Counted from the first letter of the stretch, positions 1 through 64,000 are shown. The stretch is 64,000 bases of DNA from a virus (IMGVR_UViG_3300033120_000461:9283-73282); one strand, 5' to 3'. Notes: generated by a model from the sequence alone, not told the origin. Program-made: numbers and translations.

Positions 1-153
1 TTCAACAATTGCGACGAGCCGACCAAGACTATGTTGGTTGCCGCAGTAGCTGACACAGGTGATTGGTTTGTGTTTGAGGACCTTGAGACTCTAGTTGAGG
101 AACTCACAAGCACCCTTGATGCTGAGGAGCAGCTCCTTGCAGCCGGATTCTAG
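1..153 (+). CDS. 3' end of hypothetical protein (partial)
   Basis: Open frame 1 from the window edge to TAG at 151-153 (FNNCDEPTK...LLAAGF*). Confidence 0.6.
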   Translation, partial: FNNCDEPTKTMLVAAVADTGDWFVFEDLETLVEELTSTLDAEEQLLAAGF

Positions 154-184
154 CTGAGCACCTCGGGAAGTGGAGCCAAGTGCG

Positions 185-358
185 ATGAGCGAAGAGAACG
201 TATACAAGGTTGGAGATATCGTACGTGTTGTGCGTGGGGCATACCTTGGAAGCGTCTGCACAGTCACTGAGGTGAGAGGTCAGATGCTAGTCCTTGCTGG
301 AGTATTGGTCATCGCACCCGATGGGGTTGAGATGTGCCCCACTGAGGAGAAACCATGA
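185..358 (+). CDS. small KOW/SH3-like protein
   Basis: YKVGDIVRVVRGAYLG matches the KOW pattern (GDxVxVxxGxxxG); ATGA overlap with next gene. Confidence 0.6.
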   Translation: MSEENVYKVGDIVRVVRGAYLGSVCTVTEVRGQMLVLAGVLVIAPDGVEMCPTEEKP

Positions 359-660
359 AACTAATTTCTCCAGAGATGAGACGAATCAAAAGATGGAGGC
401 CTCGGATCAATTCAATGCGTCCCAGAGAACACAAAATGAGCTTCTGCTTGCTTTGTGAGTGCTACATGATGATCTGTGGAGCTTGCGGAAACAACACTTG
501 CAATGGCGGATATGGCCAGAGCAAGAAAGGCAGAAAGTGCAATAGGTGTCCTTCTGCATACATAGCTGCCGAAAAAATCGAACAAGAAAGTCAGGTCGAC
601 GGGGAAGCTATGATCAAATGGCTGAAAGAAGGTGGGAGTCCACCATGGGAGAAAACATGA
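355..660 (+). CDS. Cys-rich putative Zn-binding protein
   Basis: CxxC pairs (CLLCEC, CGACGNNTC, CNRC); ATGA overlaps at both ends. Confidence 0.65.
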   Translation: MKLISPEMRRIKRWRPRINSMRPREHKMSFCLLCECYMMICGACGNNTCNGGYGQSKKGRKCNRCPSAYIAAEKIEQESQVDGEAMIKWLKEGGSPPWEKT

Positions 661-1229
661 AACTGATTCAGGTTGGAAATGAAGACACTCAAACCAAGCC
701 CACACCAATGGTCTACAGAGAACGTGCTGGGTGGTTCTATGGGTGGAAGTTCTCTGAGCACTTTAGGGATAATGGAGGGAATGAGCTTTTTGTCGGAGAA
801 GGCCCGTTCAAGTCGTATCCAGAGACCATCATGGAAGCTCGCCAAGCAGGCTATGAGGTTAACAACCTCGGTTGGAAACATCGCTTGGTTTCCGCCAACT
901 GGTACAACCACACGATTGATGGTTATCCAGGTTGGGAGCTTGTTCCTGGGTCCAAAGACCCAGCCTTCGTGAAGTTGTCTCACCCCACTGACGACCCAAC
1001 TCACGACCCTCAGGGTCTCTGCAACAAGTGGGACGATATCGCCACAGTCGACTTCTACAAGCGAGATTGGACTGAGGATGGTATTCCCCTTCTACGTAAG
1101 GGGGAAACCTACTGGTCAGGGTGGTGGTTTGAAACAATCGCAGAACGAGACCAATTCATTGCTTGGGTCATGCAACAACCTGGTGGACATCAGGTTGTGT
1201 GGATCGACGCGAAGGAAGTAGGGCAATGA
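657..1229 (+). CDS. hypothetical protein (190 aa, Trp-rich)
   Basis: ATG at 657 overlaps the upstream stop (ATGA), preceded by GGGAGA; ORF-track start 546 is probably too long. Confidence 0.75.
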   Translation: MKLIQVGNEDTQTKPTPMVYRERAGWFYGWKFSEHFRDNGGNELFVGEGPFKSYPETIMEARQAGYEVNNLGWKHRLVSANWYNHTIDGYPGWELVPGSKDPAFVKLSHPTDDPTHDPQGLCNKWDDIATVDFYKRDWTEDGIPLLRKGETYWSGWWFETIAERDQFIAWVMQQPGGHQVVWIDAKEVGQ

Positions 1230-1232
1230 CCT

Positions 1233-1265
1233 TTGTTGCTGATGGGTTGAGTCAGCACACCATTT
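1233..1265 (-). repeat. dispersed stem-loop repeat, copy 1
   Basis: Minus strand AAATGGTG-TGCTGA-CTCAACCCA-TCAGCA-ACAA; intergenic. Confidence 0.85.
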
Positions 1266-1279
1266 GTAACGAGAAGTAT

Positions 1280-1297
1280 ACCTCACTCACAGATAGG
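1280..1297 (-). promoter_or_regulatory. CCTATC candidate late-promoter element
   Basis: CCTATCTGTGAGTGAGGT is nearly identical to 21570-21588. Confidence 0.4.
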
Positions 1298-1327
1298 TGC
1301 GAGCAAAATGGTCACTAGAACGACGGC

Positions 1328-1603
1328 TCAACCGTTAGAGGCCCTACCCAGAAAAGTCCTTCGAATAAATCTCACATTCGAAATGGGTTCACGGGGTTCT
1401 TCTACCAATCCTAGTCTTTGAGCATCTGAGCAGGAAGACTTACCTGGACAACTCTTCCGACTGGGGCATCTCAAACACAATCGAATCAAAGCAGCCTCTC
1501 TTTTTAGAAGAGAGGTAGCAGGGATGTACTCCGCTACAGAGGTCTTTAGGCGAGCCCTGGCCGCTTGAAACTCAGATTCATAGTCCTTCAGCACGGAACC
1601 CAC
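1328..1603 (-). CDS. hypothetical protein
   Basis: Abuts upstream ORF; GTG start with GAG upstream; CxxC motif. Confidence 0.55.
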   Translation of the reverse strand: MGSVLKDYESEFQAARARLKTSVAEYIPATSLLKREAALIRLCLRCPSRKSCPGKSSCSDAQRLGLVEEPREPISNVRFIRRTFLGRASNG

Positions 1604-1888
1604 TCACTTCTTAACTAGGTGAAGTAGGGGGGGGAGAAAGCCAGGTCTGGAAGCCATACGTGTACGTCTAGCTTCCAAAAGCAAAGCCCGAGCAGCATCT
1701 TCTGATGAAGCCGTTGCTCCTCGAAGAATGTTTACTGCATCGGCCAAGTCTGTTTGAGACTTTGAAGCAGCCCGAGTCAACTGATGTCGGATGGTGTCAT
1801 CACCCTCCCTCTCACGTCTACGTCGAACTGCTTCAGACTCCTCTTCGACTACACGGATTTTTGGGGTTCGGGGGCTCTTTTCGCTCAT
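1604..1888 (-). CDS. hypothetical helical protein
   Basis: ATGA overlap with upstream gene. Confidence 0.7.
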   Translation of the reverse strand: MSEKSPRTPKIRVVEEESEAVRRRREREGDDTIRHQLTRAASKSQTDLADAVNILRGATASSEDAARALLLEARRTRMASRPGFLPPLLHLVKK

Positions 1889-2280
1889 GGTCTTCTCCGA
1901 ATGTCATCACCAATTTCCCGCATTGTGTCACGCACCTCGATGAGGGCCTCCTTGTTCTGGCCAAGGAGTTGAGCAATGTTGGTCATTGATGTTGTGGCTT
2001 GCTTCGTGAGATCTACCAGCTGAGCCTGGTAGGATTTTGCGTCATCAATCCGAAGCTGTTGAAGACGCTCAATGGCCTGCATGTAAGCTGCATGCTCATG
2101 CGCTCTGTGCTCTTCGTACTTTCTTCTCTCCTCGTCCCGAGAGGCCAGAAGTTCTTTCCGTTCCTTGCTCCATTCTCGATACAGGTACCCAATCACCCAG
2201 CCAAAAACTATGACTAGGATCCCCAGTATCCCGTACTGAAAGAGGCGTTCAACGGAACCTGTGATTACCTGATCTGGCAC
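1885..2280 (-). CDS. putative holin-like protein (single N-terminal TM + coiled coil)
   Basis: YGILGILVIVFGWVIGYLY hydrophobic helix followed by a charged coiled coil, BhlA/UviB-like architecture; GGGAG SD. Confidence 0.55.
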   Translation of the reverse strand: MPDQVITGSVERLFQYGILGILVIVFGWVIGYLYREWSKERKELLASRDEERRKYEEHRAHEHAAYMQAIERLQQLRIDDAKSYQAQLVDLTKQATTSMTNIAQLLGQNKEALIEVRDTMREIGDDIRRRP

Positions 2281-2332
2281 TGATTCTAGCTCCCGTGATT
2301 CAAGCTACTCTCAACCCAGAGGTATCGGAAAG

Positions 2333-3214
2333 TTAGGGAGACAGGGCTGAAGGTTCGATATTGAAGTCCTTTTGAAGTTTAGCCCAATCGAACTTGAACC
2401 CACTCCCTGTCCAATCCACATACCGCATCCCAATCACAAAGGATAGCCGAGCAACCAGAGCGATTGGCAGGAAGGTGAATGTGCCTGACCCCAAGGTCAT
2501 GTTGATCAATAGCCCAAGAACACTTCCTGGGAGACTCGACAGGAGATCAAACAACGATAGCTGCCCGCTCAAAGCTTCCAAAAGAGACTTCAAGTCCCAC
2601 TCAAACTCTGCGACGTTCACCCAGATGAAGATGTAGATGCCGACCAACACGACCTTGCTGATCGTAGGAACACGTTCCTTCAACCACAGGTCGAATTGCT
2701 CAACATGAGGTTTCACATGAGACCCAATGAACTTCTCGAAACTGGGGGATACCTTCATCAGTCTTTCCAGAATCGAGTTGACACTGAACAACTTTGATTC
2801 TGGCAGCGTGAAGAGCTTCATTGGAAGCGTCTGAAAGATGTGGTGCATGACCTTCTTCAAGGCCCCCATTCCGTCTTTAGCTAGTTCCTTCAGCTTTTCC
2901 GGTAGTTGACCGAGTGACTCAACTCCAAGGAACTCCTTCACACGACCCCAGAGTTTTGGGAACTTCGTGGCAGACATCACAATCTGCTTGAACTTTCGAA
3001 GCAGGTTTCCCACACCCGCTACATGCATCACACTCTCCAGGAATAGGCTTTCACCCATAGCTACAAGAGCCCTCTCCAGAGGTCGTCTAGCACTTGCTGT
3101 TCGACCATATGAGGAACACGCAAGACGAGCTGCATTCCGAATGTGAGTTCGGGCAACGACTCGTGACACCATCCCTTCTTGGAGAGTCTGGGAAATCATC
3201 TCAGAAGGTTTCAT
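2333..3214 (-). CDS. putative membrane-associated virion protein
   Basis: 293 aa with C-terminal hydrophobic segments; ATGA-coupled to upstream structural gene. Confidence 0.6.
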   Translation of the reverse strand: MKPSEMISQTLQEGMVSRVVARTHIRNAARLACSSYGRTASARRPLERALVAMGESLFLESVMHVAGVGNLLRKFKQIVMSATKFPKLWGRVKEFLGVESLGQLPEKLKELAKDGMGALKKVMHHIFQTLPMKLFTLPESKLFSVNSILERLMKVSPSFEKFIGSHVKPHVEQFDLWLKERVPTISKVVLVGIYIFIWVNVAEFEWDLKSLLEALSGQLSLFDLLSSLPGSVLGLLINMTLGSGTFTFLPIALVARLSFVIGMRYVDWTGSGFKFDWAKLQKDFNIEPSALSP

Positions 3215-6200
3215 GTGACGACTTCAATCCCAACAAGACCTCGAACATCTCTTGTGGGGTCTGTTGCGGGCACATTTTCCCAGTTGAGTGCACGTCCTGT
3301 AGGGTTGTCTCGAATACATACCTTGACCAAGACAGGACACTTCCCCTCAGAGTTGAGGAAGAGAGTTGCAAGAGGTCCTGTGCTGACTTCGATTTGTGTG
3401 TAGAGGATCTGAGACTCAGGGTCTATCAGTTCAAAGGTATTTGGTCCGGATACCATACACCCAGCACCGTCCAAAATAGGGTCTTGCTTGGATGGGCCCG
3501 ATCCATCTACACGACCAACGTCAAGCCATGTCGTAAGACCAGGAATCTTGATGGCTGCATACACACCAACACCACCTAGTCCAGATCCTGCAAAGGATAG
3601 GTCCGAGAGAGAAAGACCCCAGAATCTGAGGATGAGGCTTGTGGCGCCAACATTCGCAGCCCCAGCGTCAAAGCACCTTTGGTAAACACGATCTCCAACA
3701 GCACCAGAGTAGTCTGGCCCAGTTGGGTTGTATCCAGTGGAATAGTCTGTCTGCGGGTAGACCAACAAGCCCCGAGAAGGGAAAGGTGAAGTGACCCCGT
3801 CTGTGTACGGAGCATTTCGCGCAGGCAACCCCGCAACCTGAAGTTCTGATTGGATTCCAGGGACAACACTCGTGACCAAGTTTTCAACTGAGAGGTTCGA
3901 GAAGTAGAATCCAGGGTAGTTTGGGTCTCCAAGGATGGGACGCACAGGAACTTGGATAGGTGAGAACCCTAGTGGCAACCCTGGTCCGCTAAGTGTTGCT
4001 CGGGTCTCCACAGAAAGCGCTGAAGGCAACCAAGATTGAGGATAACGATAGATCTCATCAAGGAAGCGTTCTTCCTTGTCCTTAGTTGCGTTTTGGACAG
4101 CGTTTGTGTTGTGAACAGGATTTCCATAGGTGGGTTTGATTCCTCCTGCTGGAACGTTGTTCTCCTTCATCGAGTGGTAGAGGGTTTTGACTGCTGTGTT
4201 CAACGGCAAGTCCAGACCATCTCCAGGAGATGCAGGCAGAGGGTATCCCGTCATCACATCTGTGTTCAGAGGACGACGAGCAAACAGACGTACTTTTGCG
4301 TCTGTTGTGAAGGATGGTTGGAATTGGTCTCCCTCAAACCGAATCCCATTTGCAATTGTGAACCCCGTAATTTGGATGACTGCATTGTCTGATGGGGCAG
4401 GGTCTGTATCCCCACCACGCAAGTCTGCATATCCAAACTCAATCCTTTGACGTCTCACTTGACCGAGTTCGGCTGGAAACAATGAACTCCCAACTAGAAC
4501 TCCACCCAGAGAAATTGTAGTTCCTGGAGTAGGATTGTTCTCATCCCCCTCAAAACTGAAGGAAGAGAGAGACATGAACAGAGGGTTTTGATTTGTTGCA
4601 CGGAAACGAGAATCCCCAAGAAGAGGGCCTGCTGTCGGAAGTTGGTCATGAGACCTGTAGCTTTCCGAGAACACATCTGTCACCTGAGCAGATATGTCTG
4701 TGATCCCAAGATTGTAGGAGAGCGTGTTTGCTACTGCAAAATTCGGATCACGAGGAGTGAAGTACGAAACACCAGACACACTGGTACCTGTTGCCCCACC
4801 CTTTACACTCAGTGTGTAACTGTTGATCCCAAAGAGGGCTGGAACCCCAGAACTTGGGTCTTCCATGATTTCTGAGCAGTTTACAGAGTAGGCACTAGAA
4901 ATGCTAGGTTTTGGATCTACCTGTTCAATCAAGTTGGAGGTTTGGGCTGACCCAGACCAATTCACCAAGTTAACGGAGTAGACCTGAGATGCTATGGGAG
5001 CCACACCATCTCGAACATAGCTCTCAAAGTCAGCTTCTCGGCGAAAGTGTACGAGAGCATATGAACCATCACGTCTCAAACTGGAAGCAGTGCCAAGGGC
5101 AAGCACAAATCGATGTCTGTACCTAGCGATTTGTACTGCCCAGTAGTTTGCAGTGAAATCATCATATCCCCCACCACTATCGGAGGAAAAAGTGGAAGAT
5201 GGAGCTAGATTGATGAAGTATCTCGATCTTTCCTCTGTCGGGGTATACGGCAAACCTGTGAGACTGTTCGAGTAGTCCATCAGGTAAGGGAGTCTGTAAG
5301 CGAGGAAATTCCCATCCGTTCCAACTCCACCACGTGAATTCGTGGTAGCTCCAAAAACTGGGATCCCATCTGCATTTGTAGGCGGGGAGAAGGTTGCGGC
5401 CGCAGGATCTGTCAGTAGACGAACTTGGCCTGCTGATGGATTTCCAGTGGGGGCAGGTCCTGGTGTCCTAGAGAATCCTCCTTGGATTTCATCCAGGTCG
5501 TACTGACCTGAAGCTTGACCAGGAAAGTCATAAGGAGTTGGAGTACCCAAAGAGAAAATGCCCCCTGGATCTCCATCGCAGCCCGCTCCCCCACTTGCAA
5601 TTCCACGGCCGAGAAGCACTGCTGCAATACAGCGATTCTCCACGTCGGAAACAGAAGTGGCTGGAACAGGTGCTGATAGGTCTCCTGTGTCCCAAGTTAC
5701 AAGAGCGAGGACTCCTCGGTCAGCTGGGGACACGATTCCAGAAACAACAACAGCAACATCACCACCAACAGATAGGGGTATTGCAGGGAGAATACGCCAT
5801 GTTGGGAACCCATCTGCTGGGTTCCCATTCACAGAGGATGTTGTGAAACCAGCATGGGCTTTGCCACTACCACCACCAGTGTAGACATTGCTTCCATCCA
5901 CAACGTTGAACACTGGATCCGTCACTGGGTCAACACCTGTACCCGACCTAGACACTGCTGATCTCCAGTAGTATGGGAAGATAGCATTTGGGTTGTTGAC
6001 AGAAGACAGATTCAATGCGCCATCCCAGAGCTTGAGAATACCCCAGTCAGGAATTCCTGAGTTGGTTGACCCAAGCCAAGGTGGTCCCGCTGAACCTACA
6101 GGTCCTGGAGATGGTGGGACAAGTGCTGCCAGTTCGCCAAAAGCCCCTTCAGCGTCCCCAGACAAGTAACGCTCAAAGACGTCTTGAATTGAGATAGATG

Positions 6201-6354
6201 TGGCTGTGTGGGCCCCAAAAGAAGCTGCAAGGTGTGCATCCAAAGCACCACTAGAGCCAGCCTCACTTGGTGGAGTGGCTGATGCAGACACAGATCCTGG
6301 GATAGCAGACCCAGCACCTACAGAGATCAAAGAAGGGTCAGTACGAAGTGGCAT
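3211..6354 (-). CDS. putative tail/baseplate structural protein (1047 aa)
   Basis: Long Gly/Ser/Pro/Thr-rich beta-type sequence inside the tail gene block. Confidence 0.65.
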   Translation of the reverse strand: MPLRTDPSLISVGAGSAIPGSVSASATPPSEAGSSGALDAHLAASFGAHTATSISIQDVFERYLSGDAEGAFGELAALVPPSPGPVGSAGPPWLGSTNSGIPDWGILKLWDGALNLSSVNNPNAIFPYYWRSAVSRSGTGVDPVTDPVFNVVDGSNVYTGGGSGKAHAGFTTSSVNGNPADGFPTWRILPAIPLSVGGDVAVVVSGIVSPADRGVLALVTWDTGDLSAPVPATSVSDVENRCIAAVLLGRGIASGGAGCDGDPGGIFSLGTPTPYDFPGQASGQYDLDEIQGGFSRTPGPAPTGNPSAGQVRLLTDPAAATFSPPTNADGIPVFGATTNSRGGVGTDGNFLAYRLPYLMDYSNSLTGLPYTPTEERSRYFINLAPSSTFSSDSGGGYDDFTANYWAVQIARYRHRFVLALGTASSLRRDGSYALVHFRREADFESYVRDGVAPIASQVYSVNLVNWSGSAQTSNLIEQVDPKPSISSAYSVNCSEIMEDPSSGVPALFGINSYTLSVKGGATGTSVSGVSYFTPRDPNFAVANTLSYNLGITDISAQVTDVFSESYRSHDQLPTAGPLLGDSRFRATNQNPLFMSLSSFSFEGDENNPTPGTTISLGGVLVGSSLFPAELGQVRRQRIEFGYADLRGGDTDPAPSDNAVIQITGFTIANGIRFEGDQFQPSFTTDAKVRLFARRPLNTDVMTGYPLPASPGDGLDLPLNTAVKTLYHSMKENNVPAGGIKPTYGNPVHNTNAVQNATKDKEERFLDEIYRYPQSWLPSALSVETRATLSGPGLPLGFSPIQVPVRPILGDPNYPGFYFSNLSVENLVTSVVPGIQSELQVAGLPARNAPYTDGVTSPFPSRGLLVYPQTDYSTGYNPTGPDYSGAVGDRVYQRCFDAGAANVGATSLILRFWGLSLSDLSFAGSGLGGVGVYAAIKIPGLTTWLDVGRVDGSGPSKQDPILDGAGCMVSGPNTFELIDPESQILYTQIEVSTGPLATLFLNSEGKCPVLVKVCIRDNPTGRALNWENVPATDPTRDVRGLVGIEVVT

Positions 6355-6356
6355 GC

Positions 6357-9300
6357 TCAGTCTCCAACGGAGAGAAGAAGATTTTTGGTTCGGTACAGCG
6401 CAGCAGCTGTTCGAATCTCTGGAAGGTCCGTGAAGGCAATCTTGTTGTCTGAATCCAAGGCCGCAAAACGACTCAAGACAAGGAGGAGAAGCTCACCACG
6501 CCTGAAGAGTCGTGTGTCTTGTAGAACACGAACAAGCATTGGTTGAAAAACCTTGTGCCGAGTTGCTCCAAATAGAGGTTGACTCATGGCAGTTGGCTTG
6601 TACCCGTCTCTGTTTCCAAAGTCGTAATATGCTCGGAACTCTGGATCCTGAACAGGACCTCTTCCAAGAGCTGTTGATCCAAGTGTGATAGGAGCTGTTC
6701 CATCCACTTGGACAAACGAATGCAAACTGATCAACCCTGTAGCAGCAGAAAAGTCTGCAACCGATACTTCAGCAAGCGCTGAGAAATACCACTCTTTGGG
6801 TGCAGATACTGGAGGGTTGCCTGTCGCAATTGCGATTTGATCAAGTGGTGAGGCATAGGGGAATCCGAGGTCTGTAGATCCCTTACCAGCTTGACCTGTC
6901 CACAACTCAGAGGAAACACTGACGGGCTCTACTACCAACTCCACAGGAAGTTCGGTCACAGGCACCCCACCAGCTTGAGTCCCTGCTGTTTGAGGAGCGT
7001 TTGACCTGTAGTAGATGGAAGTCTGGTATCCAACGGCCCCAGAGCTAGGGACAGCATCCTGTGGGTAGTAAACCACCGAGACAAGGCTCTGGTTTGGCAC
7101 TGATGCCGCAAGGTTTACACGTCTCTCTGAACTCCCATACGTGGTTCCTGAAGCTGGAGCCAATCCATTTGCAAGCATCGAATCCGCAAAGAATCGTCGT
7201 GGAGGATAGACCGTAGACCCTGTCCGAGTCACGATGTTGTCTGTGACTCTAACACCAGCAGGCGCAGATTTCTGTTCGAGCTTGACCTCGCGATAGCCTG
7301 CCCTGAACTTTGGGTTTGGAACCCATGTGGACAGCATCTCACTTGGACGTTGAGCAGTGGTGTTCTCAACAATGGGGCCAGCTTGATACCCGGCATACCC
7401 AGAGGCCAGGTTGGGCACGACCTCAAGGTCTGGTGTCTGCGTCAGACCCACACCCGTTGGGTATGTGATCTCCAACTCGACAAACAACCTTCGTGGAGAT
7501 CCATTGTCGTTGATGGGAGTGCCAATGACAGGATGGTCTGCGACGGCTCCACCACCATTTACGACTGATGGGTTGGCGTCCAGTGTCAAGGTCACAGTGG
7601 TCGTCCCGATACCAACCACGCTAGCCAATTGGGTTCTCTGGTCTATGGGCGTTCCACTGTGGCCATCATCATGGTAGACAGATAGAACGTCTGTGACCTT
7701 TGTTCCCACTGGCCAGAAGCTGGCCACATCTGCAACAATGCTAGGAGTCAACCAACTCTGAAGCGTAGATGGGTTCAGACCTGAAGCACCAGCAAAGGTG
7801 AACGTGATTGAGTCCCCTTCAACCCAAGTGTTGACTGATGGTGGGGCCTTCGTGACTGTGATTCCAGTTGGGTACACCCCAGTTGGAAGGACCTCGAAGA
7901 CAACTCTCTCAACTACTGACTGTGCTCCAAAACGTCTGGCGATGTGGTCATAGTTGCGGATGGGGTTCCCTCGAAGAGTGGTTCCAGAAGCTGGGGCAGT
8001 GCCACCCTGAGCAGCAAGACGACCAACCTCATCACAGAGCAACGGGTATGTGGACTGGTCTCCAGAACCCGAGGCGATCGTGGTGTAGTCAGAGCCATCG
8101 ACTTGCCAGGTTGCATTTCTCTTGTCCAGAAGACTCTGGGTCTGGTACTTCAGCTCGGAGCCAAAGTCATATCCAGGAGGTGTGACATGGCGTCTGAGGT
8201 CAAGCAGGTCTGTTGCAGCTATGATGTCTGCGAAGAGACCATCAGGACGATCGGACTTCACTGCTGCAATGGCGTATGGTCCTCCAGGGTTGAGGTTCGC
8301 ATTCAAGAACCCCGCAACGTGGGAAACTGGAAGACCTCCATTTGCATTCGCAACTGGGGAGAAGCCTCCTGTTGCTGTTGCATCATTGCGTCGAAAGACG
8401 AATCCGATTGGGATCGCATACACGAACCCATCCACGGTGCCTAGAGCAAATGCAGATGCCTGGCTGCCATCTCCAGAGATGTACAACCCATTGTCCAAGA
8501 AGCCGTAAGCTGAAGCATCCGAGTTTCCAGATACTGAGGTGGTGTTGGCAGGCACGAAAGGATAAGTGGCAACCGGGGCCCCTTGTGTTCCTTGTGCAAG
8601 GATGGCTGTGTTCGAGAACCCATCTGGCTGTGTCTTGGGGTTGATGCCAGAAGCTGTGGGGGAAACTCGAATGCGATACTGGATCTGAATCCTCTGTGCG
8701 CTTTCCGCATTGAGAACAGGATCTACAAGCTCATCAGCCAACGCCACACCAGTTGGGCTGCTGACATTTCCATGTCTGTAGACAGTGCTCTGCGATGGCT
8801 TGTTAGGCCTGTTTGCGCCCCCCAAGAGAGTTGCGGCACTCAAGACAATGGAGCCTGCAACAGCTTGTACCCGAGCTAGAGAGATCGTGTTGCTCGCTGT
8901 GCCTCCCGAGGTGGCAGAGACCGTAACCACAGTCGTCCCACTTGTGTCCGCAGCCACATAGCTTGGGTACAAGAGATTGACTGGGTTGTTGATTGCTGCG
9001 GCAAGGTTTGCTGCTGCGGCCGCGCCACTCACCCCAAGAGCGAACCCAGTTGGCCCACCTCCATTGACTGTGAATGTGACACTGGGGCCTCCTACTGAGG
9101 TCGCGTCGATCGTAACTGTGTCACCAGCTGTCAAGGTGAATGGAGGATCTGTTATCGAAATCGTCCCCATAGCTCTTGGGCTAGGAGCAACGAGACAACG
9201 CCAAACTTCAAGGAAGATGAAATCTGTCCTCTTCACATCTGGTGCAACCCCTGATGAAGCTGAGGGTGCAGGAAGAAGAATGATGTTCGTGTCTGGCGTT

Positions 9301-9644
9301 GTGGTGTTTGTGTACTCCACAACGATTGGCATTCCTGCAACAACCGCAGTCCTTTTGGCCAATGCAAACAGGTTCTCGTTTCCTGGCAATGCAGGAGGGA
9401 ACGTGAAGTCCTGGAACGCGTCTCGGCTACCTTGTCCTCGGATGAAACCCGAAGGCATGGTCTTGTTGTCCAGCAAGAGCTTGGTGTATTCCGCTGCCCC
9501 TTGAGAGAGCTGAAGCTCTGCATCTAGGACAGGACGCCCGCTCTGAAATACAACCGAATCCCATGAGTATTCCCCTGGGGGTACGTCTCGGGAGACAGTT
9601 GTTGGATTCGCCGGATCGTTGAAGTATCTTTTGAATTCAGGCAT
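6357..9644 (-). CDS. putative tail/baseplate structural protein (1095 aa)
   Basis: N-terminal VVFQSGRPVLDAELQLSQ resembles DUF4815/DUF6519-type baseplate-fibre N-termini; internal sheath-like TVTVSATSGG..LLGGAN segment. Confidence 0.65.
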   Translation of the reverse strand: MPEFKRYFNDPANPTTVSRDVPPGEYSWDSVVFQSGRPVLDAELQLSQGAAEYTKLLLDNKTMPSGFIRGQGSRDAFQDFTFPPALPGNENLFALAKRTAVVAGMPIVVEYTNTTTPDTNIILLPAPSASSGVAPDVKRTDFIFLEVWRCLVAPSPRAMGTISITDPPFTLTAGDTVTIDATSVGGPSVTFTVNGGGPTGFALGVSGAAAAANLAAAINNPVNLLYPSYVAADTSGTTVVTVSATSGGTASNTISLARVQAVAGSIVLSAATLLGGANRPNKPSQSTVYRHGNVSSPTGVALADELVDPVLNAESAQRIQIQYRIRVSPTASGINPKTQPDGFSNTAILAQGTQGAPVATYPFVPANTTSVSGNSDASAYGFLDNGLYISGDGSQASAFALGTVDGFVYAIPIGFVFRRNDATATGGFSPVANANGGLPVSHVAGFLNANLNPGGPYAIAAVKSDRPDGLFADIIAATDLLDLRRHVTPPGYDFGSELKYQTQSLLDKRNATWQVDGSDYTTIASGSGDQSTYPLLCDEVGRLAAQGGTAPASGTTLRGNPIRNYDHIARRFGAQSVVERVVFEVLPTGVYPTGITVTKAPPSVNTWVEGDSITFTFAGASGLNPSTLQSWLTPSIVADVASFWPVGTKVTDVLSVYHDDGHSGTPIDQRTQLASVVGIGTTTVTLTLDANPSVVNGGGAVADHPVIGTPINDNGSPRRLFVELEITYPTGVGLTQTPDLEVVPNLASGYAGYQAGPIVENTTAQRPSEMLSTWVPNPKFRAGYREVKLEQKSAPAGVRVTDNIVTRTGSTVYPPRRFFADSMLANGLAPASGTTYGSSERRVNLAASVPNQSLVSVVYYPQDAVPSSGAVGYQTSIYYRSNAPQTAGTQAGGVPVTELPVELVVEPVSVSSELWTGQAGKGSTDLGFPYASPLDQIAIATGNPPVSAPKEWYFSALAEVSVADFSAATGLISLHSFVQVDGTAPITLGSTALGRGPVQDPEFRAYYDFGNRDGYKPTAMSQPLFGATRHKVFQPMLVRVLQDTRLFRRGELLLLVLSRFAALDSDNKIAFTDLPEIRTAAALYRTKNLLLSVGD

Positions 9645-9686
9645 GTGGTCTTAATCCAACCCCAAGGGGCTCTTGCCAAGGGTTGA

Positions 9687-9692
9687 CATAGG
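9687..9692 (-). promoter_or_regulatory. CCTATG candidate late-promoter element
   Basis: About 43 nt upstream of the 1095-aa gene start. Confidence 0.3.
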
Positions 9693-9707
9693 ATGAAACG
9701 CGCCCAA

Positions 9708-10340
9708 TCAAAAGGTGAGCCGCCACGTTATCGAGAGCTGTGAGTTGTTCGGTTTGGAGATTGCCCCAAACTGTAGGCTATTCACCTGAATGTCGTAGAG
9801 AGTCAAATCAATCGTCGGGTCGTACGTAGGAAACGTAGAGGGCACAGGGTTGGTCACCAAAGGGTTCATTGAGATGGTTCTCATAAGACCCATCTCATTC
9901 AGTGGGCCCACGGCCTCACCCACCCCAAAGATGGTGGTGAAGTCCACAATGTTGGTGGAGACTGCTGAGACAGCACCCGCTGAGGTGCGGAATGTCACTG
10001 CTGAGAATGGCTTTCTCGCAATCTCTGCAAAGAGATGGCGAGTTCTTGGGTCAGGTGCGTCTGGGTTGAATACAGGGCCAGGTGCCCCTGTCCCGATTGC
10101 CAACATGGTGATGCCAGACGTGCCTGTAGCTCCAGCAGCAAACATCATTGCAGCAAGCACACCACCATCCAAAACCACAAGGTTCTTCTTCTCCCAGGTG
10201 GTGCGTTCGCCATCAATCACTTGGAGATCGAAGAACACATCACCCCGAACCTTGTAGGTCTGAATTTCCTCTTCATACTCACAAGCGAGTCCGAATTTGA
10301 AGCCTTGTTTGGGGTGAGCCATTTTTTCCTTGAAGTTCAC
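9708..10340 (-). CDS. tail-collar/baseplate-associated protein
   Basis: NLVV..G....AIGTG....LFAEIARK and ITWRLTF match the tail-collar-fibre N-terminal-like small proteins of large myophages. Confidence 0.65.
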   Translation of the reverse strand: MNFKEKMAHPKQGFKFGLACEYEEEIQTYKVRGDVFFDLQVIDGERTTWEKKNLVVLDGGVLAAMMFAAGATGTSGITMLAIGTGAPGPVFNPDAPDPRTRHLFAEIARKPFSAVTFRTSAGAVSAVSTNIVDFTTIFGVGEAVGPLNEMGLMRTISMNPLVTNPVPSTFPTYDPTIDLTLYDIQVNSLQFGAISKPNNSQLSITWRLTF

Positions 10341-10367
10341 GATTCTCTCCGTCTGTCTCAGGCCCTA

Positions 10368-10373
10368 GATAGG
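10368..10373 (-). promoter_or_regulatory. CCTATC candidate late-promoter element
   Basis: About 28 nt upstream of the 210-aa gene start. Confidence 0.35.
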
Positions 10374-10407
10374 CGTCGTAGCGAACTAAACACCTTACCT
10401 GAGTTGG

Positions 10408-13400
10408 TTATGCGGGCTGCAAGACCCAAAGGATTTCTCTATGGACTGCACCACCACCCGAACCAGGTACGACCCCTGCTGAGGGTCCAACTGGAGTAAG
10501 GATGGCAGCTCGAAGTCCTGTTTTGGCTGGGTTGGGGCCTGCATATGGTGTGGTGTAGCTGGCTGGACCCAGCAAACCACCAGGTCCTGCTGCGCCTGCC
10601 AATCCCCCTGAGGCATAGAGGTAAGGTCCAAATCTTCCAGGACCTCTATTGAAGTTCGAAGCGAATGAGGATGTGACTGGAGAGAAGTTCTCAGTGAAGA
10701 GGGCTCCATCAAGGCTTATGTCTCGAAGACCTCCACCCAAGCCTGAACCATCACAGAATGTGGCTATTCTACCTGTTTCCCCGCCATCTGGGAGTTGGAA
10801 GAACTCCATTTGTTCGTAGAGGACATCAGGGTCATTCTCAAACTGTCTGACGAGGTACTGATCTCGCAGGAAGTAGTTTGGATTCGCAGGTAGTGCAGGA
10901 GGAAATGCTGGTGTGGGCCCACCATCACCAGAAACCGTAGATACGGTAGCCGTCCCAACTTGACTCATTGGGACAGGTGGGGTGCCCTCATTAAGGATGG
11001 TCTGGGACTCATCGAGAGGTTGAGTCTGTAGATACGTGGTTGTGACTGGCTTTCCAACAGCGAAAACCACTGTGACTGGAAATCCTGCTGCTGGGAGAGC
11101 TGAGAAGAGAATGATCTCTTGGCTGTCCGAGTTGAATCTCCAACCACTTTGAGCAAGAGGTACACCCTCTACGACCACTTGGAAGACCCTGGAAGCAAAG
11201 ATGTGCGTAGGCCGGAGACTCACACGAGTTGGAGTCAGAGCAGCTACCACGACTTGCTCGGGAGAGACATCCTTCAGGTAATCCCCCGAGGAAATCACGT
11301 TCCATTGATTGAGTGCCATCCTCTGAGGTGCGCGGTAATCAATGGACGTGTGCGTGAAAACCCTGTACCGAACTTCGTTCCAAAACTGGAGAGACGAAGC
11401 TGCTGGGTTGAGATTCCCAAAGTGGACGCTTCCGAATCGGGTGTAGCCCTCGGCTCTTGGAAGGCGCGAGTATTCCACTCGGGCCCAAGCAGCTGTTGGG
11501 TCCAGAGACTGTGTGGCAAAATTGCCTGTGTAACCAGGTGGGGGCGACAGGTCTGGACGAAGTAGGACTGCTCCAAATGTTGGGTCTACAAAGAGACGAA
11601 CCCAACATTCTAGGGTCCAATTCATGTCTGTGATGATTGATGTCGGGTCAGAGTTTGGTACCCCAAGGCCGTCTGATCGTGGAATCTCCCAGTTGTCAAT
11701 GTCTCCAGCATCCCCACCCACCCAAATCCCAAAGGTTCGGTGTAGGTTTGGGACCCCATCAAGGTCCTCCATGAAACAAAGACTGCTGAGCGAAGCCTCA
11801 AAGGCCTGAGACGGATCTGCTGGGTCTGCAAAGTACCCGAACGAGACGCCATCCAAGGAAGGTGAAACAGGGAAACTCAGGTATGGGGCAGAAACTTCAA
11901 GATCCGCATCCACATACAAATCAACAACGTTGATTGACGGCCGGATATCAACCCTGTAGGTGCGTTTAGCTCCATCACTCCAAGGCACCGTTGCTGTAGC
12001 CAAGACACCAAAGGTTAGGTCAACCAAATTCACATCATCAGGACCTGTGAAGGACAAGGCGATAGTGCGCCCCCCAACGTCTGCCAAAAACACAAGGCCA
12101 GTTGAATTTGCAGTGCCTAACGTGAAGGAGTCAACAGAAAGACGGAACTCCAGAATTCGATCGACACTGGGGGATGCAGATACAGCCAAAGACTTCTGCA
12201 AAAGCCAGTTATCCAAACCAAAACCGGAGAGGGAAGTGGTTGGACCATCTGCAAAAGACACTGATGGGCCGAAACCTACCGCTTCGACATCTACCCAACC
12301 CTGATCTCCAGCCGTGGTTGCACCCACAAGAGAGATTGAAGTCTGAGGGTAGATGGTCTTCCCACCAACACCGTTGTCTTGAAAGAGAAGGTTTCCCAAC
12401 CGAGCTTCACGGTGAGTGTCCTTCAACGACAAAGCTGCACCGCCAGCTCCAGAGGTATCTCTCAAGACGCTGAGTTTTGCATCGAAGGCTGTGACTCTTC
12501 GCCCATTCAAGAAGGGGTCGATCAGCCCATACCCGTAAGTTGTATCAAGACTCGGCTCTGAAGGAGTAGCAGTGATGCGAAGTTGGCTTACCGCAGTAGC
12601 AGAGTCACCATAAGAGGTTGTCCTGAACCACTGGGCATCCTCAGGGTCGCCCGTCATTGTCGTGTCAACAACTGTTCCTCTGGTGAATTGAGTTCCACCA
12701 TCTGGGGTGGACAGGTAGCGAACAAAGTCCCAAGTCGTTGAGTTCTTGGCACGACGAGAGAAGGATCCCCAGAGGTATCTACCAGACCCTTCAGGCAACA
12801 CGTCTGGACCCAGATAGGCTGGAGATGCGAGAACAGGTCCACCAGACATCGTAACAAGAGCACCGCCTGTGGCTCCGCCAAAGAGGAGTTGCACAGAGTC
12901 AGACCGTGTGTTTCCGTACAGACGCCAGGTACACAGACCGATGTCCCAACGGGTCTCAAAGACAAGGTCTGCAAGTCTGTTGCCCCAAAGGTTTGGGTTC
13001 GCTGGGAACCCAATTCCTGAGACGGTGAGAGTGACTAGGTTCCGTACTCGGTCAATGAAGACTTGGTCGACTACGTACACACCAATTTGGTTCCCAGACA
13101 AGATCTGGAACCTATGTCCACTACTGATGAGTTTTGGAGCTTGTGCTAGAGGACAAGTCACAATGTTGGTTGCTAGGATGGTCCCGTTTGCCAGAGGACC
13201 GACAATCCAGGAACTCACATCCCGAAGCTCACCAGGACGAGCAAGAAGACCAATGTGCTTCAGCCCATTCACTACAAGAGCGCCCGCGAGATACAGGCGT
13301 CGATTGTTCTCTACTCCAAACCCAACTCCCGTGAACACTCCATCCAAGGTGTGGGATTCAATTTGAAAACGTGCAGCTGTCCCAACCATGGATGAGACAG

Positions 13401-15594
13401 GAAGCTCGAAGTCTCTACTCCAATACCCAACCTGAGTGTCGCTTGCATCAATGAGCTTGTAACGGTCCCCATCAGAGGTTCCTGTTGGAGCGCCCTTAGC
13501 AATCCAGGGACTGGAGGGAATAGCTGTGCCCTCATATTGGATTGAGGTTCCTACAACATCAGCCTCTGCATAAGGAACCGAGATTCTCCCAGGAGCCTGA
13601 TTCAAGAGCAATGTCGTGGGGCTGTTGATAGCCGCTGTGTAAGCCCGCTCAAACGCAAGGTACCTGTGAGCGATTTTGACTGGAGGCTTCCGCGATGGAA
13701 ACCGACCAAGACCCAACGATAGCGGGAACTTGCTCGTGGAGGCGCCGCCAAGAGTCCCACTTGCTGAGACAGGTGACGTTGTGTTTCTGCCTCCTGCTAG
13801 GCTCCACCTATTGAGAGTCACACCCTGTGTGTTGAGCCCAGAGAACCCCATCAAAGGAGAAGAGAACCATCGGTAGCTCACAGTTACTGTGTGTGCTCCT
13901 GGGAGGAATCTGGTGATAGGGGCAGCGAGTGTGATTTCCCCTGTGTATGGGTTCAGGCTCGCTACTGAGACAGGAACACCGTCGTAGAGAACCACTACGT
14001 CAGAAGGTGTGGCAGGAGTAGCATCACCCCATGAACGAACCAAAGGCCCAAACGTTGTGTTGAGGACAATTTGTCCCCCTGCTGGAGGTGCGAAGAATTG
14101 ACTGGAGGCATCTTCGTTGGTGACCTGAACTGGAGACCGAACACCTAGGCGATCTACCTCAACAGTGTAGGACACCACGCCCGCAGCAGGGAAACGTGGA
14201 GCAACACGTACAAAACACAGAGCTGGACGAATCTCTGTAGCTGGGCCAAGAGCCACACCAAGAGGACCACCATTTGAACCCAAGACAGTTTCTAGGAGGT
14301 AACGTCCTGCGTTGGGGCCTGTGGAGAAAGTCAGAATTTCCCCTTGAGTAGCCAGAGACCAATCCTGAGCTAGGTCTCTGAAGGACCCATTCACCACACT
14401 GGCAGTACCAACCAATCCTGATGGGGATGTTGTGTAGGCACGTGCAACAGGATCATCCCCAAATGGGAATGCAAGAACATCTCTGACTACGTAGCGACCA
14501 GCATTTGGACCGCTTGCAACAACAAGAGGTGCCCCAACTCGGACAGATCTGAAACTCAGGGTGTCGTTGAGTGTGTACCTGTCGGAGAGTACATTTCCTG
14601 CTACTGAGGATATCTCCTTGACACCAGCACAGTATTTCCTGAAGTCCTCGTAGTAGAAGGCATCCAAGTCAAACTTCTGGAAATCATCTGTGAAAACGTG
14701 GCGGTAGGTCTCCCGAAAGAGGTTCCTGTATTCGTAGAGAGTGTGCGCGGGCCTCAGTGCTCGCAATACGATCTTGACATTGCTCTCCAAGAGGATCGGC
14801 AAGTCTGCAAAGTCAGAAAGAAGGTCATGAGTGTGTGCCGGAAGTCCTGTTGCAGAGGTCTCTGAAACAAGGAAGTTCTCGATGGTGTGGCTGTGATCTA
14901 CTCCTGAGCCATCGTCCCATGTTGTACCTGTTGTGACTCCTGTGCCTTGAGCATTGATCTTGACTGTGTGGTAGTGGGGATCAACAAGACTTCCAGATGT
15001 GGTCCGTTTCGTGGAACTTACGTTGACCTCAAAAGTGAATCTGTCCGCAATTGTCCAACCAATTCCGGGCTGCCCAATAAACTCGGACTTGTCGAGGATG
15101 GACACCTCGGCATCAGTCAACGCTTCAACACCTTCAAGAAGAGTGAGGGTCTTGCTTCCCTTCAGCAGGAGCGAGACCATCTTCTTCAAGAAGGTTCGGT
15201 AGGACACGTCCCCATCAATGACAGGGAGGCCTGTGATGTCCGAGTTGGGGAAGATCAAGTCTGCAAGGAACTGGAAGAGGACTTCAGAACGGGTGAAGTC
15301 GTAGTCGTTGTCTTCGTAGGCGTCCTCAGCCGTTACCTGGATTCGCGCAAGCTCTTCCGCAGCAGCCTGGAATTGTTGTACGTAGAATGGCCCTTTGGTC
15401 TGGGATACGTAGTTGGATGGGAGAGAGTTGAGGAATACTCGGACAATTTGATCTGCAACGGCACGAACTCGGCTCTCGTCTACCTGACCTTCTTGCTCAA
15501 AAGGGGCAGGATTCTGAACTTTGGGGCCTGTAACAGAAGTTGGGAGAACAGTGATAAGACCGTTCGCTGACCTTGATTTTGTGTCCTCAGGCAT
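10408..15594 (-). CDS. large baseplate wedge protein (P2 gpI/T4 gp7-like N-terminus, 1728 aa)
   Basis: YRTFLKKMVSLLLKGSK..LLEGVEALT and LRPAHTLY resemble gpI-type wedge domains; near baseplate J; contains repeated GPNAGRY modules. Confidence 0.65.
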   Translation of the reverse strand: MPEDTKSRSANGLITVLPTSVTGPKVQNPAPFEQEGQVDESRVRAVADQIVRVFLNSLPSNYVSQTKGPFYVQQFQAAAEELARIQVTAEDAYEDNDYDFTRSEVLFQFLADLIFPNSDITGLPVIDGDVSYRTFLKKMVSLLLKGSKTLTLLEGVEALTDAEVSILDKSEFIGQPGIGWTIADRFTFEVNVSSTKRTTSGSLVDPHYHTVKINAQGTGVTTGTTWDDGSGVDHSHTIENFLVSETSATGLPAHTHDLLSDFADLPILLESNVKIVLRALRPAHTLYEYRNLFRETYRHVFTDDFQKFDLDAFYYEDFRKYCAGVKEISSVAGNVLSDRYTLNDTLSFRSVRVGAPLVVASGPNAGRYVVRDVLAFPFGDDPVARAYTTSPSGLVGTASVVNGSFRDLAQDWSLATQGEILTFSTGPNAGRYLLETVLGSNGGPLGVALGPATEIRPALCFVRVAPRFPAAGVVSYTVEVDRLGVRSPVQVTNEDASSQFFAPPAGGQIVLNTTFGPLVRSWGDATPATPSDVVVLYDGVPVSVASLNPYTGEITLAAPITRFLPGAHTVTVSYRWFSSPLMGFSGLNTQGVTLNRWSLAGGRNTTSPVSASGTLGGASTSKFPLSLGLGRFPSRKPPVKIAHRYLAFERAYTAAINSPTTLLLNQAPGRISVPYAEADVVGTSIQYEGTAIPSSPWIAKGAPTGTSDGDRYKLIDASDTQVGYWSRDFELPVSSMVGTAARFQIESHTLDGVFTGVGFGVENNRRLYLAGALVVNGLKHIGLLARPGELRDVSSWIVGPLANGTILATNIVTCPLAQAPKLISSGHRFQILSGNQIGVYVVDQVFIDRVRNLVTLTVSGIGFPANPNLWGNRLADLVFETRWDIGLCTWRLYGNTRSDSVQLLFGGATGGALVTMSGGPVLASPAYLGPDVLPEGSGRYLWGSFSRRAKNSTTWDFVRYLSTPDGGTQFTRGTVVDTTMTGDPEDAQWFRTTSYGDSATAVSQLRITATPSEPSLDTTYGYGLIDPFLNGRRVTAFDAKLSVLRDTSGAGGAALSLKDTHREARLGNLLFQDNGVGGKTIYPQTSISLVGATTAGDQGWVDVEAVGFGPSVSFADGPTTSLSGFGLDNWLLQKSLAVSASPSVDRILEFRLSVDSFTLGTANSTGLVFLADVGGRTIALSFTGPDDVNLVDLTFGVLATATVPWSDGAKRTYRVDIRPSINVVDLYVDADLEVSAPYLSFPVSPSLDGVSFGYFADPADPSQAFEASLSSLCFMEDLDGVPNLHRTFGIWVGGDAGDIDNWEIPRSDGLGVPNSDPTSIITDMNWTLECWVRLFVDPTFGAVLLRPDLSPPPGYTGNFATQSLDPTAAWARVEYSRLPRAEGYTRFGSVHFGNLNPAASSLQFWNEVRYRVFTHTSIDYRAPQRMALNQWNVISSGDYLKDVSPEQVVVAALTPTRVSLRPTHIFASRVFQVVVEGVPLAQSGWRFNSDSQEIILFSALPAAGFPVTVVFAVGKPVTTTYLQTQPLDESQTILNEGTPPVPMSQVGTATVSTVSGDGGPTPAFPPALPANPNYFLRDQYLVRQFENDPDVLYEQMEFFQLPDGGETGRIATFCDGSGLGGGLRDISLDGALFTENFSPVTSSFASNFNRGPGRFGPYLYASGGLAGAAGPGGLLGPASYTTPYAGPNPAKTGLRAAILTPVGPSAGVVPGSGGGAVHREILWVLQPA

Positions 15595-15599
15595 CTCTA

Positions 15600-15616
15600 C
15601 CTCTGTTTACGAGAGG
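15600..15616 (-). promoter_or_regulatory. SD-occluding hairpin with CGTAAAC loop
   Basis: CCTCT-CGTAAAC-AGAGG; 3' arm carries the GAGG SD 5 nt before the ATG at 15594. Confidence 0.45.
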
Positions 15617-15640
15617 AACTCTACCGGCCCCCAACTCGAA

Positions 15641-16051
15641 TCATCCGAAGGAGAACTTCAGGCTCCTTTGTCTCTTGGCTCGAAGCCCTGAACACAAGCC
15701 ACAGAACCATCCCTCTTTTGTCAACTCACATCGATTCGCGTTTAGCGTACCTGGTGTAATGACATCACCACATTGACTACACTGGCTGAATTGTTTCTTA
15801 GCAACCCAACTTTGCCCATCCCAAGTAAGGAGATCTTCAATTGGGGGTGTCAGGAGGTCCTTCAGTTGAAGGCGAATCGCACGAATGGCTGTGGCATGTA
15901 TGTCCCTACGCTTACGTAAGTCTTTACGTTTCCAGGGCTCATGCCTGTGGCGCTCGCGTAGTTCCCACCACTCTTTGAGAAAGAAAGCTTCGCTGTGTCG
16001 CAAAAGTCTCAAACGTTTCTCAATGGTGGGCTTCTCTGGTTGTGTCATCAC
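15641..16051 (-). CDS. hypothetical protein with C-terminal Zn ribbon
   Basis: CSQC...CGLC; small accessory gene inside the baseplate block. Confidence 0.65.
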   Translation of the reverse strand: MMTQPEKPTIEKRLRLLRHSEAFFLKEWWELRERHRHEPWKRKDLRKRRDIHATAIRAIRLQLKDLLTPPIEDLLTWDGQSWVAKKQFSQCSQCGDVITPGTLNANRCELTKEGWFCGLCSGLRAKRQRSLKFSFG

Positions 16052-16072
16052 TAGATATTACACCCAGAAACC

Positions 16073-19000
16073 CTACCTCACGTCCTCGTCATACGTGAAT
16101 TCCACGATGCCCAAAGACAGGTATTCCACGCCTGTTGGCACGATGTCATGGTCTCCAGTTTCCACACCCACAGTGTAGGTTGCCCAGTATTTGTGGTTTG
16201 AAGGAGCATCACCAACAGCCAGACTTAGGAGCACTCGGTTCTGAGTGATGAGAACTCTCCGAGCCAGGATGTCTTGACCTGTTATGTACCCTTGGGAGAT
16301 CAGAGTGTTGTCGTCGCTGTACCCTGGAATGACAAGACCTTCATTTCCGATGATGTAGGACCGGCCAGATGCCTCTACCAACCTTTCAGGAAGAGAGGTC
16401 TGAAGTGTAGTGGGCTCGTCATCTTGGAAGACACCTCTGAAGTCCCCCTTAGGCCCACCACCCGTTGTTGTGGCAGCGGTCAGAGTACCTGTGAGCAACC
16501 ATGTCTGGACTGTCGAGTTAGACCAAAGTGGGATGCGGAATGAATCCCCAATTTGAGTTGAATTGAGTTCATCCTTGGCAACTTGTGACCCAATCGCCCG
16601 CACCATTTTCACAAGTGGGGTTGCCACATAGGAGACTCCTGTGGTGGCGTCAATGACACGAATCACGTCACTTCTACGAAGGGCAATACCCTGCCTCAAA
16701 TTGGAGACTAGAAGACCAAGATTGGCCCGAATCGAGTTGTCAACAACACTCTTCACGAACCCCTTCTTTAGGATGACTGTGGCTTCAATGTCTACAGGTA
16801 CTGAGATAGAACTCTTGCCAAGTACGTCTGCTGTCGCATGCTTTTTTTCATCCAAAGCCTGCTGAAGAGCACTCGTGACTAGATTCACCCGATATGTGAC
16901 GACGAAGTTCTCATCGTATCGGTAACTGATGAGAACGCTCTGGCCATCAGCAATCGTGCTGGTAGAAGTCCTCTTGATTCCAAGGGGGTTTGTCTGGTCC
17001 CCCTCAATGATTGTGTAGTCTGGGGTCGTAGTTGAGAATGGGCCTGCATAGGTCACAGTTCCTGCAACATTGGTCACGACCACAGTGAGAGAGTCTGCCC
17101 CTAAGCGAAGAACGTACTCCACATATTCACCTACGATTACATGCTCTTCGTTGGTGACTGTGAGGATGTCTCCTGTGGGGATAGAGAGTGCGGGGTCTGC
17201 ACTTCCAACAATCTGAATGTAGTCCCCTGCTTTGGTGGACCGCCCAAGAGAAAGAGGGCTGTTGGGGTGAACCAGGCTGTAGATGGAATTGTTGAGGTCT
17301 CCAGTGGACTCACCAACTACAGACACCACAGATTCTACAGGCTGTCGAGTCAGGGTGAACTTTTCACCTGTTCTGTATCTGTAGTCTCCTAGGATGACGT
17401 CTGTGAGAGTTGGGACAACCCATGGCTGAGACACATCCAAGTCAAGTTGGATTGTGTTGTAGTTGAGGATCTGCACTCCGCTCAAGTTGAATGAAATCCC
17501 AGTTGTCGCGTTACGCAACCCAAGGCCAATGCTGGGGTAGTCCAGCATCTCTGCAATGGGGTTCTCTGGGGACAAATCTGAATCCAAAGCTTGGAAACGA
17601 TAGGCCTCTGGGTTTCCCACAACCACGAACTGGACCTCTCTCTTTCGCACAAACGTGAAAGCAAAGGTGTCCGTTACAGTGGCGAACCGTGTGCCTTGCT
17701 CCCAGACATCAACCTTTCCACCAATGTGAGTCTTGGTGATGGGGTCGAAGTCACGTTGCATGAGAGGGTTCCCGGCCTCTACAACCTGGGCTTGGATGAC
17801 TCCGGGTACCCCAGCTGCAATCTGGTAGCACCCTTGGGTCGTGCCTGTGTCCACTGCGGAGAGTGCTCCCCGAGCTTCCGCTGCAAGTTGCGCATTGGTC
17901 TGTGAGTTCGTTCCTCCAAAGAAGGGGGAATCATTGACAACAGCGAGACCAAAAGGAGCCCCTGAGGAGATCTGACGAGAGCCCACATTCCCAGCCACAC
18001 CTGGGGAAACAGCCTGAGCTGGGACCGTGATCGAATACTGACCCGTCGAAGGATTGAAGTAGCTTGCGAGCCTAGCTACATTGATTTCCGCAGCCCTTGT
18101 GGTTCGGAATGTTGCCCCTCCCCCAGTGATCAAAGTCCCAAGCAGGATTTGACGGGTTGCATTGGGGGCAGTGGATGTGAAGAATCGAACCTCTCCAATA
18201 GACCTGAATCCATTGGTACGGACCACACCCACATTGGCCGCGAGCTTGTCGAAGGCACCATCAATCACAGTCTGGACAAGAGCTGTGTTGGCCATGTACA
18301 GAGCCTTCGCAAGAGCGATCTTGTAGGCACTGCCAGTCACTGGAATTGAGTTCCCAGTGTTGTTGGGGTCGTCGATCTCCAAAAGGGTGTCAAAGGACGA
18401 TGCTCGGTAGATGAAGTCGAGCAGGAACCGAACTCTCTCAGCCTCCTGGGAGAAAGGATCCAGGAACGTGTCTCGAATCACGGCTCCAGGCTGGACTGCA
18501 ATATCCTGGTCTTTTCGGTAGATTGAAGAGATTGCGTTCTGCAAAATCTGTTGGCGACTCACTGAAGGCAGCACAGAGGTGCCAACTCGAACGTTGATTG
18601 GGTTTGCTACAACCTCAGGGGAGAAAGAGGACTCGAATTCAACCTGAGCCAGAGAATCGAAATACACAGCAGTGACTGTGTAGTACAAAGGTTCAGTTGC
18701 TGGGAGAACTGCAAAAGAGCCCACAGATATCGTGCTAGGCACACTTGAAAGATTGAACTTCCGGTTGTGCTTGAACTCAAAGTAGCTGACGTGTTCGATT
18801 GAGGAAATCGCCACGTCAATCTGGATTTCTGACACCGTGTCAGGGATGCTCACCGTGGAATCAACATCGGTCTCCAAAGTGACTTGATTGAAGTCCTCTT
18901 GGGAGATCTGAGCCCGAACAAACAAGGGGTCCGCGCCCGCTGTGTTGTTCTTGCTGACTAGATTGTAGAGAGGTCGAACATTCTCGACGAAGACTGGAAC

Positions 19001-19489
19001 CGTCACAGGTTGTGCGTTGATTCTGGAGTACCCTCTCGCACCTCCGCCTGCTGTAGCTGAGGCGTAGAAGTTGTACCCAGTGATCCGAGAATCTGAAATT
19101 CCACGCGCACTGACATTCACGAAGTCATCGAATCTCTCGACTGAGATTTCGGTTGGTGGCAAGACAACCTGAGTCCCAGACAAGAGCAGAACAGTCGCTT
19201 TTACAGGAGCCGAGGATGGGCCAGAGAGAGGTACTGAACGCACCTCGATTGTGTTCTCTCCTGCAAACAGCTCTAACCCGTTTGGGTATGAGGTCGGGTT
19301 TGGGACAATCCAGCCTCCCGAGGAGAAGGACACAAGCGATGGGTCAGTGGAGAATGCTCCCCCACGGATTGAGACTTCCAGATCTGCTGTGTCTACATTG
19401 ATTGTCCCAGAAAAGAAGCGTGTCGTCGAAGTAGTCGAGAAGACCACTTCGTTTGCATACGTACCATCGGGACCTTGGACTTTTAGCAT
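16073..19489 (-). CDS. baseplate J-like wedge protein (T4 gp6/P2 gpJ/Mu gp47 family)
   Basis: PGAVIRD, FDKLAANVGVVR..G..SIGEVRF, AVSPGVAGNV, FFGGTNSQTNAQL are characteristic baseplate-J motifs. Confidence 0.9.
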   Translation of the reverse strand: MLKVQGPDGTYANEVVFSTTSTTRFFSGTINVDTADLEVSIRGGAFSTDPSLVSFSSGGWIVPNPTSYPNGLELFAGENTIEVRSVPLSGPSSAPVKATVLLLSGTQVVLPPTEISVERFDDFVNVSARGISDSRITGYNFYASATAGGGARGYSRINAQPVTVPVFVENVRPLYNLVSKNNTAGADPLFVRAQISQEDFNQVTLETDVDSTVSIPDTVSEIQIDVAISSIEHVSYFEFKHNRKFNLSSVPSTISVGSFAVLPATEPLYYTVTAVYFDSLAQVEFESSFSPEVVANPINVRVGTSVLPSVSRQQILQNAISSIYRKDQDIAVQPGAVIRDTFLDPFSQEAERVRFLLDFIYRASSFDTLLEIDDPNNTGNSIPVTGSAYKIALAKALYMANTALVQTVIDGAFDKLAANVGVVRTNGFRSIGEVRFFTSTAPNATRQILLGTLITGGGATFRTTRAAEINVARLASYFNPSTGQYSITVPAQAVSPGVAGNVGSRQISSGAPFGLAVVNDSPFFGGTNSQTNAQLAAEARGALSAVDTGTTQGCYQIAAGVPGVIQAQVVEAGNPLMQRDFDPITKTHIGGKVDVWEQGTRFATVTDTFAFTFVRKREVQFVVVGNPEAYRFQALDSDLSPENPIAEMLDYPSIGLGLRNATTGISFNLSGVQILNYNTIQLDLDVSQPWVVPTLTDVILGDYRYRTGEKFTLTRQPVESVVSVVGESTGDLNNSIYSLVHPNSPLSLGRSTKAGDYIQIVGSADPALSIPTGDILTVTNEEHVIVGEYVEYVLRLGADSLTVVVTNVAGTVTYAGPFSTTTPDYTIIEGDQTNPLGIKRTSTSTIADGQSVLISYRYDENFVVTYRVNLVTSALQQALDEKKHATADVLGKSSISVPVDIEATVILKKGFVKSVVDNSIRANLGLLVSNLRQGIALRRSDVIRVIDATTGVSYVATPLVKMVRAIGSQVAKDELNSTQIGDSFRIPLWSNSTVQTWLLTGTLTAATTTGGGPKGDFRGVFQDDEPTTLQTSLPERLVEASGRSYIIGNEGLVIPGYSDDNTLISQGYITGQDILARRVLITQNRVLLSLAVGDAPSNHKYWATYTVGVETGDHDIVPTGVEYLSLGIVEFTYDEDVR

Positions 19490-19528
19490 TTCAAGACTCT
19501 CCAGGGATAGACAAGATCAGCACGTAGG

Positions 19529-20644
19529 TCACCCAAAGTTCCCTAGGGACAGCCTGTTCGTTCCAGGTAGCGCATAGGCTCCTGGGGCAGAGTAAACGAT
19601 GGAGATTGAGATCGGTTCGAAGCTGTAATTCCGAACAGTGATGTCTGCGAGATAGACCGTAGGGTCGGAGGGGGATTGACGCACGCCCACATTGTCAATC
19701 GAGTACAACCTCTCTTTTGGCGAGATTCTCTGGTACTTTGACTGCAAAGCCTGTTGATTCTGAAGGTTTTTGAGAGCTTCACGAATCGAAGTACGGATGC
19801 TCTCCTCTGTGGCAGGGTTCGACTTTGAGCCAATCAGACTCATGAGGCTTGCCCCGTACCACGAGTAGTAGATGTTGGACTTCAACTCTGTGAGGAGAAT
19901 CTTCAAGCATGACTGGTAGAGCAAATTCTCATTGTCAATGACAATGGACTGCCCCTCTGTGCCAAATCTGACGTCGTTCTCTACCTCTGTGCCTCTACAC
20001 CTGAGACACTGGTTCCACAACACCATGTAGGTTAAGGAGAAGTAGTAGTTGGACCGAATAGGGCGATCGAATCGAACGAAGTAGCCCTCTTCAAGACTCT
20101 CCTCTGCCCCCTGGTAGGAGATGTTGTAGAGGTTGAATGGTGGCACAACCTCTTGGCCACAAGCCCCTACTTGATTTAGGAACCCAATCCCTTCCTTCGC
20201 ATTCCCACTGATGTGAACCTGAGAGGAAGCCCCAAAGGCCAAGTTCTCAGTCAGATGAAGTACCCCGTCTGTCACCGTGGATAGCAGCCAAGGTCTCTCT
20301 GATGGATTCAGGACAGCCGAGTTGATGATTCCAGAGATCCTTTCCGCAGTCATGTACCCCACAGGGAGGTTCAACGATAGGGTTCGGGCCTGAGTTCGAA
20401 TCGTCAGGTCTGTAAGACCCGGAGACACCAAGTAAGGTTGAGCCTTGCTTGAAGTGAGTATCGCAGACGACTGGATTCCTTGAGATGGGCTGACTGTGAA
20501 CTTGTCATTCAACACCATCTGGAACAGACCCGTCCCAGAAATTGGCTTTTGAGTACGGAGTGTCATTCGGTCAGCTGAAAGCTGAGTGCGCTCTTCTCCG
20601 ATTACATGGGGGCAAGACCACCCGAGTTGAAAATCTTTGCTCAC
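19529..20644 (-). CDS. gp25/GPW-like baseplate protein with N-terminal extension
   Basis: C-terminal LYQSCLKILLTELKSNIYYSWYGASLMSLIG..IRTSIREAL pattern; directly upstream of baseplate J. Confidence 0.8.
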   Translation of the reverse strand: MSKDFQLGWSCPHVIGEERTQLSADRMTLRTQKPISGTGLFQMVLNDKFTVSPSQGIQSSAILTSSKAQPYLVSPGLTDLTIRTQARTLSLNLPVGYMTAERISGIINSAVLNPSERPWLLSTVTDGVLHLTENLAFGASSQVHISGNAKEGIGFLNQVGACGQEVVPPFNLYNISYQGAEESLEEGYFVRFDRPIRSNYYFSLTYMVLWNQCLRCRGTEVENDVRFGTEGQSIVIDNENLLYQSCLKILLTELKSNIYYSWYGASLMSLIGSKSNPATEESIRTSIREALKNLQNQQALQSKYQRISPKERLYSIDNVGVRQSPSDPTVYLADITVRNYSFEPISISIVYSAPGAYALPGTNRLSLGNFG

Positions 20645-20664
20645 GGTATCTCCTCAGGTTTGGT

Positions 20665-20670
20665 AATAGG
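20665..20670 (-). promoter_or_regulatory. CCTATT candidate late-promoter element
   Basis: About 21 nt upstream of the gp25-like gene. Confidence 0.3.
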
Positions 20671-20682
20671 GGAGGCACCGTA

Positions 20683-21552
20683 TCAGCCCAATCCAGTCCA
20701 CTTCTCCTCACCTGTCTCAGCATCTTCGAGCAGGACAGGATAGGGAGGTGTTGACACGCTGGCGCGAGGAAGAGAGAAGTCGTACTCCCCTGTGTCCCCG
20801 ATTGGATAGAACACGGCATCAATGCTGTTCACAACCGACGAGAGGTTGAAGGAGATCGCAAAGTCTTCCCCATACGGGATCCCAGATATCACCCCACCTA
20901 CCGCAGAGGGGAGGATCTCATCCCTCTCCAACATCAGCTGCTCTCTCAAGTCACACAGCTTGAGAATCCGAGCTTCGATGTCGTTACGCTTGGTGCGTAT
21001 CTCTTTGGAGATCCAGTGCCTCGCACTGTGTACCACTGGAGCCATCTCCGCCGCCTCTGAGACGTACGTGATGTTGTTCCCGAACTTTCTAGGCGGGTAT
21101 CTCCAGAGTGGGAGCCATCCCCCTGTGTACAAACCAGAGGTAATAGGATCCGCCGACCGTGGTGAAACGATGCCCCCATACGGTTCGGTGTCTCGAATCA
21201 CTGAAGTAGTTGACCCATCTTCGGACGTCTCCTCACCCACAATCTCAAAGGAATCTGGGTGGAGGAACATCGAGATGTCAAATGGGTTCCCGCCTTGAGC
21301 GATGTACGCCTGAAAGAGTCGTTCCAGGGACGTATTCTGAGCCACGTCAAGACCTATCCGACGTTCAGACATGGGAGAGTTCGGGTTGCTAGGGTCTGTA
21401 CGTTGGTACAGGACTCTGATTTCCCCAATCCGAATCAACTCCGCATTGATGGCCCGGATTCTCGCAAGAGTGTCTCTGCGTTCATTCAGTGCAAACTTCC
21501 GAAAAGCTTGCCATGCGCCTTGACGAAAGAATCCTTGGAAGTTGAAGCTCAT
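20683..21552 (-). CDS. hypothetical, probably virion-associated protein
   Basis: 289-aa clean ORF at the head of the baseplate block, preceded by the CCTATC motif. Confidence 0.7.
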   Translation of the reverse strand: MSFNFQGFFRQGAWQAFRKFALNERRDTLARIRAINAELIRIGEIRVLYQRTDPSNPNSPMSERRIGLDVAQNTSLERLFQAYIAQGGNPFDISMFLHPDSFEIVGEETSEDGSTTSVIRDTEPYGGIVSPRSADPITSGLYTGGWLPLWRYPPRKFGNNITYVSEAAEMAPVVHSARHWISKEIRTKRNDIEARILKLCDLREQLMLERDEILPSAVGGVISGIPYGEDFAISFNLSSVVNSIDAVFYPIGDTGEYDFSLPRASVSTPPYPVLLEDAETGEEKWTGLG

Positions 21553-21569
21553 AGACCTATGACCTTACC

Positions 21570-21588
21570 ACCTCACTCACCAGATAGG
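21570..21588 (-). promoter_or_regulatory. CCTATC candidate late-promoter element
   Basis: CCTATCTGGTGAGTGAGGT, with CCTATC about 31 nt upstream of ATG 21552; near-identical copy at 1280-1297. Confidence 0.45.
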
Positions 21589-21755
21589 AAAAAGTGACGC
21601 CTCTTGTATTGGAAGAGAGTCAATGACGATACTACATTGAATCTTGCCATTGACATCTCTACCTAGGTAGAGCGTCCTGAACCTCATGTCTGTTCTTGCA
21701 TTTTTTCGGTGTCTGAGCTTGAGGAGTTTGGACAAGAACACTCCATTTGGGGTGC

Positions 21756-22085
21756 TCAGAACTCGTCCCTGGATATGATTACAGCATCTCTATCCATTTC
21801 AATTTTCTCGACGAGCACAGCTGCATTGAGTGCAGATGAAAGGCTCTGACTAGATAGTTCTGAGTCTGGCCTGTGGCAAAAGGCCATCAGTTTTCGCTTG
21901 TTGCAGTCTTCTTCGAGCCGACTCAAGAACTCCTTGACAATATCTGTCTCCAAGTCGGACTCACTTTTCGCCTGCATGCAAATGCCAGACAAAGTGACAG
22001 AGCCGTTAGGGTGGATAGTGGCCGAGATGTTTGGGTCTCGCGCTGGACTCTTGGGGGTCACACGCATGTCAATCATGCGGATCAA
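21756..22085 (-). CDS. hypothetical protein, tandem paralog B
   Basis: RDPNISATIHPNGSVTLSGICMQA is nearly identical to the upstream gene. Confidence 0.75.
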   Translation of the reverse strand: MIRMIDMRVTPKSPARDPNISATIHPNGSVTLSGICMQAKSESDLETDIVKEFLSRLEEDCNKRKLMAFCHRPDSELSSQSLSSALNAAVLVEKIEMDRDAVIISRDEF

Positions 22086-22091
22086 GTCTTC

Positions 22092-22124
22092 TTTCTGTAG
22101 AGGTCATTTGCTCAACTTTCGAGT
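22092..22124. repeat. 33-bp direct repeat (duplication junction), copy A
   Basis: TTTCTGTAGAGGTCATTTGCTCAACTTTCGAGT identical to 22583-22615. Confidence 0.9.
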
Positions 22125-22133
22125 TCGTTCGCT

Positions 22134-22598
22134 TCAACCACCAATTGAATCAATGATGAACCCCAAAACAATTATGTCGGAATCCCTGTGCCTGCCAAAG
22201 GCTATCGTCCTGAACATGATGCCTGTTGGTTCGTTGGCTTGGCTACGGTGCTTGATGATTTCGGCCAGGGATTTCCCACACGGGGTGTCCAGAACGGTTC
22301 CGTGTGCGATTGCAGCGTCCCCATCCAGTTCGACCTGATCTATGAGCACAGCCGCGTTGGCCAGACGAATCTGATTGTATTCGAAGAAGACGTCATTCTT
22401 CAGGAATGCCAGTGACGTTCTTTCGCCAATCTTTTCTTGGATCTGACTCAGAAGTGTTGCGACGATTTCTTCCGTGAAGTCTCCCGCGCTGTTCGCCTGC
22501 ATGCAGATGCCAGACAACTTGATGGATCCATCTGGATGAATAGTGGCGGAGATGCTGCGATCTCGCACCGGATTCTTGGGAGTTTCTGTAGAGGTCAT
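22134..22598 (-). CDS. hypothetical protein, tandem paralog A
   Basis: RDRSISATIHPDGSIKLSGICMQA; ATG 22598 overlaps the phosphatase stop (ATGA). Confidence 0.8.
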   Translation of the reverse strand: MTSTETPKNPVRDRSISATIHPDGSIKLSGICMQANSAGDFTEEIVATLLSQIQEKIGERTSLAFLKNDVFFEYNQIRLANAAVLIDQVELDGDAAIAHGTVLDTPCGKSLAEIIKHRSQANEPTGIMFRTIAFGRHRDSDIIVLGFIIDSIGG

Positions 22599-22615
22599 TT
22601 GCTCAACTTTCGAGT
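22583..22615. repeat. 33-bp direct repeat (duplication junction), copy B
   Basis: Identical to 22092-22124, period 491 bp. Confidence 0.9.
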
Positions 22616-23047
22616 ACGCTTCAACCACCGAACAAAAGATTGGTTTCCCAGAGCATTCTTCCGTTTTGACTGGATGTCAGCAATCACTGAATCCGGGTCG
22701 CCACCTTGTTGGATCAGGTACTCAGCAACGACCATGCTGGACCTATTGAAACCCGCGTAGCAGGTCACAAGGCATGTGCACCCTCTGGCATGTGCTTCTG
22801 TCAGAAGAGCTACAGCCCGGAGGATCTCGGATCTCTGGTCCTTCACACTAGCCCAGTCCGCAGTGTCATCTAGCCTTGCATGAACAAGGCCTTCCACATG
22901 AGAGATCATCTCTTTATGGAATTGGGGTACCTCAAAGGCGACATTCAAGAGGAACGTGAAATCTGAGAGTCCCTTCTCTTTGTAGCTGTGGATACCTCCG
23001 ATTGCGAGTCGGGGTTGGATGTAGTCGAACAAGTACAAGGGCTCCAT
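22595..23047 (-). CDS. dual-specificity/PTP-like phosphatase
   Basis: CX5R P-loop VTCYAGFNRSSMVVAEYL; C-terminal IQSKR..ALGNQSF helix typical of DSPs. Confidence 0.88.
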   Translation of the reverse strand: MEPLYLFDYIQPRLAIGGIHSYKEKGLSDFTFLLNVAFEVPQFHKEMISHVEGLVHARLDDTADWASVKDQRSEILRAVALLTEAHARGCTCLVTCYAGFNRSSMVVAEYLIQQGGDPDSVIADIQSKRKNALGNQSFVRWLKRTRKLSK

Positions 23048-23054
23048 GTCCGTC

Positions 23055-23240
23055 TCAACTCAGGTGGGTTTGGCCAAGACTGACTTCGAGTCCAGTGATT
23101 CTCAAGTAAAGACCAAACGGGCCCTCCCACCTCTCGTACTCTCCCCAGAACCATGGTCTTTGAACCATGATGCAGCAGCTCCCATAGTCCACAGCTGACC
23201 AGGAATTCCATTTTGAGGGGCTTGTCCACTTCAATTTCAT
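23055..23240 (-). CDS. small Trp-rich hypothetical protein
   Basis: GTGA overlap with upstream gene; fills the gap in a coupled cluster. Confidence 0.5.
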   Translation of the reverse strand: MKLKWTSPSKWNSWSAVDYGSCCIMVQRPWFWGEYERWEGPFGLYLRITGLEVSLGQTHLS

Positions 23241-23611
23241 ACGAACTCAGACGGTAAGAGGTTTTGATTTAGACCGGGGGCTTCGAGGGCTTCTGGGAAG
23301 ACTCGTCGGAGGAGAGGCTCAAGGTAGCTGGAGTTTGAGCGGCAATTTTCGATCTCATCCAACGGGAAATCTTTAGGGAAAGTGACGATCCTCATTCCCA
23401 TATCTCGATTCGAAGGTTTTTTCACCCACGGATCGAGTTGTTCACGAGAGCCTACTCGCACAAGAGTGACTCCGCCATCCCAGATTTGGATGACAAATGA
23501 AATGTCATCCATCATTGCAAGGATACGTTTTCCATCAGGAGCCAACATTGATGGGGTTGTTGACTCAACGAGGTAGAAGCTTCCGTTGCGTAGTTCAATG
23601 AATGAGGACAT
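23237..23611 (-). CDS. hypothetical protein
   Basis: 124-aa ORF in a coupled cluster. Confidence 0.7.
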   Translation of the reverse strand: MSSFIELRNGSFYLVESTTPSMLAPDGKRILAMMDDISFVIQIWDGGVTLVRVGSREQLDPWVKKPSNRDMGMRIVTFPKDFPLDEIENCRSNSSYLEPLLRRVFPEALEAPGLNQNLLPSEFV

Positions 23612-23621
23612 GCACGCTCTG

Positions 23622-23780
23622 TTAGTTGTTTACCCATGCGTGGTATTGCACACGTGAGTAAAGACCGCGCACATAGCACCAACCACAGTAACCATTCGTC
23701 TTCCGAATGCCGCTACAGCCGTGAGCAGCATTTACGCACGAGCCGTAAACCTGCTTCTTCAACCTTGCAATGAGGGTCAC
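23622..23780 (-). CDS. 52-aa Cys/His-rich microprotein (not in ORF track)
   Basis: GTG overlapping the ARH stop (GTGA): MTLIARLKKQVYGSCVNAAHGCSGIRKTNGYCGWCYVRGLYSRVQYHAWVNN*. Confidence 0.6.
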   Translation of the reverse strand: MTLIARLKKQVYGSCVNAAHGCSGIRKTNGYCGWCYVRGLYSRVQYHAWVNN

Positions 23781-24691
23781 GTCTTCTCCCCTGCCCACTT
23801 AGATGTGCGAGTTCCTCTTTCTGGGATGAGGAAACCTTCACTGAGTTTGCGAAGGAACCTACTTCCGTAAGAGCCATTTTCAAGTGAGTGGTACAGATGT
23901 TCTGGGAAGACCCTAGGGTTTTTCATCCAGCTCAGTTCTTTGGACTGCATGCCTGCTCCATAGGCAATAGCTGCAACCGTGTCTGTGTCCCCGCCAAACT
24001 CCACACACAACTGGAGGAGGAGATTGGGTTCAGTGGCTCGCTTCAACACTGAGACAGCTGCCCGCACACACGCGATCCCGTCACAAGGCACACGTCCTGA
24101 CCAGTCTCCACACCAATCGTATCCTGAGATATGTTGACTCAAGAAGTAGGGGAGGTCTTTGTTGGGCCCCAGAGCGTAGTAGCAGTAGTGAAACATCAAG
24201 GCAGCCGCCGCAGCGCTGTCTCTGCCCTCTGGCGTGTCATGAGTGACTGATGCCTGGAGCATTGAGAACTCGACTACATCAAACACTGAAGCAAAGATCC
24301 CACCTGGCAAAGCTCGCATAGCGGCGCCTGATCTTGTGCTGTCTGGTTTGATCTCATCAAGGAACTGCTGACCAGTTTTCACACTGCACAGAAACTTGTA
24401 GAAACCCTTGGCGTATGTTTCTCGTGGGTCCCGCTCGAAACACCTTACAAAAGCATTGGCGATCTCAAGCTTTGTGATTGGTGTTCTTCCATTTGCTGCC
24501 TCATCCCTGTACCGCTGAACTACTTCAGCAATGGCGATAGACATTTGGGTGTCATCCGTGTACACCCCTTTATCCTTGTTCGATAGAGCATGGGGGCGGT
24601 AGTACAGGTCGTTGTTTTTTTGAATGAACTCGTCATCCTTAAACTCAAACCCTGCTCCATAGGCATCGGCTACAGCGATATCAAGTAACAT
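23777..24691 (-). CDS. ADP-ribosylglycohydrolase (DraG/ARH family)
   Basis: ADAYG, YTDDTQM, SGAAMRA and GGDTDTVAAIA motifs intact. Confidence 0.93.
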   Translation of the reverse strand: MLLDIAVADAYGAGFEFKDDEFIQKNNDLYYRPHALSNKDKGVYTDDTQMSIAIAEVVQRYRDEAANGRTPITKLEIANAFVRCFERDPRETYAKGFYKFLCSVKTGQQFLDEIKPDSTRSGAAMRALPGGIFASVFDVVEFSMLQASVTHDTPEGRDSAAAAALMFHYCYYALGPNKDLPYFLSQHISGYDWCGDWSGRVPCDGIACVRAAVSVLKRATEPNLLLQLCVEFGGDTDTVAAIAYGAGMQSKELSWMKNPRVFPEHLYHSLENGSYGSRFLRKLSEGFLIPERGTRTSKWAGEKT

Positions 24692-25547
24692 TGGGTTCTT
24701 TCATGGTGAGAGCCTTCCGCACTCTTTCTTCAGATTCTGGGGTTGGGAGATTCAAGATGGCATCCGAGACTCCGGACAGGAGGATAGTTCCAACTCTAGC
24801 CCCCAGGTCATAAGCGGCTTCAATCGAAACCCCCAAGCCATCTTCAGTTTGTGGTTCCACAAAGATGCCTCTTAGCTCCAGGAAGAACTGGATCCTCTTC
24901 GATTCACTGATGAGGTGTTCCGGGTTGTCTACAACGATCACCACATGTGGGAAATCAAAAACTCTCTCGTTTTTGGGTTTTGAAACCCCATCCCCTGAGT
25001 CCGTTGTATGGAATCCCAAACCTTGAAGCCAACCTACTGTTCGAGTGATTCCAGGATCAAGAGTGGATTCTTGGACTGGATCTCGGGGCTTTGGTGGGGC
25101 GTCCTTGTCAACGAATGGCCTCAACAGATTGTCTGTCCAGCCGTCCTCGTTGATAACACGTATTGTCGAACGATACTCCCACCCATTGCCTTGAAGAAGA
25201 TGGCCCCAAACCTCCTGACGGTTGTGCCACTCCTGCTCAGAGACATCTTCTGGGCCCTCTGTGTTGTTCCAATACGAAAAGTCTTCCAGGTAGGAAGGCA
25301 AACTCTCTTTTGAGACCCTGGCTCGTGCGTCTTTGGGGCCATAGGCCACCATGTACACGCTGCCTTTGTGAGGCCAGAAGTGAACCCCACACCCTCCGAT
25401 GTTCTCCCGCTCCCTACGTAGCTCTCCCATTGTAGCTGGAGCAAAACGCTCTGTGTACCCGCTGAACAACTCGGTTCTAAGCCAAGTCAGAGCGTCTTCA
25501 AAGTGGAGTATGTCGCATCGAAACCCGTTGTAAATCTTGGTGCTCAT
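24681..25547 (-). CDS. two-domain hypothetical protein
   Basis: N-terminal MSTKIYNGFR phage-type domain; C-terminal LDPGITRTVGWLQGLGFHTTDSGDG motif. Confidence 0.75.
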   Translation of the reverse strand: MSTKIYNGFRCDILHFEDALTWLRTELFSGYTERFAPATMGELRRERENIGGCGVHFWPHKGSVYMVAYGPKDARARVSKESLPSYLEDFSYWNNTEGPEDVSEQEWHNRQEVWGHLLQGNGWEYRSTIRVINEDGWTDNLLRPFVDKDAPPKPRDPVQESTLDPGITRTVGWLQGLGFHTTDSGDGVSKPKNERVFDFPHVVIVVDNPEHLISESKRIQFFLELRGIFVEPQTEDGLGVSIEAAYDLGARVGTILLSGVSDAILNLPTPESEERVRKALTMKEPNVT

Positions 25548-25553
25548 AGGTGC

Positions 25554-26057
25554 TCACGCATATTCGCCATACCCTCGAAGCGCCACAATGCAGTCTTGCT
25601 TCGTTTCCTCGATGATGCCCGCAGCTTTCTCTTCAACCTCTTTTGACGTGGCCCCATACGTTGTGACATGAAAGTGCGCATTGACGTGGACATCAAGTGC
25701 CCACTGCTCATCACCCCATCCATCAGCTTTCCTGTGCTTGAGTGAGATTGTACCACATTCGCTGCGCATGATGCTGGCATCGTCTGGTGTGGCTACAATG
25801 TCGTAGCCAAGGATTTTCAAAGTATTGGCGTTGATGGCCCGTAGTTCAGTGGTCTGTCCTCTTCGCCATGCCATGAACTCAGCAACAAGTTCCTTTGCGT
25901 CCTTTGAGGACATGCTCGGGTTTTCCATCAAAGCCTCCCGAACAAGTTCCGCTTCTCTTTGTGAGGTATTGCGCCCATCCTGTTTTTCATCCGAGACACC
26001 AAAAGTACCATCTGGGTGCAGGTAAGACTCGTCATCGTTGTCAAGCTTGCTGTTCAC
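25554..26057 (-). CDS. hypothetical protein
   Basis: 167-aa ORF, GGAGG SD. Confidence 0.7.
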   Translation of the reverse strand: MNSKLDNDDESYLHPDGTFGVSDEKQDGRNTSQREAELVREALMENPSMSSKDAKELVAEFMAWRRGQTTELRAINANTLKILGYDIVATPDDASIMRSECGTISLKHRKADGWGDEQWALDVHVNAHFHVTTYGATSKEVEEKAAGIIEETKQDCIVALRGYGEYA

Positions 26058-26084
26058 AGAGCCTCCACTTTCACGTAGTTCATC

Positions 26085-26531
26085 TCAGTCCTCCCTGACG
26101 TAAAGGTCAAAGTTCTTGTACTCACCTTCTCGGGAGTTCTCAACAAGCCCAAGAAAGACGGCTTTGACTTGGGTTGAGGGGAGGACCAAGGCAAAGAACG
26201 AGTCACACACAACTCCAGTCAAGAACATGATGTTGTTGGACTCAAGGTTTGTGGCCCGAATCAGATGCTGCTTGTACTGGCCATACCTGCCCTCAACGAT
26301 TCGAGCCCCCAGATACAGACCTTCCATAACCTCACCCACTTCAGGTTTCCAAGGCTTTGGGACTTCCAGCTTTCTCCAGGTCTTAGCTGGGGCATCTCTG
26401 GTCTCAGGGGTCTTGGAGACTGTGTCCTTCTCAGACACAGTCTCTCTCCACGAGCAACTGTTACAGGAGTATGTAGTATCTCCCGAGGACTTGAAAGAAG
26501 AGGTGCTGGATTCACACTGGGGGCATAGCAT
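26085..26531 (-). CDS. Zn ribbon + OB-fold single-stranded DNA-binding-like protein
   Basis: CPQC/CNSC, then WKPEVGEVMEGLY..G.YG...KAVFLG...YKNFDLYV typical of small phage SSB OB folds. Confidence 0.6.
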   Translation of the reverse strand: MLCPQCESSTSSFKSSGDTTYSCNSCSWRETVSEKDTVSKTPETRDAPAKTWRKLEVPKPWKPEVGEVMEGLYLGARIVEGRYGQYKQHLIRATNLESNNIMFLTGVVCDSFFALVLPSTQVKAVFLGLVENSREGEYKNFDLYVRED

Positions 26532-26597
26532 TCTTCCTCTTACGCTTTTTTGCGTTCCTTCAGCTTTTGATTTTAGAGTGGCGTTCGGAGGTTCCTA

Positions 26598-26774
26598 ATG
26601 AAGAAGCGTTCAACCCTTGAAGAAGTTGTCACCCTAGCCGTGAACTTTGGCACCCTAAACGCACAGACTCTGAGGTTCTCTGCAAACTACATCAGGGACC
26701 GAGACTCAGGATGCAACGAGAAGACTGATCAGATCCGTGATCAACGCAGGGACCCCGCCAGCCAAGACAACTAG
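26598..26774 (+). CDS. possible 58-aa microprotein
   Basis: GGAGG-6nt-ATG; MKKRSTLEEVVTLAVNFGTLNAQ...; 3' part overlaps the 880-aa gene antisense. Confidence 0.3.
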   Translation: MKKRSTLEEVVTLAVNFGTLNAQTLRFSANYIRDRDSGCNEKTDQIRDQRRDPASQDN

Positions 26775-29348
26775 ACCCCCAGCATGGGATTCAGGCCCAT
26801 CAGTTGGTTGGTTGGTGGCTGAAGTCAGACCAGAAACTATGCCATCAACGCCATTTCCAACAAGCACTAGACCTACAGCATCTGGGATTGTGATGGAAAG
26901 TGGGATCGAGAGATAGGCACGGATACGTCTCAGGATTTCCTGAATCTCTCGAACTCTCTGCTCCAACATGCTGATGAAGGACAAGATGAGGTCTGCCCCA
27001 CCTTGCACACCAGCTGCGATCGTCTCAAGGAAATCCTGGATGAACGTAGTCACATCTGGGAGGCCAGAGAGATTCCCAATTGACTGGAAGGGCCTGACTG
27101 CAATCCAGCCGCCCGCTGCTGTACTCTCTCCTGCTGCAAGTCCTAGGACTGTTGCAGACAGCCTGTAAACCTCGGGTGTGAAGAGTTCTCGCGCATACCA
27201 AGCTCGTGTTGGTGTGGTGTTCCCTGTCATCCGAGGCACCACAACAGGGGACTGGAGTTGCAGTCGTGTCTCTATCCCGAGAACGCCCCACCCAAACCCA
27301 GGTGGGTTTGTCTTGTATGAGGCAATCACACCCAAATCCCTAGCTATGCCCTTTGAGCGAGTGGGTTCTGTGCTCAACCCCTCAAAACAAGTTGGGTTCT
27401 TCGCCACGTACATCGTGTGTGGGTTACCCTCAGGGTCTGTGACCGTAAGACTCTCCAAGATGGACAAGTTGAGAGACTCAAGACCTGAAGCACCCGCTGT
27501 AGTTGTCTTTGACCATGTCCATTGAAGCAGTTCATTGAACGCAGAGGATCTCAACTCAAGCACAGACTGAGGCAGATTCCCTTGATGCTCGAAAATTTGA
27601 TCCGCCAAGACTGCAATCTTGGTTCGGAGATCACTCCCAAAAGACATGGGAGTCGCTGAAGTAGTGAAGTAGTCCTCAATGTCACCAAAGATGGGCAACA
27701 GGTTCTGTGCGAAAGTCTCAAGGCCAGTCTCTCGATAGGTCGACCTTCTTGTGACCTCCTCGCCATAAGAAGAGGTTACGAGTTCTGTGTATGAGGCCTT
27801 CAGGGCAGGATTCAAGTTCACGCTTGGCAGGAGAACATCGCTCCGAGACAACACCATCACAGCCAACGCTGTGTTAAGTGCTTGAAGATATGTGTCTGCC
27901 TCTGCTGTAGGGAAAGAGACTGAGACAGCGCTGGAAGCCAAACTTCTGTCTGTGGTCTGCAATCCCTCGGCTGCTGGTACGATGTTCACTGACTCAGGGG
28001 TAGTCTTTTGGACTATGTTCCATCGGAATCCTGAGGCGGACGTAACCTTGTTGCTCACAGAGAGAACACGCACGTAGACTGATTGAGGCTTTCTTGCGTT
28101 CCCAAAGTCTGGAGTTCCATCCGGAAGGAATGGGGTTATCCAAGGGAGATCGTCGGCTAGCAACTCAAACGAGTATGTCCCGCCAACCAAAGATTGTGAA
28201 AGCACTTCCTCATGTGAGATGTAGAAAGTGCGTCCGTTGAAGAATCGGCTGTCTCCAGCAGGGCCATCAAACACATTCGTGTGGATAAGCTGAGTGGAAT
28301 CCAAGTTCTGAAGAAAAAACGCTGGTTTCGCACCTGGTTTCAGAGACCCTGATTCTTCAAAACTGTCTTCCCAGTTCACCCCTGGGTCCAACTTGATGGA
28401 ATCCCGACCTCCAAAAATCTGAAGCGGACGACCCGTGTTCCCCTCTAGGTAAAGGCCTGTGGAGTAGGAAGAAGGTGTCTCCGAGCTTCCAACACTAGGC
28501 ACCCCATCCACTCCACCAGTGCTTCCCTCAACAGGAGCAAGGTAGCCAACATACAGACCTTCTGGGAAGCAAGAGACTTCGACAAGGAAGCCATCTGGGG
28601 GGACCAGTGGAGATGGGACTGTCGTGTTGGTCCCAGGACTAGGGGAAAGACCCCACTGTAGAATCGTGCTGGTTCGACCAAGCGTCCTAGATAGGGATGC
28701 TCGGAATGTTGCAACGGATGAGGCAGAGGATCCACCTGTGGGCAGTCTGGTAGAGCCCCCCACGAAGTTGGCCTGCAAACCACTTGGTGTAGGTAGTGGG
28801 TTGGCGTTGATCGAAAAACCAAAGAAGGTAGCGAACCCAGACACAAGCTGGTTGAGGAGATCAAACTGCGCGAAGTCTGGAAGGCCTCCAGGTACTGTCA
28901 CCCCTCGAACACCATCCACAAAAGATACGTCAACCCCAACGTACAAGAACAGAGCGAGGACAGAAGTAGAGGGAGCAAAGGTTGGACGTTGCAGGTCTGT
29001 TCGATCCATCAGGCGAGTGAGCATTCGATTCTGGTAGCCCACGTACCCGCCAAGAAGCTGGTTCCGAGTGCTGTCATCCAGCAGATACCAGTCCCCATGT
29101 ACATAGAAGCCTGCTTTTCGGAAATCCAGAGAGAGTTTCTGCAAGACTGCAATTAGCTCTTGGATGATGGCTTGAATGGGGTTTAGGAGACTCGGGGTGA
29201 AACTCTTGATGATGCTGAGAACACTCAGAGCAATGTCCAATGCTGTGATGACCAGGTCGAAAATTCCATTGACCACAGACACGGCGTCTGTGATCTCGGG
29301 AATCTCGAACCGTATTTGCAGCCCGCCCCATTCTCCTGTGGTTGCCAT
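26706..29348 (-). CDS. putative virion protein (880 aa) with amphipathic helical termini
   Basis: Long ORF; hydrophobic/amphipathic N- and C-terminal helices flank a beta-rich core. Confidence 0.65.
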   Translation of the reverse strand: MATTGEWGGLQIRFEIPEITDAVSVVNGIFDLVITALDIALSVLSIIKSFTPSLLNPIQAIIQELIAVLQKLSLDFRKAGFYVHGDWYLLDDSTRNQLLGGYVGYQNRMLTRLMDRTDLQRPTFAPSTSVLALFLYVGVDVSFVDGVRGVTVPGGLPDFAQFDLLNQLVSGFATFFGFSINANPLPTPSGLQANFVGGSTRLPTGGSSASSVATFRASLSRTLGRTSTILQWGLSPSPGTNTTVPSPLVPPDGFLVEVSCFPEGLYVGYLAPVEGSTGGVDGVPSVGSSETPSSYSTGLYLEGNTGRPLQIFGGRDSIKLDPGVNWEDSFEESGSLKPGAKPAFFLQNLDSTQLIHTNVFDGPAGDSRFFNGRTFYISHEEVLSQSLVGGTYSFELLADDLPWITPFLPDGTPDFGNARKPQSVYVRVLSVSNKVTSASGFRWNIVQKTTPESVNIVPAAEGLQTTDRSLASSAVSVSFPTAEADTYLQALNTALAVMVLSRSDVLLPSVNLNPALKASYTELVTSSYGEEVTRRSTYRETGLETFAQNLLPIFGDIEDYFTTSATPMSFGSDLRTKIAVLADQIFEHQGNLPQSVLELRSSAFNELLQWTWSKTTTAGASGLESLNLSILESLTVTDPEGNPHTMYVAKNPTCFEGLSTEPTRSKGIARDLGVIASYKTNPPGFGWGVLGIETRLQLQSPVVVPRMTGNTTPTRAWYARELFTPEVYRLSATVLGLAAGESTAAGGWIAVRPFQSIGNLSGLPDVTTFIQDFLETIAAGVQGGADLILSFISMLEQRVREIQEILRRIRAYLSIPLSITIPDAVGLVLVGNGVDGIVSGLTSATNQPTDGPESHAGGLVVLAGGVPALITDLISLLVAS

Positions 29349-29447
29349 GCTTTGCTTTCTTCTTTCTCCTCTACTTTACCCATCGTCAAGAAAAAGAGCC
29401 TCAGGGAGTAAATTGGGAAAAGAGGCGTGGCCAAACGTTAGCGACAC

Positions 29448-29819
29448 ATGGAACAAGAGAAGAAGCAAGAACTCCACTGGATGCCAATCCACCCAGATGG
29501 GCGAGGCCGAGGTCAAATTCCTATTGTGGGATTTGGCCCAGACTTTGTCTGGACTCTCGGGAGACATCGGAATGAGGCTGAGAAGCCAACACTTCCATTC
29601 GTGCCTTCGCATGGACACAACGCTTTCCTGGAAGACCCCATCTACGACTACGTTTCACGACATGGAGAGTTTCACTACCACTCTCGGATCATCGACCTCA
29701 CCAATTCTGGCGTTTGGCTCCTCTTTGAGTACAAGAATCGAACCCCAGACTACTTTGACAAGAGGTCTCTGGGTGAACTCCACATCAAGAGATTGCTGAG
29801 CCCCAAGAAAGTCGGGTGA
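29448..29819 (+). CDS. hypothetical protein
   Basis: First gene of the plus-strand cluster, divergent from the 880-aa gene. Confidence 0.65.
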   Translation: MEQEKKQELHWMPIHPDGRGRGQIPIVGFGPDFVWTLGRHRNEAEKPTLPFVPSHGHNAFLEDPIYDYVSRHGEFHYHSRIIDLTNSGVWLLFEYKNRTPDYFDKRSLGELHIKRLLSPKKVG

Positions 29820-30172
29820 ACAATGGACTGCCATTTGAACTGCCATGGAGAACTCAATCACCTCGCAATGGTCATACCATTCCTAGCCATGGGCTGGCTC
29901 CGCCTCCGCCTCTGGTGGCGCGGGCACGTCTGATGGTGAAGGACGACGACTTGCTCTCCCCAGTCGTCTCAGTGGGAGACGTGACTCAGTACAAGGTCAA
30001 TCCTGTAGACATCACCAGAATTGAAAAACCACCAGGTAGGCACACTGTCATAACTCCTGAACGAGAAGCCGAACTCCGAGCAATTCGAGCTAGGGAGCGG
30101 AAGGAGTTTGGTAGTGACTACAACGTCATAGACGGGCTCTTGGACTTGATCTCCGAACTGAGAAAGACCTAG
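29816..30172 (+). CDS. hypothetical protein
   Basis: GTGA overlap with previous gene. Confidence 0.6.
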   Translation: MNNGLPFELPWRTQSPRNGHTIPSHGLAPPPPLVARARLMVKDDDLLSPVVSVGDVTQYKVNPVDITRIEKPPGRHTVITPEREAELRAIRARERKEFGSDYNVIDGLLDLISELRKT

Positions 30173-30435
30173 GTCTCATCATCAGGAGACTTCTCATCCA
30201 AACCTGGAAGGAACTTTCCTGAGAGGAATTCAATACCTTCTGAGAGGTGGTCCCGTGCTGCCACAAAGTGTTGGACAGCACCACCCACCGCAGGTAGCGA
30301 ACTAGAGGAAATTCTCTTGGCTCTAGCGAGAGATGCACGGACCCTGCGCCATGCCTTTCCAGCTCTTTCCGAGTTTGAGTCTGTTTGACTCAGAAAGTAC
30401 CCATCAAGGGTTGCAATGTCTTCGTGGTCGCTCAT
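30169..30435 (-). CDS. hypothetical protein
   Basis: GAGG SD upstream; convergent 4-nt overlap with previous gene. Confidence 0.55.
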   Translation of the reverse strand: MSDHEDIATLDGYFLSQTDSNSERAGKAWRRVRASLARAKRISSSSLPAVGGAVQHFVAARDHLSEGIEFLSGKFLPGLDEKSPDDET

Positions 30436-30495
30436 CTCGTCCTCACCATTGAGTTTCGATAAGGTCGAAACCTAAGTTGCTACCTGGAGCCAACC

Positions 30496-30861
30496 TTGTT
30501 CATTACCGCTCTCTGTCTGTTTCTGACCTTCCTTGTGGTTTCCAAAACCATAGGTCAGCTAGGCAAGCCTCTATTGGTTTTGGTTACCGCTCGGGCCAAG
30601 AGACTGAGTGACGAACAAGAACACCGCCAGAAGATGGAGCGAAGCCGTGCAAAGGCTGAGCTAGAACTACTCACTGCCTCTAAATTGGAAGACGTCCTAG
30701 GTGTTCTGATTGCAGACCGCTCAATGAGTGACAGCGTCCGCGAGCAACTAGACCGAATCCACCCACCTCCTATCAAGGTTCGTGTAGACGATCCCGATAG
30801 CCGTCCTCAAGAGAAAGAGGAAGTCAAAGTGGTGCGGAAGAGTAAGAGAAGGAATCAATGA
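30496..30861 (+). CDS. single-pass membrane protein with coiled coil
   Basis: N-terminal hydrophobic helix FITALCLFLTFLVVS, then a charged helix; GGAG SD. Confidence 0.7.
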   Translation: MFITALCLFLTFLVVSKTIGQLGKPLLVLVTARAKRLSDEQEHRQKMERSRAKAELELLTASKLEDVLGVLIADRSMSDSVREQLDRIHPPPIKVRVDDPDSRPQEKEEVKVVRKSKRRNQ

Positions 30862-30891
30862 CTGAACCAAGGTCGCCGTCAAGGAATACTC

Positions 30892-31302
30892 ATGAGACAT
30901 CTACAAGTTGACGCTCCAAACAAGAAATGCTCCTGCGATGCGTTTGGGGACGGACCTTGCCCAGTTCATGCGGAGGAATGTCGTCTCCAAAACGAACGTT
31001 TGAGGCAAGAAGCGGAAGAACTGAAAAAGACGGGTGTACGTTGCTACGTCATCGGACGACTCAATTACGTCATCCCACATGGCTCTAAGACCGGATCTTT
31101 TGTTCTCTCGTATGTGTTCACAAGTTCAAGAGATGCTTTGAATCAGAGGACTATCCCACTGACTGGAGAGACATTTGTGAACATTCTCCAGACAGATCCA
31201 CATCTGGACTACCCGAGTGCAATGAAATCAGCGAAAGAGACGTACTTCAAGTGTTTTCCGGAACTGAGCATGGACCTTGGGATTGAATCATCTTTTGGTT
31301 GA
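30892..31302 (+). CDS. hypothetical protein with N-terminal CxC..CPxH
   Basis: AAGGA SD; CSC..CPVH motif. Confidence 0.7.
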   Translation: MRHLQVDAPNKKCSCDAFGDGPCPVHAEECRLQNERLRQEAEELKKTGVRCYVIGRLNYVIPHGSKTGSFVLSYVFTSSRDALNQRTIPLTGETFVNILQTDPHLDYPSAMKSAKETYFKCFPELSMDLGIESSFG

Positions 31303-31311
31303 GGATAGAAC

Positions 31312-31533
31312 ATGAAGAAGATTACGTTGGAGATCCTCAACAGAACTCAGTGTCCCTTCAGGGAGGAATCCAACTGGACTGGAAATCCTTTCTGCATGCA
31401 CCCCCTCCGGGAAGAACGCAAGGGGAACCCCATGTGTCAGCCGAAACACAAAGATATTGTCCCTGGAGACTTTCCACCATTGTGCCCTCTTACAGAGGGC
31501 GAGACAGTTCCTGGTGGATCACTTCTTTGGTGA
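31312..31533 (+). CDS. small Cys-rich protein (PxxCPL family)
   Basis: GAGG SD; QCPF...FCMHP..MC..PPLCPL. Confidence 0.65.
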   Translation: MKKITLEILNRTQCPFREESNWTGNPFCMHPLREERKGNPMCQPKHKDIVPGDFPPLCPLTEGETVPGGSLLW

Positions 31534-31596
31534 GGAGAAAAGACGACATGACTTTCGTTATCTGGGTGTCGTCCCTCTCAACCTCAAGAGTCCGCC

Positions 31597-31875
31597 ATGC
31601 GAGCAAGAGTCCTTGATAACAAGTCCATCTGTAACCAACACGTAGAGTTGATTCTCGAAAATGGGGAGCACCTCTACATCACAATCCGAAGAGTCAACCT
31701 TGAACACTATCAGGGCCGAAGCCTTGAAGTCTCCATGGGTCAGAATGAGAGTCGGTCCTTCGATATCAAGGACTACCCACAAATCCAAGAGGAACTAGTC
31801 TCTGAGGACTTTAAGGTCCTGAAACACCTCTCATTTGAGGGTCAGTTTGTCGAGATTCCATCCGAGCTTCTGTGA
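31597..31875 (+). CDS. hypothetical protein
   Basis: 92-aa ORF in the plus cluster; start uncertain. Confidence 0.55.
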   Translation: MRARVLDNKSICNQHVELILENGEHLYITIRRVNLEHYQGRSLEVSMGQNESRSFDIKDYPQIQEELVSEDFKVLKHLSFEGQFVEIPSELL

Positions 31876-31901
31876 GTGGGTAGAGTTGGGTTACGAAGGA
31901 G

Positions 31902-32099
31902 ATGACCATGACAGGAAGTTTTGACAAAGTCTTGATGGATATGGCACGCGATGAGCGTGAACGTGCAGCTGAACTCATTCGTGAGGAGAACGAGCAGAGG
32001 ATGCTTGGGAACACAGCCCCAGCGAAGGATCTTGGGGATCTTGCTGCGCACACTCTGTCTTGTGCATCAGAGTTGGAACGCGCAGCAGTGTTGTCGTGA
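31902..32099 (+). CDS. small helical hypothetical protein
   Basis: AAGGAG SD. Confidence 0.6.
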   Translation: MTMTGSFDKVLMDMARDERERAAELIREENEQRMLGNTAPAKDLGDLAAHTLSCASELERAAVLS

Positions 32100-32100
32100 G

Positions 32101-32334
32101 CTAAGCTCCACCGCCTCGGTTGAGACGAGACAACGCTTCCCTGAGCGTTAGAATCTTCTCCTCATTGCTGCTTTTCTGAGCCTCCAAAAGGTCTGCCACC
32201 TTTTGGAGGCTTTCACGTTGGTGCTGGATGAATGGGAGTTTGCCCAAATCAATGGACTTCGTCTTAGTCCAGTTTGGGCTCTCTGGGTCCAACCCAAGCT
32301 TGATGAGATTCTCCCGTAGTTCCTCAGGTGTCAT
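32101..32334 (-). CDS. small coiled-coil protein coupled to the giant gene
   Basis: ATGA overlap with the 3599-aa gene stop. Confidence 0.7.
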   Translation of the reverse strand: MTPEELRENLIKLGLDPESPNWTKTKSIDLGKLPFIQHQRESLQKVADLLEAQKSSNEEKILTLREALSRLNRGGGA

Positions 32335-35300
32335 ACCTTCTCAGTACCCTTCACCAAGGTCAAAAGACGCTGTTGCTCGGCCTTACGGCGTGGTGCTTCT
32401 TCGTCGAATCGACGGATGCTCGCCAAAGTACCAGACACTCGGTCTGTGCGAACTGTGAGCCATGCCCAACGAGAGTTTCTGAGTTGGTCACGCTGCTCAA
32501 GAGCTTCTTCGATCCTATCTGGCAACGTGGGTCGACCAACGCCATTTTCAAAGTCAGCATATGGAGGGTCAAGTGGGGAGAATGGAGGGCGAAGATAGTC
32601 AAGTCTGAAGTCAAGACCCCAAAACCTGCGGTCCAGAATAGATAGACAGTCAGAGGAATTCGCGAAAGGGGACTCTCGAACAAGTCCCTCAAGGCCTGCG
32701 ATGTAGGCATCGAAGAGAACACCAAGGCCATCCAAGGGATCTGATGTGTCTCCAAGGTCTGCAATGTGTTCATCTCTCTGGAAGACGAAGTACGACCCAG
32801 ATTTCTCAGCCTCGAAAATCCCTCTGAGTTCTTCCATCCAAGAGAGCATTCTCTCTCGGGTAGCTAGAATCAGCTCCACAGTCTCCTCAGTGAGGAATGT
32901 GGTAGGTCGAATCACCTTGTACGCAAATGGAGCAATCGAGAGCCAATTGGACGCAAAGGAGTTTGTCCCATCCGCATAACCCGTTGGACGCAAATCCATT
33001 TGACCTTCCAAGCCTCCTGACAAGAGAGACCCGTGAACCGTTGGGTAAACAGCATACTGCCCATCTATGATGGCATCTGCTGATGTCCGATTACCTGCCA
33101 GGACTCCGCCCAAAGGCACAACACCAAGTGTTGTGGGTGTCACGGTCAGGACCTTGTAGTACCCTCGATTGTCATCGATGCGATGTGGTGAGCCTGGGAC
33201 ATAGGTCGGAGCCCCTCGTGGGAGAACAGAAGTGTCCCCAAACGGTCGAACACCACGTTCTGGAGTAGGTGCAAAACCCGTGGGTCCTCTAAGAGGTCCT
33301 GCTGGGTCAACAACCAGAATGTCCCCCTGTTGAATCCCAAGGGCTCCGAAATCGAGTGTGTCAGTCAGTATGTTGACGCTTTGGTCGTAGGCTACTTGAG
33401 GATCTACGTCGGCCACATAGGCGACTGAACCTCCTACTTGGGTGATAAGGTCAGCTGGTCTGTCCAGAAGGATCCGGTCTGTCGCAAGTTCCAGGAGTTC
33501 TGCACAAGACTGCTCATGTGGCACTGGTGCAGACCTCAGGTAGATCTCAAATCTAGTGCCTGGACCCACCAAATTCAGAGCATTCTTTGAGAGCGTGAGG
33601 GTTCTACCAGTCTCTACTACAAGAACCTCGGCTACAGCCACAACTTCACCACTCAAGTTGGACAAAAATCTTACAGAGTCTCCAGCACGGATCCCAATGT
33701 TCGAGTTTGTGAAGTCCCCAAGCTGAGTAGCCCGACCACCTACAAGTGGTTGAGGCGGGTTTTGTGTGTCCACGGGTTGTGCAACGAGAACTCCAGTAGA
33801 CCCTGAACCTGTGAATGTCTGAACGATTCCACGACGAATCTCGTAGACAAATCGTAGGTCACGCAGTGAATCCGCCAGTGCTCCGAAGGAGTCATGGAAT
33901 CTTCGAATCCGACGCACCTCAACCTGACCTACCTCCAAAAGAGACCCTCCACTTGGACCTACGCCTGAGATGTAGGATGAGATGTTTCGAGTCCCAATTT
34001 CAGAGGTGAGAAGAGAGTGCCCTGCATCAACAACGTTGACTCTCGTAGCAGCCAGATCATTCCCCGAAACAGGAAAAGAGGGCTCCACAAAAAGTCCATT
34101 TTGAGCATGGTAACGAAGTTCAAAGATGTCGTTGGGGTAGAGGCATGCTGGTCCAGCACCGTGAATCGTCGTCCAGGAGAAATTGCTCAAATCCAAACCA
34201 CCTGGGATGTTGTCGTAAACAGGCTCATCAAGTTGGAGGAACGATGTCGAAGCCACCTTCACTTTTGAGTACACCGAGATCTGTGCAGGTCCTGGTGGTA
34301 CGCCCACCAACGTTGCAATTCCAGCATCGTAGGTGACGGACCCAAATGAGCTACGGGATGCAGTCACTTCCCTAAACCCAAAGTAGAATTCTGTTCCTAA
34401 AGGAGGGCTTGGCCAGACTGTGTACCCTGGGAGATTTTGAGCGACTGACCCTTCCTGCCAGACATTTACAGGGAGAATTGTCATCCCAGACACACGAACA
34501 CCGAACGCGGCCGCGTTCTGGAACGCTGTGAGTGTGATTGGGTTTCCAACCGCATCCTGAAATCCTGAAAGGCCTAGGAACCTGGAACCAGGACCATCCA
34601 GAGAGGAGTAAGCAGCAGAGACTGCGCTTCCAGCACTCCCCACCAAAGACTCATTCAAAATCAGGAACACACGTCCTGAAGATGGGAAGGCAAAAGAAGA
34701 AGCGACAGGTGCAGCATTCAGGTCTTGAAGTGGGCTCAAGGGAAGAAGAGATGAGACCGTTAGGTCTGATCCAACCATGCTCACAACCGTTGGGAATCTG
34801 AAGTCGAACCACCCTGCATCCCCCACAGAAACCGTAAGGTCCAGTCGATGTCCTGGAAGGTCCAAAGGCGTGCTTTCTACAGCTGCCCGAACAAGATACG
34901 TCCCCACTTTTCCAGAACCCACAGGGGCAGAAAGAACCAAAAAGGGATCATAAACTCCCTTCATGATGGCCACATCACCAGGTTGAACCCGACCCAAGCT
35001 ACCTGTGTGTGTTGTAATTGGGATGAATACGTTCTCCCCCACTATGGAGAATGGAGCCCCTGGTCCCTGTAGCTCTCCAACGAAGAACGTCCCATTGAGA
35101 ATTGGGCCTACACCATCTTGGCGAGAGGATGGAATTGCCGTGAAAGTAATGTCAGTGGCATCGATTGGGATGTTGCCCTGACCTTCAAACCCAAGAACCC
35201 TGAGCGAACCAACTCCAGCCGCCCAAGTCCCAACCCCGTTTACAGAAGGTGTCAAATTTCGAGTTGGGAGGGTGAATGGGAGTCCGTCATTGATGTTGTC

Positions 35301-38300
35301 TATGTCGTTCACCAAGTTGGAGCGAGCAACTAGAGTTGCTGTGGTCGTGTCAAAAAGAGTGGCTCCAAAGAATCTAGTCGAGAGTTGGCATTCCATGAGG
35401 GACCCTCCAGGGAAGGGATGTACGAACCCTCTAGGCAAGGCAGATCGAAAGTCGATTCGGTCTTGGAAAGTCACTCGATCAGAGTTGATGGTAGCAAACT
35501 CAGAAATGTTGCTGAGCACAGAGAACGTGAAGTCATGGAAACCACTTGTTGTTGTGGTGCCTGGTGGTCCAACTACTGGGTTGTAGGGTCCGAAATTGAA
35601 GAATGGGGTGTTCGTCTTGATGACGACTCGATCTGGTAGGAAGTAGAATCCCCCTGGGGTGACAGGCACGGCTGTGACTCCGTTGTCCCCAGAAACCTCG
35701 AAGACTGATGTGAGGATGTCTGCACCAGTTGAGATCTTCTCCACTCGGACTGTGCTTCCAGGCACGAACTGACCTGTGGCCTTGTTTATCAGACGAATCC
35801 AGAGAACTGACCCCTTGTCGTTTGTTCCAAACACGTCATTGAGACCGCCTACAGGTACCGGAAGCAGGCCTCCGCCTGATCCGTCATCAAGCACAATCGA
35901 AGAGGACCCAACCGAAGACAGATCGAAAATGGTCTCGTCTGGAGAAAGAGTCGTGTCCTCTTGAACGACAATCCCTGACCCGTACAATGGGTAAGCAACC
36001 CATGCAATCCCATGGTCTACCTGGTACGTGAGGTTCCCATTTACAGGAGTGACAAACCGAGGAAGGTCAATCTGGTTTGGGGCACCTGGTTGAATTCTCG
36101 CAATGGAGTGCACTCCAGTTGACCCCAACGGGAATCCTGCAACTCCAGGTACTCCTGTTGGAGCCTGGATAAGCAAGAGGTCATATGGGTTGACATCACC
36201 AACCCCAGCATGACCTGGAGGAGGTGGATAAGCGCCCGATGAAGTACCACGGAACAAGTCCTCGAAGGTGGTGAGCGTAGATCGCTCTGAGGGTGGCGTG
36301 GTTTGAACTCGTCCAGCAGAACCCAAGGTCTCATCTGGGAAAACTGCCTCTGTGAAATAAGCAGGGACAGATGGAGGGGCAACTGGTGGTGGGTTTGGGC
36401 TGTCCGACCTCACAAGAGTGGAGATCAGGGAGGCAGCGGAGCCCAAGATCTCCAACTCGTTTGTTGGAGACCCGTAGTATGGAAGGGAGTAATCCCCTGA
36501 GTCCAGAGTCTTCTCACCCTTGAGTCCTGGGAACAAAACTGGAAGTCGTGACCCGTTCTGGAACGAAACAACGGCTTCCAACGTCGAGAGTGGGGCTGGT
36601 GGATGCTGGCCTGTAATCTCCTTCAGACCAAACAGAGTAGGGTCTGAAAACGATGGGAGAGTGGCATCAGTCAACTCACCTGTGCGAGCTGTGAAGTTGA
36701 GGTCTGTACCAGTCCTATAGGTCGGGGTCGTGCTCGTGAAAGCCTGGAGTTCAGCAATGGTGGGAGGATCCGAAGTTACAGGGAGGACAGAACCAGTCCC
36801 TGGAATAGCAAAGACTGTGTCCCCACGAGAAGGATTGAGCACAGAACCGTTAGTTGGAGAGGACAGTGACAAAAGCAAGAGGGCATCAAGAATGGGTACA
36901 TCTGCTCCGGATATGTCCTTGCTCTTGAGGGTGATCACACACCCCTTCAACACGGCGTCAACAAAGACCCCTGCGTAACGGGATTCAGGACCTACTGGGA
37001 ATGTGGTTCCGGCATACCCAAGTTCGGTTGAACTTCCATCTGGGGAACCTACTGCCAGCTGCATTCCAGGCGCAAAGGGAGGCGTGTGTAGTTCAGGAGA
37101 TCCCGTGAGGAGGTCATTCAGCCCCGTGGGCAATGGACCTCCACTCTCCGACGCCAACTGTGTGGTGTCTGGAAGACCTGTGTCTGACAGGATTGGGAAT
37201 TCCACAAGAGAGAGTGGGGTCGCGATGATGGAAGGCCTACCTGAGGAAAGAGCATCAACCTCAGGGAAACCTGTGGGGGAGTAAGCCCAGACCCGAGCCC
37301 TAGCTCGACGATCCCGAGCCTGGACACCCAACACATTCTGTATCTGTCCCAGGACCGGGTTTTCTAGTTGCCCAATCGTGGTCCCTGTAGTCGAACGTAG
37401 AGAGAATGGAGCGCCAAAAAGGAAACCAAGAGGGTCAAGCCCAAGCTTTCCTGCTGAGTAGACTCCTGGAGCCCCTGTTGCCTCATCCCCATCAAGACCT
37501 GGACTGAGGGTTGTGAAACCCATGGTCTTTTCTGGGAAGAGTCTGGAGAAAGGACTTGCTTGACTCAAATCTGAGAACTGGCCGAAGGATAGAACTCGGA
37601 AGGTGATGAACCCACTCAATTTTCGTTCTGTCCGAATACGAGTCGTCAACACCACATCATCAATGTCATTCTTCACAAGGATTTCTTGATATCCTGTGAG
37701 AGCAGAGAAAGAAGATGGGTCTTGGTATGCTCCGAAGGGCCTACCGTTTGAGTCCACCTGGGTGTTGAGAGGATCTGTTACAGGATCCGTCGTCAACAGC
37801 TGAATCATCGGAAGACCAGAGCGAGCTGAAGTCCAAGCATCAAACCAAAGCACCCTTGGATTGAGTGCTCCAGTGATCTGGTCTTCGTATCCAGGAGGCG
37901 TCCAAGGATCATCCTTGCCCACGTAGAGACGAAGCTTCCCGTCCTTCTCCCCAACCAACTCTCCACTCAGAGTCTCTGTGATCTGCTCAAATGAAGAGAT
38001 TGTTGAGTTGAAGAACCCCAGGAAGGCACGCGCCGCCCGGTCTTTGTCTATGAGGTTTGATCTCTCTGAAGAGATACCCACCCTACCAAAGTCGCCATTG
38101 GACTTGACTTCGCCTGTTGAGAGGGTTGGACCCAAAGAAGGCTCAGATGCTGTAGCCTGCTTCTGAATCTCCAAGGCCACATCCCCCACATAGGATTTGA
38201 AGGACTTGGCCTGTACGAAGAATGAGTCCGGGCTTTCAAAGGTGTAGGTGCCTTGAAGCAGCCCGCCTTCTCTTCCATTCTGCTTTGAAGGAGGGTCTAC

Positions 38301-41300
38301 GAACAAGAATCCTGAGGACACTCTAGGGTACTGAAGTGCTCCCTTTGACGCGAAAGGACTCAAGGTCCTGGTGTCTGTTCTGGAGAACACAAGCTTCTGA
38401 GTTGACCGCACACCTCCCTGACGAGGAGAGATGAAGGCTAGGCTCCCATTCCCAGAGGTTGCGTTGTAGTCCTTACCTGAGACCAATGTACGTCCTGGTA
38501 GAGGATCTCCCCCCTCGGACAGTTCACCAAAGAGGATGACCTCAAAGGGTTCTGTAGGGAGGAACGGGCTGACTCCTAGGAACTGAGTAGCCCCTGATGG
38601 GTAAATTGGGCGAGCAGAGATCTTGGCATCGCTGTCAAGCATGGTCGAAGACCATTCAAATGTGCTCGGAAACGGGCTGGCCACAGTGATGGTTGTGGTG
38701 CGTCCATCAGAAGAGAGACCCCCCTTCACAATCGCAAATGGATGTCCGAAGAGTTCGAGGAGATGGCCCGCCACTGTGTAGCGAGTCAGGTTCCCCTCAA
38801 TCTTGATTTCGACTTGACCTTGGGTCACAGGCTCAAACTTTGGAGTGTTTGGGAGACCTAGGGCTTCCGCAAGTGTAGGCAAGAAGCTCGAATCTATGGG
38901 CAGATTCGAGATCAAGCTCAGGGCATTCTGTCCTGGGTTGAGAGATCCCGCGCCATAGTTGGTGGGCGGAAACACTGTCACCTCAGTCGTGTCACTCAAA
39001 GCATCGTACACAGAAGAGGTCACGTAAGTGGTGAAGGCCCCAACTCTCAGTGCCTTTCCCGCTACTACATCACTCGTCCTGTCCGAGTCCAAAAGGAATG
39101 AGGTCTGGCCCTTAGCAAGACTGAATGGAGGCCTCCAAACAGGTGGTGCAGAGACCGTGTATGAAGTCTCCCCACCAAAGGCCTCGAAGACAGCATAGGA
39201 GATTGTTACCTTCGTTCCCGCCACCACTTCTTCGTTGAGAGAGATGGTGTTCCGCGTGAAATCCACAGAGCAACCCAAAGGCAGGCCGTAAGTTTGCTGT
39301 TTGGAACCTGTGTAAACGACAGGTGAGACCAGAGGGTCGGCTGTCCTCCCTGTTGGGTTGAAGGAGTAGAGTTGGCTGGATATGCGGGTTGCAACCTCTG
39401 CTCTGATGTAGAGAGGGAGGAACTCACGAATTCGAACAGGGTTGTTGTCCGAGTCCAGGTACAAAGCCCCTGTACTTGGATTGGCTCTGTAGTACGTGAC
39501 CTCTACCAGTTGATAGGGGCGAATCGGGTTCGCCAGGAAGGTGAACGTACCCAAGATTGGGTTGACCACACAGTCTGTTGTGCCCTCCACCGAGAGCTGC
39601 TCAACAAAGTAGATTGGGTCTCCAACAATCAAGTCAGCTGCGGATACCGCAAGGTCCCCTGTATCTGGATCGATTTCGGCATCTCCAGAAGCCAAGTCTG
39701 ACCCAGCCAACAGCGTTTCCACGTACTGAACACTTGCACTCTGGTACTCGGCCAGGACCCCACTACCGAATTTCAACTCCCCTGTTGTTGTCAGATACTC
39801 CACAAACACTGGGTTGATGGAGAACGAAGCCACGGGGAGAAGCCCAACTCCCTGCACGAACAGAGTGCTTCCGATTCGAAGGTCAAAGGCCCCAGAAGTG
39901 AACCGAACACCTGAATTCGGAACAAAAAGAACCCCATTTGAGACGACACCAAGATTCTTCCTGGATAGGATTCGAAGGGGAATGTCAAGTCCTATCTGGC
40001 CAACACGAACGAAAATAGGGCGCTTCTGTTCGATGCTCTTAGCGGCATCCGCAGAGACCAACACCCCTCCCCCAATACCCTGATTCGTCAGGACCCGAAT
40101 CTCGAAGGGTTCTTCAGCCAGGTGGTCAAACTCCTCATACAGAACATCTGCCACAACTGCGGGGTCAACCAATCCTGGAGACACACCTCTGAAGACTTCG
40201 TACGAGACATTCACCCCTTCATCCCCCACAAGGAATGGAGGGGATACTTGAAGACTGGTTACGTTTACGGTTTCGACTGTGTATGAGCCTTGATCTCCAC
40301 CCGAGATGATCTTCAGACGGTCTCCTGTGGACACCCCAAGAGCAAGGAAGTCCACGGACACATCCGTAAGAATCGACCCAACTGGGAACCTGCCACGTGA
40401 GCCCTCAAGAAACCGAGCCCCAACTTGGTCAACGAGAATGGCCTCACCTGTTGTCCCACCACCAACTAGGATGAAGTCAACACCAGGTTCCAGATACGAG
40501 AACGGACCACCATCGGCGGAGACCTTCAGGAAACCATTGAGAGGTGCAATCAGGCTCTCGGGCAGCACACCCGCTACCCCCAAGTTGACTCCTGCAACAG
40601 GAGATTGGACTTGGAGGGTGGATCCACTTGAGGAAACCCAAGCGAACTTCTTCTCCTCAAAGAGGTACTTCACATCCTCCCAAGGCTGAAGCGGACGGGC
40701 TACAATTGGCGATGCTCCTGGAGCCCCAGCAGCAGATAGAGCAAAGAAGACGCCCTCATCGTAACCAGCGATGTCCTCGCGAGGGGCGAAGTCCAAGAAC
40801 TGGAAAGTGACTGGGCTGATGTTTCCAGTAAGAGTTCTGGACTCCAGACGGTACTTGTCGCGAACATCTGGAATCGGTTGGGACCCATCCAAGTCCCGAG
40901 GTGACCTGTAGAATCCGAACTCACCACCGTAATCAGCAATCCAGTTGGGGTCCGTGGCGCTGAAGTCACCACTCGGGGAAGTCAACCAACCAGGTACAAA
41001 ACCAAGAGCCGCACAGCCAGAGAGTTCAAACCCAATGCTGACCAGACCTGATGATGTGTGGGAGATTACAACTCTGCCTGAGATCTGAGTGCAAGAACCA
41101 GGTGCCCCTGCCAGGGCAATCCTTGCCTGAATCGATGCTGCAATGATGGTTGCGGAGAATGTTCCAGCTCCCAGTGCACTCGCCAGCCAAACTACAGAGG
41201 TAGCTCCCAATCTGAATCGAAACACTTCAGACCCATCGAGGACAAAGGTGTCCTGCACACGGGAAATGAGACGAGACCTCGTCGCATAGCTGGAGGGGAC

Positions 41301-43130
41301 GAACTCTGCTTGGCGGAAGTACACGGGAAGTCCCGCGAGGTCCTTCCTGGGAACACTCCCAAAGAACACAAGGGAGCCTGCACCTGTCCTCTTTTGCAAA
41401 GAGACGTAAGCTGTGTCACCAGGAACACGGTAAGGGTCTGTGGGAAGTTCGTCCTCGAAAGAGATGGGGACGACTGAGGTAACTGTCCGACCCTGCGTGA
41501 ATAGGAGTACATCGCCAATCCCGGAAGACAGTCTGCGGACGAGGCCTGAGCTTCCTGGACGTGGGGAAACAGCACCTACGACGGGTGGGTTACCAACCCC
41601 GTCAGGCACATTCAAAATCCCTGAAGAACCAAGACCTGGAAGTGCTCCTCCATCTGGGATGAAGACCTCTACGCTCGGATCATAGCTTGTGACTGGCGTT
41701 CCTGTGGAATCTACCAGAAGAACAGGAGCTTTGAGAGGCTGAGGGTAGAGGTTGAGAGAGACTCCATCGTATCGAACAAGAGCCCCTAGGTACCCCTTAT
41801 CGAAAGATGGGTTTGGGGCCAACCTTGTTCCAGGGTCTGCCTTTGAGATGTCCGCAGACGAAAGACGGATTCTGCCTGTTGAAATAGAGAATCCAACTTC
41901 GCCTTCTGAGATCACTGCTGCAAGAAGTTCAGTCTCTGTGTCAAAGGGAAGAGCTGTAAGAGGTTGTCTGTTCCCAAGCCTGATGATTGGACGCTCCCCC
42001 AAACTTGGTACTGGAGCCAAGAATAGAGAACGTGTCTTGGCTGAGAGCAAGCTTCCAACAACACCACTCGATTTCTCAAGGAAGGTGCGTGGGTTGTACC
42101 AAACTTCAAATCCTTCGTAGGCTTGGATGAAGGCAGGGTTCCAGACGATCTCCCCTGCTGCTCTACCCATCACACCAGCCAAAGGAGGGCTGGAACTTGC
42201 GAAGTTGTAGCTGGAGTTTGCGAGGTCATCCTCCACAACTAGGATGCCCGAGAAGTCACCAACGGTGCGTTCGACCACTGCATATGAGCTAGCATTGGGT
42301 GATGAACCCAGTCGGATACTGGCGTATGAATCACCAGTATTACCTGGCAACAGACTACCAACAGGGGTTGTGGGTCTTGGGGACAGAACGTATCGAACCC
42401 CAGAGCTTGAGAGCTTTCCTAGATTGATTGGAGCCCCACCACGATAGGGCTCCCACTTTTGAGTGGCTCCATTCCATCCGAAACGAGTGGAGTACGAGTC
42501 ATTACGTGTCCACCAGAAACGGGCTGCGGAAACCCAGTACAACACCGAGACAACCGAGTCACCTCTGGACTGAGACAGAGCAGGCCCAGCTACTGGATTC
42601 GTGACAGCCAAAGTGTTGGCGGTGGGGAGAAGAGTCAGGACTCCAGATCCTGGAACAAACGAGAAGTCACCACCGATAAGAGTGTACGTGAGACTTGAGC
42701 CACCACGTTTGACCTCAATCGCTACAATCCCTGCAATGTCTCGTCCACCATTGTCCGTGACTACGATTCGCGGAGAACCATCAGTTGAAAGTCCAGATGG
42801 GGATGCTGGATTGAAAACTGAGAGCCCTCCCTTTGGAATAGCACCCTGACCATCATCTACAACCCAGTCAGGCCCCTCAAGGGTTGTGACTGAGCCCGTA
42901 TTTGCAGCCCAAACAAGGAACTCCTGTTCGCCAAGAACTGAGTTCAGGACAGCAGAACGGTATTGATCAGCGCGTGCCTCAACAAGACCTGGACTCCCTG
43001 ATGGGTAGATCGTGGAACTCGGAGCAACAACATCCCGTGCCACACCTGAGTCTGCGGGGGCAGTCGTAGTTGCGTTTGTTTGGGATGTCTTCGCACCACG
43101 AAGAACGAAACCGTCAAAGAAGTTGGTCAC
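32331..43130 (-). CDS. giant putative virion (tail/baseplate) protein, 3599 aa
   Basis: 10.8-kb uninterrupted ORF, Gly/Pro/Ser/Val-rich; shares GD.L.I..G...G.Y.V modules with the 1728-aa wedge protein. Confidence 0.75.
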   Translation of the reverse strand: MTNFFDGFVLRGAKTSQTNATTTAPADSGVARDVVAPSSTIYPSGSPGLVEARADQYRSAVLNSVLGEQEFLVWAANTGSVTTLEGPDWVVDDGQGAIPKGGLSVFNPASPSGLSTDGSPRIVVTDNGGRDIAGIVAIEVKRGGSSLTYTLIGGDFSFVPGSGVLTLLPTANTLAVTNPVAGPALSQSRGDSVVSVLYWVSAARFWWTRNDSYSTRFGWNGATQKWEPYRGGAPINLGKLSSSGVRYVLSPRPTTPVGSLLPGNTGDSYASIRLGSSPNASSYAVVERTVGDFSGILVVEDDLANSSYNFASSSPPLAGVMGRAAGEIVWNPAFIQAYEGFEVWYNPRTFLEKSSGVVGSLLSAKTRSLFLAPVPSLGERPIIRLGNRQPLTALPFDTETELLAAVISEGEVGFSISTGRIRLSSADISKADPGTRLAPNPSFDKGYLGALVRYDGVSLNLYPQPLKAPVLLVDSTGTPVTSYDPSVEVFIPDGGALPGLGSSGILNVPDGVGNPPVVGAVSPRPGSSGLVRRLSSGIGDVLLFTQGRTVTSVVPISFEDELPTDPYRVPGDTAYVSLQKRTGAGSLVFFGSVPRKDLAGLPVYFRQAEFVPSSYATRSRLISRVQDTFVLDGSEVFRFRLGATSVVWLASALGAGTFSATIIAASIQARIALAGAPGSCTQISGRVVISHTSSGLVSIGFELSGCAALGFVPGWLTSPSGDFSATDPNWIADYGGEFGFYRSPRDLDGSQPIPDVRDKYRLESRTLTGNISPVTFQFLDFAPREDIAGYDEGVFFALSAAGAPGASPIVARPLQPWEDVKYLFEEKKFAWVSSSGSTLQVQSPVAGVNLGVAGVLPESLIAPLNGFLKVSADGGPFSYLEPGVDFILVGGGTTGEAILVDQVGARFLEGSRGRFPVGSILTDVSVDFLALGVSTGDRLKIISGGDQGSYTVETVNVTSLQVSPPFLVGDEGVNVSYEVFRGVSPGLVDPAVVADVLYEEFDHLAEEPFEIRVLTNQGIGGGVLVSADAAKSIEQKRPIFVRVGQIGLDIPLRILSRKNLGVVSNGVLFVPNSGVRFTSGAFDLRIGSTLFVQGVGLLPVASFSINPVFVEYLTTTGELKFGSGVLAEYQSASVQYVETLLAGSDLASGDAEIDPDTGDLAVSAADLIVGDPIYFVEQLSVEGTTDCVVNPILGTFTFLANPIRPYQLVEVTYYRANPSTGALYLDSDNNPVRIREFLPLYIRAEVATRISSQLYSFNPTGRTADPLVSPVVYTGSKQQTYGLPLGCSVDFTRNTISLNEEVVAGTKVTISYAVFEAFGGETSYTVSAPPVWRPPFSLAKGQTSFLLDSDRTSDVVAGKALRVGAFTTYVTSSVYDALSDTTEVTVFPPTNYGAGSLNPGQNALSLISNLPIDSSFLPTLAEALGLPNTPKFEPVTQGQVEIKIEGNLTRYTVAGHLLELFGHPFAIVKGGLSSDGRTTTITVASPFPSTFEWSSTMLDSDAKISARPIYPSGATQFLGVSPFLPTEPFEVILFGELSEGGDPLPGRTLVSGKDYNATSGNGSLAFISPRQGGVRSTQKLVFSRTDTRTLSPFASKGALQYPRVSSGFLFVDPPSKQNGREGGLLQGTYTFESPDSFFVQAKSFKSYVGDVALEIQKQATASEPSLGPTLSTGEVKSNGDFGRVGISSERSNLIDKDRAARAFLGFFNSTISSFEQITETLSGELVGEKDGKLRLYVGKDDPWTPPGYEDQITGALNPRVLWFDAWTSARSGLPMIQLLTTDPVTDPLNTQVDSNGRPFGAYQDPSSFSALTGYQEILVKNDIDDVVLTTRIRTERKLSGFITFRVLSFGQFSDLSQASPFSRLFPEKTMGFTTLSPGLDGDEATGAPGVYSAGKLGLDPLGFLFGAPFSLRSTTGTTIGQLENPVLGQIQNVLGVQARDRRARARVWAYSPTGFPEVDALSSGRPSIIATPLSLVEFPILSDTGLPDTTQLASESGGPLPTGLNDLLTGSPELHTPPFAPGMQLAVGSPDGSSTELGYAGTTFPVGPESRYAGVFVDAVLKGCVITLKSKDISGADVPILDALLLLSLSSPTNGSVLNPSRGDTVFAIPGTGSVLPVTSDPPTIAELQAFTSTTPTYRTGTDLNFTARTGELTDATLPSFSDPTLFGLKEITGQHPPAPLSTLEAVVSFQNGSRLPVLFPGLKGEKTLDSGDYSLPYYGSPTNELEILGSAASLISTLVRSDSPNPPPVAPPSVPAYFTEAVFPDETLGSAGRVQTTPPSERSTLTTFEDLFRGTSSGAYPPPPGHAGVGDVNPYDLLLIQAPTGVPGVAGFPLGSTGVHSIARIQPGAPNQIDLPRFVTPVNGNLTYQVDHGIAWVAYPLYGSGIVVQEDTTLSPDETIFDLSSVGSSSIVLDDGSGGGLLPVPVGGLNDVFGTNDKGSVLWIRLINKATGQFVPGSTVRVEKISTGADILTSVFEVSGDNGVTAVPVTPGGFYFLPDRVVIKTNTPFFNFGPYNPVVGPPGTTTTSGFHDFTFSVLSNISEFATINSDRVTFQDRIDFRSALPRGFVHPFPGGSLMECQLSTRFFGATLFDTTTATLVARSNLVNDIDNINDGLPFTLPTRNLTPSVNGVGTWAAGVGSLRVLGFEGQGNIPIDATDITFTAIPSSRQDGVGPILNGTFFVGELQGPGAPFSIVGENVFIPITTHTGSLGRVQPGDVAIMKGVYDPFLVLSAPVGSGKVGTYLVRAAVESTPLDLPGHRLDLTVSVGDAGWFDFRFPTVVSMVGSDLTVSSLLPLSPLQDLNAAPVASSFAFPSSGRVFLILNESLVGSAGSAVSAAYSSLDGPGSRFLGLSGFQDAVGNPITLTAFQNAAAFGVRVSGMTILPVNVWQEGSVAQNLPGYTVWPSPPLGTEFYFGFREVTASRSSFGSVTYDAGIATLVGVPPGPAQISVYSKVKVASTSFLQLDEPVYDNIPGGLDLSNFSWTTIHGAGPACLYPNDIFELRYHAQNGLFVEPSFPVSGNDLAATRVNVVDAGHSLLTSEIGTRNISSYISGVGPSGGSLLEVGQVEVRRIRRFHDSFGALADSLRDLRFVYEIRRGIVQTFTGSGSTGVLVAQPVDTQNPPQPLVGGRATQLGDFTNSNIGIRAGDSVRFLSNLSGEVVAVAEVLVVETGRTLTLSKNALNLVGPGTRFEIYLRSAPVPHEQSCAELLELATDRILLDRPADLITQVGGSVAYVADVDPQVAYDQSVNILTDTLDFGALGIQQGDILVVDPAGPLRGPTGFAPTPERGVRPFGDTSVLPRGAPTYVPGSPHRIDDNRGYYKVLTVTPTTLGVVPLGGVLAGNRTSADAIIDGQYAVYPTVHGSLLSGGLEGQMDLRPTGYADGTNSFASNWLSIAPFAYKVIRPTTFLTEETVELILATRERMLSWMEELRGIFEAEKSGSYFVFQRDEHIADLGDTSDPLDGLGVLFDAYIAGLEGLVRESPFANSSDCLSILDRRFWGLDFRLDYLRPPFSPLDPPYADFENGVGRPTLPDRIEEALEQRDQLRNSRWAWLTVRTDRVSGTLASIRRFDEEAPRRKAEQQRLLTLVKGTEKV

Positions 43131-43161
43131 TGGCTTACATTACCCTTTTGTGTTCACCCTG

Positions 43162-43185
43162 TCGTTGCTGAGAGGTGAATCACCG
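43162..43185 (-). repeat. degenerate copy of the stem-loop repeat
   Basis: CGGTGA-TTCACCTC-TCAGCA-ACGA vs copy 2a TGCTGA-TCCAATCTC-TCAGCA-ACAA; two stem mismatches. Confidence 0.35.
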
Positions 43186-43878
43186 CCTTCGCCTAGCAGC
43201 TTCAGGTGGCACAGGGTTACCATCTTCTGGATCTACAGCCCATGGCATCATGTAGTCCCTAAGGGATTCTTCCAGGTGGAGTTCAGCAAGGTCAAAAATA
43301 CGACGGGCAATCAAATACCGAAAGCCCAAGGTGGCGACCGGACGCTTTGAGGGGTCCTGCTTCCAACTCCCCTCACATGCATCCTCGTTTGGGTCCTTCT
43401 TCGACCTCAAGATCTCAAAGAATGGTTTCAAAGCCTCACATTGAGGATCCAAAGCGATCGCTCCCCCCCGCCCAATGTCAGCAGGGAGGTACCTGGCTAT
43501 TGAGTCCGGAAGATTCCGGATTGCCTGACGGTTCCCGCTCTCAGTGGCTATGCTCGGGTGCTCTTTCCCCTCATAGGCTGAAATGGACCCACCATGTTCC
43601 AGTGGGATTTCGCACTGGTTCTCCAGTGCGTCTGCTGAGTCAAGGAACATGAGTGCCAAATCTCGAAGCTGATGGGATGTAAGACCCTTGGAATCATTCC
43701 CTCGGATTTCCAACTCTGTGTGGAAGGCACCAAAGGCACTGTTCTCCACAATCAACTCTGCTCGGTCCACTCTCCGTACGTCTCGAAAGATTGAGAGTTT
43801 GACACCGCTATTTCCAGTGTGGATATAGCGGGATGCGAGGCGAAGCCTTGATTCATTTTTAGACATATTAGACTCCAA
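43180..43878 (-). CDS. hypothetical protein
   Basis: 232-aa ORF (likely start at ATG 43866). Confidence 0.7.
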   Translation of the reverse strand: MESNMSKNESRLRLASRYIHTGNSGVKLSIFRDVRRVDRAELIVENSAFGAFHTELEIRGNDSKGLTSHQLRDLALMFLDSADALENQCEIPLEHGGSISAYEGKEHPSIATESGNRQAIRNLPDSIARYLPADIGRGGAIALDPQCEALKPFFEILRSKKDPNEDACEGSWKQDPSKRPVATLGFRYLIARRIFDLAELHLEESLRDYMMPWAVDPEDGNPVPPEAARRRR

Positions 43879-43945
43879 ATGGGTGCTCGCCGGTTGTGGT
43901 GAGTTGAACCCTTTCAGACTCTACCTTACACCTTGCTCCAACTAC

Positions 43946-44155
43946 TCATGAAGGAATTGATTTTCCCCAGATGAGTTCAATTGATTCTTCTTGAACCTGG
44001 GCTGTTGTTCCGCGAGCACGTTCGTCAGCGTGCTTCCTTGTGTGATAGAGACCCAACAACACCAAGTCTCGGTTCTCTGGGGTGTCTGGAAGGTGTGCAG
44101 CACCCATGAAGATGAAAACGTTGCGGATGAATTGTTTGTCCTCAGGTTCAGTCAT
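43946..44155 (-). CDS. hypothetical protein
   Basis: AAGG SD; 69 aa. Confidence 0.6.
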   Translation of the reverse strand: MTEPEDKQFIRNVFIFMGAAHLPDTPENRDLVLLGLYHTRKHADERARGTTAQVQEESIELIWGKSIPS

Positions 44156-44179
44156 TATGGCCTTTTTGGATAGCGACAG

Positions 44180-44782
44180 TCAGACAATGAAGGAAGTGGA
44201 TGTCCCGACTGTAGAGCCTGGACCAACAGGTCCAGCAGGGGTTACAACTCCTGTCCCTGGAACTGTCACAGCAGTCTGAATGAGACTGGAAATTCCGACA
44301 GCGAGCGCGGTGTAAAGAGAAGGAAGAGCAGACCCACTACCACCTAAGGCAGATGTGGCTGCAATGTGAGCCAGCTGTATGGCAGATGCTAGGGTGCTAG
44401 GGTTTGCACTTGCTACGAAGCTTACGTCCAGACCTACTGCCACTCCTGCGGACACACCTTGATAGAGGAGTGTCCCACTGAGAGAAGTCAGAATCCCAGA
44501 ACCTATGGCGGACCCGACTTGAGCTACAGTCGCACCAGAGATACCTCCGGCTGTCAGCCCCGCAACGACAAGAGAAGGACCCCCTGTCAGTTGCAGGGTA
44601 CCCAGTACCTGACCAGACCCAACAGCACCTGTAGTCACACCCTGAATTACGATGTTACCTGGGACTACAGACCAAGTTGCGAGAGCATTACCAACAGCAT
44701 CAGCCAACAAAGACCAAGTCGGGCCTCCTGGAAATGAGGAAGACCCTTGGATGGCAGCAGATATGACTGAAGCAGGAACCAT
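44180..44782 (-). CDS. Gly/Ala/Ser-rich putative virion protein
   Basis: 200 aa of small residues with a GTGVV motif; composition typical of spike/baseplate-associated proteins. Confidence 0.5.
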   Translation of the reverse strand: MVPASVISAAIQGSSSFPGGPTWSLLADAVGNALATWSVVPGNIVIQGVTTGAVGSGQVLGTLQLTGGPSLVVAGLTAGGISGATVAQVGSAIGSGILTSLSGTLLYQGVSAGVAVGLDVSFVASANPSTLASAIQLAHIAATSALGGSGSALPSLYTALAVGISSLIQTAVTVPGTGVVTPAGPVGPGSTVGTSTSFIV

Positions 44783-45003
44783 CAGTCGTCTTCGTCAAGA
44801 CTACCTGATTCGTCTTCTTCCTCTTCGTCAAGTTCTTCCGAGTCCTCTTCTTCGAGGTCATCGTCCTCTCTTGCGATCTCCAACAGGTTCTTGGAGAACT
44901 TCTTCAGCCACTGTTTCAGTGATCTGTCTTGCTCAGGAAGCCTCTCGATAGCTTCAGAGACTCCATTCTCCATAACCCAGATCTCAAACTCTTCACGTGT
45001 CAT
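44782..45003 (-). CDS. small protein with highly acidic tail
   Basis: 21 of the last 28 residues are D/E; AGGAG SD; stop overlaps next start. Confidence 0.75.
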   Translation of the reverse strand: MTREEFEIWVMENGVSEAIERLPEQDRSLKQWLKKFSKNLLEIAREDDDLEEEDSEELDEEEEDESGSLDEDD

Positions 45004-45018
45004 TCCCGTACTCCTTCT

Positions 45019-45441
45019 TCACAAGTCCCGCAGTCCCGCAGGGTTGTACTCGCCTTGTAGTGCCTTCTTGTCGCTGAGTGGTTGGATCAGCGCATCCATT
45101 TTGGAGCGGATTTCCGCTTCCACATTCTTGTGGACTGCGAAGGTATAGGCAAGAATGAAGTCCTCAGTGTCTTCAGATGGCCCACCCATTGAAATCATGG
45201 ACAAATCTTCAGGAAGGTTTGTGCCTGTGTTCAAGATCTGAGGAAGTGGGGCGAAGTTATGACGATGTGTAATCCATCGGTCAATTTCACCAGAAATGAG
45301 TGGGAGCTTGGTGTTGACATTGTGTTCCGATGGCCACCAATGGATGGTCCAATGCCCACGATGACAGAACCCAAACAGCATCCCCGGATTCCAACCGAAA
45401 ACTGCCGGGGAAAAAGCTGCAACACAGAAACGTGGCTTCAC
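45019..45441 (-). CDS. hypothetical protein
   Basis: GTGA-coupled; C-terminus runs through a stem-loop repeat copy. Confidence 0.6.
   Translation of the reverse strand: MKPRFCVAAFSPAVFGWNPGMLFGFCHRGHWTIHWWPSEHNVNTKLPLISGEIDRWITHRHNFAPLPQILNTGTNLPEDLSMISMGGPSEDTEDFILAYTFAVHKNVEAEIRSKMDALIQPLSDKKALQGEYNPAGLRDL
45068..45101 (-). repeat. dispersed stem-loop repeat, copy 6 (C-G variant)
   Basis: AAATGGATG-CGCTGA-TCCAACCAC-TCAGCG-ACAA. Confidence 0.85.
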
Positions 45442-45617
45442 TTTCGTTTCGCTTTCCGTGCCTGCTTTTCAGCTGCTTTGCGTTTCAACTCCGCTACAAG
45501 CTCTGGGCTTCGAAGAGCCTTGTCTCTTTCAGAGAGGTCCCGAGCCTTGCTTGGACGCCATCCTGCTAAAGAGGCAAGTGCCATAATGGCTGGGATCGTC
45601 ATGTCTTTGTGGTTCAT
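45438..45617 (-). CDS. 59-aa basic microprotein (not in ORF track)
   Basis: GGAGG SD; MNHKDMTIPAIMALASLAGWRPSKARD...KAAEKQARKAKRK*. Confidence 0.7.
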   Translation of the reverse strand: MNHKDMTIPAIMALASLAGWRPSKARDLSERDKALRSPELVAELKRKAAEKQARKAKRK

Positions 45618-45629
45618 GTGGATTTCCTC

Positions 45630-45950
45630 CTACCTCAGACCTCGGAGAAGTCGTTCAGCACGTTCTGGGGTTCTCTCTTCAACAATGTCTGCGAGATCTT
45701 GTCTCTCGGCCACAAAATCATCCTTGTGGCCTCCTGTAATCGTGAGGAGTGCAAGTAGCGCTGATGTTGGTAGGGTCGCTCTTTTGGCATCACAGAGCAA
45801 CTCCCTCACCTCTTCAATGTGCCCTTCAGTGAGTCTGGGACGGACGGTTTGGTACAGCAAGTCTAATGCCTGATCGGTATTACCCGTCTCAAACAGACCC
45901 GCAGCGACCATGACCACATCCTTCACTTGATGAGTCCAAGTGGCCACCAC
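45630..45950 (-). CDS. small helical hypothetical protein
   Basis: DQALDLLY...LLALLTIT...RAERLLRGL pattern seen in small phage/bacterial helical proteins; start uncertain. Confidence 0.65.
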   Translation of the reverse strand: MVATWTHQVKDVVMVAAGLFETGNTDQALDLLYQTVRPRLTEGHIEEVRELLCDAKRATLPTSALLALLTITGGHKDDFVAERQDLADIVEERTPERAERLLRGLR

Positions 45951-46105
45951 CGAGCAATTTCTTCATCAATGTGAGCCTTGGGTGTGTTGAACATATGCAT
46001 GTCCACTGGAAACGGCCCGTGGCGGAAAAGCCGTGATGGGTTGGAGTCCAGAGAACCAAAGCACTGACCCTCACGCCAGAGGGTCACCTTGTACTTGGTG
46101 GTCAC
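45923..46105 (-). CDS. hypothetical protein
   Basis: ATGA-coupled. Confidence 0.55.
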   Translation of the reverse strand: MTTKYKVTLWREGQCFGSLDSNPSRLFRHGPFPVDMHMFNTPKAHIDEEIARWWPLGLIK

Positions 46106-46587
46106 TTGGTGGGAACTTCCGTGGCCGGAGCTACCATGGACCAGGGGTCTATGGGTTCATTGGAGATGGCCATGTAGATCTGGTGGTTTACGAAGGAGAG
46201 TTCTTCACGGCCCGCCCCGCTCTTCAAAAGCTGGTCTCTCTTGGCTTCCAGTTGTTTCCGCTTTGAGGTGTCTGTGGTGTTCATGGTGTTCTCCACCCCT
46301 GTAACGGGTAGGGCCTCCTCTTTTACCTCAGCCCACTCAATGTCCTGTATCAAGCCATCCATGTCTTGAGGTTCAAATGGCTTGCTCCCCCATTCTCCCC
46401 CGACCCCGGACCCTTTGATGTGCGCTCCGATTTGAACAGGCTGCTCATTCCAGTCATGGGGATTGATGTTCGTGATGTTCTTCACATGGAGGATTTGAGA
46501 TGCCTCCTCGCGTGAAGTTGCAATGATCGCAACGCATCCGGTGCTTCCGAAATCAATCGAGTAGAGAAAGAGTTTGGGGAGGGTCAT
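46102..46587 (-). CDS. hypothetical protein
   Basis: ATGA-coupled. Confidence 0.7.
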   Translation of the reverse strand: MTLPKLFLYSIDFGSTGCVAIIATSREEASQILHVKNITNINPHDWNEQPVQIGAHIKGSGVGGEWGSKPFEPQDMDGLIQDIEWAEVKEEALPVTGVENTMNTTDTSKRKQLEAKRDQLLKSGAGREELSFVNHQIYMAISNEPIDPWSMVAPATEVPTK

Positions 46588-46964
46588 TTTGCTGCTTTTG
46601 TGTGAGCGTCAACATTGAGGTAAGTTTTTGAAGCGAGACGCATCCCAAAGTAGACGGCATTGTTCACTGAGGCCTCATAGAAGTCCTCTGAGGTAAGAAA
46701 GCGACCAAGCTTACGTTCGAGACACCCAAAGTGAAGATGTCCTTTACGGTCAGGCATTGCAGCAAGCCAAACCCTATCCTCTACCATGTAAACCTCTCGA
46801 ACCTCTCCCCCACAATGAACGCAAGTACGAGCCGAATGAGAACCTCTACGGGTCAGTACATCGATCAGAAATTCCAGTTCTGGCCCACCGAGTCTGTCTT
46901 GCTCCTTGCGCAACCAAACGATCACTTCATCCAGCTTATCCCCAATTCGGAAGTTCTGAGTCAC
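46584..46964 (-). CDS. hypothetical phage protein with Zn-binding motif
   Basis: CVHC..YMVEDRVW..HLHFGCLERKLGR.L...DF, a widespread small phage family pattern. Confidence 0.75.
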   Translation of the reverse strand: MTQNFRIGDKLDEVIVWLRKEQDRLGGPELEFLIDVLTRRGSHSARTCVHCGGEVREVYMVEDRVWLAAMPDRKGHLHFGCLERKLGRFLTSEDFYEASVNNAVYFGMRLASKTYLNVDAHTKAAK

Positions 46965-46971
46965 CTTGACC

Positions 46972-47358
46972 CTACGCCCGACACTTGTTCGCTTCGTACT
47001 TTTGGAGTCGCTCTTTCAGGTACTCCAACTGAATGCGGCTGGGTTGAACGACCTGTTCGACCTCTTGGATCATGGCGCGATAGAACAGGACCATCCGACC
47101 ATTCCGCTTCTGCGTCTCGATCGCCTGCACTGCTGGTTGATTCGCGAACAGGTCCCCTACGGAAAAGACTGGCTCTCCTGTTGTTTGAAGAACCAGAGCG
47201 TCTCGCTCCCTCTCCATACAGGCAATCTTGTCCTGAGCCTCCATCTTCGCCTTCATAGCGTTTTCCAGATCACTATTCAGTGCCCTGATTTTCTGGATCA
47301 GTTCATCTCGGCTCATATCAACCAGGAACTCAGAATTTTTTACGTATTTCTGCATCAC
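46972..47358 (-). CDS. coiled-coil hypothetical protein
   Basis: GAGG SD; heptad-rich. Confidence 0.7.
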   Translation of the reverse strand: MMQKYVKNSEFLVDMSRDELIQKIRALNSDLENAMKAKMEAQDKIACMERERDALVLQTTGEPVFSVGDLFANQPAVQAIETQKRNGRMVLFYRAMIQEVEQVVQPSRIQLEYLKERLQKYEANKCRA

Positions 47359-47367
47359 AATCCTCTT

Positions 47368-47862
47368 TCAGTTGCTAGAAACTGAGGTGGGCTTCTTAGT
47401 CTTCCGAGTCCCTTTCTTAGGGGCTGCGGCCTTGGGGGCTTTGTTGAACTCTTCTGTCTGGTAGGCCTTTTCCAGATCTGGGTTCTCAAATGGAACCTCC
47501 AACCCACCTCCAGATACTTGGTAGCGGAAGTCCGAAAACCACTGTTCCAAGAGATACATGAAGGCAGCCGTCTTGTGTTCGTGCTTGAGACCGAAGTTCA
47601 TCAACACAACCTTGAGGGCGTACCAAGCCGCAGTCCCATCCACACCATCACGTGGGAGAAGAGCTAGATTGTGCCCCTCAAGACCCTTGTAAAACCAATT
47701 GGTGAAGAGGTTGTAGGCTCGGCTGGTGGATCCGTAGCTATGGGACTTGTACTGTTCTGGAACGTCTTTCATGGGAGGTACCCATGCAATCCCAGCAGCA
47801 AAAGCACAGTTGACCCCAACCAGATTTGGTACAGGGAAGGGAGTGATTGTAACCTCAGTCAC
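47368..47862 (-). CDS. conserved-looking hypothetical phage protein
   Basis: WFYKGL..PRDGVD..KHEHK..AFMYLLEQWF pattern common in phage accessory genes. Confidence 0.75.
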   Translation of the reverse strand: MTEVTITPFPVPNLVGVNCAFAAGIAWVPPMKDVPEQYKSHSYGSTSRAYNLFTNWFYKGLEGHNLALLPRDGVDGTAAWYALKVVLMNFGLKHEHKTAAFMYLLEQWFSDFRYQVSGGGLEVPFENPDLEKAYQTEEFNKAPKAAAPKKGTRKTKKPTSVSSN

Positions 47863-48183
47863 TTGTCTTCTTCCTCGTTGAGTGCGTTGTCACCAAGTCT
47901 TGTCATGGTGACCTGAATCTCGGTGATGGCATCTTGAGCCATTGTCAGATCTGATCCTTGAAGAGCAGAAGGGGCTTCAAGACCATATTTGAAAGCGTCA
48001 ATGGCCACTAGAAGCTGGTCTAGTGCATTGGTGTTCGCCACTACAGATTCCACCTCCCGAGCCATGGCTCGGATCAGGGGGCCATCTGTGGATTTCTCTT
48101 TGTCTCGTTGAGAAGCCTCCTCATACAGCCAACGGAGAAGTCGTCGACGATCGGTGAAATCGATCTCTGCCCACTTCTTCATT
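47859..48183 (-). CDS. hypothetical helical protein
   Basis: AAGGA-7nt-ATG at 48183 (MKKWAE); the ORF-track extension to 48278 only reads through the tandem repeat. Confidence 0.65.
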
Positions 48184-48191
48184 TCGAATCC

Positions 48192-48257
48192 TTGTTGCTG
48201 AGAGATTGGATCAGCACATCCATTTTCTTGTTGCTGAGGGATTGAGTCAGCACACAC
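48192..48257 (-). repeat. dispersed stem-loop repeat, tandem copies 2a and 2b (36-nt period)
   Basis: TGCTGA-CTCAATCCC-TCAGCA-ACAA then AAATGGATG-TGCTGA-TCCAATCTC-TCAGCA-ACAA, ending at the SD of the next gene. Confidence 0.9.
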
Positions 48258-48323
48258 GTCTTGAAAGAATGAAACCATTTGAGTGCCTCTTGCTGAGGGG
48301 GTAACGATCCTCTCAGGGTCTTT

Positions 48324-48860
48324 TCATTTCTGCTTACTCTTTGAGACACTTTTTTTTGAAGCTCTCTTTTTTTTGGTTTCTTGGACAGTGCCTTTTGGTT
48401 TCCCTCTGGGAGTAGTGAACGCTGCGTTCCCCCAACCAAGACGGATCCTGGCAAGCAGTCTGTCGTAAGAGATCTTCAGCTTCCGAGCCCAAGCTCTCTT
48501 GGTGCGGAGAACCCCATCGACCATGACCATATGGTCAGCATGGCTGTTTAGCCCTTGATTCTGTTGTGACGCTGTCTGCCAACTACACTCTCCGGGGCCA
48601 TAGTCACTGAAAGGAGTGAGACGTCCTATGGTCTTGTTCGCAGGTCGTTCACCCATGTCCTGGAGGAAGTTCTCAAACTTGCGCCACCTCTCTACGACAC
48701 AAACTCCAGCTCCCCCGTAGTTTTCGTAAGAGGGATGCTTCTTGTCGCAGCACCTTTGGATCATGGCTCTCCACGTGGTGTACGTGGGAGACTCTCTCCG
48801 ACCATCCTCACGCATGGTGCGATGGCCATGCAAGTGACTCGGGTGCCTATTCTTCTTCAT
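48324..48860 (-). CDS. HNH homing-endonuclease-like protein, possibly degenerate
   Basis: TWRAMIQRC..YENYGG.G..V.ERW..FENFLQDMGERP is the typical lead-in; core reads TIGRLTPFSDYGPGECSW instead of (T/S)(L/I)DRIDN...Y.P.NCRW. Confidence 0.8.
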   Translation of the reverse strand: MKKNRHPSHLHGHRTMREDGRRESPTYTTWRAMIQRCCDKKHPSYENYGGAGVCVVERWRKFENFLQDMGERPANKTIGRLTPFSDYGPGECSWQTASQQNQGLNSHADHMVMVDGVLRTKRAWARKLKISYDRLLARIRLGWGNAAFTTPRGKPKGTVQETKKKRASKKSVSKSKQK

Positions 48861-49704
48861 CGAAACCCAGAAGTCCCCCAAGACTTGTTGGGGCGCTAAC
48901 AACTTGAGGTGTCACAACCTCCTCCCACACACCACCTCTCTTTGGGAGCGTGAAGATTTCCCCGAGAGGAGCAAGACGTTCTTTTGCTACCTCCAAGGAC
49001 TTGGGGGATATGTCGCAGCCAGCAAAGGACCGGCCGGACTTCAACGCAGCTTCACCACAAGATGCAGATCCCATGAATGGGTCAATCACCAGGTCTCCTG
49101 GATTGCTGGAGTTTTCGATCAGGGTTCGTAGGAGTGAGACGGGCTTCTCAGTTGGGTATGCCTTATCCACTCTCGGTGCAGGGAGAACATCAGGCCACCC
49201 CAGATGGTTGAGTTTCCGCTTTCCCTTTTCAAGGAAGGAGATCTCCTCCTTCGAGTTCCGCCAATGGTACCCCATACCAATCTTGACATCATCCTCGGAC
49301 AGTTCCTTTTCAGGATCAATGACCTCGCCATCGTCCTTCCCACATACCTTCACCCATGAAAGACTCTTCCAGAAGACAAACCCAGCCTCACGGCCCATGG
49401 GCCTGACCACATCGATCATGGTCTCTTGGTCAGAAATCATGTAGAGATGGGAGTTCTTCTTCAGAACACGGTAGATTTCTGAGAGCAGTTCAGGAACCCT
49501 ATGGTTCCTGAAGATCTCGAACCATTCGTTCGAGGAGCCATCACTGACCTTCAGTCGAGTCGTGGTTCCCTTACTCCGATGCTTCTCCAAGCTCTCATAT
49601 GCGTAGTCCGTGACACACAAGTCTACACTCTCATCTGGTAGAGTTTTCAACCACGCCACGCTGTCCATTTGAGTGAGTGAGAACTTGGAAGGTTTATCAG
49701 TCAT
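48847..49704 (-). CDS. beta-class N4/N6 DNA methyltransferase
   Basis: Motif IV-like TDYAY N-terminal, YPTEKP, motif I DPFMGSAS C-terminal; AGGAG SD. Confidence 0.9.
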   Translation of the reverse strand: MTDKPSKFSLTQMDSVAWLKTLPDESVDLCVTDYAYESLEKHRSKGTTTRLKVSDGSSNEWFEIFRNHRVPELLSEIYRVLKKNSHLYMISDQETMIDVVRPMGREAGFVFWKSLSWVKVCGKDDGEVIDPEKELSEDDVKIGMGYHWRNSKEEISFLEKGKRKLNHLGWPDVLPAPRVDKAYPTEKPVSLLRTLIENSSNPGDLVIDPFMGSASCGEAALKSGRSFAGCDISPKSLEVAKERLAPLGEIFTLPKRGGVWEEVVTPQVVSAPTSLGGLLGFDEEE

Positions 49705-49719
49705 TGCTGTCTCCTAGAA

Positions 49720-49787
49720 TGGACCTTGACGGAATCGAACCGCCACCCCCGCCAATGCAGGGACGCTCCCAAAATAAGCCTAGGCCC
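49720..49787 (-). tRNA. tRNA-like element (Ala-type G3:U70 acceptor, degenerate anticodon arm)
   Basis: GGGCCT/AGGTCC acceptor + A73, GGCGG-TTCGATT-CCGTC T arm, GCTT/GAGC D stem; no canonical 5-bp/7-nt anticodon arm; no encoded CCA. Confidence 0.55.
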
Positions 49788-49808
49788 TAGAAACCTCAAA
49801 CTTAGCCT

Positions 49809-50072
49809 ATGAAAAATCCACACTGGTTCGTGTACGTCTTGCAAGGTTCTGGAAAGCCCGTGTTCTACACGGGCTGCACCACAGACCTATCCAGAAGGAT
49901 TCTCCAACACAATGGAAAAATGGAGGGAGGAGCAAAGTTCACCAGACAATACCGACCTTGGGTAGTGGCTAAGATCTACGGACCCTTCCCCGATAGAAGT
50001 GCTGCTCAGAAGGCTGAGTACAAAGTGAAGAGACTTCGAGGCCCCAAGAGACTCCAATGGTCAGGGCTTTGA
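49809..50072 (+). CDS. minimal GIY-YIG nuclease (Slx1/UPF0213-like)
   Basis: FVYVL..FYTGCTTDLSRRILQHNG..GGAKFTR..RPW..AAQKAE. Confidence 0.9.
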   Translation: MKNPHWFVYVLQGSGKPVFYTGCTTDLSRRILQHNGKMEGGAKFTRQYRPWVVAKIYGPFPDRSAAQKAEYKVKRLRGPKRLQWSGL

Positions 50073-50163
50073 TTCTGGTTGGTCTGGTTGGCTGCAACTC
50101 TTTGGTACTGGTTGCGTGGCAAGGAGACCCGTTGGGGGAGGTCTTTGTTGAGTTTGGTTGTCA

Positions 50164-50529
50164 TCAACCGAACTCAACCCGAGTCAAGAAGAGCACGCCA
50201 TTTTCAATCCTGGCTTGTCTCTTCTCGATATTCTCTGGTGGTGGGCTGTAGGTGTCCTCATCTACTGTGGCATTCGCATTCGTCTGAGGTACTTCCGTAC
50301 CCACACGGCCAGGACCACGCTTGTTGACCACACGAACAAGGGCATTGAACTCCAACTGACGATCTCGATCGAACGTCCAGCAATGGCGCCCTTTCCTCTG
50401 CTTTGTGGCCTTGTTGTCGAACTCCGAATGCCAAGCAATCACGCTTCGTACAATGGAACCCAAAGGGCTCTCTTTCCAGACAACACCATTGGAGGCCAAG
50501 ACCTCAACACCACAGAAGGCACATTTCAT
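50164..50529 (-). CDS. hypothetical Cys/His protein
   Basis: CAFCG..WH..GRHC; convergent with GIY-YIG. Confidence 0.6.
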   Translation of the reverse strand: MKCAFCGVEVLASNGVVWKESPLGSIVRSVIAWHSEFDNKATKQRKGRHCWTFDRDRQLEFNALVRVVNKRGPGRVGTEVPQTNANATVDEDTYSPPPENIEKRQARIENGVLFLTRVEFG

Positions 50530-50538
50530 AGCTGAACC

Positions 50539-50934
50539 TCATTCCTTTTTTGCACACTCAGGTTTCCAGGTAAGCAAACCCTCTTCAGATGTACGCTGGA
50601 AACCATTTTTCAGGTAGAACCGTTTCTGATCTTCAGGATCCTCGCCATACCCACCAGGTGTGACAACCACCAGTTGTGGTGACTGCTCCCAAGCAGCCTT
50701 GAGTGCTGCCTGAAGAATCAGGCTACCTGCCCCTTGGCCTCTTCCAAAACTATGAGGCACGTTCACCCGATTGATGTACCAGCACTTCCCAGAGGTAGGC
50801 AATCCAGGTACCTTCAAAATCTCTGCATCAATGAGGGTCAGGGATGCGATGGCTAGACGATGACCTTTAACCAAGCTTGCCGAAACCTCCATATCGTTGC
50901 GGTTGACATGGACTGGTAGGGCAAGCTCATTCAT
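50539..50934 (-). CDS. GNAT-family acetyltransferase
   Basis: INRVNV..GRGQGAGSLIL (motif A) and RFYLKNGF. Confidence 0.85.
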   Translation of the reverse strand: MNELALPVHVNRNDMEVSASLVKGHRLAIASLTLIDAEILKVPGLPTSGKCWYINRVNVPHSFGRGQGAGSLILQAALKAAWEQSPQLVVVTPGGYGEDPEDQKRFYLKNGFQRTSEEGLLTWKPECAKKE

Positions 50935-51445
50935 GTGGATCGCCTTCATCAAGGGCACAGAAACAATCTTGCATGAGCGCTGACTGCTTCTGCACCTCAT
51001 CATCCTCTTCTGAAATGCGGAACCCATGAGAGGTCACTTCCACAGGAGTCATCTTACCCCCATTGTAGTCAAACACCCTCACGTTGCTGCGGTGGATGGT
51101 CTCTACCGTTGTGTAGCTGGTTCTCAACCGTAAGTTGGGTAGTTGGTTGAGCATGATGCACAGGGATAGCTCGCGCACCACCACGTCACTCTCTGTGAAC
51201 AGAAGCACAGGCCCATGAGTGCACCTCTCTACAGCGGCACGAGTTTCCCTCCGAGCTTGACGAACACTCAACGCGCCCGAGACTTCAAGAGAAACTCTGT
51301 TTTGCCCACGTGCGATGTCAACAAGTGGTGTACACAGCTTCTTCATCCCAAATACGATGACAAGCTGAGCACTCTCCAACGCCTCTCTTAGACTGCTGCT
51401 TGGTTTGTGTTCAGAAAACGTCCTGGTACCCATGGATTCAATCAT
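50927..51445 (-). CDS. hypothetical protein resembling the C-terminal part of an ABC/AAA_15-type ATPase
   Basis: LLFTESDVVVRELSLCIML resembles the ITTHSDYIIKELN H-loop region; no Walker A. Confidence 0.4.
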   Translation of the reverse strand: MIESMGTRTFSEHKPSSSLREALESAQLVIVFGMKKLCTPLVDIARGQNRVSLEVSGALSVRQARRETRAAVERCTHGPVLLFTESDVVVRELSLCIMLNQLPNLRLRTSYTTVETIHRSNVRVFDYNGGKMTPVEVTSHGFRISEEDDEVQKQSALMQDCFCALDEGDPHE

Positions 51446-52383
51446 CGTACGAGCTTACGGAAGGTGAGTGAGATGCGCCCATCACACTCAGTGTGGTGCT
51501 TTGGGATCTTGTGGAGGTGTGTGTCCTGATAACCACCTGGCATCACGAACAGACCACCTTGGGTCATGAGGTACTTTCCAGAGTCTGGGACATCACCCTT
51601 GTCGCCCCTCTTCTTGGTGTAGAGGTAGCGCTCCGCCCCAAACGAGATCACGGCAATCGGGTGTTGCAAGTCCTGCTCTGGCGAGTCATCAGCATGCCAA
51701 CCAAGGTGTTGGAAGCGGTCTTTGTAGTAGTTGAGTACGCATACGTTGTACTCTGTACCCCTCTGGTTGAGCTTCTCCATGATGGACAAAACCGCAGGGT
51801 GCATCTCTACCGCATGGTAAGTGTGGAGTGCTTCCCTTGTCTCGTTGTTGTTGCCATACGAGTACGACTGAGGCGCATTCTCCGAAGCCATGAAGCACTC
51901 ATCTCTGGGTGCAGAACGGTTCACCCAGGCTACCTCGTCACGAAGAACGGGGAAGAGGTTGAGTGTTACGAACTCTGGTTCGAATGTAGGGGTCGTCATT
52001 GGCAAGACTCTGGGGATGGGTAGATGGTTTTGAGCGATGTCGCTGAAGTCGATCTTGTATACAGAGAGCAACTTCAGATCAATATCCAGTTCGAGAACAT
52101 GAAGGAAACCACTTCGAATCGATGAATACAAGTCGAATTCAAGGAATTCGTCTTTTAGTATGTCAACATCCACCTGGGAGATGGTGGACACAAGAAAGAC
52201 CAGACAGTCCTTCAGGATGTTGCACATGTAGTACAGGTTCAGACCTTGAGGGGTCTGTGCGATGTAGATAACTGGCACCCCATCGTACTCGAATATGACC
52301 TCGTGAGGTTCATGTGCTTCGATACCCTCAAGAGGGTAGACCACGGCATCAGGCTTGAGGTGTGAACTACCTGAGTACATCAT
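51442..52383 (-). CDS. AlkB-like 2OG-Fe(II) dioxygenase with extra N-terminal domain
   Basis: LNYY..LGWHADD..IAVISFGAER..HLHKIPK..RISLTFR gives HxD..H and R..R; about 128 extra N-terminal aa. Confidence 0.9.
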   Translation of the reverse strand: MMYSGSSHLKPDAVVYPLEGIEAHEPHEVIFEYDGVPVIYIAQTPQGLNLYYMCNILKDCLVFLVSTISQVDVDILKDEFLEFDLYSSIRSGFLHVLELDIDLKLLSVYKIDFSDIAQNHLPIPRVLPMTTPTFEPEFVTLNLFPVLRDEVAWVNRSAPRDECFMASENAPQSYSYGNNNETREALHTYHAVEMHPAVLSIMEKLNQRGTEYNVCVLNYYKDRFQHLGWHADDSPEQDLQHPIAVISFGAERYLYTKKRGDKGDVPDSGKYLMTQGGLFVMPGGYQDTHLHKIPKHHTECDGRISLTFRKLVR

Positions 52384-52835
52384 TTGAGCAACGATCCAAA
52401 GCGATCAGGCAACTGGAGGTGCGCTGGCGTTGAGTCAAAGAACTTGCTGTTGAGGTACTGAGCGACCCCTTTGTTGTGGATGAGGATATCGCAACGAAAG
52501 ATCCCAGCTGCTTTTTCTTCCTCGGTCTGCTCGACGGCAATCACTTCCCATGCTGGGTGAAGGAAACGTTCCAACGTTGCCTTCACGGCATCATCGACAA
52601 TCTTAGTGTATGCGGCTTTGAACCGCTTCAACCTCGCCTTTGACCAAGCCCGCTTGAATGGCTGGCCAACACGAATCAAGTCGATTGTCTTCGCATCGAA
52701 GAACTTCGTGCGAGCAAGCTTACCTAATGCGAGTTTCAAGGCCTCAACATCTTGCTTTGAAGCATGGGTCCTACGTGCTTGACGCACACACCAATGCGCC
52801 AGCTTCGAATGCTTCACCCTACGAAATCGCTTCAT
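52380..52835 (-). CDS. basic hypothetical protein
   Basis: ATGA-coupled at both ends. Confidence 0.7.
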   Translation of the reverse strand: MKRFRRVKHSKLAHWCVRQARRTHASKQDVEALKLALGKLARTKFFDAKTIDLIRVGQPFKRAWSKARLKRFKAAYTKIVDDAVKATLERFLHPAWEVIAVEQTEEEKAAGIFRCDILIHNKGVAQYLNSKFFDSTPAHLQLPDRFGSLLK

Positions 52836-53350
52836 GGGTTCAACTTCATGCCACGCAGACCCATGTCCTTCAGAGCGAGGAATGCTTCAGCATTTCCCCG
52901 AGCGTCATCCACAGGGTCATGAGTGTGTTTGGTCTGTCGGAGGTGCTTGAAGTTCAGACTCATGTCCTTGACCAAGCCCTTGTAGAGAGAGCCAAGGTTT
53001 GTTGATGAGAACCCAAATGGGCAGCCTCCTGTGAAATGATGGAAGTACCAGCAGATGAACATCCAATCAAACCCGTTGTTGTCCGAGATGAATCTTGGGT
53101 TTGGGATCTGCTTCAACCATTCCCCAAATGCGGCCATCGAGAGACTGGGAGAAGGGAATGCAAGTGTCTCTTCTCGGGTGTGTCCACTGATGGACAGAGC
53201 CTTCGGGTCCCACTTATCCGAGATAGGGGCGAGCTTCCTTCCGAAAGACCTACGTAGGCCTGGCTCGACAACAACAGCCCCAAGAGAGATCATCGAGTAG
53301 TCCCCAGGAATGGGGCCATCGGCTTCAACATCAACCATTACGTATGTCAC
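52832..53350 (-). CDS. DEDDh 3'-5' exonuclease (Rv2179c/DUF5051-like)
   Basis: VDVEADGP, NNGFDW, HTHDPVDDA. Confidence 0.88.
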   Translation of the reverse strand: MTYVMVDVEADGPIPGDYSMISLGAVVVEPGLRRSFGRKLAPISDKWDPKALSISGHTREETLAFPSPSLSMAAFGEWLKQIPNPRFISDNNGFDWMFICWYFHHFTGGCPFGFSSTNLGSLYKGLVKDMSLNFKHLRQTKHTHDPVDDARGNAEAFLALKDMGLRGMKLNP

Positions 53351-53907
53351 GAGACCACCTTCTTGGGAGTTGGGACTGGAACATCAGCACACACGAACTT
53401 TGGCAAAAGACCCAGTGTCTTCGCAGCTTCAGTCATACGCACTGTGGCATCATCGAATGCCTGACTAACGTTTCGAAGCCCGAGTTCACACGCACAGTCT
53501 ACTTTGTACGTGATGAAGTCATGAATCGTGTGGTCTTTGCCAAACGGGGTTTTGCAGATTGGACACTCCACACGACTAGCGTCTCGAAGAGTGATGGCGA
53601 CATGGCGTTCGGTAGGCTTCGAGCAACCTTCCACAAGTGTCATTTTTGGGGCGAGCCAGTCAAAAGCGGCGTTAAAAAGCCTGGTGGAGGCTACCACCAA
53701 TTCTTTCGCCTCCACTTCTTCGAGTCGGAGAGGGCACCAATCAGGTGGAGAATTGGAAGAACCACCCAAAACAACGGGTCTTTCAGTCAAACTCCCGATT
53801 GGGGTTGGGTCTTTCTTGCAGTGTGCAGGAGCCCAGTAACTCCCATGGTCATCAATCCTACGTGCGTAGTGGGAACAATCGCTACAGGTCTTTGGAAGAG
53901 AGTTCAT
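53347..53907 (-). CDS. Cys-rich protein (PxxCPL domain + CPIC domain)
   Basis: CSDC..HC..PPDWCPL; ECPIC..DCAC; ATGA overlap at 53904-53907. Confidence 0.7.
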   Translation of the reverse strand: MNSLPKTCSDCSHYARRIDDHGSYWAPAHCKKDPTPIGSLTERPVVLGGSSNSPPDWCPLRLEEVEAKELVVASTRLFNAAFDWLAPKMTLVEGCSKPTERHVAITLRDASRVECPICKTPFGKDHTIHDFITYKVDCACELGLRNVSQAFDDATVRMTEAAKTLGLLPKFVCADVPVPTPKKVVS

Positions 53908-54374
53908 GATTCTCCTTGTAACGGTTGACCCAGGTCTTTTTCCGAGAGACGATCCTTCAACCTCTGGATTTCCCAAGTTTTCTCTACAAGAAGATCACTC
54001 AGCCTAAGGTTTTCCTGAGTCTTCTCTTCAAGGAGAACTTTTTGTCTCGCACAGGTCTTCTCCGCCTCCAAGAGTTCTTGGACCTTTTGGTCAAGACGAG
54101 ACTCAAGAGTCTCATAGGCAAAGTGGTCAACGAGAACGACCGAATCAAAGTGACCCATTCTCCGAGTAGCCCCTTGACCAACAAAGACTATCTGTGGTTT
54201 TGCCCCCTCGTTCGAGGGGTCCTCCGCTGAATTCCAAAGCTGAGAGAACGAGGCCCTATTTTGTCTTGCACTCTCCTCAGTGGCGCACACGAAGAGAACA
54301 CTCCGGCCAGACTTGAGGGTCTGAAGTGCAGCTTCGAGTACGACAGTTGTGCTTCCGGTCCTACGACTGGTCAT
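53904..54374 (-). CDS. degenerate P-loop-like domain + coiled coil
   Basis: SRRTGSTT (Walker A-like, K absent), VLFVC, VLVDH (Walker B-like). Confidence 0.55.
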   Translation of the reverse strand: MTSRRTGSTTVVLEAALQTLKSGRSVLFVCATEESARQNRASFSQLWNSAEDPSNEGAKPQIVFVGQGATRRMGHFDSVVLVDHFAYETLESRLDQKVQELLEAEKTCARQKVLLEEKTQENLRLSDLLVEKTWEIQRLKDRLSEKDLGQPLQGES

Positions 54375-55041
54375 TGGTTGGGTCCTGGCTTTGGGTCTCA
54401 ATGAGATGGAGGAGTTGCCTCAAGGCAGCATGGGCGTGAATCATCGCATTGGAGATCATGAGGCCCTCGGGTATTCCCTCAGAGTCATAGTCGAAGGCGC
54501 CATTGTATAGTTCAGTTTGGATCTCCTCCTTGGGAGTGCACCCAATAGAAGACAGAGCTTCTTCTAGGGCTTCAATCCGGCACTCCCGTTCCTTCGAAAC
54601 AGAATCAGACTCATCTTGTTCTTCTTCAGCCCTCGCCTCTTGGATGAGTTGCTCAATTTCTTCGCGGAAGACATCGTCATCGTCATCCCAGATAGTGCTT
54701 TTGGCAGTGCCTCCTATTGTCGCTTTCTGGACAAAGTAGCTGTCATCGGGGCGCTCTCTTTTGGCCATCCACCGAATGCAGTTGATTTGCTCCTCTTGCG
54801 AAGGCTCTGTCCCAAGACCCGAGGACTTCCACATGTATCTCCCGAAAATGACAGCTTGGATGTCCCCATGAACAAGCAAGTGGCCCCCTTCTAGGATAAC
54901 CACTTCAACCCAAAAGTTGGTTGACTTAGGATCCATCATGAGCCAGCGACCATGCCCACTCTTGGTGATGACATGATTCGAGAAATCCTCTTTACTCTGA
55001 AGGATGAGACCCCTCAGTTTTTCTTCAGACTTTGTAGGCAT
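54361..55041 (-). CDS. hypothetical phage protein
   Basis: LLVHGDI..YFVQKA pattern; likely start ATG 55041. Confidence 0.7.
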   Translation of the reverse strand: MPTKSEEKLRGLILQSKEDFSNHVITKSGHGRWLMMDPKSTNFWVEVVILEGGHLLVHGDIQAVIFGRYMWKSSGLGTEPSQEEQINCIRWMAKRERPDDSYFVQKATIGGTAKSTIWDDDDDVFREEIEQLIQEARAEEEQDESDSVSKERECRIEALEEALSSIGCTPKEEIQTELYNGAFDYDSEGIPEGLMISNAMIHAHAALRQLLHLIETQSQDPTNDQS

Positions 55042-55054
55042 TGAGGTCTCTTGG

Positions 55055-55312
55055 TCAGGATGCAGATTGGAAACGGATGGAGTGGATGACTGACTTCTGG
55101 CAGGCTTCAACTCGCTCATCTTCGTTGTTCCCGAACTGATTGTGTTTACGCCAGTTCGTGTAGGTCTGAACTTCAGTTCGGAGAATCTCCAGAGAGTTCT
55201 TGAAGTTCTCAGTGTTCTTGGCCTGTAGTGCTTCCCTAACAGAAAGGGTCAGCTTTTCGATGCGGACAACAAGTGCTTCTGGATCTTCGTTCAACGAAGG
55301 AGTCTCAGTCAT
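55055..55312 (-). CDS. hypothetical helical protein
   Basis: GAGG SD. Confidence 0.65.
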   Translation of the reverse strand: MTETPSLNEDPEALVVRIEKLTLSVREALQAKNTENFKNSLEILRTEVQTYTNWRKHNQFGNNEDERVEACQKSVIHSIRFQSAS

Positions 55313-55709
55313 GGCTCACCTCATTGGACTTCTTGTAGTCGGACAAGAACTTCTTGTATTCCTCTGACTCTCCTCCAAGTTTGCATCCAGTAATTGCTCG
55401 AACTATCCGGTCTACCACCCACGCTTGGTTTACTGTCCACCCTTTTGAATGCCCTTCAAAGCTCCCATATCGACGGGCAACACTGAGGGCCAAATCGATA
55501 CGACCTCTCAATTCCGCATCTGAGTCTGTGGGATCAACAACATCGATTCTGTAGTCGATTTCTTGACCTCCATTCATTCTTGGATCGTTAGTGGACTCAA
55601 TGCACCGATCCACAAATGATTTAGCCTTTTCAGGAGAATCAAACATGGCCTCCGCAGTGCCATCACAAACGTTGATGACAACGTATCGTTTGTCTGGGCT
55701 GGGGTTCAT
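55305..55709 (-). CDS. hypothetical protein
   Basis: YG..EG...WVVDRIVRAITG..EEY resembles a common phage family. Confidence 0.7.
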   Translation of the reverse strand: MNPSPDKRYVVINVCDGTAEAMFDSPEKAKSFVDRCIESTNDPRMNGGQEIDYRIDVVDPTDSDAELRGRIDLALSVARRYGSFEGHSKGWTVNQAWVVDRIVRAITGCKLGGESEEYKKFLSDYKKSNEVSHD

Positions 55710-56116
55710 ACAGGTACTTCTTGAGTCCCAGTCACAAGTTCAAATCTGAGTGCAGCCCTTGTCACCAAGGCTGAAACGTCAACAGGAACGAACTTTTGGA
55801 CGTACTTGTCCGCAACTTCATCCATTTCTGTGACGTCAACCACAAACCCATTGAGCTTCTTGGCTTCCTCCACAGCTTCTTTGACTGTGTCTTGCCAGCT
55901 TGTGCTCAAATCCCCGGAGACTCCACACATCCCTGAACCATCATCGTGTTCAATGGAAATCTGAACTCTGTACCAGAGGTCCCCCTCTGCAACAGGAGGC
56001 TCGATGGCCTCATTACGCTTCTGAGGACGGCACTCGACATGGGCTGTGAAAATCCAAGTTCCTACGATGAGTTCTTCCATCCCCCTTCTTACGCTCTGCC
56101 ATGGTTTTACCACCAA
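55706..56116 (-). CDS. hypothetical protein
   Basis: Coupled ORF; start uncertain. Confidence 0.6.
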   Translation of the reverse strand: MVVKPWQSVRRGMEELIVGTWIFTAHVECRPQKRNEAIEPPVAEGDLWYRVQISIEHDDGSGMCGVSGDLSTSWQDTVKEAVEEAKKLNGFVVDVTEMDEVADKYVQKFVPVDVSALVTRAALRFELVTGTQEVPV

Positions 56117-56382
56117 GAATTTTCTGGGGGCTCATCTGGCTTGGTTTCCTGAGTGGTTTGAATCTGGAACCCGCATCTTGGACATGAGGTGCAACAAGGC
56201 TTCTGGTGGGTCACGGTGACCGTGCTGTTCACGTATCTGTGACAGAAGCAGTTGCAAAGGATGTCATCATCATGGTTACGTAAAGTACACCTTGGAGGAA
56301 CGATAGTGGGGGCTGTTTTCCGAGTCCGCACTTCCTCTATGTGGATCTTCTTCGTGATTTCGTCATCCGAACTCATGGGCAT
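56107..56382 (-). CDS. Cys/His-rich small protein
   Basis: CNCFCH..H..PCC..CPRCG. Confidence 0.65.
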   Translation of the reverse strand: MPMSSDDEITKKIHIEEVRTRKTAPTIVPPRCTLRNHDDDILCNCFCHRYVNSTVTVTHQKPCCTSCPRCGFQIQTTQETKPDEPPENSWW

Positions 56383-56764
56383 CTAACTTCTGGTGTAGGG
56401 CTTCAGAAAGGAACTGGATTTGAGGTAGGACGAGTCGGTCAAATAAAACCATGAACGACCCCTCTACATCAGGGTCCCCTATCCAAGAAATAGACTCACC
56501 CAACTGTTCTACGATGCAAATCTTTCGCCTTGAGTTTTCAAACCCTTTGGTTTTCTCAGGTGGTAGAAACCAAAGCAAAGCTTGCACTCCCTGAATGGAC
56601 TCGCGAGCTACCCGAAGAGAACGCCATGTCTCAACCACCCTATGAGGGTCTAGGGAGGACCGCATCCGAACCTTTCGAGCCTCCTCTATTTGACTCAAAG
56701 CCAAAAGCAAGAGTGGTTTCGCAGCCTCTCTTGCTTTCAGTTCTCTTCTTGTGTCTGTGTTCAT
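56363..56764 (-). CDS. hypothetical helical protein
   Basis: ATGA overlap with the spike gene stop. Confidence 0.65.
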   Translation of the reverse strand: MNTDTRRELKAREAAKPLLLLALSQIEEARKVRMRSSLDPHRVVETWRSLRVARESIQGVQALLWFLPPEKTKGFENSRRKICIVEQLGESISWIGDPDVEGSFMVLFDRLVLPQIQFLSEALHQKLDAHEFG

Positions 56765-59211
56765 GTCGGAGAGAGTGTTTGCAGTCTGGGGACAAGTCCC
56801 AGTGAAGAATAGGTTAGACCTGTGAGAGGATCTCTGTCTGACCCTGCCATTATCCCACCATCAGGCACTCCAGGAGACACGAGCTTCACCCCAAGTGAAC
56901 CGTTGATGGTCACAGAACCAGTAACCGCACGCAGTGTTGCATTCATCTGCGCACTTGCCGAGAAGCTGCCAGAAGAGACTGTGGTTGAGGCATCACCTAC
57001 GGCAAGAGTTGTGTCAAGACCAGATGATGAGTCCAACACCATCTTGTTCTCAAGAGCCTTTGCTTCCCACTTCCCGAGCTTCGTCTCATAGAGGAAGTCA
57101 CCAAGGGTCAGTGTGGTTGTGTGCGAACCCTGAAGAGTAAATTCCTCTACTCGGTCTCCATACGTCATCGTGTAGGAGTCTGTCGTGCCTCCCGCATTTC
57201 CTGTACCTGGAGTGGCATTGATCTGGAAAGAGTTGCTAGGTCCGTTGGAGGGGTTTGCGTCCGATGGTCCAGATACCTGAGTCGACATGGACCCCGAAGC
57301 AGACAACGAGAGTTGTTGAGCTGAAAGATTGGCTCGCTGCCCTGAGGACATGGAAAGTGAACTTTGCGCTCTCAAATCAATCTGAGTCGCGTTTGTGATC
57401 TGCATCCTTGGCGAGTTGAGGACAATCTGTCCTGCACTCCTCACAGTGACATTGGAAGTCCCTTGGATGAGTACGGATGGAGCAGAACCACCGCTTGAAC
57501 TTGAGGGGTCCGCATCCGAAGCTGCTGAAGCCCCTGCTATGGAACCACCTCCAAAAATCGAGACTCCCCCACTAGCTGATGTAAGAGAGACACCTACATT
57601 CCCAGCACCTGGGGCAGCATCCACTGCAAAACCACCCCCTGTTGTGAATCCCACACCTCCACCAGCTTCGACTCTCAACCCACCTCGAAGTGCAACCTCT
57701 CCTGATGTATCAGGACCAGCGATATAAGCCTTGAGGCGTGAATCCTTCGTGAAGGAGACAAATGAAGCAGGGCCTGAACCAAAGGCTGGGGAGACCTTCA
57801 ACAGGGTTGCGGCATGGTCTCGTAGACGAGCGCCAACACCCGAGACTAGACCAGGAGCAACTCCAGTATTCCCAGCCCCAAAGACCATTGGTAGTAATGG
57901 CAGGCCGTAGAGAGGTCGACCTTGGAGAGAGAACGGGTCATTGCCAACCACAGACCCAAGTACCCACTCAACAAATGGGACGGAACCAGACCCGCCAAGG
58001 GGGTTCCCGTCTGTAGGGGTCTGGGTGGGGAGACGCTCTGCGTCAAAACCGTCTGTCTGTTCTGTGACTGGAAGCAGTCCCTTTGTCGAGTGGGTTACTT
58101 CCACACGGTATTCAGAGAGAGAATCCGAAGTAGACTCGTCTGAGTTTGGGGAGGCGTAGGCATTTGTGACGCCCAATACAGGTACATCACCACCTGGAAG
58201 AACGCCTACTCGGTACAGGGACTTTCCGCCATACACGACATCTGGAGTAGTCCTTCCATCAGTGCGAAACCCTCGGCTGTCTACAAAAGATCCCCACTGA
58301 AGGAAATCGAATGGGTCCAGCCGGTTCTCAAAATCTTCCCCAACTTCTGTCTCGAAGTTGGATGGGCCCGAAGAACTCCGTTCAAAGATCAACCCAGGAG
58401 TCAGGAATCCAACAGGGTATGGGCTTACTCCAAGATTGTCTGCGGAGACAGGATTCTGCTCCACGTCCACCTGAGGTATCGGGCTATCCCAATACGTACC
58501 GTCAGAGAAGACAGTGCTTGGGAGCAACCTAGCTTCTCTCTGGACTGGGCCTGAGTAAACACGAGTTCCTGCTTGGGCATGGAACTCCGCAACACTTCGA
58601 ATGATGACCGAAGTATCTGCGTCTCGTAGTCGAATCTCTGCTCCTCTTCTGTTTACAAGAAGAGCATCCTCGTTCAAGACCAGATCAGAACCGCCTGAGG
58701 ACGAGGCTAGAATGTCTCCTGGACCCATAGCACGAAGCTTGAAGCGTACCCTTTCGGCTAGGCCTGTGGCGATGCTTCGTTCACGTGGAGTGTCAAGGCC
58801 TTCTCCGGGTCCAAAGCGAGCAAATGGGAGCCACTCTTTGCCCATCCAAGGAGCTGGGGGGATCCACCCAAGAATGATGGGAGTTCGAGTGCTGGCAGTA
58901 CCACTAGACTCACGGGCAGCCCATCCAACGAGGCACAAGTCTCCTCGTTCAGGCATTGCCCCAAAGAAATGGCGTCGACCCCCTCCAGGAAGAGTGAGAT
59001 CGACGCCAGTGTACTCGAAGAGGTCTGCCTCACCAGTCAGAGTGATGAGGGTGCACTTGAAATCCTCATATTGAATCTCTTTGACTCGACACACAGACAG
59101 GCCGAGTTCAGCCCAGTTTTTCGAAGGATTGGAAGCATTGACCTCGCCTCCGCGCATACCTGCACGAAGTTCCCCCGTTGAAATGTGTCCTCTTAGAGAT
59201 TCTCCAGCCAT
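56761..59211 (-). CDS. baseplate central spike (T4 gp5/P2 gpV/VgrG-like)
   Basis: N-terminal OB-fold RV..I......MPERGDLCLVGW; C-terminal short-period Gly/Ser/Thr beta-helix-like repeats. Confidence 0.8.
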   Translation of the reverse strand: MAGESLRGHISTGELRAGMRGGEVNASNPSKNWAELGLSVCRVKEIQYEDFKCTLITLTGEADLFEYTGVDLTLPGGGRRHFFGAMPERGDLCLVGWAARESSGTASTRTPIILGWIPPAPWMGKEWLPFARFGPGEGLDTPRERSIATGLAERVRFKLRAMGPGDILASSSGGSDLVLNEDALLVNRRGAEIRLRDADTSVIIRSVAEFHAQAGTRVYSGPVQREARLLPSTVFSDGTYWDSPIPQVDVEQNPVSADNLGVSPYPVGFLTPGLIFERSSSGPSNFETEVGEDFENRLDPFDFLQWGSFVDSRGFRTDGRTTPDVVYGGKSLYRVGVLPGGDVPVLGVTNAYASPNSDESTSDSLSEYRVEVTHSTKGLLPVTEQTDGFDAERLPTQTPTDGNPLGGSGSVPFVEWVLGSVVGNDPFSLQGRPLYGLPLLPMVFGAGNTGVAPGLVSGVGARLRDHAATLLKVSPAFGSGPASFVSFTKDSRLKAYIAGPDTSGEVALRGGLRVEAGGGVGFTTGGGFAVDAAPGAGNVGVSLTSASGGVSIFGGGSIAGASAASDADPSSSSGGSAPSVLIQGTSNVTVRSAGQIVLNSPRMQITNATQIDLRAQSSLSMSSGQRANLSAQQLSLSASGSMSTQVSGPSDANPSNGPSNSFQINATPGTGNAGGTTDSYTMTYGDRVEEFTLQGSHTTTLTLGDFLYETKLGKWEAKALENKMVLDSSSGLDTTLAVGDASTTVSSGSFSASAQMNATLRAVTGSVTINGSLGVKLVSPGVPDGGIMAGSDRDPLTGLTYSSLGLVPRLQTLSPT

Positions 59212-59217
59212 TGTATT

Positions 59218-59240
59218 TGACTCCTGTCTACGGGAGACAA
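59218..59240 (-). promoter_or_regulatory. SD-occluding hairpin with CGTAGAC loop
   Basis: TTG-T-CTCC-CGTAGACA-GGAG-T-CAA; GGAG is the spike gene SD. Confidence 0.45.
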
Positions 59241-59245
59241 TACGG

Positions 59246-59276
59246 TTGTTGTTGAGGTTGGGTCAACACACCCATT
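59246..59276 (-). repeat. dispersed stem-loop repeat, copy 3 (U-A variant, 7-nt loop)
   Basis: AATGGGTG-TGTTGA-CCCAACC-TCAACA-ACAA. Confidence 0.8.
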
Positions 59277-59285
59277 GTTATCAGA

Positions 59286-59675
59286 TCACAAGTAGGTGAT
59301 CGCGGCCACGTTGATGCAGAGATGCAAGATGTTGTCTGCCAAGATCAACAACCATCCTGCAAGCCAATCAGGCTTGTCAGTCTTGTACCCATGCCATCCA
59401 GCCTCACTCAGTGAGTACCTGTACTTGGCAGGACCCAGTTGGTTCTTTGCCCAAACAATGTACCGAGCCACCCTGAAGTGATCGATTACGGCGTGTGTGG
59501 CCCAGATGACCAAGAGAGCCATTGGTGAGCGAGTCACTACCAGATGGGGCAACGTGTAAACGAACGCATGCCACTGAGCGACGTAGAAGTTTTTGGTCTT
59601 CTCTGAGGCCATGTGGTCGGTCTGTAGAAGGTAGTCCCCTACGCCATGACAAAGAAGGATCAGAAGTCCAAGCAT
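59286..59675 (-). CDS. DUF3307-like membrane protein
   Basis: CHGVGDYLLQT..MA..K, HAFVY, THAVIDHF, ADNILHL. Confidence 0.85.
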   Translation of the reverse strand: MLGLLILLCHGVGDYLLQTDHMASEKTKNFYVAQWHAFVYTLPHLVVTRSPMALLVIWATHAVIDHFRVARYIVWAKNQLGPAKYRYSLSEAGWHGYKTDKPDWLAGWLLILADNILHLCINVAAITYL

Positions 59676-59688
59676 GTCGACTCAACTT

Positions 59689-60117
59689 TCATTTCTCACC
59701 CACATTTCTCACCCACAGGTTCTTCCTGAGAGGGCATTCTGCTGGAGGTAGCTTTGTAGGCTTTCCAGTAGAAAACTTGTCCTCCCTCTCAATGGCCTCA
59801 GAATGGGTTTCCAAAGCGATGCCTTTTTTAGTGTGGTCACCCACCACACTAGCTGAGGGGTGGGAACAAAGGAGCCTTTGAATGCGCTTGGGGTTGTCCC
59901 GGTAATTGTCAGGTATTTCCTCCATCACCAGTGATGAACAATCTCCGCAACTTTGAATCACCACAAGAGACACAAGCTTACTCTCAGCTTGTGGTGTTGG
60001 ATCTGGGGCAAGGATTTGGACGAATTTGAAAAGAGACTTGACGAGTAAGTACAAAGCCCCTATCGAGACCAGAAGCCACACAAGAGCCTTGAGAAAGATG
60101 AGAGGATCATCGGTCAT
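59689..60117 (-). CDS. membrane-anchored Cys-rich protein (PxxCPL family)
   Basis: N-terminal TM helix; SCGDC..LCSHP..PPAECPL. Confidence 0.7.
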   Translation of the reverse strand: MTDDPLIFLKALVWLLVSIGALYLLVKSLFKFVQILAPDPTPQAESKLVSLVVIQSCGDCSSLVMEEIPDNYRDNPKRIQRLLCSHPSASVVGDHTKKGIALETHSEAIEREDKFSTGKPTKLPPAECPLRKNLWVRNVGEK

Positions 60118-60122
60118 CGATG

Positions 60123-60422
60123 CTACTCCTGATCAAAGTTCTCGTTGAAATCCTGGATCTCGAAGCTGAGCACGTAGGGGAACGTGTCGTAATCCTGAAG
60201 TTCAAGGAGCGCACACCGCACGCACCCTCTTGTTGCATTGCTGAAGTCCTGGTCTGAACAAGAGGTCCTATTGTGCACCACGAACGACAAGAGAGCTGGT
60301 AGGGCCTTCCGCACCAATTCTACTCTGGCATCCTGTTTGGCTTTTCGGGCGTCACGACGCTCTTGCGCACGACGATTGAGTTCTCCCCGAAGTTCGTCCT
60401 CAGTAGCTTTCTTCAAGTTCAT
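60123..60422 (-). CDS. hypothetical protein with C-terminal Cys motif
   Basis: GAGG SD; H..TSCSD..CVRC. Confidence 0.7.
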   Translation of the reverse strand: MNLKKATEDELRGELNRRAQERRDARKAKQDARVELVRKALPALLSFVVHNRTSCSDQDFSNATRGCVRCALLELQDYDTFPYVLSFEIQDFNENFDQE

Positions 60423-60430
60423 TTGTAACC

Positions 60431-60787
60431 TCAGCCCTTACATCCAGTAGGGATCGTGTCGTCGAAGTGTTCGTGTTGTTCGCCCACAGTCTCGAAGTGG
60501 TCAAAACGACCATCCAAAGCAGCAAGTCGAAGCATGATGTTGGTGCCTGGTCCGAGTTGGTTTGCCACCCACCCTACACAAGCCACCTCAGAACCAACTT
60601 CTGACTCATGGCAAGCCATGGCAGATGTGACCTGGAGAGGGCTGGTAGCAATCGTACGTCGAAGGTTGGCGTGTTTCTCCACACAGTATCCGCCTGGAAT
60701 ATCTTCCAAGGGCTTGACGGACTTCTTCCAAGGGCAAGCCTTGCATTGCTTACCTAGAGCAGCTGGAATCTTTTTTGGTTCCACCAT
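60431..60787 (-). CDS. DUF6283-like Cys/His protein
   Basis: CKACPW, MACH, CVGW..N..LRL; AAGGAG SD before ATG 60787. Confidence 0.7.
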   Translation of the reverse strand: MVEPKKIPAALGKQCKACPWKKSVKPLEDIPGGYCVEKHANLRRTIATSPLQVTSAMACHESEVGSEVACVGWVANQLGPGTNIMLRLAALDGRFDHFETVGEQHEHFDDTIPTGCKG

Positions 60788-60788
60788 C

Positions 60789-61436
60789 TCACTCCTTTGA
60801 GGTATCAGGAAGCAAAGGGATGCCTGAACCCAGCAAAGCCGAGGATCCTGATGAGATACGCAAGAAGGTAGAGGAGATATTCTCTGGCTCAAGGAGATTC
60901 TTCAAGGTTTCCCGTGCCTTTTTGAGGGAATCGTTGAAAGCCAAGAGTACAGCACGGTTCTCTTCTGTGTCTGGAATGAGTGCCGCCGAGCCCCATTCGG
61001 CATCAGCCTTCCGTTCTACTGGCCATTCATCTCTGACTACGCCAGGACTCCCATTGAAGAAACCCTTCGACTTTCTGTGGATTTTCTTCCCGTTATGTGT
61101 GGCCAGATCGAAGATCTCCACAGTGATCGACAAGTCACAGACAGAGTCACTATGGTCAGCCCGACCCATGTCCAATTCACGTCCAGAGGACCTCACGTAA
61201 AGATGACGTTCCCACTTGATCGTTGACCTCTCCTTGACGAGAGCCTTTGCTGCTGTTGTGAGAGCATCAAGGTCAATGCCCTCCATCTCCACGTTGACGA
61301 TGTCACAGACAGCAACAAACAGGGGTTTGATGCCATCTCTGCGAACGAGGTAGAAATCAAGGGCTACATATCCACTGTCTGTCCACACCTGAAAGGTGTC
61401 GATCTTCTTTCCGTTCTCAACTCGCTTCTTGGCCAT
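60789..61436 (-). CDS. hypothetical protein
   Basis: 215-aa ORF in a coupled cluster. Confidence 0.75.
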   Translation of the reverse strand: MAKKRVENGKKIDTFQVWTDSGYVALDFYLVRRDGIKPLFVAVCDIVNVEMEGIDLDALTTAAKALVKERSTIKWERHLYVRSSGRELDMGRADHSDSVCDLSITVEIFDLATHNGKKIHRKSKGFFNGSPGVVRDEWPVERKADAEWGSAALIPDTEENRAVLLAFNDSLKKARETLKNLLEPENISSTFLRISSGSSALLGSGIPLLPDTSKE

Positions 61437-61467
61437 TTAGCCCTACTTTCTTTTGGGACTGCGACAC

Positions 61468-61863
61468 TCAGAGAGGTCGCACCTTTTCGGCTTTCTCAGC
61501 CTTCTGCTTGGCTTGATCACTCCGACCCTGATCGATCTGAGTGATACGAGTTTCGAGTTCCTGGATAGTCTCTTCCAGGGACGATGTCGTATCCTTCCGG
61601 AAGTCTTCTACACGAATGCTTTGCGAGAGTTCATCCAGTCCAGAAACCCAGCCCAAGGACCTCTTGCACACAGTCAAGACGGCCAACAATCGAGCCTTAC
61701 TCGAAGTCTTCTGTGCTCCAGTGTAGCTGGAAATGCTGGAGTGGTAGGCTGCCAGTCGCAACGCTATTCTTTGCCACTTCTCTGATTCAGCACGGACGAG
61801 TCGAAGCTCGGACTCAAGATCCTTGAACTGCTGACTCTTCTCATTCTCGTTGATCTCAGACAT
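61468..61863 (-). CDS. coiled-coil hypothetical protein
   Basis: GGAGG SD. Confidence 0.75.
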   Translation of the reverse strand: MSEINENEKSQQFKDLESELRLVRAESEKWQRIALRLAAYHSSISSYTGAQKTSSKARLLAVLTVCKRSLGWVSGLDELSQSIRVEDFRKDTTSSLEETIQELETRITQIDQGRSDQAKQKAEKAEKVRPL

Positions 61864-61956
61864 GGTGTCTCCTCCCTCTGGTAACGAGTAGCGTGGTTTC
61901 TTTTCCCCTATGTTGTACTGAGCAGACTCCTACGCCTCTTGAGCCGAGTCGTGGAG

Positions 61957-61990
61957 TTGTCGCTGAATTGTAGGGTCAGCACACCCATTT
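61957..61990 (-). repeat. dispersed stem-loop repeat, copy 5 (U.G variant)
   Basis: AAATGGGTG-TGCTGA-CCCTACAAT-TCAGCG-ACAA, directly after a stop codon. Confidence 0.85.
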
Positions 61991-61992
61991 CT

Positions 61993-62331
61993 TCAAAAAC
62001 AGGGATCACCACAACTGATGCAACCACCAGCCATGCTGCGTTTCTCGTTGCCACAGCAACGATAACGATCTCGGCGAGTATTTCCAATCGGACGTTCTTC
62101 CTCAACCTCCCCGCTAGCTACTGCATCCTTCAGTGTTGCAGGAAGAAGAAGCTTCCCGCTCAGGTGTTCAAGATGGCCAGTTTCTTTTTGGATACGATGA
62201 GCACCAAAGCAGTCAAAATGGTCTTTGACTGCCCACTGGCCACACACTCGCAGGTACCCACCTTCATATCGGGTCAGAACCAACCCTCCGACTTCGCCTA
62301 TGAAACAGAACTCAGGACGTTCTTGTGTCAT
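61993..62331 (-). CDS. small Cys-rich protein
   Basis: ATGA-coupled; C-terminal CC..CISCGD. Confidence 0.6.
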   Translation of the reverse strand: MTQERPEFCFIGEVGGLVLTRYEGGYLRVCGQWAVKDHFDCFGAHRIQKETGHLEHLSGKLLLPATLKDAVASGEVEEERPIGNTRRDRYRCCGNEKRSMAGGCISCGDPCF

Positions 62332-62582
62332 GACAAGACCACCAAGTGGAAGTGGTCCTTTTTACGTTCAACCCAATGCTTGCCCTTGCGCTTGTAGCTC
62401 CAGAACTCGCCATTCGCGAATCCAGGCGTCGGTTCGGTTTGCAGTGTGGTCTTAAACACGACTCGGTCTGGAAACACTCGGTCGATCAGCCCGTTGTCAA
62501 CGATTCGCCCACTTCGAATGTCACGGACACATGCGGAATCCCCAACCTTGAATGGGTATGGGTTCTTACTCTTGGCTGTCAT
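62328..62582 (-). CDS. small KOW/SH3-like protein
   Basis: FKVGDSACV...G.IDRV..DRVVF. Confidence 0.5.
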   Translation of the reverse strand: MTAKSKNPYPFKVGDSACVRDIRSGRIVDNGLIDRVFPDRVVFKTTLQTEPTPGFANGEFWSYKRKGKHWVERKKDHFHLVVLS

Positions 62583-62782
62583 GGCTTAGGCTCCAGCAAT
62601 GCTTCATAGAGGATCTCTCTCACCACATCTGCTTCAGAAACAGTGCGACCTGGGTAATTTGCACGCTCTTGCTCAACACGTTGATTCAGGCGCACACGAA
62701 GGTCCGAGTTGATTCGAACAAACAGAACTTCAGTCAGCGCCATGGCTTTTTTTTCGTTAGAGATTTTCGTGTTTTTGGCCAT
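62579..62782 (-). CDS. ribbon-helix-helix DNA-binding protein
   Basis: LFVRINSDLRVRL....TVSEADVVREILYEAL fits the RHH pattern. Confidence 0.7.
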   Translation of the reverse strand: MAKNTKISNEKKAMALTEVLFVRINSDLRVRLNQRVEQERANYPGRTVSEADVVREILYEALLEPKP

Positions 62783-63104
62783 TCAAACCATCAAAAGGAG
62801 GTGGGGTTTTCTTCTGAGGCGGTGGTGTGACGAGTGGTTTGATACCCTTCGCCCTTCTGGGTGAACTAGGTGTGGGGATCTGCACCGTCCTATTTTCAGT
62901 GTAGGTACTTGTGCGCCACTCAGGGCTTCGAGGCTTGAGGTCCCCAAAATCTCGATCGTAACGGGGCCGAGGCAAGGTGAAGAAGTCAGGTCCAACCTGA
63001 CCCTGACCCTGACCCCGATACCGAGACATGATGAAGAGTATTCCAAGTACAGTGGAACACGAGATAAAGAGTGCTGCGACTTCAGGCCAGGTCATGGTTG
63101 TCAC
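62757..63104 (-). CDS. single-pass membrane protein with Pro-rich tail
   Basis: WPEVAALFISCSTVLGILFIM TM helix. Confidence 0.6.
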   Translation of the reverse strand: MTTMTWPEVAALFISCSTVLGILFIMSRYRGQGQGQVGPDFFTLPRPRYDRDFGDLKPRSPEWRTSTYTENRTVQIPTPSSPRRAKGIKPLVTPPPQKKTPPPFDGLNGQKHENL

Positions 63105-63999
63105 CCTTAGCTCCGTAGAGCTTCACAAAATTCTCAGCCATAGCTAGATTGCGATGAGGCACAACCTGAAGATTCTCAGAGGTCTGCTTTGAGAGGTCAA
63201 AGTTGCGTTCAATGAACTCTACGACATCCACGACACGAGCACCCTTCTTGAAGAGAATGTTCGGACCATGGTTATCGAGCATCACAGCACCAATCTCAGT
63301 CTGGTTCACCCTGAAGGTCTTGATGCCCTGAGAGGTGTTGGCCCCACATTCATGTGAACCGCACTCAAATTCCCTCTGAGATTGAATCTGCAAGCCATGA
63401 TCGTGACCATCCCGTAGAGGGCAGTGGAAGTGAATCACGTAGTCAAACTCAGGGTGGTTGTCGAACAAGATCATCTGAGAGCGTGCCCCAGCAGATGGGA
63501 GGGCCCCAAATGCATCGACAATCTCACCTGTCCTCTCTACTCGGACTAGGTCACGGTCTTCGAGCTTGTTGAAATCACGTCGACGACGTGACGAGTACAT
63601 CCATGTCCGTGAACCTTGTTCTGAGGACACATCCCACTTCCAGGCAAAGTGACCTACCGTGACCCCCAAAGCATTGGGTCGGTATGCGCCTCGTGAGATG
63701 GCATAGTCCACAACCTCACGGAACTCCGAAGGTGCGTCAGCCCACTCAATGAAACGCTTCTTGGGGAGCACGTTCGTACGTGTGAACGTGGCATGGCTTC
63801 TTGCGAGAGTCATGCTCACAAGTTCCTTGACAACGGCATCTCGGTCATCCGTCACAAAGTATGCGGCCTGTTCAGGACAGACAATCATGTTCCGGCGACG
63901 CTGTACATCGTTCGCAAGAACAAGGTTGGAAGATGACCTCTTCATCATCTCCACAGCCCGAGCGTACATCTCTTCGCCTGTTGCTCCTGCTGTGGTTTT
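63082..63999 (-). CDS. CoaB/Dfp-like domain fused to class II aldolase-like domain (5' partial)
   Basis: Frame open to the window edge (KTTAGATGEEMY..NLVLAND), then DLVRV..PSAGARSQ..VIHFHC and MLDNHG. Confidence 0.65.
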   Translation of the reverse strand, partial: KTTAGATGEEMYARAVEMMKRSSSNLVLANDVQRRRNMIVCPEQAAYFVTDDRDAVVKELVSMTLARSHATFTRTNVLPKKRFIEWADAPSEFREVVDYAISRGAYRPNALGVTVGHFAWKWDVSSEQGSRTWMYSSRRRRDFNKLEDRDLVRVERTGEIVDAFGALPSAGARSQMILFDNHPEFDYVIHFHCPLRDGHDHGLQIQSQREFECGSHECGANTSQGIKTFRVNQTEIGAVMLDNHGPNILFKKGARVVDVVEFIERNFDLSKQTSENLQVVPHRNLAMAENFVKLYGAKGDNHDLA

Positions 64000-64000
64000 G

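Follow-up and report, generated by a model that had tools for sequence, protein, structure and literature searches.

Short hairpins recur between and within the genes of the viral DNA stretch analyzed here (the window, 64,000 nucleotides), which raises the question whether they are fixed regulatory sites or copies of a repeat that is gained and lost as DNA. The window belongs to a fragment of 73 kb, ∼14% complete, from a contractile-tailed huge phage; the longest relatives are 485 kb, and the genome size is taken as roughly half a megabase (∼0.5 Mb). The copy-bearing region is accessory and hyperplastic, rich in gene-sized indels and homing endonucleases, in agreement with the gene shuffling that the initial annotation had associated with the hairpins. 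A tRNA scan returned no match, and an exact look-up of an 816-aa protein returned a 4-kb contig only.

Sequence and folding of the hairpin repeat

A pattern search with the consensus TGYGYTGA-N7-9-TCARCRAC recovered the six near-identical copies of the initial annotation, all on the minus strand of the window (Table 1). The fixed-gap form of the pattern (9-nt loop) gave 5 matches versus 0.04 expected in shuffles, and no match was found on the plus strand of the window or with the reversed-pattern control. The unit of ∼31-36 nt is composed of a short 5' tail, a stem of 6-8 bp, a C/A-rich loop of either 7 or 9 nt, as annotated, and an AC(AAG) tail. On the 5' side, the tail reads AAATGG(G/A), or CGTG(GG) in the two clean 33-nt units, and conservation among copies extends to the unpaired head, tail and loop. 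The annotated retention of stem pairing was confirmed, the 6-bp stem being paired in 36 of 36 cells with the outer pair also C-G or U.G and the third pair also U-A; pairing survives two double changes and one wobble, a covariation confined to two pairs in aligned rows that are related. The U-A third pair occurs in two different copies, c4 and the copy in ORF91 of sister strains, and RNAalifold added two more invariant pairs with a bulged A. The hairpins are weak, with folding energies of -6.6 to -9.3 kcal/mol and z values of -0.2 to -1.9 relative to shuffles, and are not accompanied by a U-tract (T-run).

Table 1. Hairpin copies and related features of the window, in window coordinates.
Feature	Position	Strand	Description
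c1	1233..1265	-	9-nt loop; 50.9 bits (covariance model)
empty site	1385..1405		inside ORF 1328-1603; sisters carry a 33-nt antisense in-frame copy
doubtful degenerate copy	43162..43187	-	overlaps stop of ORF 43180-43878; 2 mismatches, stem broken
c2	45068..45101	-	C-G outer pair; translated in frame, ORF 45019-45441 (ORF140)
c3b	48192..48225	-	56.7 bits; 3' tail enters ribosome-binding site of gene 47859-48182
c3a	48228..48263	-	tandem with c3b, 36-nt period; without AAATGG head; 30.7 bits
longer separate hairpin	48293..48316	-	CTGAG...CTCAG arms, just after HNH stop
HNH endonuclease gene	48324..48902	-	directly upstream of tandem copies c3a/c3b
c4	59246..59276	-	7-nt loop, U-A third pair; covariance-model match
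c5	61957..61990	-	U.G outer pair; 3 nt past stop of ORF 61993-62331

The degenerate seventh copy of the initial annotation (43162-43185) was not sustained: it gave no covariance-model match even at E<=10 with filters off, and a plus-strand site is equally good at 2 mismatches, which leaves it without significance of its own. The longer hairpin next to the HNH gene could be distantly related to the family.

The assertion that indels break any shared peptide frame also proved incorrect, as one open GTG/CTG register common to all six window copies reads x-V/A-L-T/I-Q-x-L-S-N/D-K. This frame, together with arms forming an inverted repeat, would be expected of a repeated peptide module (x-V-L-T-Q-P-L-S-N-K) or of a palindromic double-stranded DNA operator for a dimeric protein. 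Such an origin is hardly credible and was already disfavored, since coding copies across strains use three different frames, antisense included, the ATG of the copies is not preceded by a ribosome-binding site, and arms spaced by 7 versus 9 nt with compensated stems are unlike a rigid dimer site. The use of three frames bears out the annotated view that conservation is at the nucleic-acid level.

Occupancy among sister strains

The genome of the window (G0) was compared with near-identical sister strains from public assemblies (L027-L034, L041 and P0139), which are 87-97% identical where occupancy of the repeat differs, and with further contigs, X4, X5 and X9; those of X9 are from RNA libraries and those of X5 possibly from DNA, they give no information on transcript ends, and stretches that the contigs do not cover are uninformative. 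Nearly every copy is polymorphic for presence between sister strains, and the repeat constitutes about four of nine short (20-45 nt) indels between them. Two of the indels are exactly the 33-nt unit. In one, G0 has c3a as a clean addition of 33 nt when compared with L031, and the X4 contigs also leave out 33 nt at that place. In the other, the ORF91 homologue of L033, L034 and P0139 contains a 33-nt antisense copy in frame, and G0 does not. A second antisense copy lies directly behind the stop of an SNF2 gene. Thus, the strand orientation in the initial annotation holds for the window and fails in the sisters. An outgroup was sought to polarize the 33-nt indel of ORF91, and the one further homologue found belongs to the same lineage and has the insert; since ORF91 has no outgroup, any of the polymorphisms might in principle have arisen by loss.

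The c1 site is a 98-nt gap between the convergent ORFs 1328-1603(-) and 546-1229(+), and L033/L034 have unrelated sequence in this gap in place of the copy. Copy c2, located within the last 25 codons (C-terminal tail) of its ORF, is present in L032 and removed in L031 by a 30-nt in-frame deletion with GC..CT microhomology; a 9-nt indel is found at its 5' edge. Copy c3b is retained in L031, and in L030 both c3 copies are lost with only the flanks (head and tail) remaining. Copy c4, 9 nt past the stop of ORF 59286-59675 and 35 nt ahead of the start of gene 56761-59211, is retained in L027-L030, where its loop differs by one change. At the doubtful degenerate copy, sister strains are missing the whole segment of ORF232. 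Contigs from other runs match only at the element, with both sides divergent, or contain two or three tandem copies; a CRISPR-like array was rejected for the two-copy contigs, in which the 'spacer' is itself a truncated copy. No target-site rule and no duplication were found at the junctions. The same unit is thus found in either orientation and in contexts unrelated to one another, both intergenic and in frame within genes.

Regulatory, recombination and promoter functions weighed

About 10 loci are occupied in total across strains, with 8 of the 10 loci co-oriented with genes. Copies outside coding sequence are at gene junctions, as annotated, four in the window being intergenic and close behind stops, and c2 lies inside an ORF. 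Such placement might indicate a cis-acting RNA hairpin (a 3'-end stabilizer, a processing site or a protein-binding site) that travels with accessory genes, which approximates the initial reading and is considered unlikely. All window copies are on the coding strand, most copies are 0-70 nt behind a stop codon, the U.G pair of c5 is valid on the sense strand only, the conserved unpaired head, tail and loop suggest a sequence-specific binder, and REPs are known from publication to be capable of action as RNA elements (PMC3733652). However, two copies in sister strains are antisense, the spacing is variable (-51 to +67 from the upstream stop, 12 to >200 up to the next start), the weak hairpin folds no better than shuffles and has no U-tract, and no Rfam family corresponds to it. 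The flanking genes and their ribosome-binding sites are retained where a copy is missing. These losses, the antisense and in-ORF copies, and the convergent c1 junction, where there is nothing downstream to regulate, argue against the annotated strand-oriented, cis-acting RNA that coordinates operons. A dedicated regulatory RNA system is weakly supported. Read-through of stops at the copies by an amber suppressor was ruled out, the adjoining stops being TGA.

At the c5 site, L028, L029, L030 and L041 have 61908-61984 swapped for a 199-aa ORF (ORF199) with its own copy at the 3' end, and the left breakpoint of the replacement is directly after the AATGG head. A single copy in one strain versus an ORF plus its own copy in others is what a PeSL-like recombination module would produce, that is, a dispersed homology patch, possibly served by a dedicated recombinase, that swaps cassettes and is kept for promoting shuffling. 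In its favor, ORF232, ORF199 and ORF140 each end in or at a copy (ORF232 by the TGA of the element itself), c2 and the ORF199 copy have ∼55-65 nt in common, exceeding the unit, and gene-sized indels and homing endonucleases abound in the region. On the other hand, several gene-sized indels (45472-47376 and 60794-61440) are not bordered by a copy, no gene moves with the clean 33-nt indels, evolvability is a weak selective force, and the consensus sigma-70 promoter and strong G/C stem-loop terminator that define PeSLs were not found here, the hairpin being read by sequence and folding (PMC2839356). With regard to the promoter, only c4 and c5 reach 9 of 12 matches to sigma-70, in different registers, and this reading was rejected. 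A recombination module of this kind is quite unlikely. A link to homing endonucleases was also rejected, as residence of the HNH gene in three strains is independent of copy number, and sister GIY-YIG genes have no adjacent copy.

The hairpin promoters of phage N4 have a 5-7 bp stem and a 3-nt loop, are found only upstream of early genes, are essential and are used by the virion RNA polymerase. The repeat resembles them as a short hairpin that is conserved together with its flanks, in a phage with a giant ORF, the 3599-aa product of which recalls the N4 virion RNA polymerase in size; moreover, the highly conserved ∼33-nt motif is located in a small-gene region with a copy 12-94 nt upstream of several starts. 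Nevertheless, a role as hairpin-type or bipartite promoter of an RNA polymerase encoded by the phage is very improbable, since the loop has 7-9 nt and not 3, c1 faces a convergent gene, copies are dispensable in sisters and sometimes antisense or within ORFs, no polymerase family is detectable in the giant ORF, to which no function was assigned, and the phage encodes a contractile-tail baseplate, unlike N4.

Relation to known repeats and proposed mode of spread

The distribution of the repeat beyond the lineage was investigated with the pattern and the covariance model. Relatives at 37-80% protein identity (G001-G005 and L036-L039), those at 75-80% included, gave no match to the pattern and no further copies in the covariance-model scan that the initial annotation had proposed, and the orthologous intergenic sites in relatives are unrelated sequence. 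No match was obtained with Rfam at the gathering score in the window, consistent with the annotated absence of a described family, or with the strict pattern in IMG/VR. The pattern had two matches in JGI metagenome contigs, both in ordinary bacterial coding sequence (by eye, an HPr-like C-terminus and a signal-peptide-like stretch), a number that agrees with the ∼1 chance match estimated by hand. The single match in GTDB genomes, in a repeat-protein gene of an Akkermansia MAG, is taken as chance, and no host REP family was found in this search. The observations that the initial annotation had named as adverse to its reading were found in part, namely coding copies on both strands and confinement to the lineage.

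The REP and PeSL analogies of the initial annotation point in the right direction. REP-type dispersed repeats are described for bacterial chromosomes, where they lie mainly behind genes, in gaps separating unidirectional or convergent ORFs, and at times within a gene (PMC3733652), and the placement found here is the same. Like REPs and REPINs, the repeat is an imperfect palindrome of 20-40 nt that has on one side a short, conserved tail of unpaired sequence (PMC3733652, PMC3116915), and the species-specific families, polymorphic occupancy and clusters formed by insertion beside existing copies also correspond. It differs from REPs in its phage genome, in having no GTAG or CGTC tag, in its low copy number (∼10 loci) and in an AT/GC-mixed, weak stem with a long C/A-rich loop; the REPIN unit is an inverted doublet, in contrast to the single or direct tandem copies here. 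No RAYT, other transposase or other candidate enzyme was found in the ∼130 kb of the phage lineage (of ∼0.5 Mb) covered, the RAYT search comprising Pfam/PHROG matches of the window and precomputed Pfam for ∼70 kb of sister-strain flanks.

Rickettsia palindromic elements (RPE) are likewise palindromic, intergenic or in frame in genes, where they add a peptide without breaking the ORF (PMC10969869), and the copy likewise leaves ORF140 (with c2), ORF91 (in L033) and ORF199 (in L028) open. RPEs are, however, ∼100-150 bp long with a conserved peptide (PMC10969869), compared to 33 nt (11 codons) in three frames here. The PeSLs of RB49-like T4-type phages, the only comparable repeats found in a limited search of the phage literature, are also concentrated in the hyperplastic ORFan region of a large myovirus, with a cassette flanked by the repeat in one strain and a single repeat in the other (PMC2839356, PMC4122927), and are not reported in frame within genes. 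The repeat is set apart by sequence and host from the cyanobacterial small dispersed repeats (SDR), a comparison that serves as a lead. The SDRs, described by Elhai and colleagues in 2008, are reportedly ∼21-27 nt long, mobile-looking with no enzyme known, and often nested or adjoining.

Taken together, the hairpin resembles a minute REP-like DNA repeat, mobile or unstable, more than a regulatory site with a fixed position. The explanation favored, at even confidence, is a miniature palindromic repeat of REP/RPE-like kind, private to the lineage, which is spread and lost as DNA. Its propagation would require the hairpin, and effects as RNA, if any, would be secondary. The element would be copied to new places and lost again in the accessory, hyperplastic part of the genome. 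The hairpin, as single-stranded DNA in replication or recombination intermediates, would be recognized by a trans-acting structure-specific enzyme, for which candidates are a RAYT/IS200-type HUH enzyme or another nuclease, whose gene would lie in another part of the genome or in the host. Recognition of the hairpin by the enzyme would be the reason that stem changes are compensated and that the U-A variant recurs in two copies. Copies probably survive only where harmless, namely behind stops, in C-terminal tails and in stop-free frames, and their loss may come about through slippage between short direct repeats on either side of the hairpin. They would also supply dispersed homology and breakpoints for cassette replacement, and an effect of the transcribed hairpin on neighboring mRNAs, if any, would be secondary. 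From the sequences compared, patchy recombination would fit the homology of c2 and ORF199 beyond the unit better than a transposon with fixed ends, and the co-orientation with genes counts against purely selfish DNA, unless insertion is strand-specific. Further points that weigh against the favored explanation are the negative enzyme search in the ∼130 kb covered, the negative search for a target-site rule or duplication at the junctions, clean indels that may all be losses, and a covariation confined to two pairs. A bolder and less probable proposal is that the single 33-nt hairpin is a complete mobile unit near the lower size limit for mobile DNA, moved in either orientation by a structure-specific enzyme other than RAYT. 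It would add exactly 11 codons to a gene that it enters, and would be a counterpart of REPs in phages that also remodels phage proteins and seeds cassette exchange.

A few near-identical strains of a ∼0.5-Mb phage show a 33-nt hairpin gained or lost as a unit behind stops, as a tandem copy, in antisense orientation and within proteins in frame. If an enzyme moves the repeat, it would be a minimal mobile element and a route for huge phages to vary small proteins and shuffle accessory genes; if there is no enzyme, it offers a clean example from nature of how hairpins drive hot spots of indels and recombination. In either case, a check of sister strains is needed before conserved, covarying phage hairpins are called regulatory RNAs.

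Copies of the element and structure of the hairpin

The six minus-strand copies of the ~33-nt element reported in the initial annotation were borne out, with near-identical elements read at all six sites. The element consists of a head, AAATGG(G/A), the arms TGYGYTGA and TCARCRAC, a C/A-rich loop and the tail AA(G). The loop is 9 nt long except in copy c4, where it is 7 nt. A degenerate-pattern search of the whole 73,282-nt record returned exactly those six copies on one strand only, and a reversed control pattern returned no match in the same record. With the gap fixed at 9 nt and at most one mismatch allowed, 5 matches were obtained vs 0.04 expected from shuffles. A covariance model was built from the six copies; the scan proposed for such a model revealed none beyond the six in the window (filters off, E≤10) and further copies in sister strains. 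The degenerate seventh copy, at 43162-43187, was unsupported on its own, having a broken stem and no match to the covariance model, and a plus-strand site fits the pattern equally well.

The covariation described for the stem was confirmed. The 6-bp stem is paired in all 36 cells of the six-copy alignment, the outer pair being C-G in c2 and U.G in c5 and the third pair U-A in c4; column shuffles paired as well as the real alignment in 25 of 500 cases. RNAalifold added two invariant pairs across a bulged A. When copies from all strains were aligned (12 distinct rows), 97.9% of the cells were paired, with an A.G mismatch in one copy and covariation at the same two pairs. The hairpins are of unremarkable stability (-6.6 to -9.3 kcal/mol, z -0.2 to -1.9) and folding is about equal on either DNA strand. 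The argument for a structure therefore comes from the compensatory changes and not from stability.

Occupancy and reading frames in sister strains

Public contigs from strains 90-99% alike were aligned to positions 43000-62990. DNA of sister strains, as assembled contigs, was also obtained via exact protein look-ups and searched with the covariance model. The public contigs showed a 33-nt skip at 48225-48259 and lacked most of the c2 core; some matched the element alone and diverged on both sides, while others carried two or three tandem copies, the middle one truncated. The element accounts for 4 of roughly nine indels of 20-45 nt in ~55 kb of aligned sequence.

Element loci, and indels without the element at their borders, compared with sister-strain contigs (L numbers)
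Feature	Window position (strand)	State in sister strains
c1	1233-1265 (-)	Absent from L033 and L034
ORF91	1328-1603 (-)	33-nt opposite-strand copy in L033, L034 and one further contig, in frame, adding 11-12 residues
c2	45068-45101 (-)	Present in L032; removed in L031 by 30-nt in-frame deletion between GC.CT microhomologies; 9-nt in-frame indel at 5' edge
c3b	48192-48225 (-)	Gone in L030 together with c3a; head fused to tail remains, downstream ribosome-binding site and gene intact
c3a (tandem with c3b)	48228-48263 (-)	L031 is shorter here by a clean 33-nt segment
c4	59246-59276 (-)	Kept, one loop change
c5	61957-61990 (-)	Segment replaced in three strains by 199-aa ORF ending inside its own copy
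SNF2 gene	~5 kb past end of record	Antisense copy directly after SNF2 stop in a sister strain
Indel	43131-44001	ORF232 replaced by 82 nt
Indel	45472-47376	Five-ORF block missing
Indel	60794-61440	ORF215 missing
Indel	53426-53707	282-nt in-frame deletion

The initial annotation had taken broken peptide frames as a sign of conservation at the nucleic-acid level. The frames are broken when anchored on ATG, but the GTG-CTG register gives one peptide pattern in all six copies, and the coding alternative therefore needed testing. The peptide reading itself failed. Copy c2 is translated in the GTG-CTG register inside ORF 45019-45441, which is open in 3/3 strains, the copy ending the 199-aa ORF is read in a frame shifted by one base relative to c2, and a third coding copy, that in ORF91, is read on the opposite strand; together these frames contradict a peptide-coding module. 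None of the element ATGs is preceded by a ribosome-binding site, whereas real genes here have strong ones. A hairpin promoter and a duplex operator are likewise contradicted by specific observations.

The gene carrying the ORF91 copy is the homologue of the ORF next to c1, and its insertion site is empty here. The copy shares the compensated U-A pair of c4 but has a 9-nt loop. No outgroup was found for ORF91, so that each indel may be either a gain or a loss. At c5, the left breakpoint of the replacement lies directly after the AATGG head. The PeSL model (PMC2839356) shares the cassette logic seen at this site, but PeSLs are defined by a promoter and a terminator that the element lacks, and several gene-sized indels are not bordered by a copy. 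Near-identical strains also differ in their homing endonuclease genes, of the GIY-YIG and HNH types (L030 840-1652 and 12405-13373; L032 1009-2160; window 48324-48902), and GIY-YIG genes in sister strains occupy sites empty here.

The phage genome

The window is identified as part of the genome of a huge contractile-tailed phage, because it encodes Baseplate_J and sheath-initiator proteins and because an 816-aa protein adjoining c4 (56761-59211, minus strand) has >475 homologues on contigs of 200-530 kb. Some of these homologues are tagged PF10106 and some are named RecA/RadA-family recombinase by JGI; the protein is a useful marker for the clade. The window corresponds to bases 9283-73282 of the IMG/VR record, for which a completeness of 14% is given. 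Also encoded are an ADP-ribosylglycohydrolase, a DNA methylase, a 2OG oxygenase and an HNH endonuclease among numerous ORFans, and ARAGORN detected no tRNA in the window. A 3599-aa ORF (32331-43130, minus strand) matched nothing in Pfam or PHROG; in sister strains it is conserved with 93.6% nucleotide identity, and it starts directly after a strain-variable cassette. The cumulative GC skew peaks at ~38000-42000 with minus-strand genes on both sides, which may mark a replication landmark, and the longest non-coding stretch in the region measures 459 nt (49705-50163). Beyond the start of the record, sister contigs L042 and L043 encode an RRM_1 RNA-binding protein, an RNA ligase, a PTH2-like protein, Thy1, a RecA-like protein, MT-A70 and Dam-like methylases and a collagen-repeat protein.

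The G+C content is 52% here vs 60-64% in relatives with 37-80% identity of the 816-aa protein. Neither pattern nor model detected the element in those relatives, and their orthologous intergenic sites contain unrelated sequence. One relative, G001 (L019; 64% G+C), has its own conserved motif of ~35 nt at ~41863, 44858, 50823 and 54043, 20-30 nt upstream of four genes and possibly a phage promoter; only a CCCAATC core is common to this motif and the element loop.

A proposed mobile or unstable DNA repeat

The copies behave like a discrete unit of DNA subject to gain and loss. Their presence at a site is independent of neighbouring genes, and 8 of the 10 loci are oriented with transcription. Within ORFs the copies lie only in stop-free frames or C-terminal tails, and one copy occupies a convergent gap with nothing there to promote or regulate. 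The dispensability of copies in sister strains, the antisense copies, the variable spacing to genes, and weak hairpins lacking a U-tract make a dedicated RNA regulator less likely, although it is still plausible, since REPs themselves can act in RNA.

REPs are 20-40 bp long; they occur downstream of genes, in gaps separating unidirectional or convergent ORFs, and sometimes within genes (PMC3733652), and the element is similar in placement and behaviour. In-frame insertion is shared with Rickettsia palindromic elements (PMC10969869), and REPINs have been shown to be excised as whole units (PMC3116915). The element appears to work like a REP but is not filed as one, because it lacks the GTAG/CGTC tags of REPs and no RAYT or other candidate enzyme was found in the ~130 kb examined, about a quarter of the lineage's genome. 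An enzyme-free route is a plausible alternative, in which a highly recombinogenic phage would gain and lose copies through slippage and template switching; it is favoured by the ~55-65 nt of homology between c2 (45062-45130) and the copy ending the 199-aa ORF (L028 7250-7310), which extends beyond the 33-nt unit and is translated in different frames. The compensated stems, and a compensated variant recurring in two copies, are consistent with a hairpin required for propagation of the repeat, in which a trans-acting enzyme would recognise the single-stranded DNA hairpin.
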